Below are positions 1 through 64,000 of a stretch of DNA of 64,000 nucleotides, in pieces (positions within the stretch are counted from its first letter, which is position 1; every line of letters starts with the position of its first letter). Source of the DNA: Antedon mediterranea (lineage: Eukaryota; Animalia; Echinodermata); NCBI RefSeq assembly GCF_964355755.1, contig NC_092672.1, positions 23,759,237 through 23,823,236 of the forward strand, read 5' to 3'. The notes under the pieces were generated by a model. The model was given only the letters and a program-made list of their open reading frames with translations. It was not told where the DNA came from and searched no databases. The translations under genes and the position numbers were made by a program.

Positions 1-335
1 AAAAGTGGGTAAAGAGGGACGCTACTGACTACAGCCTGACAGACTTAGCATATTCAACCAAAAACCAACAACTAGTTACTATGGGTTCCGTGATTGAACT
101 TACTATGGACTGTGTGGGGAAGCTACTTAATGAAACAAAAGATACACGGCGCTTCGACCCAATGTTCCGACAGGAAATACAACAATGACAATTGGCTGAA
201 ACAAATTCAGTAAATGCCAAATTTAATCCTTTGAATGTATATAACTCTCAAATATTTTGTCATCTTTACCTCATTCTACAACGCTACAGCCTGACAGACT
301 TAGCATATTCAACCAAAAACCAACAACTAGTTACT

Positions 336-1064
336 ATGGGTTCCGTGATTGAAATAATTGATCTTACTATGGACTCTGATGTCGAAGAAGATGTTATATA
401 TATAAGCAGTGATTCAGAATTTGAAGACGAAGACATACTAGCTATGACTGGTGCCTATTTTACAGCAAAGGAGGAGGAAGAGATGAGGGAAGAGATGGGG
501 GATATGACGTGTTTAATGGCGATTCAACCCCCACCTCCAATGAACGTTGATTTCAATAATGTATCTAATACTGAAGAAGACGAACATTATAGATCGAGAA
601 TAATTTCTGAAGAGGAGAGGATTGTATACGACGACACGTCATCGGTAGTTGACTACCACCTATTTCTGGCAAGAAAAGCCGATGTAGAAGATGAGGTAGA
701 AGATGGGGTGTTTGCGGAAGAGTACCTGAACCCTGTGCTGGAGGCGGAGATTAAGAAAGAAACTACCGAACTTGAGTACAAAGAGATAATGAGAACAATT
801 GAGAAGGTTTTCATAGAAGAATTTATATTCATTCTGAAGGACATGGTTGAACGTTATAACTTTCACGGCTCAAGATATGAACAACTCCTAACATTTTTTC
901 GACCAATTCTGGCATTGAAACTTGTGGACAATAGCGCTACCCATTTTGAATGGGCGCTAAACTACTTTCATTTACGTTGTATAAATGTTGATGCGTTTGC
1001 TAAAGCCATAAAGTTGATTACAAATGATTCAGAACTTTTTAATAAGATTCTTTACCAATTGTAA
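336..1064 (+). CDS. Intronless 242-aa acidic accessory protein with N-terminal SIM-like motifs (VIEII, IIDLT, VIYIS+acidic) and a helical C-terminal domain; left-arm copy
   Basis: Open from ATG 336 to TAA 1064 (the ORF track extends to a non-ATG start at 192). IIDLT followed by acidic/Ser residues matches the canonical SUMO-interacting motif. No family recognised. Confidence 0.7.
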   Translation: MGSVIEIIDLTMDSDVEEDVIYISSDSEFEDEDILAMTGAYFTAKEEEEMREEMGDMTCLMAIQPPPPMNVDFNNVSNTEEDEHYRSRIISEEERIVYDDTSSVVDYHLFLARKADVEDEVEDGVFAEEYLNPVLEAEIKKETTELEYKEIMRTIEKVFIEEFIFILKDMVERYNFHGSRYEQLLTFFRPILALKLVDNSATHFEWALNYFHLRCINVDAFAKAIKLITNDSELFNKILYQL

Positions 1065-1318
1065 TTTGTACAAATTTAAAATAATATCTTAACACTTTTT
1101 TTAATTAATGTTACATATTTTTATATTTCTTATTTCTTTTCGGTAAATTTATTATTATTATGGTTGTAAATTATATTGAAATAGAATATGTGTTAAAATA
1201 AAGGTTGTGTTTTTTCTTTTAAAAGCAACAACAACGAAAATGAATTTGATCTTTGCGTGTTATTTAAGTATTTTATTTATTTTTTTAATTTTCATTTGGG
1301 TGAATGAGGGTAATGAGT

Positions 1319-1562
1319 ATGGATGAGTACTTAAGAAAAGTATATTATTACGATCCTAAGCATCCTGATAGTTTTGGTGGTGTGGACCGACTTTATCAAA
1401 ATGTAAAAATACGATTTAAATATTACCAAGAGACAAGTTCAAGACTGACTGAGCAAGCAAGATACATATACATTACACAAATCCATTCAACGTAAATTCA
1501 AACGAAACTGGGTACTTGTAAGTGTTATTGATGAACAATGGGGAATGGATTTGGAAAAATAA
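1319..1562 (+). pseudogene. Polinton retroviral-like integrase N-terminal fragment, copy A (frameshift + stop); mirrored at 12576-12819 (-)
   Basis: MDEYLRKVYYYDPKHPDSFGGVDRLY...ITKRQVQD*LSKQDTYTLHKSIQRKFKRNWVLVSVIDEQWGMDL matches the YYDP..P.SFGG / WL..QDTYTLHK / IDEQW..DL pattern of Maverick integrases. It breaks off after the first catalytic Asp. Confidence 0.88.
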
Positions 1563-1589
1563 CGTGTATAAAATTTGATTCAGACAAAC

Positions 1590-1730
1590 TGTTTGACTTT
1601 AAATTTCCAAAAATCAAAGGAAGTCAATTTTGAAATAGTTGGTAGCATGGTACAAGGAATCGGACTGGAAAAAATAACAACAACTAATCCTAACAAAATA
1701 ACCCGTAAACCAAAATCTCACTCTCTACCA
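1590..1730 (+). pseudogene. Protein-primed DNA polymerase B C-terminal fragment (also ~2288-2428 +, mirrored ~11710-11850 and ~12408-12548 -)
   Basis: LTLNFQKSKEVNFEIVGSMV...ITTTNPNKITRKPK resembles the TLN...INF..L..MV...NP.KI.R segment near the end of Polinton pPolB. Confidence 0.65.
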
Positions 1731-2020
1731 TTAAAAATGGGTAGCGCTATTGTCCACAAGTTAAAATTGAAGTAGAACCCTGTAACTTCTTTCAAATAAT
1801 CTCGAAGATCTTTCAGGACCGGTGGCCATGGCAAGGCTGGTACTATATTGCCTGAATATTATGTTAAACCCGTATCACCATAAGAAACCTGTCAAGTTGA
1901 AACATACTATTAAAAATATGATAAAAGCAACAACAACGAAAATGAATTTGATCTTTGCGTGTTATTTAAGTATTTTATTTATTTTTTTAATTTTCATTTG
2001 GGTGAATGAGGGTAATGAGT

Positions 2021-2260
2021 ATGGATGAGTACTTAAGAAAAGTATATTACGATCCTAAGCATCCTGATAGTTTTGGTGGTGTGGACCGACTTTATCAAAA
2101 GGTAAAATACGATTTAAATATTACCAAGAGACAAGTTCAAGACTGACTGAGCAAGCAAGATACATATACATTACACAAATCCATTCAACGTAAATTCAAA
2201 CGAAACTGGGTACTTGTAAGTGTTATTGATGAACAATGGGGAATGGATTTGGAAAAATAA
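2021..2260 (+). pseudogene. Polinton integrase N-terminal fragment, copy B (single frame, one TGA); mirrored at 11878-12117 (-)
   Basis: MDEYLRKVYYDPKHPDSFGGVDRLYQKVKYDLNITKRQVQD*LSKQDTYTLHKSIQRKFKRNWVLVSVIDEQWGMDLEK*. Confidence 0.88.
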
Positions 2261-3241
2261 TGTGTATAAAATTTGATTCAGACAAACTGTTTGACTTTAA
2301 ATTTCCAAAAATCAAAGGAAGTCAATTTTGAAATAGTTGGTAGCATGGTACAAGGAATCGGACTGGAAAAAATAACAACAACTAATCCTAACAAAATAAC
2401 CCGTAAACCAAAATCTCACTCTCTACCATTCAAAAACAACATTTTTGATGTAGCGATTTTTTCAAGCGGTATTGTCATGAACGTATTGAAAAGAAAATAG
2501 TTTTATTGTCAATGATTTGTCAAGTGTTTTATTTTAATTTCAATTACTGTTGTATTGTATTTAGTTTTACCCGTTTATGTTGGTATGATCAATATTTGCT
2601 CAAACTCCATTTTATCGTTATGTTTGTAGTATTTTAGAGATTCCCGATCATCGTAATAATGATATAACTAGAATTCGTAACCGTGTGTTAGATTCCACGC
2701 GTATTATATACATATTGTCTTACTTTAATTCCTTCTCTCGTTATTCACCCGATGTAGTTTGATCAAACAATTGTACCTGGGCCTGAAAGGTTAGTTGTTA
2801 TGGTACAAGGAATCGGCCCGGAAAATAATTTGTTTTCTTTTCTGTTAAATTATTATTATGTTTGTGAATTGTGTATTGCAATAGATTTGTTTAATGAAAT
2901 TAAATTAATTAGGCCTATGTTTTGACTTAATTTACTGTCAGTGTAAATTTGTAAAAGTAGTTTTCCTACTTTAATTCACGGTAAATTTATTTATCGACTT
3001 AATTTAATTTGTTTTCTTTTCTGTTGTTGTTAAATGTAATTGCAAACACACATAATAAATGATTGTGATTATAAATATTCTGTTTACTTCTTGTAATTTT
3101 AAACAGTACAATAGATCTGTAATGTAAAGCTATATTTTATATATAATAAGTAATATTACAAAAATAAACATACAAAATGTATAAAGCATAGATTAATTAA
3201 ATTTAAATACAATTTCTTTATTTCAAAATGAATTTCATTTT

Positions 3242-3688
3242 CTACGTGTTTTCAATTTTAAATCTTTTAAGAAAGACACAATACGTACTGCTAAAAAAAT
3301 AAAACGCACACAAAAGAAAACAAATTTGAGACGCACGATATGTAACGACGGTTTCAATAAAAAGGCATATTATAAATGTATTTTTACCAAATTTATAAAG
3401 TAAAGGGTTATTATTGAGAAATATATCACATTGTTTCGCAACACATGTACATACAACGAGTCCTGTCACAAATCTGCCGACATTTATTTTTTTATCGCTC
3501 ATCTATTGTTCTAATACATAATACAGCGCTTCCGAAGAAATATCTTTACACAATTCTAACACATTAAAATTGTTTTTCAACTCTTTACAAGCACGAATAG
3601 TACTCTGGAGGATGGGTGAATCCAAAACAATTAACCCCGTCAATTTATATTCAATGTATGCTAAAACTACTTCCTCTAAATCAACCAT
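3242..3688 (-). pseudogene. Bcl-2-like gene, left-arm copy interrupted by TAG at 3503-3505
   Basis: Same sequence as 9565-10011 except ATG>TAG after YYVLEQ, plus E>K and I>T substitutions. Confidence 0.8.
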
Positions 3689-4239
3689 AACGCTCGACAA
3701 AACAAATGATAATGGATGTAATTACCAAGAAAGTTACAACTTAAAACATTTATTTTTGTTTTTAAAAAGAAGTTGTAACATAGAAACTAATTTTGTCAGG
3801 AAATGTGTTTTTATAATTATTTACTTAATTGTACATACTTAAATAACCTTTATTTTCAAATCCTAAATATCCGGAAGAAAATGCCTTATGTCTTTGGATT
3901 ATGTCGCCAAAGATCAAGCAAGACATACTTATTATATCACTTCATTATAGTCTTCTTTTTATTTTTGTCTTTGTTATAAAATACCCCGTATTAATTATAT
4001 GTCGGAAGACACCTTTAACATATATTGTTATATACCCCGAAACACAATACCTATTGTTTCATACTTCCTAGTAATTTGTTTTTCAGTAATTTGTACATCT
4101 GACTAATACTTACAATTTTGCCTATATTTTGCCTGTAAACGCTATTTAACTATTCATTCTTATCTATTTTTATTTACCTGTCATTATGTTAAATAAAACA
4201 TATTCTAAATTAAATTTATATCATGTTAGATATATTTTC

Positions 4240-5012
4240 AAGAACATTTGTTACATAAAAATAAATTTGTAAAGAAATTTGTTACATAAGATAAATTTGT
4301 TAAGAAGTTTGTTTCATAAAAATATTTGTGTAGATAAATTTGTTACATGAAAATAAATTTTTTCAAAATATTTGTTACATAAAAATAAATTTGTAAAGAA
4401 ATTCGTTACATAAATTTATTTTTTACAAGAAGTTTGTAACAGAAAATTATTTTGCTAAGAATTAGTTGCATCAATTGATTTTATCAACCGTATGTAACAT
4501 AAAGAATTATTTTGTTGAAAAAAATATTTTGTCATTCAGTCCATTTGTTCAATAGGCCTAGTTCGTTTAAGTTTTTAAGAATTATTTGTGTAATATTCTT
4601 GTATATAAGAGAATTTATTTTTAACCTTTGTAATTATTTTGTAAATATCATTTATGCAATATTTTTGTGTGTAAATATTTGAATTTATTTATACTTTTTG
4701 TATGGAAATAATTATACTAATATTAAATATCATTATTTGTTTATAAATTTATTTGTGATTATAGATTTATTCTTTATAAGTATGTCGATTAATTTCAGAA
4801 TCAAAAACTTGTTACATAAGAAAAAAAAAAAATGGTCATGAAATTCGTTAAATAAAAAATAATTTATCAAGAATCTTTTTACATAAATTTTATTTTATCA
4901 TTAAATTTGTTACATAAAAATAATTTGTCAAGAATCTTTTTGCATAAAATTTATTTTGTCATTAAGTTTGTTACATAAAAAAAAAAAATTGTTTCATGAA
5001 TCTTGTTACATT
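4240..5012. repeat. AT-rich degenerate ~30-bp repeat array with core TTGTTACATAA; mirrored at ~5827-6600
   Basis: Repeated AAATTTGTTACATAAAAATAAATTTGT-like units in two clusters (~4240-4510 and ~4805-5012). Confidence 0.85.
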
Positions 5013-5069
5013 TTTTAAATTTTTGTTTTCAACTACTTATATGAAAATTCAAGTTAAGAACGCAGTATA

Positions 5070-5250
5070 ATGACAATGACTGGGCGTTTAGTAACACCTT
5101 TCACCGCGGTGATTAGCGGACAGACTTCCTCCGGTAACTCGGTATTTGTTAACAATCTTTTAGAAAATAATTACTTTAAAAAAATAAAACAAGTCGTTTG
5201 ATGATATGACAAAGTGTTATGGCGAATATCAAACTTAGTTTGAGAAGTAA
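5070..5250 (+). pseudogene. Polinton packaging ATPase N-terminal fragment with degenerate Walker A; mirrored at ~5589-5769 (-)
   Basis: MTMTGRLVTPFTAVISGQTSSGNSVFVNNLLEN...VV**Y and then CYGEYQ in a shifted frame. Compare the typical HPFT..I.GPTGSGKT.FV..LL...IVWCYGEWQ. The catalytic Lys reads Asn. Confidence 0.8.
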
Positions 5251-5267
5251 ATACTGTTTGTGTTTAC

Positions 5268-5447
5268 ATGCGTGTCATAGTAGAGTCCGCAGAGACCTAC
5301 AGATTTAAATTTAGAAATTCAAACAGAGTTAAAGATATGTCCATCAGGGAATGGCTGAATGAGCTCTCCCATTATTTAAAATGTTGGATGAAATGTGCTA
5401 ATGTAAAAGAAGATGATGCTGCAGGCATTTTATCAAGTTATAAATAA
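5268..5447 (+). CDS. 59-aa ORF of unknown function running from the left arm through the palindrome spacer
   Basis: MRVIVESAETYRFKFRNSNRVKDMSIREWLNELSHYLKCWMKCANVKEDDAAGILSSYK*; may be the 3' remnant of a longer gene. Confidence 0.35.
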   Translation: MRVIVESAETYRFKFRNSNRVKDMSIREWLNELSHYLKCWMKCANVKEDDAAGILSSYK

Positions 5448-6732
5448 TGAATTTTTATTTTAAATAATGGGAGAGCTCATTCAGCCATTCCCTGATGGAC
5501 ATATCTTTAACTCTGTTTGAATTTCTAAATTTAAATCTGTAGGTCTCTGCGGACTCTACTATGACACGCATGTAAACACAAACAGTATTTACTTCTCAAA
5601 CTAAGTTTGATATTCGCCATAACACTTTGTCATATCATCAAACGACTTGTTTTATTTTTTTAAAGTAATTATTTTCTAAAAGATTGTTAACAAATACCGA
5701 GTTACCGGAGGAAGTCTGTCCGCTAATCACCGCGGTGAAAGGTGTTACTAAACGCCCAGTCATTGTCATTATACTGCGTTCTTAACTTGAATTTTCATAT
5801 AAGTAGTTGAAAACAAAAATTTAAAAAATGTAACAAGATTCATGAAACAATTTTTTTTTTTTATGTATCAAACTTAATGACAAAATAAATTTTATGCAAA
5901 AAGATTCTTGACAAATTATTTTTATGTAACAAATTTAATGATAAAATAAAATTTATGTAAAAAGATTCTTGATAAATTATTTTTTATTTAACGAATTTCA
6001 TGACCATTTTTTTTTTTTCTTATGTAACAAGTTTTTGATTCTGAAATTAATCGACATACTTATAAAGAATAAATCTATAATCACAAATAAATTTATAAAC
6101 AAATAATGATATTTAATATTAGTATAATTATTTCCATACAAAAAGTATAAATAAATTCAAATATTTACACACAAAAATATTGCATAAATGATATTTACAA
6201 AATAATTACAAAGGTTAAAAATAAATTCTCTTATATACAAGAATATTACACAAATAATTCTTAAAAACTTAAACGAACTAGGCCTATTGAACAAATGGAC
6301 TGAATGACAAAATATTTTTTTCAACAAAATAATTCTTTATGTTACATACGGTTGATAAAATCAATTGATGCAACTAATTCTTAGCAAAATAATTTTCTGT
6401 TACAAACTTCTTGTAAAAAATAAATTTATGTAACGAATTTCTTTACAAATTTATTTTTATGTAACAAATATTTTGAAAAAATTTATTTTCATGTAACAAA
6501 TTTATCTACACAAATATTTTTATGAAACAAACTTCTTAACAAATTTATCTTATGTAACAAATTTCTTTACAAATTTATTTTTATGTAACAAATGTTCTTG
6601 AAAATATATCTAACATGATATAAATTTAATTTAGAATATGTTTTATTTAACATAATGACAGGTAAATAAAAATAGATAAGAATGAATAGTTAAATAGCGT
6701 TTACAGGCAAAATATAGGCAAAATTGTAAGTA

Positions 6733-9146
6733 CTAGATGGCACGCTCGCTTCGCTCGCGTACCATCTAGGGGTGCTCACAGATGGTTCTCGAATACAGTA
6801 GAATCCACGGACGGGGACTTTTTTGGGACACTAAACAAAAACGGAAGTGTCCCCCTAATTGGGGTATTCAGAAATAGAGACAACAAAACCAATACTGGAT
6901 TCCATAAAGGACAATTAATTTATGTGGATTAAAGAAATTAGGGAGAAATGGAAATGTATTTACGGGAATTGGGCGGCGGCACGTGGTGGTGGTGATGGAA
7001 CCGCAGTAATAAAGTTGATTGTATTTATATATTATAAGAACCAAACTAAATAAATAGACCTAGACATTCTGCGAAATGGAAATCGGAAATGCAAGCTCCT
7101 ATTCAGTGAAAAATTAAACTGTAGTCTACCTAAATATTTAGGGCAAATCATCGGTTGTGGTGTTGAAATTCCTGTAAACATTTGTGTGAACCAAACTGGG
7201 TCGAATTTCTGTCATGAGTACTGATTTGTTGGCCTGTGATTTATGACGCCTAAGGGATCTATCTAGACTTATTTTTTAGAATAATGTACGTACCTGTCAG
7301 ATACAATTGTCTTGTGTCGTATAATAAATAAGTACTGTAATAGTTACTGAAGTTACTATTACAATCTCGTCAATGAAAACACGAAAATGTATATGCGCTT
7401 ACTTATGAAAACGTATACAGTATTATACTCAGTTATTGAAACAGTAGGTTTAAAAAAGTTTCGTTTGTCTGTAAAATGATGTAATCAAGCTGTTTACATG
7501 AGTCTTAATTTATAAGCACATAAACTTACATAGAAAGTAGGGTATCATAAATTTGGCCTTAGCACTCGGGGGAGTGGCTAAGATGAAGTCCGTGGGACTA
7601 CTAAATATAAATTGTAATGAACCTCGAGGGACATAAATAGGAATATTTCATGTTTCATTATCAATGTATAATAAATGGAAACTGTTTACCGATTCAAATA
7701 ATAGAAATTGGTTTTTAACATTTTCCGAACCTATTGCAAGTTTATTCTCAAAGGGCCCATATATTTACCTACCGTATGTGTTAAACCAAGGGCTCATAAA
7801 TTTACCTACAGTACTTGTGTTAAACCAAACTCTGGCAGACTGAGAGATTGGGATGTTCCATTCATCGCAAATCAATACATTTGTATACGGTAATCGTATA
7901 TTAAATCTATCAAAATAGTATTTTTTAAAGAAAATCGGCCTGTCTTCAACATTATGATGGTGTACTCTAGCAATCTATCAAAATAGTATTTTTTAAAGAA
8001 AATCGGCCTGTCTTCAACCTTATGATGGTGTACTCTAGCTGTTCAACCGGTTTTCAGCTATTAAAAACAATTATCGTAGGAGGAGATAGGAAAATGCAAA
8101 GCCTCCTCGCTATGTAACATTAGGGTTGAGGGATGGGAAAGCGGATAGGTACAAAGAGGAACAATTTTTAAATATATTCTTTATCCACTGAGTAACGAAA
8201 TATTTTGTTCATGTTTTATAGGCCTATAAATAATATACCTCTAAATACAGTAGGCCTAAAACATTTGCGATTTAATACTTTGTTAAAACTGTCACTGTCA
8301 TAATCGATTGAAATATTAAAGTACATGTCACGATACACCACTACGACGTTTATATTTTTGGTAATTAAAAATTAATACAAACGTTGAGAAGGAACTGTCA
8401 GTATAAAGTTTATTTGTATATCTAACAGTAGAGCCTATCCACAGTCTCAGTAATAAAGTTTATTTGTATATATTTTTATATTACATCTAACAGTACGAAC
8501 ATTCACAGTAAGAAATGTTCGATTCAAATGAAAAATAGTTAATAGGTATTTACAGTATTGTCAAAGTATTGCAAGTTTATTCTCAAAGGGCCCATATATT
8601 TACCTACCGTATGTGTTAAACCAAGGGCTCATAAATTTACCTACAGTACTTTTGTTAAACCAAACTCTGGCAGACTGAGAGATTGGGATGTTCCATTCAT
8701 CGCAAATCAATACATTTGTATAATCGTATATTAAATCTATCAAAATAGTATTTTTTAAAGAAAATCGGCCTGTCTTCAACATTATGATGGTGTACTCTAG
8801 CTGTTCAACCGGTTTTCAGCTATTAAAAACAATTATCGTAGGAGGAGATAGAAAAATGCGAAGCCTCCTCGCATTTTTTTGGCGGGTATTTTTCAAGATG
8901 GACATCCATTAGACGGTGTATACCACGATCGGAAAACACCCCTATTTGGGGCAAATCGTTGAACCTAAATTCGTTTTAATCGTCAATAACTAATTATCTA
9001 ACTCAATTTAATTAGTAAACAGGGTTACATCAGGCGGTTAAAATCAGTACCGAAAGTACGAACCAACTTTACATACCATCGAGTGAAAATTCTAGAAGTA
9101 AGGCGCGATTTACCGAATTTTGCCCTTACGTAAATTTATATATAGA
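6733..9146 (-). mobile_element. Non-autonomous Helitron, 2414 bp
   Basis: Minus strand starts TCTATATATA and ends CTAG. A GC-rich hairpin at 6733-6769 includes GCGAGCGAAGCGAGC. It is inserted between A and T with no TSD, and the empty site is visible in the left arm (CTGACTAA|TACTTAC, ~4106). Internal direct repeat ~7732-8110 vs ~8567-8871. Confidence 0.93.
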
Positions 9147-9564
9147 TTAGTCAGATGTACAAATTACTGAAAAACAAATTACTAGGAAGTATGAAACAAT
9201 AGGTATTGTGTTTCGGGGTATATAACAATATATGTTAAAGGTGTCTTCCGACATATAATTAATACGGGGTATTTTATAACAAAGACAAAAATAAAAAGAA
9301 GACTATAATGAAGTGATATAATAAGTATGTCTTGCTTGATCTTTGGCGACATAATCCAAAGACATAAGGCATTTTCTTCCGGATATTTAGGATTTGAAAA
9401 TAAAGGTTATTTAAGTATGTACAATTAAGTAAATAATTATAAAAACACATTTCCTGACAAAATTAGTTTCTATGTTACAACTTCTTTTTAAAAACAAAAA
9501 TAAATGTTTTAAGTTGTAACTTTCTTGGTAATTACATCCATTATCATTTGTTTTGTCGAGCGTT

Positions 9565-10011
9565 ATGGTTGATTTAGAGGAAGTAGTTTTAGCATACATT
9601 GAATATAAATTGACGGGGTTAATTGTTTTGGATTCACCCATCCTCCAGAGTACTATTCGTGCTTGTAAAGAGTTGGAAAACAATTTTAATGTGTTAGAAT
9701 TGTGTAAAGATATTTCTTCGGAAGCGCTGTATTATGTATTAGAACAAATGATGAGCGATAAAAAAATAAATGTCGGCAGATTTGTGATAGGACTCGTTGT
9801 ATGTACATGTGTTGCGAAACAATGTGATATATTTCTCAATAATAACCCTTTACTTTATAAATTTGGTAAAAATACATTTATAATATGCCTTTTTATTGAA
9901 ACCGTCGTTACATATCGTGCGTCTCAAATTTGTTTTCTTTTGTGTGCGTTTTATTTTTTTAGCAGTACGTATTGTGTCTTTCTTAAAAGATTTAAAATTG
10001 AAAACACGTAG
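9565..10011 (+). CDS. Intronless viral-type Bcl-2 family protein, 148 aa (open right-arm copy)
   Basis: BH4-like LEEVVLAYIEYKL (cf. Bcl-2 NREIVMKYIHYKL), BH3-like IRACKELE, BH1-like VLEQMMSDKKINVGRFV (cf. ELFRDGVNWGRIV), and a hydrophobic C-terminal stretch followed by KRFK. No clear BH2. Confidence 0.75.
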   Translation: MVDLEEVVLAYIEYKLTGLIVLDSPILQSTIRACKELENNFNVLELCKDISSEALYYVLEQMMSDKKINVGRFVIGLVVCTCVAKQCDIFLNNNPLLYKFGKNTFIICLFIETVVTYRASQICFLLCAFYFFSSTYCVFLKRFKIENT

Positions 10012-10613
10012 AAAATGAAATTCATTTTGAAATAAAGAAATTGTATTCAAATTTAATTAATCTATGCTTTATACATTTTGTATGTTTATTTTTGTAATAT
10101 TACTTATTATATATAAAATATAGCTTTACATTACAGATCTATTGTACTGTTTAAAATTAAAAGAAGTAAACAGAATATTTATAATCACAATCATTTATTA
10201 TGTGTGTTTGCAATTACATTTAACAACAACAGAAAAGAAAACAAATTAAATTAAGTCGATAAATAAATTTACCGTGAATTAAAGTAGGAAAACTACTTTT
10301 ACAAATTTACACTGACAGTAAATTAAGTCAAAACATAGGCCTAATTAATTTAATTTCATTAAACAAATCTATTGCAATACACAATTCACAAACATAATAA
10401 TAATTTAACAGAAAAGAAAACAAATTATTTTCCGGGCCGATTCCTTGTACCATAACAACTAACCTTTCAGGCCCAGGTACAATTGTTTGATCAAACTACA
10501 TCGGGTGAATAACGAGAGAAGGAATTAAAGTAAGACAATATGTATATAATACGCGTGGAATCTAACACACGGTTACGAATTCTAGTTATATCATTATTAC
10601 GATGATCGGGAAT

Positions 10614-11492
10614 ATTTTGTCTCCAAATAAATTTCCTTACAAATTTATTTAGTATAGTTATCCTAAATATAAAATGTAGTCAGTACACTATTGAATTTAT
10701 TGCAACTTTAATTGTTACCATGGTTACTCCTAGTTTTGACCTGGAGTACCACACTGTATTATCATTAAGGCACTTGTTTGGATTTGGACATTCCAATGCA
10801 TTGACTTAATTTGTACATTGTACAGTATAAAGTATTAGTAATACAGTAGCATTCACTGAGAGAAGTCCACAAGCTTTTATATGCTTTTTGTTTACAAGTT
10901 TCATTTCTTTTTATATCTTTGACGTGCCTCTATTTGAGAATCACAGTGTGTAAGTACATGTTAATTTATAATTGTTATTTTAACTTTTAATTAGGCCATA
11001 TATAGGTCCATATATACTATTTAATCAATCAAGTTACTACTTTATATAGTACTGGCTATATATGTACAGTATCTATTTTAATAATTACAGTCTACAATCT
11101 AGGACGATGATTTATTGTTAATTCATTCCTAGTCTTAATGCATATAAGGCATAATTTTACCATTGATGCCTAAACCTAAATTTGTTGAAATGTTATAGAA
11201 ATTAAAGATATTAATTAATTTAGGTTAGTATAGCAGTTATATATGATTAGCATTTACGTTACCTTTTTTGCTTAAACAGCTAAATACAATGTTTGTACGC
11301 TGTATTGCTATTTTTAATGTAGTCTAGATAATGTTTTTCTTTGTAATCCTCCACAGTTTTACCAATATAATATACTACGATACGACGCATAATAAACGTT
11401 AGTAACGAAACTCTAACTACTATATGTACATCTAGTGTCTTATTTGGTTATCTGGCTGTCTAGAAGACGCGACCGTTATCGAGGGCAGCACA
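10614..11492. other. 879-bp unclassified insertion flanked by the 6-bp direct repeat GGGAAT
   Basis: GGGAAT at 10608-10613 and 11493-11498; single copy at the left-arm empty site (~2640-2645). No TIR, polyA tail or ORF seen. Confidence 0.85.
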
Positions 11493-13073
11493 GGGAATCT
11501 CTAAAATACTACAAACATAACGATAAAATGGAGTTTGAGCAAATATTGATCATACCAACATAAACGGGTAAAACTAAATACAATACAACAGTAATTGAAA
11601 TTAAAATAAAACACTTGACAAATCATTGACAATAAAACTATTTTCTTTTCAATACGTTCATGACAATACCGCTTGAAAAAATCGCTACATCAAAAATGTT
11701 GTTTTTGAATGGTAGAGAGTGAGATTTTGGTTTACGGGTTATTTTGTTAGGATTAGTTGTTGTTATTTTTTCCAGTCCGATTCCTTGTACCATGCTACCA
11801 ACTATTTCAAAATTGACTTCCTTTGATTTTTGGAAATTTAAAGTCAAACAGTTTGTCTGAATCAAATTTTATACACATTATTTTTCCAAATCCATTCCCC
11901 ATTGTTCATCAATAACACTTACAAGTACCCAGTTTCGTTTGAATTTACGTTGAATGGATTTGTGTAATGTATATGTATCTTGCTTGCTCAGTCAGTCTTG
12001 AACTTGTCTCTTGGTAATATTTAAATCGTATTTTACCTTTTGATAAAGTCGGTCCACACCACCAAAACTATCAGGATGCTTAGGATCGTAATATACTTTT
12101 CTTAAGTACTCATCCATACTCATTACCCTCATTCACCCAAATGAAAATTAAAAAAATAAATAAAATACTTAAATAACACGCAAAGATCAAATTCATTTTC
12201 GTTGTTGTTGCTTTTATCATATTTTTAATAGTATGTTTCAACTTGACAGGTTTCTTATGGTGATACGGGTTTAACATAATATTCAGGCAATATAGTACCA
12301 GCCTTGCCATGGCCACCGGTCCTGAAAGATCTTCGAGATTATTTGAAAGAAGTTACAGGGTTCTACTTCAATTTTAACTTGTGGACAATAGCGCTACCCA
12401 TTTTTAATGGTAGAGAGTGAGATTTTGGTTTACGGGTTATTTTGTTAGGATTAGTTGTTGTTATTTTTTCCAGTCCGATTCCTTGTACCATGCTACCAAC
12501 TATTTCAAAATTGACTTCCTTTGATTTTTGGAAATTTAAAGTCAAACAGTTTGTCTGAATCAAATTTTATACACGTTATTTTTCCAAATCCATTCCCCAT
12601 TGTTCATCAATAACACTTACAAGTACCCAGTTTCGTTTGAATTTACGTTGAATGGATTTGTGTAATGTATATGTATCTTGCTTGCTCAGTCAGTCTTGAA
12701 CTTGTCTCTTGGTAATATTTAAATCGTATTTTTACATTTTGATAAAGTCGGTCCACACCACCAAAACTATCAGGATGCTTAGGATCGTAATAATATACTT
12801 TTCTTAAGTACTCATCCATACTCATTACCCTCATTCACCCAAATGAAAATTAAAAAAATAAATAAAATACTTAAATAACACGCAAAGATCAAATTCATTT
12901 TCGTTGTTGTTGCTTTTAAAAGAAAAAACACAACCTTTATTTTAACACATATTCTATTTCAATATAATTTACAACCATAATAATAATAAATTTACCGAAA
13001 AGAAATAAGAAATATAAAAATATGTAACATTAATTAAAAAAAGTGTTAAGATATTATTTTAAATTTGTACAAA

Positions 13074-13802
13074 TTACAATTGGTAAAGAATCTTATTAAA
13101 AAGTTCTGAATCATTTGTAATCAACTTTATGGCTTTAGCAAACGCATCAACATTTATACAACGTAAATGAAAGTAGTTTAGCGCCCATTCAAAATGGGTA
13201 GCGCTATTGTCCACAAGTTTCAATGCCAGAATTGGTCGAAAAAATGTTAGGAGTTGTTCATATCTTGAGCCGTGAAAGTTATAACGTTCAACCATGTCCT
13301 TCAGAATGAATATAAATTCTTCTATGAAAACCTTCTCAATTGTTCTCATTATCTCTTTGTACTCAAGTTCGGTAGTTTCTTTCTTAATCTCCGCCTCCAG
13401 CACAGGGTTCAGGTACTCTTCCGCAAACACCCCATCTTCTACCTCATCTTCTACATCGGCTTTTCTTGCCAGAAATAGGTGGTAGTCAACTACCGATGAC
13501 GTGTCGTCGTATACAATCCTCTCCTCTTCAGAAATTATTCTCGATCTATAATGTTCGTCTTCTTCAGTATTAGATACATTATTGAAATCAACGTTCATTG
13601 GAGGTGGGGGTTGAATCGCCATTAAACACGTCATATCCCCCATCTCTTCCCTCATCTCTTCCTCCTCCTTTGCTGTAAAATAGGCACCAGTCATAGCTAG
13701 TATGTCTTCGTCTTCAAATTCTGAATCACTGCTTATATATATAACATCTTCTTCGACATCAGAGTCCATAGTAAGATCAATTATTTCAATCACGGAACCC
13801 AT
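13074..13802 (-). CDS. Identical right-arm copy of the 242-aa SIM-containing acidic protein
   Basis: Translation identical to 336-1064 in the ORF track. Confidence 0.7.
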   Translation of the reverse strand: MGSVIEIIDLTMDSDVEEDVIYISSDSEFEDEDILAMTGAYFTAKEEEEMREEMGDMTCLMAIQPPPPMNVDFNNVSNTEEDEHYRSRIISEEERIVYDDTSSVVDYHLFLARKADVEDEVEDGVFAEEYLNPVLEAEIKKETTELEYKEIMRTIEKVFIEEFIFILKDMVERYNFHGSRYEQLLTFFRPILALKLVDNSATHFEWALNYFHLRCINVDAFAKAIKLITNDSELFNKILYQL

Positions 13803-14985
13803 AGTAACTAGTTGTTGGTTTTTGGTTGAATATGCTAAGTCTGTCAGGCTGTAGCGTTGTAGAATGAGGTAAAGATGACAAAATATTTGAGAGTTATATA
13901 CATTCAAAGGATTAAATTTGGCATTTACTGAATTTGTTTCAGCCAATTGTCATTGTTGTATTTCCTGTCGGAACATTGGGTCGAAGCGCCGTGTATCTTT
14001 TGTTTCATTAAGTAGCTTCCCCACACAGTCCATAGTAAGTTCAATCACGGAACCCATAGTAACTAGTTGTTGGTTTTTGGTTGAATATGCTAAGTCTGTC
14101 AGGCTGTAGTCAGTAGCGTCCCTCTTTACCCACTTTTTGTTTTATTTTAAAAGGAAACAAAGAAATCTTTTCGTAAACGTAACCAATTTAAATGAAAATA
14201 AAACTAAACATTGGAAAACAAAAATCATGAAAAATAGTGAAACTAACATCATGACGTTACACATTAAACTTTAGTATGTCAAACACCCCGTGTCACTGCT
14301 TTCGATTTATCCCCTTTGTTAACAAATCCGGAAGATGGTTAATTACCTGTCGGTATAGTTCAATCAAGACATACTTATTATTTAACTTCATTCATTCTTA
14401 TCTTTTTGTTTTAGTCATTGTTATAATATCCGGATCAAATAACTTATGTCTTTGGATTATGTCGGCATACATCAAGCAAAAACCTCAATTAACTAGTTTT
14501 AATTAACCAGGTGCATTTTTATTGACTATGACTAATTCAAATCTTACAAAAACTATATTGTCTCACTTCCTTACCCTATGTTAACTATTGTATTATAATC
14601 CGAAACATAACACCTATTGACTTCAACCATTGTAAACCATTTTGTTCTCATCACAAGCAACTAAATTACCATATCATTTTTATTTAATATTTATTAATTT
14701 TATATTATAATGTATAACAAATCTATATAACAATTCTAGTGAAATGATATACTCTATTGTCTTATACTATCCCCATTGTTAACCATTGTTATAACCACGA
14801 CTGACTATCCGTGTAACGATCATCTATATCACTGCCTGGAACAACAACAGTATCCTCACATTAGAAACACCTGGCGGATATTACGTAATCAGGAAATACC
14901 TCAAGGTTAACTTTGGGCTGAAGTACCTTATTTACTACTGATGAAGACAGAACATAAAAAGCAATGGACGGGAACAATAGAGAAA

Positions 14986-15094
14986 ATGGTGTTAGTATAG
15001 TGTTAGTATGGTGTTAGTTTGATGTTAGTATGGCATTAGTATGGTGTTAGTATGGTGTTAGTATAGTGTTTAGTATGGTGTTACTATGGTGTTT
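14986..15094. repeat. ~11-bp tandem repeat (TAGTATGGTGT)n
   Basis: About 9 degenerate copies visible. Confidence 0.85.
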
Positions 15095-15521
15095 AAAAAC
15101 TAATGACAAGATCAATCACCTGTAAACTGGTAACATTAGCATCAACTAGTTGTTGCACAAACTTCTTGCTGCTAATTTTAAGCAAATTTACAAGTTCTGC
15201 TGGAATACCATCCTAAAAACATCAAATGATACACAATAGATTAATTAGTAAATGAACATTCACCTGTGTACACTGCACATCAAATCTAATGAGCAAATAT
15301 AATGTATAATAGCAATATAAGGTTTCCATTCGAAGTAAATATTAAAAATTATTATTATTAAAAAATATCTCTGATAATAGGGCAGGAAGGCAAGTTGTTA
15401 AATTAAACTTGATGCAATTGTAATAATGGAGAGAATGTGTGTTAAATAGGTTGAAACACTCTTGTCGTTTTCCAAATAGAATTGTGAACCAATTCTTATT
15501 TTGATATAAAACTAGAAAGAT

Positions 15522-15987
15522 GTAGCCTAAGGCTAGGGCACGTACTCCAGACTGAAAAGTGATTCCAACGGGAGGGGGGAACCAACAAGATGGCGGCCAT
15601 AAATGTGTTAAAAACATTATTTATTATAAAAAATAATAATCTAACATAATACATTAAGACCACATAACACATATTCTTGTCAAAGCACAGTGAAGATTTA
15701 TAAAATTAAATATATTGTTAATCGCAATGGAATGAATAATTTCTGGTAATCTAGCAGTTTTTGTATACGAGGATCATATAGAATGCGTTCGCTTTTATAC
15801 GCTTAACACGTTGCGTTGCGTATCGTTCTCACGCGGATAGGCTCAACACAGGCATATAGCAGTGCGTACTGCGTAGGGCATATCTAATTGGTCGATTGAA
15901 ATCCGCTATTTTGTTGGTTCCCTCTCCATGGAGAATCACCTTTTGAACTGCGATAACATTGTAGTTTGACATCTAGCCTTTGGCTAT
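15522..15987. mobile_element. Degenerate MITE with TAGCC-type ends (possibly Academ-like)
   Basis: Left TAGCCTAAGGCTAG...GGAACCAACAAGATGGCGG is the imperfect inverse of right CCGCTATTTTGTTGGTTCC...CTAGCCTTTGGCTA. Confidence 0.5.
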
Positions 15988-16304
15988 ATAATATCTTTGT
16001 ATAAAACAAATATAAACTAATTGACTGCTGACCATTGTTTTTATTAATGACAGGCTAACCTTTAATTTGTTCCTATACACTATGTTGTATTCTAAAGTTC
16101 ATAGTTAAATTGTCTGGTACTTCCTCCTTGATCTCACAACAAGTTTTGAACAAATGAGCTAAAATAGTTTAGCAAAAGCAAAAGCTTTCCAACTTAAATG
16201 GTGTATCCTCTTCTTACATAGGTGATAGAGCATTACCTATAGCCACAAACAGCCAAAAAATATATTTTCCTGTGGTATTTATTTTCAGTTATAAGTAGTG
16301 TAGT

Positions 16305-16558
16305 GGAGCTGTGGCTTGGTGGTTATGATGCTTGGCTACCAATCTAAGGGTCCTGGGTTCAAGCCCTGTCATATGTCAGGGTTTTTTTCTCATGACAAAT
16401 TACAACTCCACTCCCAAAGACTTAATAATAAGTCTTTGTTTATGTAGAGCATCTTGTGTATATGTTTGTCTTGTGAAATTATTAAATAGTTTATCCATCC
16501 TGTAATTGGCGGGTTACTCGCTGTTGGATGAGTATGAAATAAAATAAAATAAAATAAA
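16305..16558 (+). mobile_element. tRNA-derived SINE
   Basis: A-box TGGCTTGGTGG, B-box GGTTCAAGCCC, 3' (AAAAT)n tail. Confidence 0.7.
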
Positions 16559-18883
16559 TTATGAGAAATGAGTTTAAACGAAGCAGATGCACTATTCCAT
16601 AATTGTAATGCTTTGAGAAACTATTTATGACCTTCTAACCCCCTTTTATGTGAATATACTGTAAAACTGGCTTTCAGTTTTAAGTATATTACCTTATTCT
16701 TTTCAATTACACTGACATGTGTGAACGAGATAAGTTTGCACTGCTGATGGTGTCATGAAGAAACTCACAAAATAAACTTGGATCTGAATGTCTGTTTAAC
16801 TTGCATTGCTATAAACAAGATAAACTTGCAATTAGTTCATAGAAAGTAAATGACATAATAACATGATTGTGATCTTAGATGGACAGTCTAAATCACTGGG
16901 CATACTATGCCTGTATGGTAAAAACCTCTGTTTCTCAAAATGTCAAATTCAAAATACAAAAGAGTTATTATTTTACAACGTACTGTACTACGATTGAGAA
17001 AGGCAAATTCTCAATACATATGATCTTTTTTTACAGCAGTTTATCTTTCAATAAAAAGACAAACTACAGAATACAGGTCTTTTCCAACCATAATTGGCGA
17101 AAAACTATGATAAATAATTTTTTGTATTTTGCTGTGGAATAGCAACACTTACTTGATTCATAAGTGCAAATATACTGATTTTGCCTTCAATAACATCAAG
17201 ACATGTTTTATTGTCAGTAAAGTCTTCAAATTTCCATGGAATTCCTTCAGATTAACAGTCATCCTAAAATAATACAAACATGGCTGTTTAATCAGCAGTA
17301 TAATTATGTTTATAAAGGTTCATCATTATCACTGTTAGAGAAAAAAAGTGAATGATAATTCTCATAACTTTAATTATTATTGTTATCTTAATTATTTTAT
17401 ATTATATTATAATTATACTAGTATTTTGATATTTTTTTTACAAGATTCGTTTGATATAAACTAAAAGAAGTGCCATATTATTTTTCTTCATTTTTTTTTT
17501 AAATAAAAGAACTGTTGTTATTATCACTTTAATAAAACACCGTAGCACCAACTGTATATTAGCATACTCTATATATAGAAAATAAGTTTGTTGGAATACC
17601 TGTTCTGCTTTGAGGAAGTTGTGCACAAAATGTTGCTGAAGCTTCTCATTTGCATAATTTATGCATAATTGCTCCAAACTGTTAAATGAAAAACTTTCAA
17701 ATCCGTAGACATCCAGTAGACCAATGTAAGACTGCCAACTCCTGGCCATGGTACAGCCATTGATGAATCCAACGAGCCAATCAAAAACTCTGAAACGTTA
17801 AACCATAATTTAGTCACAGTCTTCAAAGCTAGTTTTTTTTTTTGGTAAAACCAAAGTGGGGTTGAAAACGTTTGCATGTAAACATTTTCTCCTGTTACAT
17901 ACTAACTACATGACAAAGAAAGAAATTAGGCAGAAAGAAGTCGGGCCATGACAGAAAGAGAGATTAGGCAGAAAGAAGTCAGGCCATGACAGAAAGAGAG
18001 ATTAGGCAAGAAAAAAAATTAAATTAAATTGACTAAGTATTAGAGTTTGCATGTATGTATGTTTATTTAATTTTTGTGAATGTTTAAAGGTGTATGTACA
18101 ATTTGCTGTGGGCAATCCACCTCAGTGCAGACCAGCATGCATATGGGGAAGCAAATAAAAGTTATTGGATTTGTACAACATCTTCTGTGGGTTTGTTTTG
18201 AATGTATAACAGGTCAGTAAAAGGCAAATACTGCACAACAAGAATCATTTTCAAAAGAGTAAGTAGGTTTCTTTCACTACAAACAAATATAGCTTTAATG
18301 TTTGTAAAATACCTGGCATAGAGTAACTTTGCAAGACAATCTCTCCTTGTATGACATTCATCTTTTATGCAAGGTTTCATAAAGACACTCTTTCTACGCT
18401 TGTGAGATGCAGTGATTTGTCGGAATGCAAGACATCTAGTTAAGGCACCAACATCAAGACCAAGTAACTGTGCAGCAGCATTAACAGAGGTGTCAACTCC
18501 TGATGAAGCAACATAAATAGTACAACAATATGATATATTGAATAATTAGTAAATTAGAAAATCTTTCTTTGGCTGAAATATTTTATCAACATTTTTTGAA
18601 GATGGAGAAAAATATTAATAAGATTGTTTAAGATTTTAAAATGACATAATTATTAACGATATTTTTTTAGATATTTTGTGACCAACCTACAATAATATTA
18701 AGGTATTCCTTATGTCCGTTTTTAGTTATTTCTCATATATTATATTATGGTAGAAATAAAAACAAATTAAAAAATAGTAAAAAGATGTATTAACTGTTGA
18801 TAGAATATTATGAATCATAAATAAACGCCAATTTCCTTTAGATTAAAAATTCTAATAAAATAAAAAAGAATGAACAAACAGTA

Positions 18884-19358
18884 TTTAAGCTAAACTATAA
18901 ATACTGTATGCAATCTTAAAGGTCGCAACTACTTTAAGCTAAACTATAAATACTGTATGCAAACTTAAAGGTCGCAACTACTTTAAGCTAAACTATAAAT
19001 ACTGTATGCAATCTTACAGGTTGCAACTACTTTAAGCTAAACTATAAATACTGTATGCAATCTTAAAGGTCACAACTACTTTAAGCTAAACTATAAATAC
19101 TGTATGCAAACTTAAAGGTCGCAACTACTTTAAGCTAAACTATAAATACTGTATGCAAACTTAAGGTTGCAACTACTTTAAGCTAAACTATAAATACTGT
19201 ATGCAATCTTAAAGGTCGCAACTACTTTAAGCTAAACTATAAATACTGTATGCAATCTTACAGGTTGCAACTACTTTAAGCTAAACTATAAATACTGTAT
19301 GCAATCTTAAAGGTTGCAACTACTTTAAGCTAAACTATAAATACTGTATGCAATCTTT
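18884..19358. repeat. ~49-bp minisatellite, about 10 copies
   Basis: Unit ACTACTTTAAGCTAAACTATAAATACTGTATGCAATCTTAAAGGTCGCA. Confidence 0.95.
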
Positions 19359-19937
19359 TTATTGGTATAATACAGAAAATAATTAAACAGCATAACCTTT
19401 TATATCATTTACCTTGTTTTTCAGAATCAATTTCACATGGTCCAGTGACATCATCACTAATAAACTCTACATTTCCAAGATGAAGTATACCACTTAGAAT
19501 CTACAAATAAACACATTTTCAAATTCAATTCAATAATTCAAAAAATAGAATTATAACATTACTATTAGATTTATGTATAAAAAACATCAAAGTCTATTAT
19601 CACTTATTTATATACTACCATTGGGTTTTCATTACCATAAATTTGTAAAAGTTGTTTTGAATCAATATACTATCATGATTGTAAAAACTAGGTAAAAGTT
19701 CACTGATGTTTACTGTCCACATGTGCTGGATTAGTTTAACCAAGGCATCTAAACACATTGCTTTGGTTCAGTTAGTTCACTGATGTTTACTGTCCAAATG
19801 TGCTGGATTAGTTCAACCAAGGCATCTAAACACATTGTTTTGGTTCAGTTACTAATAATATCACCACTAAGTTTAACCATGTTTTACCAGTGAATTCACT
19901 CTTCTCTTGTAAAACAATGTTTGTTAAGTAACCAGTT

Positions 19938-20256
19938 CTAATTAAGTAAAAGTTTCTTACTTTAAATAATTCTTGTTGCTGTGACCTGCTAAGTCCAACA
20001 TTAGACATTGCTTACTAACTAATTAAGTAAAAGTTTCTTACTTTAAATAATTCTTGTTGCTGTGACCTGCTAAGTCCAACATTACACATTGCTTACTAAC
20101 TAATTAAGTAAAAGTTTCTTACTTTAAATAATTCTTGTTGCTGTGACTTGCTAAGTCCAACATTACACATTGCTTACTAACTAATTAAGTAAAAGTTTCT
20201 TACTTTAAATAATTCTTGTTGCTGTGACTTGCTAAGTCCAACATTACACATTGCTT
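19938..20256 (-). repeat. 81-bp tandem repeat (4 copies) made of a myosin exon 3' end plus splice donor
   Basis: Each unit reads ...GLS(K/R)SQQQELFK|gtaaga on the minus strand; period 81 (19961, 20042, 20123, 20204). Confidence 0.93.
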
Positions 20257-23249
20257 GCTTTGTAACTATAAAATCTTGTTTGTCCTTTTGATTACATGCA
20301 TCTTCTGAATGGTTTAGTGACACATACTGTAGTTTAAGTTGTCTGAACTCAATACATTTGGTAGTAACCAGTTCCTCATTTCCCTTTCATTTCCGCCAAA
20401 CAGCATCTATGATAATTTGAAAGAAGAAATGTTAATGATATTATTAAAAAGACTAATAATGAGAAAAATATAAACTAATAATATATTTCATGCTTTGATA
20501 ACATTAGTAGAGTGAGTGCTTTCTTGCGCTATATTACAAAATATTATAAAGTGACAATTTTGTTTCAAGATGTTTAATATCAGTACCAGAAAGATCCTTT
20601 TCATATCTGCCTACATTGATCTCCAGACTTATTACATGTTTTCATATTTACTCACGAACCTTGTGAAATCACGGGACAAGTATTGTCATTGTATAGTTGA
20701 TGGTGCTATCATTAAGTTTGTGAGAACAAAAAAGTCACGCTTCGATACTTTCAAACAGGTGTACGGTCAGTTAAATACTAGGACATACCCTTTGGTTGTA
20801 ATCAGGTTGTTAAAATTCTACTGATATTCACAGGGGCCTGTTTTTTTGTTTGTTCTGCGCTTTGTGTTTGCTATTAGCCTACTCACTTTAGAAACATGGC
20901 AACAGAAATAAATTGCAGGGTTTTTTCTAACCTGCAGAAAATATGCAAATGTATCACAGTTTCCAGCAGTTAAGTTAAACAGTTGGTTATCCGGTTTAAG
21001 GGTACACAAAAATGAAACATAACTAATACTAACTTGGTAAAAGATGTGAAAATTCCTGGCACCATCACATTGATAAAATAATGTATGAAACTTACCGACT
21101 GAATTGTAGCTGAATGTACTTTCCAAAGCGGCTACTATTGTGATTCCTGGTTGTGCTAGCATTGCCTAAGAAAATGAAATAATAGTTGTCTAACAGAGAT
21201 GGAGTTGTAGGGTACTGGGTGGCAAAAGATTAATATTACTGTATATATATATATACTGGTACAGGCCATCAAATATTGCCATCAATTGCAATTAATTCTA
21301 CTAGTCTTAATGATACCAAATCTGCCAAAAATTTAATTTGAGCATAAAATCTCACGAAATTCATATTTCGAACATACTGTAAGTTGGCCACTGCTCATCA
21401 ACAGTTTTAGCCTATATATTATATTAGGAGTTTAAAGGATTTTGGCACCATGACTGAAGGTTAAAGATATGCTAGAATTACAAAATGTAAAATCAGTACA
21501 CAAACTGCTTTAAATTAGCATTTTAAATTTCATTTTACATAAAGCGTTAATCAATTTTAGGTTAGGTGTAGCTTTATTTATTTATTTATTTTTAAATCAG
21601 TATGATACTTATTGACTTTTATATTTCAGTTTTCTCAGGGAAGAGTTAAATTACAATTTAATTTAACTCTTCCCTGGTTTTCTTGTAATTTTAATGGTAC
21701 ACTATCATTATGCTCATTTTTATTTGGTTCTCATCTCTTTATCGACTGTTCTTATTCTATTTTTTCTTTATCTGTTGATGATAATGATGATGAATATAGA
21801 AAATTTGATATATTGATATGATTTAAAAATGCTGATTTTGTATATTTAACAAAAATAAACGTCTAACTTCTAGCGATCTTTCTTAAGACCATAACAGTAC
21901 ATAGATGTTTTTACATTTGAGAATGACATGTGTATCTTACTGTACTTTATTAAAGATAAACATAATAATTACCAAATGCTTCAAGAATAGGATTTGAGTC
22001 TAATATTCTACGTTCAATGCAATCTGCTGGTGATGGTGTAAAACCACTATGAACAAAAAAGACAACAAGTTATCACAAATAAGTAACAAAACAGAGACAA
22101 ATCTATAATTATGATGAAATAAAAACTGTAATTTTACATACATGAGAGTGTTTAATGATATTAAATTAAATTTGTTTATTTGTATTATCCAGGGTTACAT
22201 ACTGTCACCATTGTCAGATTTTTTGTAAACATCTTGCATTCCATGTCTGTAATAAAACAATAATAAATAACAGAGAATAACAAACGTTTTTGTATTTTCA
22301 CAAAAAATATTGACAAACTGCCTTTGTGAAAATGGGTTGCCAACATTCCCTCTTTGCACGTCTGGCAAGCATTTTAGTGACATTCAATAAATGCTGATTT
22401 TGTAACAGTGTCCTTTGAAACAGTAAAAACAAATTATAGCACTCTCTATTACTTGTCCATGCTTTTAGCCTCTCTATTTTTATTCAAGTTTGGGCCTCTC
22501 CATTATTTCAAAATAAACAAGAAATGGTTTTAAAGGTAAAAAATTGACTCTGATTACATTGGTGAAAACAAACGTAAAACTGAAATTGTTGAATTACCTT
22601 TCCAGAACCACTTTCACCGCTGACAATTATTGACTGATTAATCTTGTCTAGTCTTCTAGTAAGATTACACAAAGCTGTTTCTGCAATTCCAAATACATGT
22701 GGTGGGTGTGCCTGAAAAAAAAAAAAATAAAGATGTATATTCCCCAAAAAAACATGAAAATGAGGATTAATAAAATCAAGCCATTTTGCTGTTTTAAAAA
22801 AGTTATTCATTTTAAAGAAATAAAAAACACAAATATAGTGTTTTAACTTTAAAAAAAGACAAAATTAATGGTTAAACTTAACCAAATGTTAAAAAATTAC
22901 AGTTTTTCAGGTAAATAATGTTTTTTTTTCCAATTTTTGGTCAAAGTAAATAACTACAGTATTACTATTAATGTGACATAAAATAGCATATTCAGCAAAA
23001 CAATTATCTTTTCAGAGGAGCTCTGCATATATCTCTAAGTTCTCACTTCTAAGTCAACTGAGGACATATTAATATTTTTGCCCAATATTGAAGATAAAGT
23101 GAAGTCAAGATTTTAATAGTGATGTCACCAACATATCAATTTTCCTAAAAATCAATAGTATACTAGCAAATCGTTGTTTACCTTTTGATCACTATGGTAA
23201 CGATGAATCATATGAACATCAAAATGTCCAGTTGCTTTGAAAGGATTTA

Positions 23250-23846
23250 AAGTAACGAGTGTGTTGCCAGTCTGAGTGTGGTATCTACCAGCTAAGTACC
23301 GCTCACGTAAACAGTTCAGCACTATGAACAGAAAAACTTTAGTTAAGTAACAAGTGTGTTGCCAGTCTGAGTGTGGTATCTACCAGCTAAGTACCGCTCA
23401 CGTAAACAGTTCAGCACTATGAACAGAAAACATTAGGTTAAGTAACAAGTGTGTTGCCAGTTTGAGTGTGGTATCTACCAGCTAAGTACGCTCACGTAAA
23501 CAGTTCAGCACTATGAACAGAAAACATTAGGTTAAGTAACAAGTGTGTTGCCAGTCTGAGTGTGGTATCTACCAGCTAAGTACGCTCACGTAGACAGTTC
23601 AGCACTATGAACAGAAAACATTAGGTTAAGTACAGTAACAAGTGTGTTGCCAGTTTTAGTGTGGTATCTACCAGCTAAGTACCGCTCATGTAAACAGTTC
23701 AGCACTATGAACAGAAAACATTAGGTTAAGTAACACGTGTGTTGCCAGTTTGAGTGTGGTATCTACCAGCTAAGTACCGCTCATGTAAACAGCTCAGCAC
23801 TATGAACAGAAAACATTAGGTTAAGTAACCAACGTGTGTTGCCAGT
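23250..23846 (-). repeat. ~95-bp tandem repeat (6-7 copies) made of a myosin splice acceptor plus exon 5' end
   Basis: Each unit reads ttttctgttcatag|TGCTGAACTGTTTAC... (VLNCLRERYLAGRYHTQTGNTLVT); only the last copy continues into LNPFK. Confidence 0.93.
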
Positions 23847-24361
23847 ATTTTGTCTAATTTTCTTCAAATTGTCCGCTGTTCTACTCTAAAAATGTATTAA
23901 TACTGTAATTATAAAATTTTATTTTAAAGTGGTCTTTAATTGCAGGGAAATTTGAAGGAAATTATTCAGTTGGATTCATCCAAATTGTGGTCTCTGATCT
24001 CTAATTAGAGGGAGGCAGCAGCTAATGGTAAAAGATAGGCGATCATCCGGCTTTAAATTAGATTGAGCTTTTAATTAAAGGGATCTTTAATAGGAGGAAG
24101 ACCTGTATAGTACTAACAACCATTGAAACATGTGTCTACTATTAATTCACTTACCAGCAGGTTCTGAGAGAGGATTAAGCAAAACAAGATCATCTGTATT
24201 GATCCAATCTGTTTGAGTACACAGCACTGGATAGCCAGCATGACCACGTATCACAATCTCCTAGACAATGAAGTTACAAGCAATATTTAAAATACATTAT
24301 ATAGAATACTTAGTAGCAAGGTTGGGTTGTTGACATAGATGGTATGCTTCCCTCCCCTCCT

Positions 24362-25550
24362 TACCTCACAATTATATTTTGTGTCTATAATCTTGCCATC
24401 ACTAAAACATGAATTAACACACGCTGGAACCCAAACCTCTTACCTGGCCATTAGATTTAGTCACTATAATCTTGCCATCACTAAAACATGAATTAACACA
24501 CGCTGGAACCCAAACCTCTTACCTGGCCATTAGATTTAGTCACTATAATCTTGCCATCACTAAAACATGAATTAACACACGCTGGAACCCAAACCTCTTA
24601 CCTGGCCATTAGATTTAGTCACTATAATCTTGCCATCACTAAAACATGAATTAACACATGCTGGAACCCAAACCTCTTACCTGGCCATTAGATTTAGTCA
24701 CTATAATCTTGCCATCACTAAAACATGAATTAACACACGCTGGAACCCAAACCTCTTACCTGGCCATTAGATTTAGTGACTATAAACTTGCCATCACTAA
24801 AACATGAATTAACACACGCTGGAAGGAACCCAAACCTCTTACCTGGCCATTAGATTTAGTGACTATAAACTTGCCATTACTAAAACATGAATTAACACAC
24901 GCTGTAACCCAAACCTCTTACCTGGCCATTAGATTTAGTGACTATAAACTTGCCATCACTAAAACATGAATTAACACATGCTAGAACCCAAACTTCTTAC
25001 CTGGCCATTAGATTTAGTGACTATAATCTTGCCATCACTAAAACATGAATTAACACATGCTGGAACCCAAACCTCTTACCTGGCCATTAGATTTAGTGAC
25101 TATAAACGTGCCATCACTAAAACATGAATTAACACACGCTGGAACCCAAACCTCTTACCTGGCCAATAGATTTAGTGACTATAATCTTGCCATCACTAAA
25201 ACATGAACTAACACACGCTGGAACCCAAACCTCTTACCTGGCCATTATATTTAGTGACTATAATCTTGCCATCACTAAAACATGAATTAACACACGCTGG
25301 AACTCAAACCTCTTACCTGGCCATTAGATTTAGTGACTATAAACTTGCCATCACTAAAACATGAATTAACACACGCTGGAACCCAAACCTCTTACCTGGC
25401 CATTAGATTTAGTGACTATAATCTTGCCATCACTAAAACATGAACTAACACACGCTGGAACCCAAACCTCTTACCTGGCCATTATATTTAGTGACTATAA
25501 TCTTGCCATCACTAAAACATGAATTAACACACGCTGGAACCCAAACCTCT
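24362..25550 (-). repeat. 79-bp tandem repeat (~15 copies) made of a myosin exon 3' part plus splice donor
   Basis: Unit encodes EVWVPACVNSCFSDGKIIVTKSNGQ|gtaa; the true exon is 25579-25475. Confidence 0.93.
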
Positions 25551-26971
25551 TTTTCATCATGTATCCACACCATTAACCCCTGAAAGTACAGTAAACAGTT
25601 CATTATTCAATTCAATCAACTTTTATTATCCACAATCTGATTCTTTTGGTTGTGGCAGACTCACAAATGTAAACAAACATTTAAAACAAACATTTAAAAT
25701 ACACATGTATACAAATTATTGCTAAAGAGTAATTTTTGTAAAGTCTAACAGCTTTCATAATAAATTATTCATTTGGAGCTTTGAGGACTAAACTATGTAT
25801 ATTGAAAAGAGGATGTGTTTCATTTTGAAGGATCTAATAGTAATTATTCTGTATATAAATCTTTATGTTAAAACCATTAATGAATACGTACATGTGTGAC
25901 GTTTCAACTTGTTTTTAACAAGTCAGGGAATGACTATTTGTAATTTGTAATTTAGTCTGTGATTTTCCGAAGTTTTTTGCCTTTTTAGGGGGTGCTAATC
26001 TACAACTAGCAAAGCTACAGTACTCCTAGCAACTACGAACATCTAGTCAGTTGCTAGATGAAGACTTATTAAAAACAAGTTGAAACGTTGCACATGTACG
26101 TATTATTTTTAAACAATCTACTGACTTAAAGAAGGGCTAGACAGATGGAATTAGTAAATTAACCAGCCATGTGTAACCATTTCATTCCATGTTTTAATAC
26201 CCTATGAATAACTGTGCCAAGTGTCAGAATGTTCACTTCATGTCTACTAAAGTAGGCCTACTACAGTATCATGACAGAGAGAATATCAACAGCATTTTCC
26301 TTTACCTTTTTGAAACGACATGCTGGTTTTTTTTTAACTTGTGGTGGAATGCATCTAGGCCTAGATTTAGTAATAATCTGAAAAAAATAGCGAAATGCTA
26401 ATTTTTTACAAACAAATTGTTATGAACATATAACCACTTGTGACCTAGCCTAGCTAGGAATTTAAATGGTTAGCAGAAAAGTGTAGTTGGTCTGATTTGA
26501 TTTGAATTGATTAGAAAATCATCATAAAAAATACATACAAAAGAAAGTGATAACATAAATTACTGACATTACAAATAATACAATTATAAAAGATTTTGCA
26601 GGATAGCTCAAAAAGCTTAGGCCTAAATAAACATTCATCCCTTATAGTACCAAACAAATATTGACCAGAACCAGCAATCAGCAACGCTCAATACCGAACA
26701 CCCGATTTTATCGGAACCAAAATAAAACGTTATCGATTTTACCATTATATCAAACATAAAACTACCGCATTGGGCCCTGCGCTAATATGATCGGGCCCAC
26801 CAAATGAGACGATAGAGACCAAACTGGTTCCTAACACATGAGACGATCGGGCCAACGCATGAGACGATTGGGACCACGTTTTCTGGGCCCAAGACGATCG
26901 GGCAGCAAATAAAAACAATTTACTGTGATAACCGGCCTAGACTTAGGTTAGGCCTAATATAGTAATAATAC

Positions 26972-27775
26972 GATTTTGATCCAAGTCGGCCCTAAACCGT
27001 CTCGGGCAAAGTCAAGTCGGCCCCAAGTCAAGTCGGCCCGTAGTCAAGTCGGCCCCAAGTCAACTCGGCCTCAAGTCAACTCGGCCAAAAAATAATCGGT
27101 CAACTCGGCCCCATTAAAGTATGGAACGCAAAAAGTGCAAATGAAGGGGATTGATAAAATAATATTTCTTCAAAATTTTTTAACTATGAATAATTCTGAC
27201 TTTTAATGAATATTAATATTTAGACAATAATATATTTAGCAAAAAAAATAGGAATGATTTCACCAACTTTCCTTTATTTACGTTTAATAAAATTTCAAAT
27301 TGCACAATTGAAAACAATTCGTAGCTGCGCCTCCCTGCGCGTTTGGCAGCTTTTTCGATATCTACAACTGCTATGTGTTTTCGCTGACCGGGGGATTCCC
27401 CTTTTTTAAAAACGCAAAACATGGACAAAAACGATGTACGATCATTTTTTCTATGGCCAAATGTGATGAAACGTAGGCCTCCGTCCGTAACACGCGGGTA
27501 CTTCTATTCATATCGGCAATGAGTTCATTTTTTTATATGATATTATTTAATTATATTATATTTTTTATTTCTTCATTTTTTAGAGTGGATAGGCCTAAGC
27601 CTAGTAATAATCATAATAACATTAAGTACTTTTTGCGTTCCATATTTTATTGTGGCCGAGTTGACCGATTAGTTTTTGGCCGAGTTGACGTGAGGCCGAG
27701 TTGACTTGGGGCCGACTTGACGTGGGGCCAACTTGACTTTGGCCGAGACGGTTGGGGCCGACTTGACCTGCACCC
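26972..27775. mobile_element. Foldback-type MITE with subterminal (GTCAAGTCGGCCCCAA)n arrays
   Basis: Inverted arrays at ~26981-27112 and ~27653-27770; 8-bp direct repeat AATAATAC at 26964-26971 and 27776-27783. Confidence 0.8.
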
Positions 27776-27855
27776 AATAATACCCTACCCAGGCCTACCT
27801 ACCTAGCCTAGCTAGGCCTAGAGGCTACTCTAGGGTCAGGCTATAGTAGTATATA

Positions 27856-28618
27856 GGGCGCTACTGCAGTTTCGCACCACACCGTTATATCTTTGATTTC
27901 TCACCAAAACTTTCCTTTTTCAAACTCACAACATAATATTATGCAACATGTTTATACGATTCGACCACTTACGAAGTAATTTTTTTTAAATAACAATACT
28001 TTTCAAACATTTTAAACCATACTGAACTCGCTGTCAACACACTGCGAAATGTTCGCCATCTTATTATATTTATCACTTAATTGCCAGAATGTATGCTTCA
28101 TTTTCCCCAAAAAAAATGTACAAACTATAGAAGGCAGTGTTATAAAATACGATTACACAATATATATAGGCTTATTTAGTTTTGAAAGGCAAGAATGTTT
28201 TCAGCTGGCGAAATAGAGGTTAAATTAATATTTCATTTAATATTAGGTCCTAGTATTATTATTCATATTAAAAGGTCCTTATGTACGGACTCATATCGTC
28301 GCCGTTTTGATATGTACAGCTGGTTCGTTATAAAAACCACTCTTTGCAGTTTAAAAATAAAAACAGAAAATAAAACATACATTGATTTCTGCTCTGGCAA
28401 TTTTCTGATTCTAAAATGGCCACAGTTCGATCAAAGTATTCGCGGAAAAAGAGCGGTTTTGAAAGGCATTTTTTATTGTGATAAAGGTAATATAACGGTG
28501 GCTAAATCATGGGAACATGTTACAGAATGGCCCAAAACTGTATGATGTGGGTGTGAGAAAAAAAATTAAGCGAGAAGTCGAAGATATAACAGTGTGGTGC
28601 GAAACTGCAGTGGCGCCG
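27856..28618. mobile_element. TA-flanked MITE (Tc1/mariner-type)
   Basis: TIR GGCGCTACTGCAGTTTCGCACCACAC...GTGTGGTGCGAAACTGCAGTGGCGCC, with TA on both sides. Confidence 0.8.
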
Positions 28619-28810
28619 TATATAGGCCTAGCCTAGCCTAACTGGGGCCTCTATCTAGGCCTAGGCCTAGCTAGATTTATTGCACCTGACCTGCATTATC
28701 CTACATAATTGCCTGTACCTAGCCTAGCTAGTAATTGCATTAATTTAGTAACTTACTTTTTTGCCTACTGGAATGTAATTATTGCTTTTTTCCATCAAAA
28801 TAGTTGTCAT

Positions 28811-29008
28811 TTTGATAGGCGCGCCTCCTCTCACTTCCCCAAAACCAACAGTTCCTTTTTTTTTTTTTTTCAAAAACACCGCCGCGCGCCATTTATAATA
28901 AAGTATCTAATAAAAAAATAAAAAAAAACCACTGTGTACCGCCCTCTCTGTTATGACTCGGTGACCTTAAAATAAACAACAGCTATTTAATTACACATGT
29001 TTTTTGCT
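28811..29008. promoter_or_regulatory. Putative bidirectional promoter between MYO19 (-) and OGFOD2 (+)
   Basis: Divergent start codons ~200 bp apart; GC-rich motifs GGCGCGCC, CGCCGCGCGCCATT and CCGCCCTCT in otherwise AT-rich DNA. Confidence 0.6.
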
Positions 29009-32000
29009 ATGATTTTTGCGATCAATCAATCAACAAGATATGTTTGTAGCTGTTACTACACCCATAACATATTTTTACCTAAGTTTAAACTGCATGTGAC
29101 GTATATAGATGATAAAATATTTGCTGATATTTGGAAACCGGTAAAACCTGTTGCTGCCAAATCTTCTTTGTGCTAGAGGCCTAGCTAGACAGCAGAACCT
29201 GGTCTGGTCCTAGTTAAGTAGAACGGATTAGGCCAAGTTGAGCCGCCGACAAGTTGAGCCGCCGCCAGAAAAACGTTATTTTCTATGGAACGCCAAATGC
29301 TAACTTTCGCCGGTGCTCTTTCAATTTATGTTAGGGATAACCATGATGGAGAAATAAGTTAGTTATTTCTCCATGGGATAACGATGTACATTCAAACGTT
29401 TATATATCATGGTTTTTAGTATATATATTATTAAATATTATAATTAAAGAAATAATTATGAAAATCTGGCTTGTAGATTCCAAAATATAAAACATCACCG
29501 AAAGTGATCGTTTTTAGCCAAAAATGACGTAAACATGTTGCCCCTCACTCAGTCGGCAGTTGTATGAACTACCCTAGGCCTAGGCCTACTCCATTTTTCG
29601 GTAAAATAATTACCGTATATTTCGGTGTATAAGTCGCACTTTTGACACGCAAATTTGACCTCTAAATTAAGGGTGCGTCTTATACACCGAACATAAATGC
29701 CTCACCACACAGATTGTACACGTAGGCCTACATAGGCCTAGGCTATCGTCACCTCGTTTGCTAGGCCTGAGTAGGCTAGGCCTAGCTACAGTAACTAAAC
29801 TAACGTAACGGCAACCTGCTTCTGCCTAGGCCTAGTTTTCAAGTCAATTTAGCATGATGTTATACTAAATATGATGAAAAGATTTTTTCATTATGGCGCT
29901 CCGATAAAATTTCATTTGTAAACGTTTACGTCGTACGATTGGAATAGTATTTATTTATACAGTAGTTATACGCACGATCGCCGTACCCCAAGCGCAAGCC
30001 CTTCTTTTGGTGGCACATGGTGTACGGTATTCGACTAGTATATTCTCCAGGTGATTATAGCCGTATCCGGATATTCACCCCCTGGACATTTACCCCCCGG
30101 AAAACTACCCCCCGGACAACCACCACCTGGACCACTACCCCCTTAGGACAACTACCCCTTTAGGACAACTACCCCCCGGACAAACACCCCCCGGACAACT
30201 ACCCCCTTAGGACAACTACCCCCTTAGGACAACTACCCCCCGGACAATTACCCCCTAGGAACAATTACCCCCCGGACAATTACCCCCCGGACAATTACCC
30301 CCCGGACAATTACCCCCTCCTCCCCGGGTAATTACCCCGCGGACAACTACCTCTGACACAATACTCCCCGTAGGACAACTACTTCCTGGACAATACTCCG
30401 AGGGCAAATAATCTTTTAGGACAACTACCTCCGTAGGACAACTAACCCCTGGACAACATTTCATTTGTTTGTTTTCATTTTACAACCCGGATTATACAAT
30501 ATATTTATATACATGATAAAAAAAAACAATAATAGCTCAGTACCACCAGTAACCCGTATCACTGTAATTCCTTTTTGGTTAATCGTATCAAATTAGAAAT
30601 TATATTATCATAATCTTATTACCCCGCGGACAACTGCCTCTGACACAATACTCCCCGTAGGACAACTACCTCCTGGACCTGGACAATACTCCGAGGGCAA
30701 ATAATCTTTTAGGACAACTACCTCCGTAGGACAACTAACCCCTGGACAACTACCACCCAGAAAACTATCCCTTTAGAACAACTACCCCCCGGACGGACAA
30801 CTAACACCCAGACCATTCAACAACCTGACCTCTGCAACAGCGTATAATAGGAATTAATAACTATATTTTAATTCTTACTTTGACGAATTACTATTCATTA
30901 TTGTAAACAAAAGTAAAAGATTGAACATAAATATAGCCTGGTATAAACTGAAGATTGTCACATGATCATAGGATAGTCGAACGTATTATATAGTACTCCC
31001 TGTATTTACTGTAAAAACTGGGTTCGCTAATAATAATAATAATTTTTGCGTCAGGACAATGCTTCGATAACCACTGGTCTTAAAAGAATTAATTTTTGTC
31101 TCAAATTTGTCATTTGTATTTTTGTACACTTGAAGAATAATATCACTTTTGATATTTGACCTCAATGTTCACTCACCGAATAAACGGCGATCTTTAAATA
31201 AATTTCCCTCAAATAAACGGTGACCATGTCACTCTCATGACACATCATATGGAATAATCGGCGTCTATTTCCATTAGATTATACCCCCTCCCATTGAATA
31301 AACAACTTTCTTCCAATAAATGTCCACCTAAAAACCACCTAAACAATAAACAGCCCAGGCCGTTTTTTTCAATAAATACGGTACTTTAAATCTAGCAAAT
31401 CTAGGGCCTGGCGTGCTGTTAAACAGAATAATCGGTTAAAAACGGGTGTTTCGAAACTAGAGACCCGAGACCAGAGACCATGAGACCCGAGACCCAATAC
31501 GAAAAGGGAGACCTAAATATACGAAAAGGGAGACCCACGTACGAAAAGGGAGACCCCACTATACGAAAAGGGAGACCCCACTATACGAAAAGGGAGACCC
31601 TAATATACGAAAAGGGAGACCTAAATATACGAAAAGGGAGACCAAATATACGAAAAGGGAGACCCAAATATACGAAATGGGAGACCCAAATATACGAAAA
31701 AAGAGACCAGAACGAAAAGGGAGACCCTAATATACGAAAAGGGAGACCCAAATATAGGTCTCCCTTTTCGTATTGGGTCGTGTCAGGTCTCTGGTCTCGG
31801 GTCTCTAGTTTCGAAACACCCGTTAAAAACAGATGATTTCATTTTTACAGAAACCGGTCCTATATATTTGTCTACTTTTAGATTGGGGGGATGGGGGGTA
31901 GTTGACCGGGGGGTAGTTGACCGGGGGGTAGTTGACCGGGGGGTAGTTGTCCTAAGGGGGTAGTTGTCCTAAGGGGGTAGTTGTCCGGGGGGTAGTTGTC

Positions 32001-35000
32001 CGGGGGGTTGTTATCCTAAGGGGGTAGTTGTCCTAAGGGGGTAGTTGTCCGGGGGGTAATTGTCCGGGGGGTAGTTGTCCTAAGGGGGTAGTTGTCCGGG
32101 TGGTAAACATCCGGGGGGTAACTGTCTAGGGGGTAGGTGTCCTAGAACCGATTATAGCATGGACCTAGCGTACACACTTCTCGGATACATAGATACTAAT
32201 CGAATACGATTGTCCGTGAAAACGTGCGCCCTCTCGAAAAGATCGAGCGAGGCTAGCCCACACACGTGCGTGTTACACACACGGTCATGCACTCGATGTT
32301 GCGGCGAAACTCATGAATAACAAGTTAGAAAGAACTTGTTGAGGCTGGGCGCGGCCGAGCCTCCTAGGTAAGAAAAAACCTAAATAAAGGACGCCGTTGT
32401 AGATATAACAAAATATATTATTACAATAATATTGATTACAATTTAAAAAAACATTGTTTTGATGAAATATAAGGTGCGTCTTATACATCGACGATATAAA
32501 AAATACCGATATTTTACTCTCAGTTGGGGGTGCGTCTTATACACAGGTGCGACTTATACACCGAAATATACGGTACATAAAATCACGCTTTTTAGTAAAA
32601 TATTTTGTGTATTAACATTTTAAAATTCAATAAAATATGATATTAAAAGATTAGTAAATAAAAAATAATATTTATTTAACCTCATTCGAAAAGTGTTAAT
32701 ACTCTATTAATTAGTACGTGGTAGGCCTACACGCGAGAAAAATTATGAGTGCACTGAATTTTTTCCTCGAAAGATTAAAAACAATTAAATATTACTACTT
32801 TCCTTTGCTGTGTTAATTGTGATAGGCCTATGTAATTATATATTATTTATTTTCATGACACAATAAACCAAGACCATGAACTTATGTACTAGGACACCAT
32901 CCTAATCACTATGCGAAATGTCGTAAAAGACGCATGCACTGGGCGTTTCATAGAAATCACCGGCGGCTCAACTTGTCGGCGGCCCAACCGGTCATATCCC
33001 AGTAGAACTAGTAGGCCTAGGCCTGTCTAAACTAACCCTACCCTAGACCTAGGCCTTTATTTTGGAAATTAGATTTTTTCCGCTGTAGTCATTCTGAAAA
33101 CTTTACATATATGAATTTATGATATAGGCCTTAGTCTAGGGTATGCAGTATTTTTATAATTTACATGCACAGGTCAAAATTAACAAATTATGCATTATGA
33201 TGGTACAGTACGGTAGTACTGTAGTTTCCATAATAGCCTGGGTGCAGAACAATTATTATACACATTTGCGGGAAAAAAGTATAGGAAAATTTTTTTTTTG
33301 TTTTTCTAATAGAGTATACCATATAGAATGTCAGAAAAAAAATCCCCATTCCAGGGTCTTGGGGAAAATTTTTTATGGCACTTTTAAATTTTGGCCTATA
33401 TAACACACACAAATTCCTATTAACATACACAAATACCTATATATAGGGGATAGGGAAAATCAATTAACAGTTTTTGTTACTTGCAGTTGTGTTTTAATGA
33501 TTAAAATTAGTAGAGGCTTACTTTAATAACTACTTCTCATAGTAGTTGATGAATCAAGTCGATACGATGACATCATCATGCCAGAATCCAATATGGCGTC
33601 CGATTTGGCGGGAAAAACAGGGTATTGCTAAACCCCCGCAAACCCCTGGAAACCTCCAAAAAAACATAGAAAACCCCACCGAACCGACATAAAAGTGATT
33701 GAATCATGGAGTGTACACCACACTGGGTATGTCCATGTAAAAAAAAATTAAAATTTCTACTGTTAACTACTTATTTTTGGGATAAAACGTCATTTTTTGG
33801 TTAAAAATTAGCAATCATTTTTTACCAGAAAATGATGTTTTACCCCAAAAATAAGTAGTTAACAGTAGAAATTTTATTTTTTTAAAACATGGATATACCC
33901 AGTGGGTCGTACAATACATGATTCAATCACTTTTATTATGTTGGTTCGGTGGGGTTTGCTATGTTTTTTTGGAGGTTTGCAGGGTTTAGCAATCATTTTT
34001 GACCAAAAAATGATGTTTTGCCCCAAAAATAAGTAGTTAACAGTAGAAATTTAATTTTTTTTTTTTCATGGATATACCCAGTGGGTCGTACACTACATGA
34101 TTCAATCACTTTTATGTTGGTTCGGTGGGGGTTTGCTATGTTATTTTGGAGGTTTCCAGGGGTTTGCGGGGGTTCAGCAATACCCTGTTTTTTCCGCCAA
34201 ATTGGACGCCATATTGGATTCTGGCATGATGATGTCATTGTTATGGACTCGATTTATCAACTACTATGAGAAGTAGTTATTAAAGTAAGCCTCAGCTAAT
34301 TTTAATAATCGTAACACAACTCCAAGTTAAAAAAAACGTGAATTGGTTTTCCCTATCCCCTATATATAGGTATTTGTGTGTGTTAATAGGCATTTGTGTG
34401 TGTTATATAGGCCAAAATTTAAAAGTGCCGTAAAAAATTTTCCCCAAGACCCTGGGATGGGGATTTTTTTTCTGACATTCTATATGGTATACTCTATCAG
34501 AAAAAAAAGAAAAAAATTTTCCTATACTTTTTTCCCGCAAAATTTGTACTGCACCCAGGCTATAAGTGCTCCGTTTAAGCACTGAGTGAGTACATAATTA
34601 TATGGTATGTAATTTAAATGTGAATGGGAAATAGAGAGAAACAAGCTTCAAATTGGAGCTACTGTATAGTACATATAATATTAATAATAAAATGTGAATT
34701 GTTTGTGTATTATTTTGTAGATTATTAAAAACAAAGGGTGTGACAATGAAGAAGGATTCACAGACGTTCTGAGAGTCGTAAGTAATTGATGTTTTAATTT
34801 ATGTAATTATGTTAAGTTATCTGGCTGATAATGGTACAAGTAGCAAAATACAGTTCATATGTGTGTTGTAGCAGAATACGGTACCTGTGTATCAGAATAC
34901 GGTACATGTGTAGCAGAATACGGTACCTGTGTATCAGAATACGGTACATGTGTAGCAGGATACGGTACCTGTCTAGCAGACAATTTTCCTTTTTTGTCAA

Positions 35001-36105
35001 TAAACTCTTCTAGGAATAAAACAAAATTTGGCTCATGCAGACAATTTTCCTCATAGTGGGACATTCAAATGCAAAACTATATTTTCTTTATTTTATTTCA
35101 TACCATTAAACACAATGTTATCTCACTAACAATTCATTTCAGGTTAAAACAGAAGTAGAACGTAGAAAATCACTTGGCCGAGATTATTTAAAGAGAAAAG
35201 AGACAATTTTAAAATATTACACACCACTCAATCAAGAGATATACAAACTACAGGTATGGAATTAAGTAGTTAAAAAAATGAAATAAATATTTTACCTGTT
35301 AACTACACCTTGCTGATGGAATACAACTATGAATGCATGTCTGATTTTGTAAAGACCAACTATTACAACAAATGTTTAGCTTGACTACTACAACTGACAA
35401 GGACAACTTCCCCTTTAGTTATATGTTTAGTTAAATATCTTGACTAAAAATATTTGAAATAGTTGGAAAGTTTTACTTCTTTATGGTATTATATTTTCTC
35501 GTTGAGATTGTTATAGATTTCATTTCTGAGCCTAAAATTTCTGAAGTTGGTTGAACATAGCAAGCAGAAAAATGCATCAATGCAAAGTTTGATAAAACTC
35601 ATGAGTACTGAAAAAGGTTTGTTGATAGTTGACCTATTGTAATCAAATTCTATAAAAAATTAGTAAAGGAGTCTAACTTAAATAACTGTACATTGTGAAG
35701 CTCATTCTGCCATGGAACAGTAATCGAAAAAGATAAAAATCAAAGCTATACACTAGTAAGAGCAAGCTTTCCTATATGATTAAAACTATTTGACGAAAAG
35801 GCATATTTCAAACACATTAAAGGAAAAGTTAAGCACACAAAAAATGGCAAAATTACATGTTTTTGCATTGTTATTTTGTGAACAATGGATGTTCTATAAC
35901 TCAAAATGGCATTCAAAAACTTGCATATTTACTGTAATTACGTTTTATGTTTCACATTTAACTGTTTTTTTTTTATGTAGGAGAGCGTATTTACTCTTTT
36001 CCAATATTTACTGAAGAGTTTTGTAATTCATTTAAAGAAGAAATAGAACATTTTGAAAACACAGATTTACCAAAAGGAAGACCAAATACAATGAACAATT
36101 ATGGT
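29009..36105 (+). CDS. OGFOD2: OGFOD2-like gene, exons 1-5 only (175 aa; catalytic 2OG-Fe(II) domain absent from window)
   Basis: Exons 29009-29140 (YVCSCYYTHNIFLPKFKLHV), 34721-34777, 35143-35253 (EVERRKSLG), 35517-35616, 35981-36105 (RIYSFPIFTEEFC...EEIEHFENTDLPKGRPNTMNNYG). Phases consistent, no stops. PKGRPNTMNNYG is an OGFOD2 signature. An alternative in-frame ATG lies at 28997. Confidence 0.9.
30062..32149. mobile_element. Mutator-like foldback element with (GGACAACTACCCCC)n arrays (layer 3)
   Basis: Inverted arrays at ~30068-30320 and ~31893-32143; 9-bp TSD GATTATAGC at 30053-30061 and 32150-32158. Confidence 0.88.
31444..31821. mobile_element. Mutator-like MITE with internal ~22-bp array (layer 4)
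   Basis: TIR GGGTGTTTCGAAACTAGAGACCCGAGACCAGAGACC; 9-bp TSD GTTAAAAAC at 31435-31443 and 31822-31830; internal (ATATACGAAAAGGGAGACCC)n. Confidence 0.92.
33234..34562. mobile_element. Foldback MITE with ~580-bp inverted arms, TAGCC ends (Academ-like)
   Basis: TAGCCTGGGTGCAG...CTGCACCCAGGCTA; arms ~33234-33820 vs ~33990-34562; TAA on both flanks (3-bp TSD candidate). Confidence 0.8.
34866..34980. repeat. 21-bp tandem repeat, 5-6 copies
   Basis: Unit GTAGCAGAATACGGTACCTGT / GTATCAGAATACGGTACATGT. Confidence 0.9.
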
Positions 36106-36755
36106 GTAAGTGTGGCTACCGTAAATGCCCTGCTTTGCATAAACTAATCAAAAACCCCACCTCAAATATTAACTCCCCTACCCCATTAACATCATTTGGT
36201 ATAAATGCCCCTCATAAACATTAGTAGGGTAGGAAGGAGGGGTTACCGTGCACCCCCATGATGTATTTTTTTAATGTACATTTTTGTAATCCTGAATATA
36301 TATAATTAACATTTTTTGATGTTCCCAAGACGAAATATTGTCCCATGGGGTCTTTTGGGGGCCATTTTGGTGGCCATCTTGGATTTATCAAAATCATAAA
36401 TATAGACGGTACTTGACAAAGACTGATCATAGAGGTCTGATTTTGGTCTTAAATTGTTCAGAATATGCACATTTCTATGTACTATAATGAAAAGTTTTCG
36501 TTCAAAATGGCCATAAATGCCACTTTTGACCTTTGACCTTGTTTTTACATAAGGGTCATATCTTGGTAACCCCTGGTCATAAAGATTTTATTTTTATCTT
36601 AAATTGTTCAGAATATCCATATTTATATTAGCTTTAATGAAACATATTTTTGAAATTTGACAGGAAATATCATTTTTTACCTTTGACATTATTGCATAAC
36701 GATTTTCTCAATAATTAATAATAATAATAATAATTTTTGTATTTTGTGACAATTG

Positions 36756-37107
36756 TAACAAAAGGTGTGTACACACTATAACAAAAGGTATGTACACACT
36801 ATAACAAAAGGTGTGTACACACTATAACAAAAGGTGTGTTCACACTATAACAAAAGGTGTGTACACACTATAACAAAAGGTGTGTACACACTATAACAAA
36901 AGGTGTGTACACACTATAACAAAAGGTGTGTACACACTATAACAAAAGGTGTGTACACACTATAACAAAAGGTGTGTACACACTATAACAAAAGGTGTGT
37001 ACACACTATAACAAAGGTGTGTACACACTATAACAAAAGGTGTGTACACACTATGACAAAAGGTGTGTACACACTATAACAAAAGGTGTGTACACACTAT
37101 AACAAAA
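36756..37107. repeat. 23-bp minisatellite, about 15 copies, each containing the palindrome GTGTGTACACAC
   Basis: Unit AACAAAAGGTGTGTACACACTAT, head-to-tail with no spacers. Confidence 0.95.
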
Positions 37108-37542
37108 TGGCATGTTTTTTTGTTTAGTAATGTATGAAATATTTATTTTAGATGCCCCACGGTACAGAGGGTTACTTGTAAATTTAAAAATTGGTGAACA
37201 TATGAAAAATTGACATAATTCGTTTTTGCTTTAGCCTACATTCTAGGCTCCCCGACGAGGGGGTTAGATTGTAGTAATTTAAAGCAAAAAAATAGTAAAA
37301 TTGGCTGCTAGTCAGTGGGTTTTTGCTTGAATGTAACCATTTATTTTGTCATTTTATAAGTGACCAATTTATTTATTTTTTCATTTTTTTTTTTCATCTT
37401 TCATGTTTTTTTGTGGGACAATACATCTTTAATGAAATTGTTGTTAATATAAAAGTTGCTTTCAAAAGACATCAGACCTCCCAACTCTCTCCCTAAAATA
37501 CAATTTATTTTGGATTAACCAACAAAATATCCAAAGTTGTTA

Positions 37543-38302
37543 AAAACAAGGCCAACAGCCATTAAGTCGCGTGTTACAATGCATAGTGATACCGGACCGA
37601 CAGACAAACAGACCGACAGACAGACAGACGGACCGACCGACATAGTGAACTATACTGACCGAAATTACTGAACATGTTTAAAAATGTTGAAATGTTTAAA
37701 AACATTTATATTTTTTTAATTTACACGTGCGTAGCCTGTCACTTTTGACGTGCTCGTATAACGTAATTTCGAGTTGAAAAGTAAGTCAAGAAAACAGAAA
37801 TCGGGCAAAAAGAGTGCGCAATAACATTTAACGCGCAGTGCGCGCGCAAAAATCTGCGCACTCATGGCAATTTTGTAAACGCTTAAAATTGCCTGAAACG
37901 TACTCTTATTTTATCGAAAATAAATTGTGAAAATTTTAGGCGCGCGTACGCATGCGTTACATGCGCTACGCACGTAATTGTATTGCCATATGATGATTTA
38001 TGCCCTGAAATTTATGAGTACCAAATTTTATTTAATTGTGATTCATGGTTGTTAAGATATGATTACAAACGTGATTTCGTTAAATCGTGCGTAGACCGCG
38101 TAATTTTTTATTGCGCACCGTGAAATCATAACCACATCGATTCCTGGCCATAAGGAATATTCTGTGAAAAATTGATTTAGCTAGATTAAACTGATATCAA
38201 GATAAGGTCATAAAGCGATAAAACGCATAGTGATACCGGACCGACAGACAGACCGACCGACCGACATAGTGAACTATAGAGTCGCTTCCACGCGACTAAA
38301 AA
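37543..38302. mobile_element. Helentron-associated (HINE/DINE-1-like) non-autonomous element
   Basis: Subterminal inverted AGTCGCGTG / CACGCGACT, terminal hairpin AGTCGCTTCCACGCGACT, (GACA/GACC)n microsatellites in two copies of a core repeat, A-tract flanks. Confidence 0.65.
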
Positions 38303-38646
38303 TGTTACTACTCTAGAAATAAACTGAACGTAAGATATTCATGGATTGTTTAATAAGTGAAGTAATAAGTTTGCCATGTTTACTATTATAAATAATAAGT
38401 GTTCTTGGATTGGATGTATTTTTTTTGTAAGTAAATATTATAGCACCCCTCTATAGTGTGGACATGCTTTTATAAAATCTTCCAATATTTCTAAGTTGGG
38501 AAGTCCAAAACTTCCGTATAATGGTTATCTTCTAAATTATATTAATAATTAGAGCATAGCATTTCATATTTGTATAGAAGCCTTTACCAGTGACATTGCT
38601 TTAAATCTTAATTACTTTACAGATTCACATTTTTATTTCTTGCCAG

Positions 38647-41600
38647 GAAAAGTCACGCCCAAGTAAGAGAGACAGAAAGTACAAAGGAATAACATTTCCT
38701 GGTATAAATTGGGGGAAAAAAAATTTTCGTCAAAAGGTAAGTTTTTCTCTAATCAGTTTATTGAGTTTGGTGATTTACAAATTGATTTAGAAATAAATAT
38801 TCATGTACATTTTGATAAACTAAATGTATGTTTTTTAGTTCAAAACTACCACAAACAGCAAAACCACCACAAATAGTGGTAAGTTCATTTTATTTTTCTA
38901 ACAGCTATACAATGTCAAGTTAACTCAGTTCATCTAATAGATAAATTATGATTTTCTTATACTTTATTTTGTATTTAATCAAATTTTAGAGGTGAATACT
39001 GAAACACCTGCAAAAGCTAAAGATGTGAGTACTACAATATAGCATTTGTTGACTGTTCTATTTAAATCTACTCTACCTCCTCAAAAAGAATAATCCATCT
39101 TTCTTTCAACTCACAAATTCATTACTTGTATACTGTTTAAAATGAGGAATTAAATCTATTATACTTTTAACATTATAGCCCTGGCGAAAGAACAGTGTTT
39201 AACTTTTCCTTATTCTATTAAGATCCAGCCAATGATAACCATTGACAGTAATTTGCCTTCGAATTTATATACTTACTTTTAACATGGTATATAACATTAC
39301 ACTGATATGAATGGTTCAGAAAGTAAAACATTTACCTCTATGTTATTTATATAATATTTGTTATTTTTATTTCTTGTGCATCAGGTTAGCAAGAAATCAA
39401 CTGCAGAAGGTAAGTGTGTAATTAACTTAAATTCTTAATACGTTAATTGTGCAAGTATAAAATAATGGAACATGCTGAGTGAATAATAATAGAATTAGTG
39501 AATGATAAAAATGATGATTCACAAATAATAATAATAAAGTTGATAAAATTAACAGTGAAAGTGTTTACTACAATGAATCAAGATAGCCTTTCTACCCAAA
39601 GAAGAGCCATTTAATAACTTTTTACATCTTTTCTTGTTATTTTAGGTTTAATTAGTTTTATCTTTTAAACATTTTAATTGTAGAAAAAGTGATTTACTGA
39701 AATATTGTTGCTACAGTATATAAGTGCATTATAAATTTATTTTTTATCTTATATAAATATCATGTGTAATATTTTACTGAAATGAGAAAGAGGTAGATCA
39801 CTATTATTCAAATTGTCATTTAAGTGCAATAATGTTAAAAACAAAAACCAAAAATTAGGGTGAGACCACGAAACACAACCAAAAAAATGAACGTAAAGAT
39901 ATAATGATAAAGATAATGACAACAGAAAATTACCACAGAGAAGATGTCATTGATAATAGTAAGATTTAGACAAATTATAATAGTTGTAGAGATGATAATG
40001 ATGATATATTCAATGTCTATTATCTTTTTACATATATTTAGTCTATTTGATTTGTAAACAATATTTTTTACACATTTTTCCCGTTGATTAATAAAGGAAC
40101 TGAAGATGCATCATTGAATGTTCAACAATCGTTGGATAAATATATTATTCAGGAAATTTTTTCAAAACAAGAAGTAAAACAGTCTCCTTTGGAAACTTTT
40201 AACATTTGGGATCACGGGGGACAGTTAATCTATCAAGGAATACATCAGGTAAGTTTTGGACATTTTGTATGTTTGTATGGTCTATTGTTTGTGTATTAAC
40301 AGTTTTAATGCCTAATTATGGCAGTATCTTATCTGTATCACATGGATAGGATTCTGCTGTGTGTAGATAGGTGGGAACATGCCCACTGTAAAGATTGTTG
40401 TTTAGGCCTTCCACCTATCTTAATGTTAACAGATTACCCAACAAACCTCTGTGTATCTCTTCACACACCCAATCTATAAGTTTTGCAAGCTATCCATAGA
40501 CTTCTCTCACTACATGTGAAGTGAATTTGAAGAGCTTTTTCTCTATTTAGAACTCTTAACTATTTATAAAGTTTACTTTTCTTTATTCTAATATATTTGT
40601 ATTCTATTCACATTATTTCTATATTGCTGTTTTAAGAGATAAGTATTTCTTTGATGATATGCGCTCTATATGTTCTGGATATATTTATTGATTTTAGAAA
40701 ACACTGCATTCTATTACATCAGTAGGCTTTACTATCCTTGTCAAATAGTTTATAAATAATTGTTTTTATTTTGTATGCAGATCTTTGTGACATCAGAGGC
40801 AGTTTATGTTGCTGTCTTTGATTTGAGTAAAGACCTCGATGATCCTGCATTAGTAATAGATCCCAATGGGGTAAGTATTTCAGGGGTATTAGATTAGATT
40901 AGATGTTGTTGACAATCTCATTCATTGGTTAAAAGTAAAATGCTTTCATTGCATTGCAATGTAGCTGTGTCAAAGAATGTCATACTTAGTTTTATATATA
41001 TATATTATAGACTAGTGCTGTTCCACCGTACCACGCCAAGAATGTTAAAGAGTCGCTATCCAATCAAGTTTGAACAATACCATGAAAGCCCCAGTGGTCT
41101 AATGGTTAAAGCAGAAGGTTCCGGGTTCGAGTCTCGGTTGGGAAGATTTTTTCTCATTCTCGCAGATTTCCTCATCTTATCATTTCAAATTAATTAATTC
41201 AATTTCAGTATATCACCGGGTGGTTTAGAATTTATTCTGTGCCTGTAATGTTTATATGTATATATGTATATAATAACATAAAGTTGAAATTATACGATTT
41301 TTATTTGGTACTAAAATAATATACAATTTCTTATAGATTTTTATTATTTGAAATTAAATTATTTTTTACAGCAAGAACGTGAACATCATTGGACAAATCG
41401 TCAGTTTTTACTGTCTTCGATCCTGTCAGTTTATTCCCATAGTCGTATATTGGGAGAGAATAATGAGAAGGAAGTAAATTTACCTGCTATCCTTGTTGTT
41501 GGCACACACAAGGCAAGTCTGGGAGATACAGAAGAAGAACAAAATAAAGAGGTTAGTAATAATCTAGAATAGGTTTGTGTTTACAGTTAATACAAAGCTT

Positions 41601-44600
41601 AAAATATTTGTCTTGGGCACATGTACCACAGTGGGTATAGTACATTGAAACTGTAGGACTAATAATCAATCAATTTACACAGCTTTAAATCCACCAAATG
41701 TAATTTAGCTTTTTGTGCAAATTAAGTTGACATGACATAAAACAAGTGATTGTCAAATTTGAAATATATAAAGAATATACTTGATCAAAATAAAACATAG
41801 AAGAGGACATTTGGACTTTATTAATATTACTACATGTTAGCATTTTAAGGTTTTAAAATAAACTTTTGGAAAGAAAAATTAACAATTCTTTTTGTATGTT
41901 TAAATACGGTGCTGTTTTTATTGTCTTTTGTTTGTATATTATGTAGTAGTGTTTAATTTTTTTAAATCCAGGCAGAGGTGGTTTTACAGAAAGTTAAAGA
42001 TTCCCTGAAAGGAAAACCATATGAAAAACATGTACTTGGATACTATGCTGTTGAAAACAGTAGAGAGACTACAGACAAGAGCTTTAGTGATCTGAAAGAA
42101 GTAATTCAAGATCTTATGAACCATTTAAAACGGTCTATTCCATTAAAGTGGATGCGTTTTAGATGTGAAATGTATAATCTGAGGAAGGACAAATTGATAT
42201 GTTCTGCAGAAGAGGTATTTTATTATAATTTTTTTTTTTAGGGAAAGCAAAACTTGTTCAATAATAAATATTGTGAAGGCCAATCACCTTTCTTTAACAA
42301 CACATTCAAGACTGTCTGCTCTTGAAAACAAATCACCAGATTCAATTCTATTATACTTGTACTTGGTGATGTTTAAATTTCACCTTAACTATCCGGGCTA
42401 TGTTCAATACATTAATAAACCAACTAACTCCCGTACCACTTTAGGTGCCTCGAATCATAACACAATATGTATGTTGCCAAAATACAGGCAATACTTTAAT
42501 AATAAATTAAATACCGCTCCTGAACAAGAGATGCAATCAACACATTACGCGGCTGTTTTTAATGTACTGACTGGTCAGTGTTCTATGACAACACTGACAT
42601 AAATGCTAGTGTGACTGTCATCAATGAATACATCAAGCAATGCATCAGCAACATGATCCCAATTAAACATAAGAAGTCATACTTACACTATTGCTAACAA
42701 TATTTTAATGCCTTAGCGTAAAACAGCGTGCCTTTACTAACAACGTCTACAGTCTCGTGAAACAAAAAGAAATTAGAAATTCAAAAACTGTGATAGCCAA
42801 GCAGCATGTAAAGCAATGCAAACCATAACTGGTTTTAACTGTAAACAAAAAAAAGGATATAAATGGTAATACAAACTAAACTTGTAAATGACCTCAATGA
42901 ATTCTATTGTAAATTTGACAAATATGACTTTAGTGATTGTATTAATGCAAAAGTTAAGTTACTAGAAAACAAAGTTAAACTATTAGATCATGAATCTTAC
43001 ATGTTGCATGTTGATGAACACTTAGTTAAGCAGGTTTTAGGTGTTAAATCTAAATAAAATCTATGGGCCCTGATGGTATTAGTAATAAAGTCCTGAATTG
43101 CTGTAGCCACCAATTGTCGGCAGTTTTTACTAAACTATATCAATGCACTATAGACTCTGGATTGATCCAAAATATTTGGAAAAATTCTCTAATTTCTTCT
43201 TTGCCAAAAGCTAAAAATAAACCTCCTACTTACCTCAATGATTACCGTCCCATCGCGTTAACATCAAATCCCATGAAATGTCTAGAACGAATCATACTAA
43301 GAGCACTGGGAAAGTCAAAAGATGTTACCGCAAATAATATTAATCAGTTTGCATATAAACCAAACATAGGTGTAGATGATGCTGTGATCCTATACAATAC
43401 ACCTAGACAAACCAAGATCCTATATCAGGTTGACCTTTATTGACTTTTCCAGTGCCTTTAACCATACTTTAACTGTATTCAACACCACCTACTCATTGAT
43501 AACATGTATAAATTAAATGTCAATAATAACATTTTGCTTTGTCTTAAGTTACTTCAGAGAGAGACCACATTATGTTAAAATTAGTGATACACAATCTGAA
43601 TTACGCAAAGTTAGCATGGGCGCACCACAAGGCTCAGGCCTTCTTTTATGCTTATTCAAACCGGACGTAGACTTAGAGTACCGCTTAGAATACGAACCTC
43701 AAAATACCGATTATCATTCGTCCCACAATGCATTTTTGAGTATAATGACACAAGATAATAATTATAATCAATCTTACACAGAATTTATAACATTTAATTT
43801 TTTAACACGAATGTGTTTACTGAGTATTTTTTTTTACTTTTTAAAGTTATTCTAAATGTTTTATGCTGTTTTTTGCCTTGAGGAAGACAAATTTCAAATT
43901 ATATATTTTTTGACAATAAAGTTATCTTGGATCTTGAATATGCATTGGCTTATAACTTTTAATTCAGGTTTAGATTTATTATTCATTCATTCAATTCATG
44001 TAAGACTTTCCTTGCTCAAACATAAATTAAAAGTAAATATAAATATAACAGAAATAAACAATATACTTATTCAAAGAGTTTTAAACTATATTCATTTCAA
44101 CTGGCATATATGCATGAATAGAGTAAGAGATGAATAGCATTCAATAACAATTGTATTCATTTCAAAATTGACACTTGTCTGACAAACTTAGTATGCAGAG
44201 GGTGAACATGTTTAAAACATAATTGATTTTGATACACTGTCAATAGAAATCAGTTATTCGGAAATGCTTTTAGAAATTTACTTCTCACTTCAAGTATGGC
44301 ATGCACAATAGAATATTCGCAACATTTCCTAATACAAAATTCGAGCCAGATGCGGCTTGTGGTATGTATTGTATTTTGACGTTGAGTGTGGAGAAAGTTA
44401 TTTTGAAGAAACACATACCAATTGTGTGGGGTACAACACTTTTATATTTATTTAAATTTTTTTTTAATGCATTTTTTGTTGATTTTAGGTTAAAGAAATG
44501 GCCAGACAAAACGGAATTGGTGATGAAAGCCAACAGTTAATTATGCTTAACTTTCTGTACGACCTTGGTGACATCATCTACTTGCCTGATAATGAATTAT

Positions 44601-47600
44601 TACGGAATCAAGTGGTGTTGGACCCAATGAGTCTTGTTCAGTTTGTTACAGCATTTGTGACAGTGGTTACGCCTGATGAGTTTAAAGTAAGTGGGCTTAT
44701 ATAATGAACATAAATGCTCATTCATTTTCTTTATAAATAAACAGAAAAAAAAATTATAAATTGTATTTTATTGGTTAATTTAGTTATACTTGGATCCACA
44801 ATTCCCATGTTGATTTGTGTACAAATAATAATCTGTAAATCGTCTTTCTCTAATGTTTAAATATGATGTGGCTGTGTTCAATATCTTTCACACAGAGCAA
44901 TCTCTCCCAGAAATAAATTGTTCAGCTCTACTTGAAAGAGCTTTTACTGTGAATTTCCTTGCCATCTCTAATTATGTCACTACTCATGTTAGAAAAGGGC
45001 TTTAGTTATTACAAATTTAAATATTAGCTGGAACTAGAGATTGCTTGGTGTTTTACTATAAAATCTGACATTTTATTCATTGTATTAATTCACTACTGTT
45101 CACAGGAGCATTGGTGTAGCTATCAATCACTGCAAATTGTATAGGAGTTATTTAAAAGACCAACATGTCTTCATCATAGGTCTACTCTTTTACTTTAAAC
45201 ATTTCATTTTATAATTTGATGTGTTATTTTAGAAACCTCGGTACCTTGAAGCTTTTAGAAACCTTAACAAAGGCATACTGGATGAGATGTTGTTAAAGAA
45301 ATTGTGGAAGAAGCATGATATTGATGATGAGAAATTCCAATTCCTTGTAGACCTGATGATTCGATTTGGTTTCATTTGTGAGAGAAAAGCCTCCACCAGT
45401 CAAGCCAGCATGGAAAGTACATCTATAGTAGGTTTTTTTCTTAACCTTTTAACACTTTATACATTCCATTGCCAATTTGGTTTTGTGACACCTTTAAGTT
45501 GGATAAGATTCTTTTTTACTGAAAGGGAACTTCGTATTGACCTTGTTTTTTGTACGAAATTAAAGCTAAGTAATAATAATACCGAATAGATTGCAAACAT
45601 GTTTACACTGGTTGATATAAAGTTTGCGGTACACCACATATATAAAGTTCTGAAAAGAACTGTTGAGTTTCTCGACGTTTCGATCAATATACTTTGATCG
45701 TCCACAAGAGTTTATATTTGGTGTACTGCAATCTTTATATCAACATATTGATTTCAGCATGAAAACCTTCACACAATATGTCATCCGTTACATTACTATT
45801 ACAATTTTAATAGATCCATTAAAAGCCAAACTAGGAAGTCCTTTGTTGTAATTAGCATTCATTATGTATAATTCAAATGTTCGACGATAACTCTATACTG
45901 TATTTGGTTTTCCGCACTTGGTTGTTATTGTGCAAACTACATCAACTGGAGCGGTTGTGTTTCACTCGACCTCTCTAGGCATGAAATCTCTCTGCACAAT
46001 CTAGAGTATATAGTCCGGGAATTTTGAACGAGTCCAGCCGACACAGTATAGGCACAAGGGCACTCCTTGGGTCTAGTACAAGCGTTTTTCAACGTAGCAA
46101 TTTTAAAGCAACTTAACAAGTATTTTTATATCATGTTGTTTGTATAGCTGTCTGTATATTGATGATATTTTATATTTATGCTATTTCAAGCTGAAATTTT
46201 GTATGGATTGTAACCGTATCGTGTTTCTATATGAGCCGTTTTGCTTGATTATGTACCAACAGAGCTTGGATACTATTTTTATACAATCATTGGATTGATT
46301 TTTCGTTTTCGACTTGGATGTTCTGATTAAACATTTTACGGTATTGACTCAAGGTCACTTTGTTCTGTAAAATGGAAATGGCTTTCATTGGATTTGTTAT
46401 GTACCCTTTACATAAAGGGTAGATATGTATTCATATACAAATTTTGTCTATCTGATGTGATGGCATCATCATATGGCCAGTTGAATTAAAAAAAGTTGGA
46501 TTTTCATCTGTTTCGTAAATGCTTGTTGCGTTGAAAAGAAAGCGCATCTTACTTTTACGTGTCCAAAATTCTTCAAATTTGTATTAATGTAATTTTTTAG
46601 ATAATTATCTTCTAAAATAGTTATCTTTATATGTCAATTTGATGACGTCATCGTGTTAAAAATTGAATTAAAAGATGGGTACACTGTAATATGCTGTATG
46701 ATACAAAATAGGTACAATTCAGCACTGTAAACATATTTAATTCATGTTATAGGATGGCATAATAATTGTCAATGCTCATATATTTTAACGTATGTGCATG
46801 TTGCATTTTCGCGGATAACCCAATCTTGTCACTTTGACGAGTTCAAATCTAGTTTTTGTTTTGAATTTTAACATTGGCCTATTAACCGTATTTTATCATT
46901 GACCTATAGCATTTGTGCAATTTGATATAATATTTTTCTTGTATTGTTTTCTTAATTATTCCAAGCAAAATGAATTTCCGTTTTAAGTGGACCAATAAAA
47001 TGTCTTGAATATGAATCTTTACACTGAATAATTTTTTAAAAAGTTTTATTTGATTAGAATTAGGAGAGATCTTCACACATTCTAACACATTTAAACATTC
47101 TTATTGCAGGAACGATCCTTTTTTGTGCCTCTGCGACTTGCTTTTGAGACGTCACCATCCAGTGAAGTGAAATCTGTGCATGATGGGCACTATTCTATCA
47201 GTATATATTACGACCTTTGTGGACATCTGCCTGACATACTGTTTCCATATTTAGTGATTGATTTCATTAAAAAATATCAGAAGGAGACAGGAGATGACCC
47301 CAAACTATCAAATGACTATGCAGAGCTCTACGTCGACCAATATCATAATGTTATCTTGTCTCTTGTCAAATTGGTAACAAAGCAAGATGACCACAAGTTC
47401 TTGTTAAAGGTAACTTACAATGTCTAAATGACTTCAGTATTTTTTTTCTGTTCCATTGAAATATGTGATAATATAGTTATTTTATGCAAATAATAAAATG
47501 CAGTTAAATGTTTCTATTATGCAATTGGTTAAAGCATATACATCAATTTTAGAATAAACACCACACTAATTCGCAACATAACCTATTATATTTGCATAGA

Positions 47601-50600
47601 TAAAATGTTTAGGCCAAAACTTTCAATGTAACCTTCAAATGTTTATCTTCAGGCTACAATTAAAGTTAGAAAGGCTCTTGGCGAAACAATTACTACCACA
47701 GAATGTGAACCTTCTCCTTCAACATGTAAACAGGTATGTTATGACTTTTTTCTTTCTTTTTTAATACTAAATACGATAAATTAATTTTAACAGGTTATTT
47801 CCACAATTAGTCACATGATTGGTTCTAGCATAATAGCATAATAATTGCTACACTTGCTATAACAGGAAATAGGCAACAAAGAATGTACCTTTAAAATCTT
47901 GCTGAGTTTAAACTTTACGACTGACCTAACCAGCTGAAGCCCCATTCAGCGAATTGTAACGTATGGCCTCTCCACATTCCCGGATATGGCACTCTCATAA
48001 ATATTTTTTGGGAGTGTGTAATGTTAAATTAACTGAAATGAGAATATTTTAGGAATAATGGACATGTTATGGCCTAAATCGTACTCATTAAAAATATTCC
48101 AGCTTGTCGGCATAAAATTGATATTTTTTATAAACCTGCTCCCACCTCAGTGGCACCATGGTTAGGGCTGAGGTGTGTGAATTTTTTAGGAATCTGGAAA
48201 TCTAAATATCTTGAAATGGTAATCTCACAGAACGTGTTTGGGGAGTGTACAACATTTTTTGTTAACCTACATCTCTCCACCTCAGCCCCAATCAAGATTA
48301 CATTTTCAAATTTGACCCATGGAAAAATTTAAGGCAAGGGGGACTTCAATTCCTCCAACTCTAAATGCCCTCTGTATTTTCAAATTTTAATCTTGATTAT
48401 TATTTGTTTGTGCATTATCCCTTTTTAAAAATAAATGTTAAAATGATGAATAAGCTAGATAATGAAAAAAAAGATTAGTTGAAGATGTTTTGTATTTTTA
48501 CAGGTTGTATCAACTATTGAGATGTCTTTTAAACATTCTAAAGATGGTGGTAGAAGGGGCATTAAATTCCATCGATGCATTCCCTGTGATTGTAGTAAGA
48601 CATCTGAGAAGAAACATATGCAAATTCTTGGAGATTTCCAGGATGAGATGTTGCCATGTCATGGAAGTAACATGAATGTTAAACGATACAAGCAGCTATT
48701 TGGAAGTAAGTTAAGCCAAGATTGTATTATAGATTTTGTTATTCACCAATTACCATAAGGAAAATATTTTTATATTTATAACCTGAGTGTATCTTTGCCA
48801 TTTCATTATTGTAAAACATGTTGTTCAGTATTTAGTACTATAACAAACCTGAGTATATCCTTACTATCTGACCACTAATTTTACCGACTTTCTGAGCATT
48901 TTACTTAGTCCTAAACGCTTGAAATTTGTTACATACTGTTAAGAATATTTGTATAAATCTTATAAAATTAAGACCAGAAGTGCCATTTCAGACCTTTAAA
49001 TTGACGCTACACATTTCTTTAAATGACTGTATTAACATTGGTTCCAAAATCGTAGCTTTATAGTCTTCACTTTTGTGTAAGTAACTTGTTCACAATAAAA
49101 ATATTTCTATATGTACTGTATAACTAGGATGGCCCAGTGTATCTATAAATATGACAATCTTTTTAGTGATGCCTGCTCAAAATGTATTGAAATGTAGTGA
49201 AATTCTTGATTATAACTAATATAAATATTTCTTCTGCATAGATACAGGAACATCAAATGTAGATAGACCAACTGCCGCAGCTCTGGTTACAAGCAAATTG
49301 TCAGGTTAGTTGATTGGTAACATTATATAGGATTAACAGAGTACAGTGTTAACAGCTACAGTAATGTAGGAAATACCAGCATTTGCAGAAATGCTATAAA
49401 CTAATGTAGAAAATATAAATACTGTATACCAGTTTATAAATGTAAATAAATGTCTTAAAACTAAATAGACCATTTTGCAATTTTAATAAAGTTATTCACT
49501 TCTGTGAAATTCCATTTTTTCAGGTAAATAATTTTTTTTTCAATCCAGTTTTTGTCCAAAAGTGAATAACTATTACGTGACATTAAAATGGTATATTCAA
49601 CAAAAAATGTGAAAACAATTTTTTTTTAGGGGGACAATATATCTTTAACATAACATACATATTGAAAAAGAAAATTAAAATTTATAAATGACAATAAAAT
49701 ATAAAAATATGAAAACATATGAAGGGGCAGTACTGTAAGCGAATAGCTTTAAACGCACAGCCCATGTAATAGTAAAAACAATATTACTGATTCTCATTCT
49801 CAATCAATATATGAACGATAAAAAGTTATGAAAAAGAAGTAATAATTATCGCAATCAGCATACAAAACCTGATGCAAAAAAAAAACTTAGTGTATTTAAG
49901 ATTGATGGTTGATAACTAAAACAATGAAACACATTATAGATGATAAAAGAGTTAATTATTCTCGCAGCTTAGAGTAGTAAATGGTGGTACATCCGTAATT
50001 AAATATTATTATTTGAATTAATGATTATACAGTACAAACAAATGTTTCCTTAGAGTAGTAGCCGCTGAATTACAATGCGTATAACTTTGATGCGCAAAAC
50101 AAATCAGACTAAAAATTCAACATTTTTATCAATACTGTGTTCATGTACTGTACATGTAATAAGGATTATGGAAGAATTATATATTACTCCATGTAGATTA
50201 ACACTTGTTTAACTGTAGGACTTTCATTTCAAAAGCTTACTTGGATTGGATAGACAAAAATTGAAAACTAACATAGGGACAAAATTATAAGGCGGGTAAC
50301 ATTTTATATCAATTACGTAATATACTGATCAATAAACTGGAAATCATCAGACTTTTAAAAATTAAATCAACTACAGGTGGTCCAACATTGACAATCCCGA
50401 ATACGATGATACAATGGGACTTTTAGGTATAGTCTCCAGTTTGTAAACTGATGTAAGCACTACAAAATTAAAATTAAAACAATGTTTCATTAATATTTAG
50501 TTACATCCGCCAAAAAGGTATATGTAGTCGATTGCGTGCGTGTGTCTTTTTGTTTGTTAGCAGGATTACTCAAAAAGTTATTGCAAGATCTTTACCAACA

Positions 50601-53600
50601 TGAAAATACACATAGATATGTGGTCAAGAACCACTCCATTAAATTTTGGAGCCAAAGGGAATATATAATTAGTTATCCGCACTTGGCGGATAACCCCTTG
50701 TTATTGTCAGGATCTTTTTTTTTTTTTTTTTGGTTATCCGCACTTGGCGGATAACCCCTTGTTATTGTCGGGATCTTTTTTTTCTCTTTTTTCTTCTATT
50801 TTCTTCTTTCTTTCCACGATTTTTGTTCGCAGCGTATCTCTAATTCTGGCAAACATATGATTGTATAACTTTGTCAAAAGATAGCTGTAGATGTGCAAGA
50901 AACTTTTTTTTTCGAATTTCGTGTCGCGCAGCGTAAGTTACGCGCGATTTTATGAATTTCAATGATTGACCATAGATTAAAAACCAAAAGTCATTTTGTA
51001 TTGAAACTTGGTGAAAATTTAAGTCATATCAAGCGCAAACTTTCTATGGATTAAAAATGGCATGTTCTACAGAAAGTTACGCGCGCACGCGCGTTTGAAA
51101 TTTCAAAATACGAAAAATCAACTTCTAATCAATTTTCTACGCGTTTCATGTCATTTTGAGCATTTCAAAAATTCCCAGGCGTGCGCACGTAGCGCAAAAA
51201 CATCTTTTTTTGTTTGTTTTTTGTTTTTCCAGCCTTTTCTAGTAAATTTACCAACTTTCAAACAATTTGGACTAAAAATCACGTCATACGAGCACGTAGA
51301 ATTGAAAAATTTGCGCGTGTTTTTGATGAAAAAGTTCAAAAATTCGTGAAAATTATGCCTTTCTTTAAAATGTCATAGATTCTAAACTCCGTGGTGAAAA
51401 TTTTTAAAATTTCAGATTCTGGAAGTAGATGAGTGGTAGATATCAAATCATGCAACGATATGGCTAACCGGACATTGTGACGTCATCGTATGGCCACTCG
51501 AATATAAAATATAGGATTTTTGTCACTTTCGCATAGCTCATCAAATTTAATAGAGCGCATCTCCACTTATCCGTATTCCATTTCCCCCCATTTTGTTATA
51601 TTGTCTAGGCCAATCAATTATCTTTCGCATAATCTACCATTTTTTTAATTGTGATGACGTCGTCATGTCCAAAAGCGTCAATAACTTGGGTCCCTTATTT
51701 TCACCTATTCTGCACTGTATGTAGTACGTATACAGAATACAGTGTATAACGTATATACTTTGACGTGACGCAAAATTAAGAGCGCACTAACATTTTTTCA
51801 ATGGCATAATCGTTTTTCTGCGCGCAATATTCTAACGTATGACGTGCACGTGGCGTTTGCGCTGCGGATAACCTAACTCGTCCGTAGTGACGAGTTCAAA
51901 TCTAGTTTTCTTTTATCTTATTCTTCTTTCTTTCCCGGAATTTTGTTCGCAGCGTATCTCTAATTCTGGTCAACATAAGATTGCATAACTTTGTCATAAG
52001 ATAGCTGTAGATGTGCAAGAAACTTTTTTTTTCGAATTTCGTGTCGCGCAGCGTAAGTTACGCGCGATTTTATGAATTTCAATGATTGACCATAGATTAA
52101 AAACCAAAAGTCATTTTGTATTGAAACTTGGTGAAAATTTAAGTCATATCAAGCGCAAACTTTCTATGGATTTTTATTTTTTGTAGTATTTTAAATCGAC
52201 TTTTTAGGATTTTATATGTATTTTTTGTATGGCTTTTTTTATCGTATTTTATATTTTATGTACTGTATCCATTTTATATTTGTATGTACTGTACTTTTGA
52301 AAAGGCCAACAGAGTTTCCCCATGGGGATAATAAAGTTTTAATTGAATTGAATTGAATTGAATTGAAGATGGACCTGTAGCTATAGATGTGCAAGAAACT
52401 TCGTTATATGACGTTAGAGTCGCGCAGCGTAAGTTACGCGCGATTTTATGAATTGCAATGATTGGTCATAGATTATAAAACCAAAAGTCATTTTGGTGAA
52501 AATTTAAGTCATATCAAGGGCAAACTTTCTATGGATCTAAAATGGCATGTTTCAAAAGAAATTACGAGCGCACGCGCATTTAAAATTTTAAAATGCGCAA
52601 AATTAATTTCTAATTAACTTTCTTCACTGATCATGACATTTTGAGCATGTCAAAAATTCCCACGCGCGCGAACAATTTAACGCGTAAGGTGCACACGGAG
52701 CATGAAAATCATGTGTTTTTCTCTTGAATTATGATTTTACAGTCTTTCTTAGTCATTTTAAAAAAGATTGACATCATTTCAAATTAAAATGACGTCATAC
52801 GAACACGTTGATTTAGACCATTTGCGCGCGTTTTAGTTGAAAAAAAATAATGCCAATTTTGAATCTATTATAGCTCTTCAGGATCAAAAGTGACCCCCAA
52901 TTTTTTTTACTTATTATGTAAGAAGATAAATTGTAGATATAAATTCATGCAGAATTATTACCTCTCGGATGTTATGACGTCATCGTATGGCCACACGAAT
53001 GTTAAATATAGGATTTTTGTCTCTTTCGTTATTGCTCATCACATTCAACAGAGCGCATCTCGCTTATACGTATTCCATTTCTATCAATTATCTTTCGCAT
53101 GAGTTAAAAATATTTTAATTTTTATGACATCATCTTGTCTAAAAATGTAAATGACGTGGGTCACTTATTTTCATCTTTACAGTAAATTTCAATCTGTTAT
53201 AGCTCGTCAGAATAAAAAATGGTAATCATGATTAAAACGTTTTCTGGAATATTGGAAAATTTAGAAATAGAGTTATAAAGCCTATAAATGGAAGTGAATT
53301 GAAGCAATCCACGACCATGTGACTTTTCTTTTACTTGAAAATTGTGCCTGACCTATCAACGGTTTCAGCTTTTATAATCTTGAATGACGCCCTCTTGAAA
53401 TTCCACATTTGATAGCCTTTTGATCCGGAGGTAATTTTTTTATAATTTAATAAGTCATAATTCAGTAAACATTAGGTTTACGAAATGGGCCGAACATCAC
53501 ACGGTGGCGTGCATAGCCTATACACTTTTATGTTTGCCATTTATATATATATAGATGTTGTTTTTATATGAGAACAATTTGAGCCAGAGTACAATGTGTG

Positions 53601-55305
53601 AACCCAGGGCCAGAGAATGAAATGGAAAAGAATAAGGGCCAGTATTTTTTAAGATAAAAAGCTAATAATTAATATTTGAGGTTTCTCACTAATTAACAGT
53701 GATTTCCTCCAAATTATTTACATGTTGCAGTTTATAGATGTATTGTCCCTTTGTCAAATTCCAAAAAAATAAAAATAAAAAGATTTTGAAAAAAAGTGGG
53801 TCATTTTGAAGTATCATAATAGTTATTAACTTTCACCAAAAATTTGTTGAAAAAAAAATCATTTAACTGAAATACAGACGTTTTTTGGTTCAAAAAATAA
53901 CTTTGACTTCCAGTAAAAGTTTTCGATCAAAACATATCTTATAATGCAATGCGCTTATTTGGCTACTCTGTATGCATAACCATAAAACTTCCTCGCGATC
54001 TGTGTGAAATCACCTTCTCAATCCTAATTAGCATCATGAATAATGTATACTCATGGTTTAAAATCTTTGTTTACTTTTGCTCACGACTATTTTCCAGACG
54101 AAATGTAATCAAATTAATTTAGCTGATAATTACATAAAATTGTTGTTTTTGGCTCGAATTTTCGACTTAAAGTGAATAACTTTAATATTACTTTGATATG
54201 GCCAATAAAAATTTAGTATATTTTGATTTTAATTTTTTTGTGTTTCAAGGGACAATACATCTTTAAAGTAATAACATTACACTGTCCATCAATTTATTAT
54301 TAACCACTATGATCTTTTATAAAGAATAACTATTCATTTGAAGTTAATTAGATTTTTACAAATTGTTGCATGATGTAGGTGAATTAATTGTCCATCACAA
54401 ATATACCTTCAGTGTATCATTTTGTCATGTCTTTGTATTTTGGGTATGAATTCTCTATAAAATCGCATTTCAGTAATTTTAATTTTGTTGCTCAGTCAGA
54501 GTGTAGTCAGATAGTATACAAAAATGAGTTGAAAGATTAATTTATTCATTCAAGTTCACCTTTTGGTTGTTTTATTATCTATATTAATTGCTGTACTAGC
54601 TTTATTTTAATCATTTTTCAGTCATCCTGTTGTTTGGTAGTATAAAAGAATGTTCAAAATGTTGCTGCTGAACTTATTTCCAATCTGTTACATCAGCCTT
54701 CTTTTATTGTGCGTTTTAAGTCCATGAAAAAAGATTTAGTAACATAAATTTAAACTTTTGTTTTTATTTTAGGTGAAATATCTGAAGATAACTATCGGGA
54801 ACTGCTTAGCAAAGTGTCATCGTGGTTCAAAGAATCAGAAAAAGTCAACCTATTGAAAGTTATACTTTGCAAGTGTGAACATATTTCTGTTGTAGAAATA
54901 GAAAGAAGGAATGATCCATTTGAGCTGTTTAAGTTACTTGAAGGTCCTGGAATCATTAGCCAATCAAATATCGATGTTCTCATTGAAATCATTGCAATAG
55001 GAAGGATGGAGGGTGTGTACGAAAGCATCAAGCAGTTGATACCAACCTTTGCTGGATTTGAGAAATTAATCATCTCTGAACGCTGGAATGATGTACGAAA
55101 GGTCATCAGATTTGGTCTTAATATAAGTAACGCAGATAAAGTAAAAATTGGACAGTTGCGTGGCCTGAAGGTTAAGGAATCGGATGATGTTTGGATTTTA
55201 ATATTTAAGTTAGTAATGAAAGATACTTTCACTAAAAAGAGCACAGAATTCGTTCGACTACTTAAGGACAATGACATGGATATCCTTGCTACATTATTGG
55301 AATAG
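38647..55305 (+). CDS. ROCO-family protein 3' portion (808 aa): partial Roc GTPase (G3, degenerate G4), COR, and two C-terminal death-effector-domain-like repeats; no P-loop exon found
   Basis: Phase-consistent, stop-free GT-AG exons 38647-38736, 38839-38878, 38990-39024, 39385-39409, 40097-40248 (IWDHGGQLIYQGIHQ), 40781-40870 (AVYVAVFDLSK), 41372-41551 (ILVVGTHK), 41972-42214 (IPLKW), 44489-44686 (LNFLYDLGDIIYL...VVLDP), 45233-45427, 47110-47409 (FFVPLRL), 47653-47733, 48504-48705, 49242-49304, 54773-55305 (YRELLSKVS...ELFKLLEGPGIISQSNIDVLIEI). Confidence 0.85.
41085..41150 (+). mobile_element. Decayed tRNA-derived head (SINE-like)
   Basis: A-box TGGTCTAATGG and B-box GGTTCGAGTCTC with the anticodon arm missing. 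Confidence 0.45.
42350..43920 (+). mobile_element. Decayed non-LTR retrotransposon (Rex1/Babar-like RT fragments) in a ROCO intron
   Basis: GPDGIS...LNDYRPIALTSNPMKCLERII...QFAYKPNIGVDDAV, frameshifted FIDFSSAFN, then GAPQGS; many stops. Confidence 0.85.
45905..46856. mobile_element. Non-autonomous Helentron-like element
   Basis: 5' TTTCCGCACTTGG and 3' CGGATAACC...GACGAGTTCAAATCTAGTTTT, shared with the element at 50670-51908. Confidence 0.55.
50670..53180. mobile_element. Same Helentron-like family: full unit 50670-51908 followed by partial tandem copies
   Basis: 5' TTATCCGCACTTGGCGGATAA (twice), 3' CGGATAACC...GACGAGTTCAAATCTAGTTTT; internal block repeated at ~50820, ~51940 and ~52380. 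Confidence 0.6.
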
Positions 55306-55720
55306 ATAGAATACAAGATAACAATACATAACATGTGACAACATAACACTGAATTAACATTCTACTACTTAAGGACAATGACATGGATATCCTTGCTACA
55401 TTATTGGAATAGATAAAATACAAGATAACAATACATAACATGTGACAACATAACACTGAATTAACATTCTACTACTTAAAGACAATGACATGGATAGCCT
55501 TGCTACATTATTGGAATAGATAATACAAGATAACAATACATAACATGTGACAACATAACACTGAATTAACATTCTACTACATAAAGACAATGACATGGAT
55601 AGCCTTTCTACATTATTGGAATAGATAAAATACAAGATAGCAATACATAACATGTGACAACATAACACTGAATTAACATTCTACTACTTAAAGACAATGA
55701 CATGGATAGCCTTTCTATGT
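55257..55720 (+). repeat. ~107-bp tandem repeat (~4.5 copies) made of the last codons, stop and start of the 3'UTR of the ROCO gene
   Basis: Unit begins CTACTTAAGGACAATGACATGGAT (LLKDNDMDILATLLE*). Confidence 0.93.
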
Positions 55721-56249
55721 TTTGAAATAGATACAATTTAAATGTGACAACATAACTATTAGAATCGGAATTAGCACTCTATATCATAGTAATTTAAAGA
55801 GAAACCTGATTTAAAAGGTGACTAAAATTGAATAACAGTTCAGTTGGATTTTTTTTTAATATACTAATTACAACCAATCAAAATCTGAATTTGATTGTAA
55901 AGAACCTGTAAAGTTTTATTAAATACAGTCAACTCATCCAAAACCATACCTTTAATGTCCCATTTTTTACCATTATTCAGAAAACCAGACATATTAGCTC
56001 AGCCCAAGGCTGTCCTGTTTTGGAGAGTTGACTGTATTATTAAATTATTTATCGGTTATTGTAATAATTTTTCAAACACAAGACAAATATTTAATCTTGG
56101 AAAAATTCATACAGTAGATTCAGATTTAAAATTTCTTGATGGCCGATACAACTTCTCTGTCCTTAAGGAGTATACAGACAGCTGAAGTTTAAAGATGAAA
56201 TGTAGCTTACTGTCACAAGTCTAACCTTTTTTTGCAAACCATATCTCTC

Positions 56250-57200
56250 TGTATTTGTAGCCTCTTTATCTACCCACTTGACTAGACTCATTAATGTACA
56301 ATATATAGCATGTGATGGATCATGTAGATATGGAAGGCAACAAACAACTGACATATACCATTTTAAATGTCTATGTTTTTGTAGCCTCTTTATCTACCCA
56401 CTAGACTAGACTCATTAATGTACAATTGATAGCATGTGATGGATCATGTAGATATGGAAGGCAACAAACAACTGACATACACCATTTTAAATCTCTATGT
56501 TTTTGTAGCCTCTTTATCTACCCACTAGACTAGACTCATTAATGTACAATATATAGCATCTGATGCATCATGTAGATATGGAAGGCAACAAACAACTGAC
56601 ATACACCATTTTAAATGTCTATGTTTTTGTAGCCTCTTTATCTATCCACTAGACTAGACTCATTAATGTACAATAGATGGCATCTGATGCATCATGTAGA
56701 TATGGAAGGCAACAAACAACTGACATAGACCATTTTAAATGTCTATGTATTTGTAGCCTCTTTATCTATCCACTAGACTAGACTCATTAATATACAATAG
56801 ATAGCATCTGATGCATCATGTAGATATGAAAGACAACAAACAACTGACATACACCATTTTAAATCTCTATGTTTTTGTAGCCTCTTTATCTATCCACTAG
56901 ACTAGACTCATTAATGTACAATATATAGCATCTGATGCATCATGTAGATATGGAAGACAACAAACAACTGACATACACCATTTTAAATCTCTATGTTTTT
57001 GTAACCTCTATGTTTTTGTAACCTCTTTATCTACCCACTAGACTAGACTCATTAATGTACAATAGATAGCATGTGATGCATCATGTAGATATGGAAGACA
57101 ACAAACAACTGACATACACCATTTTAAATGTCTATGTTTTTGTAACCTCTTTATCTACCCACTAGACTAGACTCATTAATGTACAATAGATAGCATGTGA
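56250..57200. repeat. 124-bp minisatellite, about 7.5 copies
   Basis: Period 124 (GTAGCCTC at 56257, 56381, 56505). Confidence 0.95.
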
Positions 57201-58186
57201 TAGGAATAATTATTTCAATGTAGTTTTTTTCAGGTACTTTATAGTTGTTGCTTTGTCTTTTTTCCAATTTATATTTGTGTATGTTTTTTTTACAATCAAT
57301 CGTTGTGAGTTTATTTTAAATACTTACATATTATTGTAACTGTTAAAGCTTTGTACATTATATTATATACGTTATGAAATAAAATGTGAATAAGATGATT
57401 TATTGTTAAAGATTTGTACATTATATTATATACATTATGAAATAAAATGTGAATAAGATGATTTATTTTTGTATATAGACAATTGTAAAAATGAACACAT
57501 TTAATATTGTGTGTTTATATGATGTGGGATTTTTAGGTGGAAGTGTGTTAACAGATAACAATAGTGATAGTGACAATAATAATGCACAGTTACAATACTG
57601 ATAACAATGTAGTCACTCATATAAACAAATAAAATATATAAATATTATTATATAATTTACTTACATAATGAGGACATGTTCACCTAAAGAGGGTGAGTGC
57701 TGGCTGTGTACAGGCTGATAGTCATTAAATTGTTTACACAACTTTTACCTGCTGCCACAATATTAGGTTAATTACATTTGGTATTTTAAGATGGAAATTA
57801 TCTGCAATTTTGAGGCAATTTTTATGAAGTTTAAAAATCCAATAAATTGAAAGAAGAATACCAATGTAATATAATAGTTTTTGTATGTTTTTTTTTTCTG
57901 TAGGTAGGTTATGCAAACATTATGAATTATTCATCATGTGTAGTGCATCAGCTATGTTTGTTATAATGAATTGCTGTGTTTCAAAAAAATCATCAGAAAA
58001 TCACTATATTAATTTATTTTGTGCATTATGAGAAATGCAGTTTATGGCTCAGCAAATGATACAAACTAGGGGATTTAATGTATTACCAGTCTGTGGTACA
58101 AGGGTTGTTGTTATTGTAATTATTAGGCCCATTATTGACAGTCCATTGGGGGAAACAACAAAAGCTGAGCCGAAAATGGTTCTTAC

Positions 58187-58987
58187 CAAAGAATATATGT
58201 CACAAGAATGAGTAATCCGCGATTTTCCCTGTAACAGTAATATTGTCCATGTGGTAGGGCGCCGCCATAAGTAAGGATGGATACAACTTTTTGTGACGGT
58301 TACACTAATCTAAGCCTGCACCACCGGTAGTATTTTCATGATAAAAAATGTTATAAACTACATGCCAACATCATGTTAAATGCTGTTTGGATATTTAATT
58401 GTTCGTTTCATGCAATTTATGTAGTAAAAACTGCCGAATAAACATTTCGCTTCATCAACCGGGCGTGAATTGGTGTTTACGCGTTTTCACGAAGGATAGT
58501 TTAATAATATTTCTATATTTAACTTGTTTCTGGTAAAACAAATAAATGTTAATGAAATTTAACATTGTATCCTATTAATAATATGTATTTTTTACTAATT
58601 TATATCTTAAAAACAATACTTAATTTACCGGGCGTAGATTAATACGCGGCAATGGTAAAGAATAGGCCGTGCTGAGTAACGCTTCGTTGATTTTTGGTGT
58701 TGCTGTTAGGCTTTTTTGTGAACTAATTTAGTATGGTAGTAAATAATTTTCTGTAGAAGGGTGTACACTAGTTTGGTATTATATATGCATTATAAAATGT
58801 TTTACAATTGCAAAATATATTATCATAATTCTATTTAATCATAATGTGACATGTATAATATCTATTAAATCAAGTCTTATTTAGTCTGTATACATCCGCA
58901 TCCCATCTGAGGGTGGGCATCACTCTCTGTTACAAATTTATCATGCAAAAATCGCGGAATACTCATTCTTGTGATATATATTCTTTG
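58187..58987. mobile_element. P-element-like MITE
   Basis: TIR CAAAGAATATAT(G/A)TCACAAGAATGAGTA..CCGCGATTTT; 7-bp TSD TTCTTAC at 58180-58186 and 58988-58994. Confidence 0.8.
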
Positions 58988-59078
58988 TTCTTACTAAAAT
59001 CTCAATAATCTCAAATCAACTGATGGTCGGCGACGTTGACATTCCGAACAGAATACCTCCGACTCGTTTCGTTGATAT

Positions 59079-62000
59079 TGTTGTATTATGGTATAGCGCC
59101 CTCTAGAATGATGAGCATTCTTGAATATTATTGTACAGCTGCAGTGTAGCATAAAGGGAACAGCACGGGAGTGTTGTGGGGGTTACAATAGTTAGATACA
59201 ATAGTGATATACAATAGTGAGTGAGTGAATAAAGACGGTTACACACCAAGCTGGTTTAAGTGTTCTTTTATTACTGTGTACTTTGTAATGACTGGATACT
59301 ACATGGTGGCAGCGAGTGTTTTATGTACCCAGCCATTGTGAATTGTGTTGTGAACTGGTCAAGTTTGTGATTGTTTTTTACGGTGTGTCGTGTGCATACG
59401 TCGTACTAACTGAGCAAGATGGCGGAGCCAGAGGTAAATATGGCTGTTCGTGGTGATTCGTTTCTCGTGGGACAAATTGGTCCGTTTGACAGTGAAGCGG
59501 AGGAAATAGCGGACTACCTTGAACGCTTTGAATTATATTTTCTTGCTAATGATGTGTCGGATGTGAAAAAAACGCCGGTATTACTTAGTGTCATAGGACC
59601 AAAGATCTACAAGATTGTTAAAAGCTTGTGTGAGCCGGATTGTGTAAAGACAAAGTCGTATTCTGATATTTGTCAGTTGTTACTTCAACATTTTCGTTCA
59701 AAACGTTTGGTGATTGCAGAACGTTACCGATTTTATAAACGTAGTCAACGGACGGAGGAAAGTGTTGCCCAATATGCAGTTGAACTGAAACATTTAGCTA
59801 GTACATGTGAATTTGGTCCATTTTTGGATGATGCATTACGAGATCGGCTAGTTTGTGGTTTGTTACGGGATAGTATACAAAGGAAATTACTTACTATGGA
59901 AAAGGGTAAATTTCAGCAAATTGTTGATCAAGCTAAAATGATGGAGACCACTATGAAGGATTTACTTGTTATTAAAGGGGAGACACAACCAGATGGTCAA
60001 AGTGCCAGTGTACAAGGTATTAATCGTCGTCCTCCTCGTGGTAAATACATGAAATCTCAAAATCATGGAACGCCGGTAACTTGTGGTAATTGCCGTAATT
60101 GTGGACACTCTAAAGAGAATCATTTTAAATGCCCAGCGAAGGGTAAGAAATGTCATAACTGTTCGAAGATGGGTCATTTTGGACGTATGTGTCGAGCTAA
60201 ACTGCAACAGAGGAAACTAAAAGCTGTTCAAACTGTGGGTGAGGATGGTGGATCTAGCGATGATGATTGCGAGTTATTTCTTGGAACAGTGCATCAAACT
60301 TGTGGTGAACGCAATTTGTGGAGAGCAGATGTTTTAGTGGAAAACATTGAGGTGAATTTCCTGTTAGACACTGGTTCTGAAGTAAATATTTTGCCTAAAC
60401 ATTTATTTGAGAGCTTGAATTCAAATAAATCATTACAGCCAAACAAAACTAAATTGGTTGGTTTTTTTGGTGGTCAAGCCATACCCTTAGGGCAAACTAT
60501 GTTAACATGTTATGTTAAAGGTTGCAGGTCCTCGGTGGATTTTCTTGTGCTTGAAAATGGAGAACCCGTACTGAGTAAAGATGTTTGTGAATCGCTTGGA
60601 TTGATTAAGCGGGTTAATATGTTATCAGAAGTGTTTAATGGACTGGGATGTTTGAAAGGATCGCCAGCTAAAATTAAACTTGTCAATAACTCTACTCCAT
60701 ATTGTGTACATACCCCTCGTCGAATACCTATACCTTTATTGCCAAAGGTGGAACAGGAATTAATTCGTATGGAAAAACAAGGAGTTATTAAACGTATCAT
60801 GGAACCAACAGAATGGTGTGCGCCTATTGTTATTGCTCCGAAAAAAAATGGTTCTATTCGCTTATGTGTAGACTTGCGCAATCTGAATAAATGTGTGCTA
60901 CGTGAACGTTTTGCAATTCCGACTATTGAGGATGTGGTTGGTAAAATTTCTGGGGCTAAGGTGTTTTCGACATTGGATGCAAAACAAGGGTTTTGGCAGA
61001 TTCCGCTTGAAGAAGACAGTCAACGCCTTACAACTTTTATTACTCCATTTGGAAGATACTGTTTTACACGTTTACCATTTGGTATAACGTCGGCACCAGA
61101 AATATATCAACGAGTCATGAGTGATATGTTAGCCCAAATGCCGGGTGTAGTTGTTTATATAGATGACGTTCTTGTTACAGGTAGAACTCAACAGGAACAT
61201 GATGATCGTTTGGAGAAAGTCTTGGACACTGTGTATAATATGGGTCTTCGCTTAAACAAAGAAAAGTCTTGTGTATCAAAATCTGAAGTTCAATTTCTTG
61301 GTTATACACTTGATAAAGATGGTTTGCATGCTAATTCGACTAAAGTTGCTGCTATTATTAATATGCCCATTCCAACTTCGAAAGGTGATGTGAAACGTTT
61401 TATGGGAATGATTAATTGGTTTTCTCGATTCATTCCGCATGCTTCTAGTGTGGCTGTGCCACTAAATGATTTGTTGAAAGATACGGTGGACTGGTTTTGG
61501 GATCATACTCAACAGGTCGCATTTTATCGTCTTAAGGAACTATTAATTACTACACCAACTTTAGCATTTTATGATCCTAAAAAACTAACTATGGTTAGTG
61601 CTGATGCTAGTTCATATGGTATTGGTGGGTGTATACTTCAACGTCAACATGATGACATGTGGCAACCTGTTGCATACTGTTCTCGTACTTTGACGTCTGC
61701 AGAAAAGAAATATGCGCAAATTGAGAAGGAACTTTTGGCTGCTGTATGGTCATGTGATCGCTTCTATACTTACCTTAGAGGACTTAAAGTGTTAATACAA
61801 ACTGATCATAAACCATTAGTACCTTTAATTAACTCTAAAGATTTGTGCGATGCTCCATTGCGATGTCAAAGATTGTTGATGCGTCTTATGAAGTATAATT
61901 GTTGTGCAGAGTACACGCCTGGAAAATATCTTGTAATTGCTGATACGTTGTCGCGTGCTCCACAACTTGATTATGTTGCTCAACCACAGGATATAGAACT

Positions 62001-63690
62001 TGAACAAGAATTATTGGTCCATGTTAGCATGGTTGCTAAACATTGGCCTGCATCGGATGCGAGACTTCATGAAATTGTTCATGAAACTATTAAGGACAAA
62101 ACATTAAATTTAATTTTGTCATATGTTGTTAATGGATGGCCGAAATGCGCAAAAGATGTAACGTCTGATGTTAAACCATACTGGGATGCTCGTGATCACA
62201 TTAGTGTGATTGATGGTATTTTGACTTATGGTGAGCGTATAATTATTCCAACAGTTCTACGAGCTGAAATGCTTTTGAGAATTCACTCTGGACACTTTGG
62301 AATTACTAAATGTCGACTTCGAGCTAAGGAAGCCGTTTGGTGGCCGTCTATTGGGGCACAAATTGCTGAATACGTGAGTAGATGCGAACATTGTACAACT
62401 AAAAAACCTGCACAGAAAGCAGAGCCATTAATGCAATTTCCACTTCCAGATCGTCCATGGCAACGCATTGCATGTGATTTAGCGGAGGTGGCGGGTAAAC
62501 AGTATCTGATTGTTGTGGATTGTTACTCCAAGTGGATCGAGATACATCTTTTGCATAAATTGACGTCTGTTGCTGTGATTAATTTTTTGAAGGATATCTT
62601 TGCTAGGTTTGGGATACCAGAAACTGTTGTTACGGATAATGGTCCACAGTTTTTGGGTGAATTTCGCCAGTTTGCACAAAGCTATAATTTTCAGCATGTT
62701 ACTACTAGTCCATACCATTCTCAAGCGAATGGACAAGCAGAGAAGGCTGTGCATATAGCTAAAAACATTATTAATCAATCTGATTACCTTTCAGCTTTAA
62801 TGGTTTATCGATCTACAGCAATACCTAGCCTTGGATTGAGCCCAGCGGTGTTGCTAATGGGAAGAGAGATTCGTACATCTCTACCTCAATTGCCTGTAAA
62901 ACTTAAGCCACATACACCAAATTGGAATGATATTCATGCTGCGGATAAAGTGCATAAGCAGAAAGCAAAAGTGTACTACAACTCCAGACATGGTGTGGGA
63001 ACATTGAAAGAACTTAAGCCAGGGGATAAAGTTAAAATCAGAGCAAAGCATGGATGGGGTTCGACTGGACGAATTATTTCCAAGAAAGCACCTCGTTCTT
63101 ATATTGTGGAGGTAAATGGAAGGACTTATGTTCGTAATCGTCGTCATATATTGTATGCCTCACATTCCATATTGAACTCAGAAGATGATTTTGCTGACTT
63201 TGATATTACGATGTCTGATACTAATACAGTACAATCAAATGAACAGAATGTATTGCCTATTGTAACTTCACAAGAAGTACCTCAGCCTGTACGACGGTCT
63301 TCTAGACAAAAGACTGTACCGGTCTGGCATTCAGATTATGATATGAACTTTTAGAAGTTTTTTAAAATTTGATATGTACTGGCTTTTGTATGAATATATA
63401 ATGTTTATTATGATAATTATTTTATGCCATGATGTTAATGTTGGTATTCATTTTTCCTGAAAGGGGGGATGTTGTATTATGGTATAGCGCCCTCTAGAAT
63501 GATGAGCATTCTTGAATATTATTGTACAGCTGCAGTGTAGCATAAAGGGAACAGCACGGGAGTGTTGTGGGGGTTACAATAGTTAGATACAATAGTGATA
63601 AACAATAGTGAGTGAATAAAGACGGTTACACACCAAGCTGGTTTAAGTGTTCTTTTATTACTGTGTACTTTGTAATGACTGGATACTACA
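59079..63690 (+). mobile_element. Full-length Ty3/Gypsy (Mag-like) LTR retrotransposon
   Basis: LTRs 59079-59303 and 63470-63690 (TG...CA), 5-bp TSD GATAT, PBS TGGTGGCAGCG at 59304 (tRNA-Leu 3' end), PPT AAGGGGGGA before the 3' LTR. Confidence 0.97.
59419..63354 (+). CDS. Gag-Pol polyprotein, 1311 aa, intact
   Basis: Two CCHC knuckles, protease LLDTGSE, RT YIDD, RNase H ADAS, integrase HHCC and DDE core (CDL, TDNGPQF, AEKAV), in Gypsy order. Confidence 0.97.
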   Translation: MAEPEVNMAVRGDSFLVGQIGPFDSEAEEIADYLERFELYFLANDVSDVKKTPVLLSVIGPKIYKIVKSLCEPDCVKTKSYSDICQLLLQHFRSKRLVIAERYRFYKRSQRTEESVAQYAVELKHLASTCEFGPFLDDALRDRLVCGLLRDSIQRKLLTMEKGKFQQIVDQAKMMETTMKDLLVIKGETQPDGQSASVQGINRRPPRGKYMKSQNHGTPVTCGNCRNCGHSKENHFKCPAKGKKCHNCSKMGHFGRMCRAKLQQRKLKAVQTVGEDGGSSDDDCELFLGTVHQTCGERNLWRADVLVENIEVNFLLDTGSEVNILPKHLFESLNSNKSLQPNKTKLVGFFGGQAIPLGQTMLTCYVKGCRSSVDFLVLENGEPVLSKDVCESLGLIKRVNMLSEVFNGLGCLKGSPAKIKLVNNSTPYCVHTPRRIPIPLLPKVEQELIRMEKQGVIKRIMEPTEWCAPIVIAPKKNGSIRLCVDLRNLNKCVLRERFAIPTIEDVVGKISGAKVFSTLDAKQGFWQIPLEEDSQRLTTFITPFGRYCFTRLPFGITSAPEIYQRVMSDMLAQMPGVVVYIDDVLVTGRTQQEHDDRLEKVLDTVYNMGLRLNKEKSCVSKSEVQFLGYTLDKDGLHANSTKVAAIINMPIPTSKGDVKRFMGMINWFSRFIPHASSVAVPLNDLLKDTVDWFWDHTQQVAFYRLKELLITTPTLAFYDPKKLTMVSADASSYGIGGCILQRQHDDMWQPVAYCSRTLTSAEKKYAQIEKELLAAVWSCDRFYTYLRGLKVLIQTDHKPLVPLINSKDLCDAPLRCQRLLMRLMKYNCCAEYTPGKYLVIADTLSRAPQLDYVAQPQDIELEQELLVHVSMVAKHWPASDARLHEIVHETIKDKTLNLILSYVVNGWPKCAKDVTSDVKPYWDARDHISVIDGILTYGERIIIPTVLRAEMLLRIHSGHFGITKCRLRAKEAVWWPSIGAQIAEYVSRCEHCTTKKPAQKAEPLMQFPLPDRPWQRIACDLAEVAGKQYLIVVDCYSKWIEIHLLHKLTSVAVINFLKDIFARFGIPETVVTDNGPQFLGEFRQFAQSYNFQHVTTSPYHSQANGQAEKAVHIAKNIINQSDYLSALMVYRSTAIPSLGLSPAVLLMGREIRTSLPQLPVKLKPHTPNWNDIHAADKVHKQKAKVYYNSRHGVGTLKELKPGDKVKIRAKHGWGSTGRIISKKAPRSYIVEVNGRTYVRNRRHILYASHSILNSEDDFADFDITMSDTNTVQSNEQNVLPIVTSQEVPQPVRRSSRQKTVPVWHSDYDMNF

Positions 63691-64000
63691 GATATGTTGA
63701 AGGAACAGACAATAAACTATTGGACAAAGCTACCTCGATTGCACAAAACAGTCAACTGGTCAACAGTCAGTATTTTTACAAATTTAAAAAACAAAGCTTG
63801 TGCGTGGATAAAGCAAAAGAACGATTCACGTGACGAGTAAAGGATCCTTTTCTTTACGACGTACTAGACGGAGTAGCACGACGCATCATTGGCGGTTACA
63901 GCCATGCAACCAGTGCTTGGCAATCTATTGCTCCAACCAAATTGAACAGGTTCGTACAATTTGAAAACGCAGATCTCGTCCTTCGCCATATATCATAGAA

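Follow-up and report, generated by a model that had tools for sequence, protein, structure and literature searches.

A self-complementary locus in Antedon mediterranea is probably a fold-back, non-autonomous Polinton derivative

Protein-primed linear plasmids such as yeast pGKL give rise to hairpin or palindromic derivatives, and adenoviruses repair their ends through panhandles; in both, one end is copied to two. Their replication chemistry is like that proposed here, whereas they are episomal and lack an integrase, and to our knowledge no captured centre has been described in such derivatives. Snap-back genomes and centre repair are known from other systems. The snap-back genomes of AAV are, in the available part of their description (PMC8235507), self-complementary sub-genomes of a DNA virus that depend on the full genome, and we predict a comparable helper dependence here. 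They differ in deriving from one end and in being packaged rather than inserted into the germ line, whereas the arm described below retains traces of both ends, and its turn is occupied by foreign DNA.

Animal Polintons or Mavericks (adintoviruses) have in common with our locus an AGTAGT-type end, integrase, pPolB and A32-type ATPase ancestry, a length of about 15 kb and a Bcl-2-like accessory gene. Their terminal repeats span 46–1,447 bp or 100–1,500 bp in the accessible text of the reports (PMC8097293, PMC8502044, 10.1101/2023.08.22.554363). These elements combine short terminal repeats with core genes, whereas here the arms measure at least 5.4 kb and no core gene is intact. Butterfly Polintons, as portrayed in the available portion of 10.1101/2025.02.07.637071, also have genes duplicated within inverted repeats and defective copies carrying retroelement DNA, but their repeats of about 2 kb surround a long unique core with hexon and adenain, while the present element is nearly all repeat and keeps only accessory ORFs.

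We compared the window, that is, the whole 64,000-nucleotide stretch of DNA analysed here, with itself. This confirmed a palindrome of 14 kb or more, in which three inverted arm blocks flank a short spacer:

1–2645 (plus strand, cut by the window start) and 11493–14137 (minus strand): outer arm block, 0 mismatches in 2,645 positions; the right copy holds a second acidic ORF copy (13802–13074) and mirrored scraps
2640–4107 (plus) and 9146–10613 (minus): middle arm block, 6 mismatches in 1,468 positions, all within 3093–3577
4103–5382 (plus) and 5457–6736 (minus): inner arm block, 2 mismatches in 1,280 positions, one of them real
4235–5011, mirrored at 5857–6628: AT-rich 31/61-bp tandem arrays
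5383–5456: 74-bp spacer, made of 47 bp of captured repeat and 27 bp of filler (5430–5456)

As the second mismatch of the inner block is the terminal base of a Helitron, it was not counted, leaving 7 true differences in about 5,380 aligned bases (99.87% identity). The near-identical inverted arms around a 74-bp spacer, first proposed in a sequence-only reading of this DNA, were therefore borne out. Mirror arithmetic puts the left end 802 bases before base 1, giving a predicted arm of 6.2 kb and a predicted element of about 15.7 kb. Apart from two later indels, the unique sequence amounts to 74 bp, so that the element is self-complementary over nearly its whole length, as a snap-back defective genome is. 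We consider it probable that the palindrome is a non-autonomous fold-back Polinton derivative, which a helper would replicate and integrate as one unit.

Two segments occur in the right arm only:

6733–9146 (minus): non-coding Helitron of 2,414 bp, with 5' TC and 3' CTAG
10614–11492: 879-bp segment between two copies of GGGAAT

Helitrons begin with 5' TC, end with 3' CTRR, have a 3' hairpin, and insert between A and T with no duplication. The first segment showed every Helitron feature tested, including a target between A and T of the left-arm sequence and a 3' hairpin of −13.0 kcal/mol. The 879-bp segment is either an insertion with a 6-bp duplication or the counterpart of a microhomology deletion from the left arm; inspection of its ends by eye for solo-LTR or terminal-repeat structure gave no clear match. 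The point differences between the arms are clustered (post hoc p 0.002 and 0.009), and this clustering of only seven substitutions, set against two large indels, makes arm identity no clean clock.

These segments bear on whether the palindrome is an assembly or library artefact: the read itself could be palindromic, amplification could have produced a chimera, or two paralogues or haplotypes could have been merged in head-to-head orientation. A read that was collapsed or mirrored would yield an identical block of 2,645 bp. However, no single mirrored molecule could account for seven substitutions, an 879-bp indel and a Helitron whose ends and target are exact, and the two right-arm-only segments rule out a simple read artefact. 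Short contigs from another sample (run X7, below) also suggest the same arm–repeat–filler order, although they fall below our bridging rule. An artefact of any of these kinds is thus very improbable.

The right end of the element and its host flank were as follows:

14138–14939 (minus): terminal 802 bp, ending in AGTAGT on the minus strand; its mirror is predicted upstream of base 1
14940–14945 (plus): GATGAA, candidate target-site duplication, directly after ACTACT at 14934–14939
17441–23379 (minus): host myosin motor exons, covering profile positions 6–408 of 679

The right end carries the Polinton end motif (AGT)2//(ACT)2. The ACTACT hexamer alone is weak evidence, occurring 0.48 times per kb on the plus strand of the window, and further support came from a drop in CpG beyond 14939 and from read depth. 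We examined four of the 18 public runs listed (X2, X5, X7 and X9), with rows of small share left out. Depth fell to flank level at 14939 in two of the four (X7 and X9), with no drop in X2 or X5. The suggestion of a Polinton-type terminus at 14939 followed by GATGAA was upheld to this extent. The same motif is the commonest vertebrate Maverick end in the available text of PMC8097293. The depth bin next to 14939 contains an 11-bp tandem repeat, and a high-copy repeat at about 16302–16477 dominates the loose contig ends listed. In the flank, Myosin_head was matched by 7 of 64 stretches and by none of the 25 stretches in 14940–17440; within the window, the remaining myosin motor is absent between the exons and the element. 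These matches establish a myosin motor, for which MYO19, the name used earlier, is a putative class label. An Rfam search of 1–20000 gave 0 matches.

The arm itself was found repeated. The ratio of arm to flank median summed depth, which is not a copy number, was 46.9x in X7, 8.6x in X9, 2.4x in X5 and 2.0x in X2. Arm depth above flank in all four runs agrees with the earlier expectation of a repeated arm, although the ratio of about 2x in two of the four counts against the fold-back reading. No second whole palindromic copy was seen among the short contigs, which cannot show long-range symmetry.

Within the arm, the following remains of a Polinton were detected:

1220–1737 (plus): first copy of a 518-bp direct duplication, 98.6% to 1922–2435, carrying integrase and polymerase scraps
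1922–2435 (plus): second copy, with an integrase scrap at 2021–2251 and a polymerase scrap at 2279–2407
1319–1553 (plus): frameshifted integrase N-terminal scrap (tblastn with P0001, E 2e-27; profile iE 1.4e-15)
2021–2251 (plus): integrase N-terminal scrap with one stop (79% over 77 aa to P0001, E 5e-37; profile iE 6.6e-26)
1581–1709 and 2279–2407 (plus): likely protein-primed polymerase C-terminal scraps (weak, E 6e-4 to 3e-3)
5031–5231 (plus): packaging-ATPase N-terminal scrap with Walker A (profile iE 1.7e-7; Pfam Adeno_IVa2 E 0.051)
3864–4319 (plus): diverged second sub-terminal copy, matching 14320–14794 in blocks of 80–86% identity

Metagenome relatives of P0001 sit in loci with pPolB, A32-type ATPase, chromo-integrase and adenain (L008 and L020); searching P0001 in viral contigs returned 0 loci. 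The polymerase scrap matched residues 854–895 of a 970-aa pPolB (41% over 46 aa; best reversed control 0.024). It was detected solely by pairwise and fragment-seeded searches, and a profile seeded with the whole L008 protein gave nothing below iE 1e-3. Profiles built from the ORFs of L004, L006, L008 and L020, with protease and capsid among the genes sought, likewise gave nothing below iE 1e-3 besides integrase, polymerase and ATPase. The integrase is reduced to 77-aa N-terminal scraps with a stop or frameshift, and pPolB to a weak scrap of about 45 aa, present twice per arm, with no long ORF. No intact polymerase B, integrase, packaging ATPase, protease or capsid gene was found, and the locus does not qualify as an autonomous Polinton or Maverick; its core-gene-derived sequence is that of a non-autonomous derivative. 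The Polinton origin put forward earlier was thereby substantiated by the integrase, the ATPase and, weakly, the polymerase scraps.

The sub-terminal match gave a local score of 149, compared with 75 ± 9 and a maximum of 119 for shuffled sequences (n = 200). Segment 3864–4319 is likely what is left of the opposite end of the parent, or else a shared promoter. Because each arm holds this second sub-terminal segment as well as integrase, polymerase and ATPase pieces, it looks like a compressed whole element. The claim that the palindrome was built from one end of its parent, as a snap-back genome in the strict sense would be, therefore did not hold. The arm is a deletion mosaic (terminus, acidic ORF, integrase and polymerase scraps, Bcl-2-like ORF, sub-terminal remnant and ATPase scrap), which may have arisen from a whole Polinton by serial deletion.

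The sub-terminal remnant also bears on an explanation without any discrete snap-back, in which the terminal repeats of an internally deleted Polinton grew inward by arm-to-arm copying, through panhandle repair or gene conversion. Homogenisation fits the identity of the outer 2,645 bp next to a middle block with six differences, and in butterflies, according to the accessible part of 10.1101/2025.02.07.637071, Polintons can carry genes in terminal repeats of about 2 kb, or lack polB and hold LINE or Gypsy cargo. On the other hand, a remnant of the other end inside each arm, at 80–86%, implies that the right end now present was copied from the left arm and is not the original one, and the mirror extends into captured foreign DNA (below). 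We regard inward growth as unlikely.

Two non-core genes were identified in the arms:

336–1064 (plus): acidic ORF of 242 aa, open in both arms, reading inward from the predicted left end
3242–3688 (minus): left copy of a Bcl-2-like gene, broken by an in-frame stop near 3503–3505
9565–10011 (plus): Bcl-2-like ORF of 148 aa in the right arm, open (Pfam Bcl-2, E 0.009)

The earlier statement that the arms hold only scraps was accordingly correct in that no core gene is intact, and incorrect in that these two ORFs are open. Homology searches with the acidic ORF found no homolog; it carries what we take to be SUMO-interaction-like motifs. Its assignment as a DDE transposase (Atlas 0.86–0.87, below 0.9, with low recognition) was rejected. 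Among the variants listed for this ORF, 4 of 6 were synonymous (expected share 0.20, p 0.017). The right-arm Bcl-2-like ORF scored 17 bits against the Pfam cut-off of 31.4, and 0.91 in Atlas with 204 shared features, 9 of the 10 best matches falling in one family or clan. Foldseek returned Bax/Bcl-xL in 9 of 15 weak rows (E 2.6 or worse) from a single-sequence model of pLDDT 40; other homology searches gave no match, and a viral fold search was empty. The ORF is likely a cell-death-control gene. Bcl2 homologs are known adintovirus accessory genes, according to the available text of PMC8502044.

The centre of the palindrome contains DNA of another source:

5283–5286 (plus; mirror 5553–5556): inner end of the Polinton-derived arm, with loose contig ends at 5553 (X5, X7), 5554 (X2) and 5556 (X2)
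5285–5429 (plus): captured 145-bp piece of a separate high-depth repeat, its first 98 bp mirrored at 5457–5554

A contig of 2086 nt from X5 (contig 9, depth 321) covers 5285–5429 and continues elsewhere on both sides. The boundary of the captured repeat was seen behind 5554 in all four runs and behind 5429 in three. Judged from its sequence, this piece is likely Gypsy gag, SCAN-like (Pfam SCAN weak, E 0.038). Exact 57-nt contigs from X7 span the arm-to-repeat and repeat-to-filler junctions at depths of 3,630 and 3,152, with a flank contig at about 850; as they fall below the 31-letter bridging rule, they are suggestive only. No contig in the four runs covered the fold-back junction between 5456 and 5457; contigs show presence, not absence. 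Since 98 bp of captured foreign DNA are mirrored, a fold-back came after the capture, and the proposed fold-back step was supported in this respect.

Other copies with the same 74-bp spacer had been predicted. Instead, the inner end of the arm runs into four other sequences in the public runs, all starting within 4 bases of it; in one X5 contig (contig 10, depth 123), 72 letters match the arm and about 300 extend beyond it. Rather than loops, these four sequences could represent what flanks single-arm insertions, or internal sequence of the parent. They would then fit a one-off chromosomal event, in which a deleted Polinton of a repeated single-arm family lay beside a Gypsy fragment and a break in the flank folded back, so that the arm was duplicated on the spot, perhaps together with host DNA, and the palindrome never moved as a unit. 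Foreign sequence in the mirrored 98 bp is expected for a turn in the flank, and inverted repeats of 5–9 bp suffice for fold-back priming in the available text of PMC7999016. Within the window, myosin coverage ends at profile position 408 of 679, and the left end of the element lies upstream of base 1. However, the inner end has no Polinton end motif, which leaves a single arm without a second end for integration. Moreover, X5 has a single continuation that is as deep as the arm itself, not a set of many shallow flanks, and the short X7 contigs point to this captured centre at roughly fourfold flank depth. We therefore hold a purely chromosomal origin to be rather doubtful.

In viral contigs, the inner-end pattern had 0 matches, and three matches of the centre peptide, of 13–20 residues, were rejected. 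A 17-nt end pattern gave three matches that had no blastn or tblastx similarity to the window and were attributed to chance. Searches of the viral contigs with the end and inner-end patterns found no helper element with these ends.

For the preferred reading, a helper-dependent fold-back element, we propose the following course. During protein-primed strand displacement, a strand would have folded back at the inner end near 5286 and copied itself, so that the origin-bearing end was present twice. The centre may be the fragile point, broken and healed with DNA at hand, 145 bp of the separate repeat being joined here, and the second arm may have been rebuilt from the first more than once. Both AGTAGT ends would be served by the polymerase and integrase of a helper, and the element would have landed in a myosin intron. 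The Helitron and the 879-bp indel later broke the symmetry, while the 74-bp spacer may let the palindrome persist. The centres of long palindromes are fragile, and spacers of 35–52 bp or more stabilise them, in the accessible parts of PMC8701086 and PMC7999016. Of 118 rearrangements seen in the mouse line-78 palindrome, 93% were deletions, and the inclusion of a spacer is described as uncommon (available text of PMC8701086), indicating that capture is not the usual repair. Unlike those mostly deleted centres, the present arm end is joined to different foreign pieces, one of them partly mirrored.

Polinton replication has so far been inferred mainly from gene content. Strand displacement with fold-back predicts a family made up of palindromes, which renders the replication model testable: ends should match, target sites should be duplicated, turn-around points should cluster and hairpin molecules should occur. 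Such elements would escape any pipeline that requires core genes or short terminal repeats. The captured, partly mirrored centre orders events, with capture preceding fold-back, and suggests a route by which host or retroelement DNA is picked up. More tentatively, the locus may belong to a class of hairpin-type Polinton parasites, whose second arms are rebuilt repeatedly, which pick up foreign DNA at a fixed turn-around and mirror part of it, propagate as complete palindromes across several related animal species, and keep only host-directed genes (Bcl-2-like and acidic ORF); we found no palindromic Polinton class of such a kind in the papers searched. If this class is real, the centre would record successive fold-backs and show directly, from genomic sequence, that Polinton replication passes through a single-stranded or hairpin intermediate.

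Self-comparison of the window resolved the element into three inverted blocks around a short spacer:

1-2645 / 11493-14137, inverted: outer block, 0 mismatches
2640-4107 / 9146-10613, inverted: middle block, 6 mismatches
4103-5382 / 5457-6736, inverted: inner block, 2 mismatches, one of which is the insert's final base
5383-5456: spacer between the arms, 74 bp

The arms differed at 7 positions over about 5,380 aligned bases. This directly observed symmetry confirmed the palindrome described in a sequence-only reading, which had proposed a snap-back defective Polinton built from one end of a virus-like element. One end lies in the window: ACTACT at 14934-14939, then GATGAA. Mirror arithmetic places the left end 802 bases before base 1, beyond the window, and predicts an element of 15,741 bp. 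The ACTACT hexamer alone is common (0.48 per kb). The six 200-bp bins ending at 14939 had a CpG observed/expected of 0.54-1.41, and the three after it had 0.22-0.26.

Two segments were present only in the right arm:

6733-9146, minus strand: Helitron, beginning TC, finishing CTAG and sitting between A and T, with a 3' hairpin of -13.0 kcal/mol
10614-11492: 879-bp segment flanked by two GGGAAT copies

A TC start, a CTRR end, an A/T insertion site and a 3' hairpin are hallmarks of Helitrons, and the flanking A and T are adjacent to each other in the left arm. At 7690-8110 and 8520-8872 the Helitron is duplicated internally (282 bp, 92%; 139 bp, 98%) and carries tandem units of 37 and 68 bp. The 879-bp segment was either inserted into the right arm or deleted from the left. 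Because these later indels and the substitutions distinguish the arms, a single mirrored read is impossible; this speaks most strongly against an artefact, which we regard as very improbable despite the arms' near-identity. The substitutions were unevenly spread: the outer block contained none (post hoc p 0.009), and 485 bp held 5 of the 6 events (p 0.002). This suggests conversion, either arm-to-arm or from a sister copy, and arm identity is therefore no clean clock. Conversion could also have extended ordinary terminal repeats inward, an origin to which we assign little probability.

The integrase scrap had a sole match among four candidates, the rve protein P0001, which aligned to 2021-2251 (79% over 77 aa) and, frameshifted, to 1319-1553. 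Through P0001, 63 metagenome loci were recovered, and the two inspected in detail were both Polinton-type and served as references for comparison:

L008, 3856-14662: near-complete Polinton gene set with pPolB, A32-type ATPase and chromo-integrase
L020, 704-9997: near-complete Polinton gene set with ATPase, integrase and an adenain-like ORF

Profiles built from Polinton-type loci matched the scraps of integrase (iE 6.6e-26) and, at 5031-5231, a scrap of ATPase (iE 1.7e-7); reversed-sequence and host-flank controls gave nothing below 1e-3. Polymerase scraps at 1581-1709 and 2279-2407 were weakly matched (41-44% across 43-46 aa, E from 6e-4 to 3e-3; best reversed control 0.024). These profiles detected neither capsid nor protease scraps in the element. 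The integrase, pPolB and ATPase scraps noted earlier were thus borne out, the polymerase weakly, and the arm is a mosaic.

Each arm appears to hold more than one Polinton end. The segment 3864-4319 aligned with the sub-terminal region 14320-14794 in blocks at 80-86% identity, with a local score of 149 against 75 +/- 9 (maximum 119) for 200 locally shuffled controls. It lies upstream of a Bcl-2-like gene, as the sub-terminal region lies upstream of an acidic ORF, and the two genes face each other:

336-1064, plus strand, and 13802-13074, minus strand: acidic ORF, 242 aa, open in both arms
9565-10011, plus strand: Bcl-2-like ORF, 148 aa, open in the right arm

We read 3864-4319 as a putative remnant of the parent Polinton's other end; alternatively, it is a promoter common to both genes. 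Since it has this second sub-terminal segment and remains of three core genes, the arm resembles a whole Polinton compressed via deletions. Of the earlier interpretation, Polinton ancestry, symmetry and one end are supported, and an origin from one end only is not supported.

Homology searches found no homolog of the acidic ORF. Among its variants listed, 4 of 6 were synonymous, where a share of 0.20 would be expected (p 0.017). A 70-bp duplicate of its start (29-98 / 284-353; mirror 14040-14109 / 13785-13854) lies upstream and opens into another short frame, a further internal rearrangement copied into both arms. Another 35 bp of this ORF recur inverted where the first 518-bp duplicate ends (919-953 / 1728-1762), like a short templated insertion. 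The Bcl-2-like ORF matched Pfam Bcl-2 at E 0.009, under the Pfam cut-off, and had an Atlas score of 0.91 with 204 shared features. Foldseek gave Bax or Bcl-xL in 9 of 15 rows, all weak (no E better than 2.6; pLDDT of the model 40). The left-arm copy is interrupted by an in-frame stop near 3503-3505. Bcl2 homologs are reported from adintoviruses (PMC8502044).

Part of 9146-16500 was contained in 16 of 18 listed public sequencing runs, from seven studies, and four runs were analysed: X2, X5, X7 and X9 (organism codes A, A, B and C). Across the terminus bin, depth dropped to that of the flank in X7 (24,989, 4,402, 960) and X9 (36.2, 6.55, 3.86). No drop across this bin was seen in X2 or X5, where the following bin contains an 11-bp tandem repeat. 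Median arm-to-flank depth, which is not a copy number, was 46.9, 8.6, 2.4 and 2.0 in X7, X9, X5 and X2. In X7 and X9 at least, these depths show the arm to be repeated. In these two runs, many different 60-265 bp deletions occurred at 14380-14880, and family members differ strongly just inside the element end. Short contigs are uninformative on whether other arm copies are palindromes. An alternative in which the chromosome folded back once beside a Gypsy flank seems unlikely.

The centre is foreign and only partly mirrored. An X5 contig (2,086 nt, depth 321) spanned exactly 5285-5429 and continued on both sides into other sequence; the boundary at 5554, the mirror of 5285, recurred in all four runs and that at 5429 in three. 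These 145 bp are therefore part of another repeat, likely a Gypsy gag, with weak similarity to SCAN (Pfam SCAN E 0.038). The piece is split into 98 mirrored bp (5285-5382/5457-5554) and 47 bp in the spacer, with 27 bp of filler next, so the fold-back creating the present centre postdates the capture. At the inward end of the Polinton-derived arm (5283-5286), the runs led into other sequence in four ways:

X5: one contig of 379 nt at depth 123, 72 letters on the arm
X7: 25 letters on the arm
X2: 12 letters on the arm, two contigs
X2: 118 letters on the arm

Exact 57-nt X7 contigs spanned the arm-to-repeat (depth 3,630) and repeat-to-filler (3,152) junctions (flank contig 849); with 26-30 letters per side, under the 31-letter bridging rule, they are suggestive only.

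The flank contains a myosin gene, putatively MYO19 as in the sequence-only reading. We submitted 64 of the 126 minus-strand stretches of at least 30 aa in 14940-30000; seven matched Myosin_head, collinear with profile positions 6-408 of 679, and the 25 from 14940-17440 gave no match. The second half of the gene is thus expected beyond the element, or lost. Among the 60 structure matches listed, the only myosins were I, II and V. A very high-copy short repeat in a myosin intron (16302-16477; depth far above flank in 4/4 runs) is likely a tRNA-derived SINE, and another repeat occupies about 15520-15990. Further along, an older inverted repeat (33233-34563; ~575-bp arms, 90% identity, short centre) is likely a fold-back element or MITE. 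Exon-like plus-strand ORFs at 41966-55305 weakly match COR-A (E 0.002) and the death-effector domain (E 7e-5) and may represent one or two immune genes of ROCO type. By eye, decayed frames at 43054-43855 resemble a non-LTR reverse transcriptase. An apparently intact Gypsy-type retrotransposon (59079-63690) has 225-bp direct repeats, 97.8% identical, and a 1,314-aa gag-pol frame (protease, RT, RNase H, integrase); blastn found no match between its gag and 5285-5429.

Hairpin derivatives of yeast linear plasmids are a comparable system. AAV snap-back genomes are the functional analogue (PMC8235507). On balance, we favour a non-autonomous fold-back Polinton derivative. Fold-back during strand displacement would have given the palindrome, and its centre would have been broken and filled in; the polymerase and integrase of a helper, acting in trans on two identical AGTAGT ends, would copy it and insert it as a single unit. 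Fold-back is primable by 5-9-bp repeats (PMC7999016) and palindromes are stabilised by 35-52 bp spacers (PMC8701086). The latter also counts 93% deletions among 118 palindrome rearrangements and terms spacer inclusion uncommon, which argues against capture as routine repair.

Polinton terminal repeats measure 46-1,447 bp (PMC8097293) or 100-1,500 bp (10.1101/2023.08.22.554363). The nearest published case found has ~2 kb gene-bearing terminal repeats, plus polB-less Polinton copies with LINE or Gypsy cargo (10.1101/2025.02.07.637071). No all-palindrome Polinton class was found in the literature accessible to us, including parts of PMC6431247, PMC8504770 and PMC3014272, and one may have been described earlier. 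The element may be a variant, not previously found described, of a known Polinton kind, to which this window adds a variable inner junction, a partly mirrored captured piece and a putative internal second-end remnant.

Follow-up and report, generated by a model that had tools for sequence, protein, structure and literature searches.

An in-frame OGFOD2-ROCO join in the feather star Antedon mediterranea suggests a young chimera lacking the P-loop

Genomic DNA of Antedon mediterranea carries a real, in-frame join between the 5' part of an OGFOD2 gene and the 3' part of a ROCO gene. In the window, that is, the whole stretch of 64,000 nucleotides that was analysed, the chimera can be rebuilt from the sequence as 20 exons at 29009-55305, with a frame of 2952 nt that encodes 983 aa, is free of internal stops and is interrupted by introns of the GT-AG type only (19/19). 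Exon 5 ends at 36105 with the consensus donor GGT/GTAAGT, and exon 6 begins at 38647 behind a pyrimidine-rich acceptor; as both joined ends are in phase 0, the frame remained open. The rebuilt boundaries bear out the original prediction, which had described 20 open exons, a product of about 983 aa and phase-0 ends at these two positions. The proteins closest to the model come from A. mediterranea itself (92-100% identity), and an identical one was not found among the retrieved proteins, so that the window probably represents a further copy or haplotype, or else a sister species. We moderately favour the explanation that unequal crossing-over among clustered duplicates of OGFOD2 and ROCO genes generated the chimera recently, as a near-neutral by-product.

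The 5' half is contributed by OGFOD2 and comprises exons 1-5 on the + strand (29039-29140, 34721-34777, 35143-35253, 35517-35616 and 35981-36105), which end before the catalytic half of the enzyme. Compared with intact OGFOD2 (P0016 and P0043-P0046; P0017 in Anneissia), the chimera shares 162-164 of 165 residues over model residues 11-175 (PF25238), whereas the native first nine residues are replaced and everything past parent residue 174 is gone, including the HxD (parent residues 232-234) and the distal His, so that neither the HxD...H ligands of the iron nor the catalytic barrel remains. When P0016 was used as a tblastn query, five exons only were recovered, and across the whole window residues 176-348 gave no match with an E value under 5, in line with the predicted absence of the catalytic exons. 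Similarity begins at 29039, and the ten preceding codons (29009-29038, + strand), which hold an in-frame ATG at 29009 and are preceded by another at 28997, are unrelated to the native OGFOD2 start that is common to 5/5 full-length A. mediterranea models and resembled by that of Anneissia. Because the match starts only at 29039, these codons are unrelated and the RefSeq fused model P0003 omits exon 1, the ATG at 29009 is, as judged from sequence, not the native start. The claim that an OGFOD2 N-terminus heads the fusion thus holds for its five exons, with the native start replaced. Seven OGFOD2-like proteins, which to judge from their isoform labels represent about five loci, are located on one contig of 38,962,182 bp, and two of them have no N-terminus. 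Contigs of both other samples compared with the window skip a 3.8-kb insertion in intron 1 (29225-33017), and similar skips are seen at 33230-34561, 37545-38297 and 42790-44106.

The ROCO half begins with exons 6-9 (38647-38736, 38839-38878, 38990-39024 and 39385-39409, + strand), a low-complexity insert that in P-loop-bearing paralogues lies between G2 and G3. Exons 10-13 (40097-42214, +) encode the second half of Roc, with WDHGG at residue 276 and GTHKA at residue 363, together with the start of COR-A, and exons 14-18 (44489-48705, +) encode COR-A, recognised by Pfam on exons 14 and 15, and probably the remaining COR, as suggested by the paralogues. In P0003, whose Roc half shares 96-99% identity with that of the window, both Roc and COR-A exceed the Pfam cut-offs, and the ROCO family profile matches bacterial Roco and LRRK2 chains. 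On these sequence grounds, the chimera is predicted to carry Roc and then COR in tandem, the former being partial. The predicted fold of P0003 (mean pLDDT 42.6) is too poor for use.

Roc G1, the P-loop, and G2 are absent from the chimera model. No P-loop exon was found in the window with five P-loop-bearing ROCO paralogues as queries, and motif scan, exon scan and tblastn revealed no missed one in 36106-38646; the sole GxxxxGK[TS] in the six frames, at 60756, is out of frame inside a Gypsy element. The original prediction, which had noted the lack of a P-loop exon, is supported in this respect. It had also taken the departure of G4 (THKA) as a sign of dead nucleotide binding, and this argument fails: the G3 and G4 motifs are as in the P-loop-bearing relatives, with GTHKA the same as in P0007, and G4 is THKA or THKG in 14/14 paralogues that reach it, including all six with a P-loop. 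The G4 sequence was consequently rejected as a lesion, being the normal state of the family and coexisting with intact P-loops. If spliced, the product would be expected to bind no GTP and to oxidise no substrate. In the topology of the G-domain, the sheet loses its central strand together with G1, and for this reason the half Roc fold that is left in the predicted product is probably unstable.

The C-terminal tail is encoded by exon 19 (49242-49304), a linker, and exon 20 (54773-55305; both + strand), which contains one DED-like domain and, after it, another helical unit that is not assigned to a family. The original prediction had proposed tandem DEDs. The first DED is supported at a sub-cut-off level: its Pfam match (E 5.8e-5) scores 23.7 bits under a cut-off of 35.9, its top Atlas matches are DED clusters (0.92 and 0.90) with recognition below the Atlas threshold, and the Foldseek matches include DED and PYD entries (E 2-5.5, target TM reaching 0.71) interspersed with globins. 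The second DED was not detected: no Pfam stretch covers it, and the halves align with a probability of 0.1%; the unit is helical in the prediction, with pLDDT <50 for residues 116-176. A PDB sequence search with the last exon gave 0 matches. A tandem repeat with a 107-bp unit holds the stop codon in its first copy, and the window ends 8.7 kb past this codon.

A second fused copy is represented by P0003 (XP_071943911.1), an 'uncharacterized protein' of 937 aa in the A. mediterranea RefSeq set with OGFOD2-like, Roc and COR-A domains. It is like the window in that the join of OGFOD2 exon 5 to ROCO is identical and the P-loop is absent, but unlike it in omitting exon 1, in its COR end and in its DED-type tail, which is different and closer to P0010. 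The two agree at 273/275 residues over exons 2-11 and at 199/207 over exons 12-14, and thereafter at only 241/425 aligned. From exon 15 onward the window follows P0001 and P0002 instead, agreeing with P0002 at 186/191 residues over exons 15-17 and with P0001 at 404/415 residues of the 3' part to the C-terminal end. Trees place the window with P0003 over exons 10-13 (91/88) and with P0001/P0002 over exons 15-17 (100/99), after exclusion of rows with <70% coverage (P0001 and P0011 from the former; P0007, P0011 and P0015 from the latter). The sequences thus indicate that there are two forms of the chimera, which differ in their COR ends and DED tails. P0003 was the only OGFOD2-headed long protein (1/26 matches) in a word-based search that is weak for absence.

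The ROCO relatives of the chimera are diverse. Antedon paralogues include Death-Roc-COR (P0007), kinase-Roc-COR-Death (P0004) and Roc-COR-DED-like proteins (P0008, P0010 and P0013), which share with the chimera the WDHGG and GTHK[AG] motifs, COR-A and death-fold tails; unlike it, 6/15 carry the P-loop GQExxGKT, which the other 9/15 do not, and none has an OGFOD2 head. P0007, with a Death domain, Roc, a partial COR and an intact P-loop, has at residue 201 the EKSRP sequence that is also seen at the join, matches the Roc half of the window at 216/252 residues, and marks the ROCO donor type. The close ROCO models (P0001, P0002, P0003 and P0007) all lie on the same 38,962,182-bp contig as the OGFOD2-like proteins, so that the parents which the original prediction had proposed to look for by tBLASTn, intact OGFOD2 models and P-loop-bearing ROCO, share one contig.

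Head to head with the chimera, at 15120-26360 on the - strand, lies a decayed, 3'-truncated copy of MYO19 (tblastn 15102-23705, with further-upstream exons placed by eye). Its lesions are a pair of frameshifts, one stop near 17254 and an exon-eating deletion that takes out about 18 codons, and past residue about 500 no match was found; the description of a head-to-head MYO19 with several lesions was therefore accurate. Decay of MYO19 beside an open chimera provides modest support for retention of the latter. At the MYO19 lesion rate, the probability of zero lesions in 2952 nt would be 0.001-0.006, assuming equal time without selection, and 0.29-0.40 for the linked OGFOD2 part alone. The MYO19 copy differs from its nearest protein at 17/376 residues and the OGFOD2 part from intact proteins at 1 or 3/165 (Fisher p 0.018 or 0.14), and the MYO19 copy may also have died earlier. 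In 1000 trials of simulated neutral drift, the share in which the whole frame stayed open was 10-33% when divergence was set to 0.5%, 1-10% for 1% and <1% for 2%; the case for or against selection draws on this simulation and on protein-level counts. As the fused copies differ at only 2/275 residues near the join, the low (0.5%) end is plausible, and the chimera is likely to be young. Youth, reflected in near-identity to the parents, would largely account for the open frame, which is thus weak evidence of selection; sequence evidence for selection on the chimera appears real but modest. CpG is undepleted at 26001-30000, which fits a candidate promoter region and is no sign of activity.

The likely breakpoint zone is located at 36222-37203 and consists of a dispersed repeat from 36222, a 23-bp minisatellite (36756-37107) and a second repeat, in keeping with the earlier description of the gap between exons 5 and 6 as filled with repeats. 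Contigs assembled from other samples (five runs from two samples and two studies, four runs per comparison; contigs, not reads) were compared with the window. In all four runs of one comparison, OGFOD2-type DNA represented by exon 5/intron 5 contigs stops at 36221; past this point, a branch in X2, X3 and X4 continues with sequence unmatched in the window, while an X1 contig carries the window's own link from intron 5 to the repeat (36192-36269). Further links are provided by an X3 contig from the repeat to the minisatellite (36679-36785) and by X2 and X4 contigs that start at 37334 or 37408, end at 38617 or 38691 and lack a 753-bp insertion. The crossover would accordingly have occurred between 36222 and about 37200. 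An additional X1 contig, at 35979-36108, has ends that fit spliced intact OGFOD2, and it provides no evidence against the fused splice, given that contigs lose rare forms.

These data bear directly on the suggestion that the join is an assembly error, or that the OGFOD2 exons from 6 onward are located outside the window and the ROCO part is nested in an OGFOD2 intron. The breakpoint zone is repetitive, no contig spans the whole 36105-38647 gap among the matches listed, and only 8.7 kb of the window follow the stop codon, all of which would suit this suggestion. Against it stand the non-identical RefSeq model XP_071943911.1, which has the same join, and the other-sample contigs that carry 36192-36269 (X1), 36679-36785 (X3) and 37334-38691 (X2 and X4). 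Because P0003 shares the join and part of the links is present in contigs, an assembly error is unlikely, and the suggestion as a whole is highly improbable.

The favoured explanation of a near-neutral by-product would begin with a repeat-mediated unequal crossover in 36222-about 37200 by which intron 5 of OGFOD2 was linked to the intron that precedes the EKSRP exon of ROCO. The differing COR ends and DED tails of the two known copies would stem from a later crossover near exons 12-15, and the COR and DED portions are likely passengers that are not selected. The duplication or deletion junction invoked by the original prediction is supported by the P0003 copy, by models of the parental types that are intact, and by the fact that OGFOD2 DNA stops at a repeat, at 36221. 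Fragmentary copies are frequent (9/15 ROCO without P-loop, 2/7 OGFOD2 without N-terminus, MYO19 broken) and were counted for this explanation, as were the replaced native start and the RefSeq fused model without exon 1. Counted against it were the >900 open codons in both copies and the survival of <=10% at 1-2% neutral divergence. The same open frame, present in two copies with different tails, is what speaks for an expressed and selected chimera, a GTP-insensitive ROCO that would pair through COR with intact paralogues or recruit FADD/caspase-8-type partners through the DED and would thereby serve immunity or cell death as a decoy or a constitutive scaffold, a role that the original prediction had placed under a housekeeping bidirectional promoter. 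The decay of neighbouring MYO19, the undepleted CpG at 26001-30000 and the 25-40-nt micro-exons that the RefSeq model includes after the join, from which transcript support may be surmised, point the same way, as do the COR-mediated dimers described for ROCO proteins in excerpts of PMC4104024. However, the native start is lost, the G4 argument fails, near-identity to the parents leaves selection little time to show, and the central G-domain strand is removed with G1; such a role is improbable, though by no means negligible. Alternatively, the adjacent halves may be scarcely co-spliced, leaving a startless 5' OGFOD2 fragment and a promoterless ROCO fragment. The non-native start, the repeat insertions in intron 1 and in the junction intron, the two AATAAA motifs in intron 5 (37919 and 38318) and the often fragmentary RefSeq models of the ROCO family are consistent with this possibility, but the join has a consensus donor and an acceptor and was made identically by an independent annotation pipeline (RefSeq), and we regard such separation as distinctly unlikely.

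In the excerpts available, expanded ROCO families that show shuffled domains, death-fold modules and pseudogenes have been described from Trichoplax, from sea anemones and from brown algae (PMC4104024, PMC5094078, PMC11378527). Trichoplax ROC-COR proteins with CARD or death domains, actiniarian NG1/NG3 and Ectocarpus ROCOs resemble the Antedon case in their lineage-specific expansion and shuffling, and an immune role has been proposed for them. As far as these excerpts extend, those expansions shuffle LRR, TIR, death-fold or kinase modules, and no case is described in which part of a housekeeping enzyme stands in for the P-loop half, as in the Antedon chimera. In population surveys of Drosophila, according to an excerpt of PMC4069613, about 10% of gene-capturing tandem duplications yield chimeras, many of them single variants, which like that of Antedon combine the 5' part of one gene with the 3' part of another in parallel orientation, with the help of repeats; unlike those, as the excerpt describes them, the Antedon chimera recombined again with a paralogue and has two alternative tails. 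Titles among the literature matches listed include no OGFOD2-ROCO fusion.

As a near-neutral chimera, the locus would offer a clear view of how domains are shuffled within the ROCO expansion of crinoids, which has received little study, with one join and two death-fold tails. If a fused mRNA and selection were to hold true, it would be a natural P-loop-less ROCO for studying nucleotide-free COR dimerisation, with a bearing on LRRK2 and DAPK1. A more speculative and rather unlikely idea is that feather stars possess a cluster that shuffles its genes in the manner of NLRs, where Roc-COR cores without a P-loop and with exchangeable DED tails are driven by the 5' end of a broadly expressed OGFOD2; nucleotide-insensitive ROCO decoys would then tune intact paralogues via COR pairing and couple them to DED-based death signalling. 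One version of the chimera is already present in RefSeq as an unnamed protein.

The contig from sequencing run X1 that covers 35979-36108, at exon 5 of the predicted OGFOD2-ROCO gene, has 2 nt in common with exon 4 and 3 nt beyond the exon 5 donor. These ends fit a spliced, intact OGFOD2, and run X1 may therefore contain mRNA-derived sequence. In intron 13 of the predicted gene lies a decayed reverse-transcriptase fragment (42790-44106), presumably LINE-like, which is skipped by contigs of S2, one of the two other samples. At the 3' end, a 107-bp tandem repeat of 4.6 copies occupies 55253-55737, and its first unit comprises the final codons and the stop. The A. mediterranea ROCO paralogue models compared with this gene (P0004-P0015) are spread over at least four large contigs and carry kinase, Death or DED-like modules in variable order.

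Tandem arrays within the decayed MYO19 copy consist of amplified exon ends, with 15 copies of 79 bp at 24360-25551, six of 95 bp at 23250-23846 and four of 81 bp at 19938-20256. Two exon-like stretches on the minus strand within this copy, 16030-16240 and 20855-20995, showed no match to MYO19.

The point where the MYO19 exons end is adjoined by a region of nested inverted repeats (1-14137), in which the outer arms (1-2645 and 11493-14137) are 100% identical and the inner arms (2640-4107 and 9146-10613) 99.6% identical, with a hairpin at 4103-6736. This region could be a viral element or a large mobile element; alternatively, it could reflect a fold-back error in the assembly. A Pfam search with its 291-codon open stretch (189-1061, plus a mirror copy) returned no convincing match, and a Bcl-2-like stretch at 9532-10008 gave a weak match (E 0.01).

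Near the other end of the window, an LTR element at 59184-63612, whose two ends bear matching short repeats, contains an open frame of 1314 codons (59410-63351); we take it to be Gypsy-type, the family being named from motifs.
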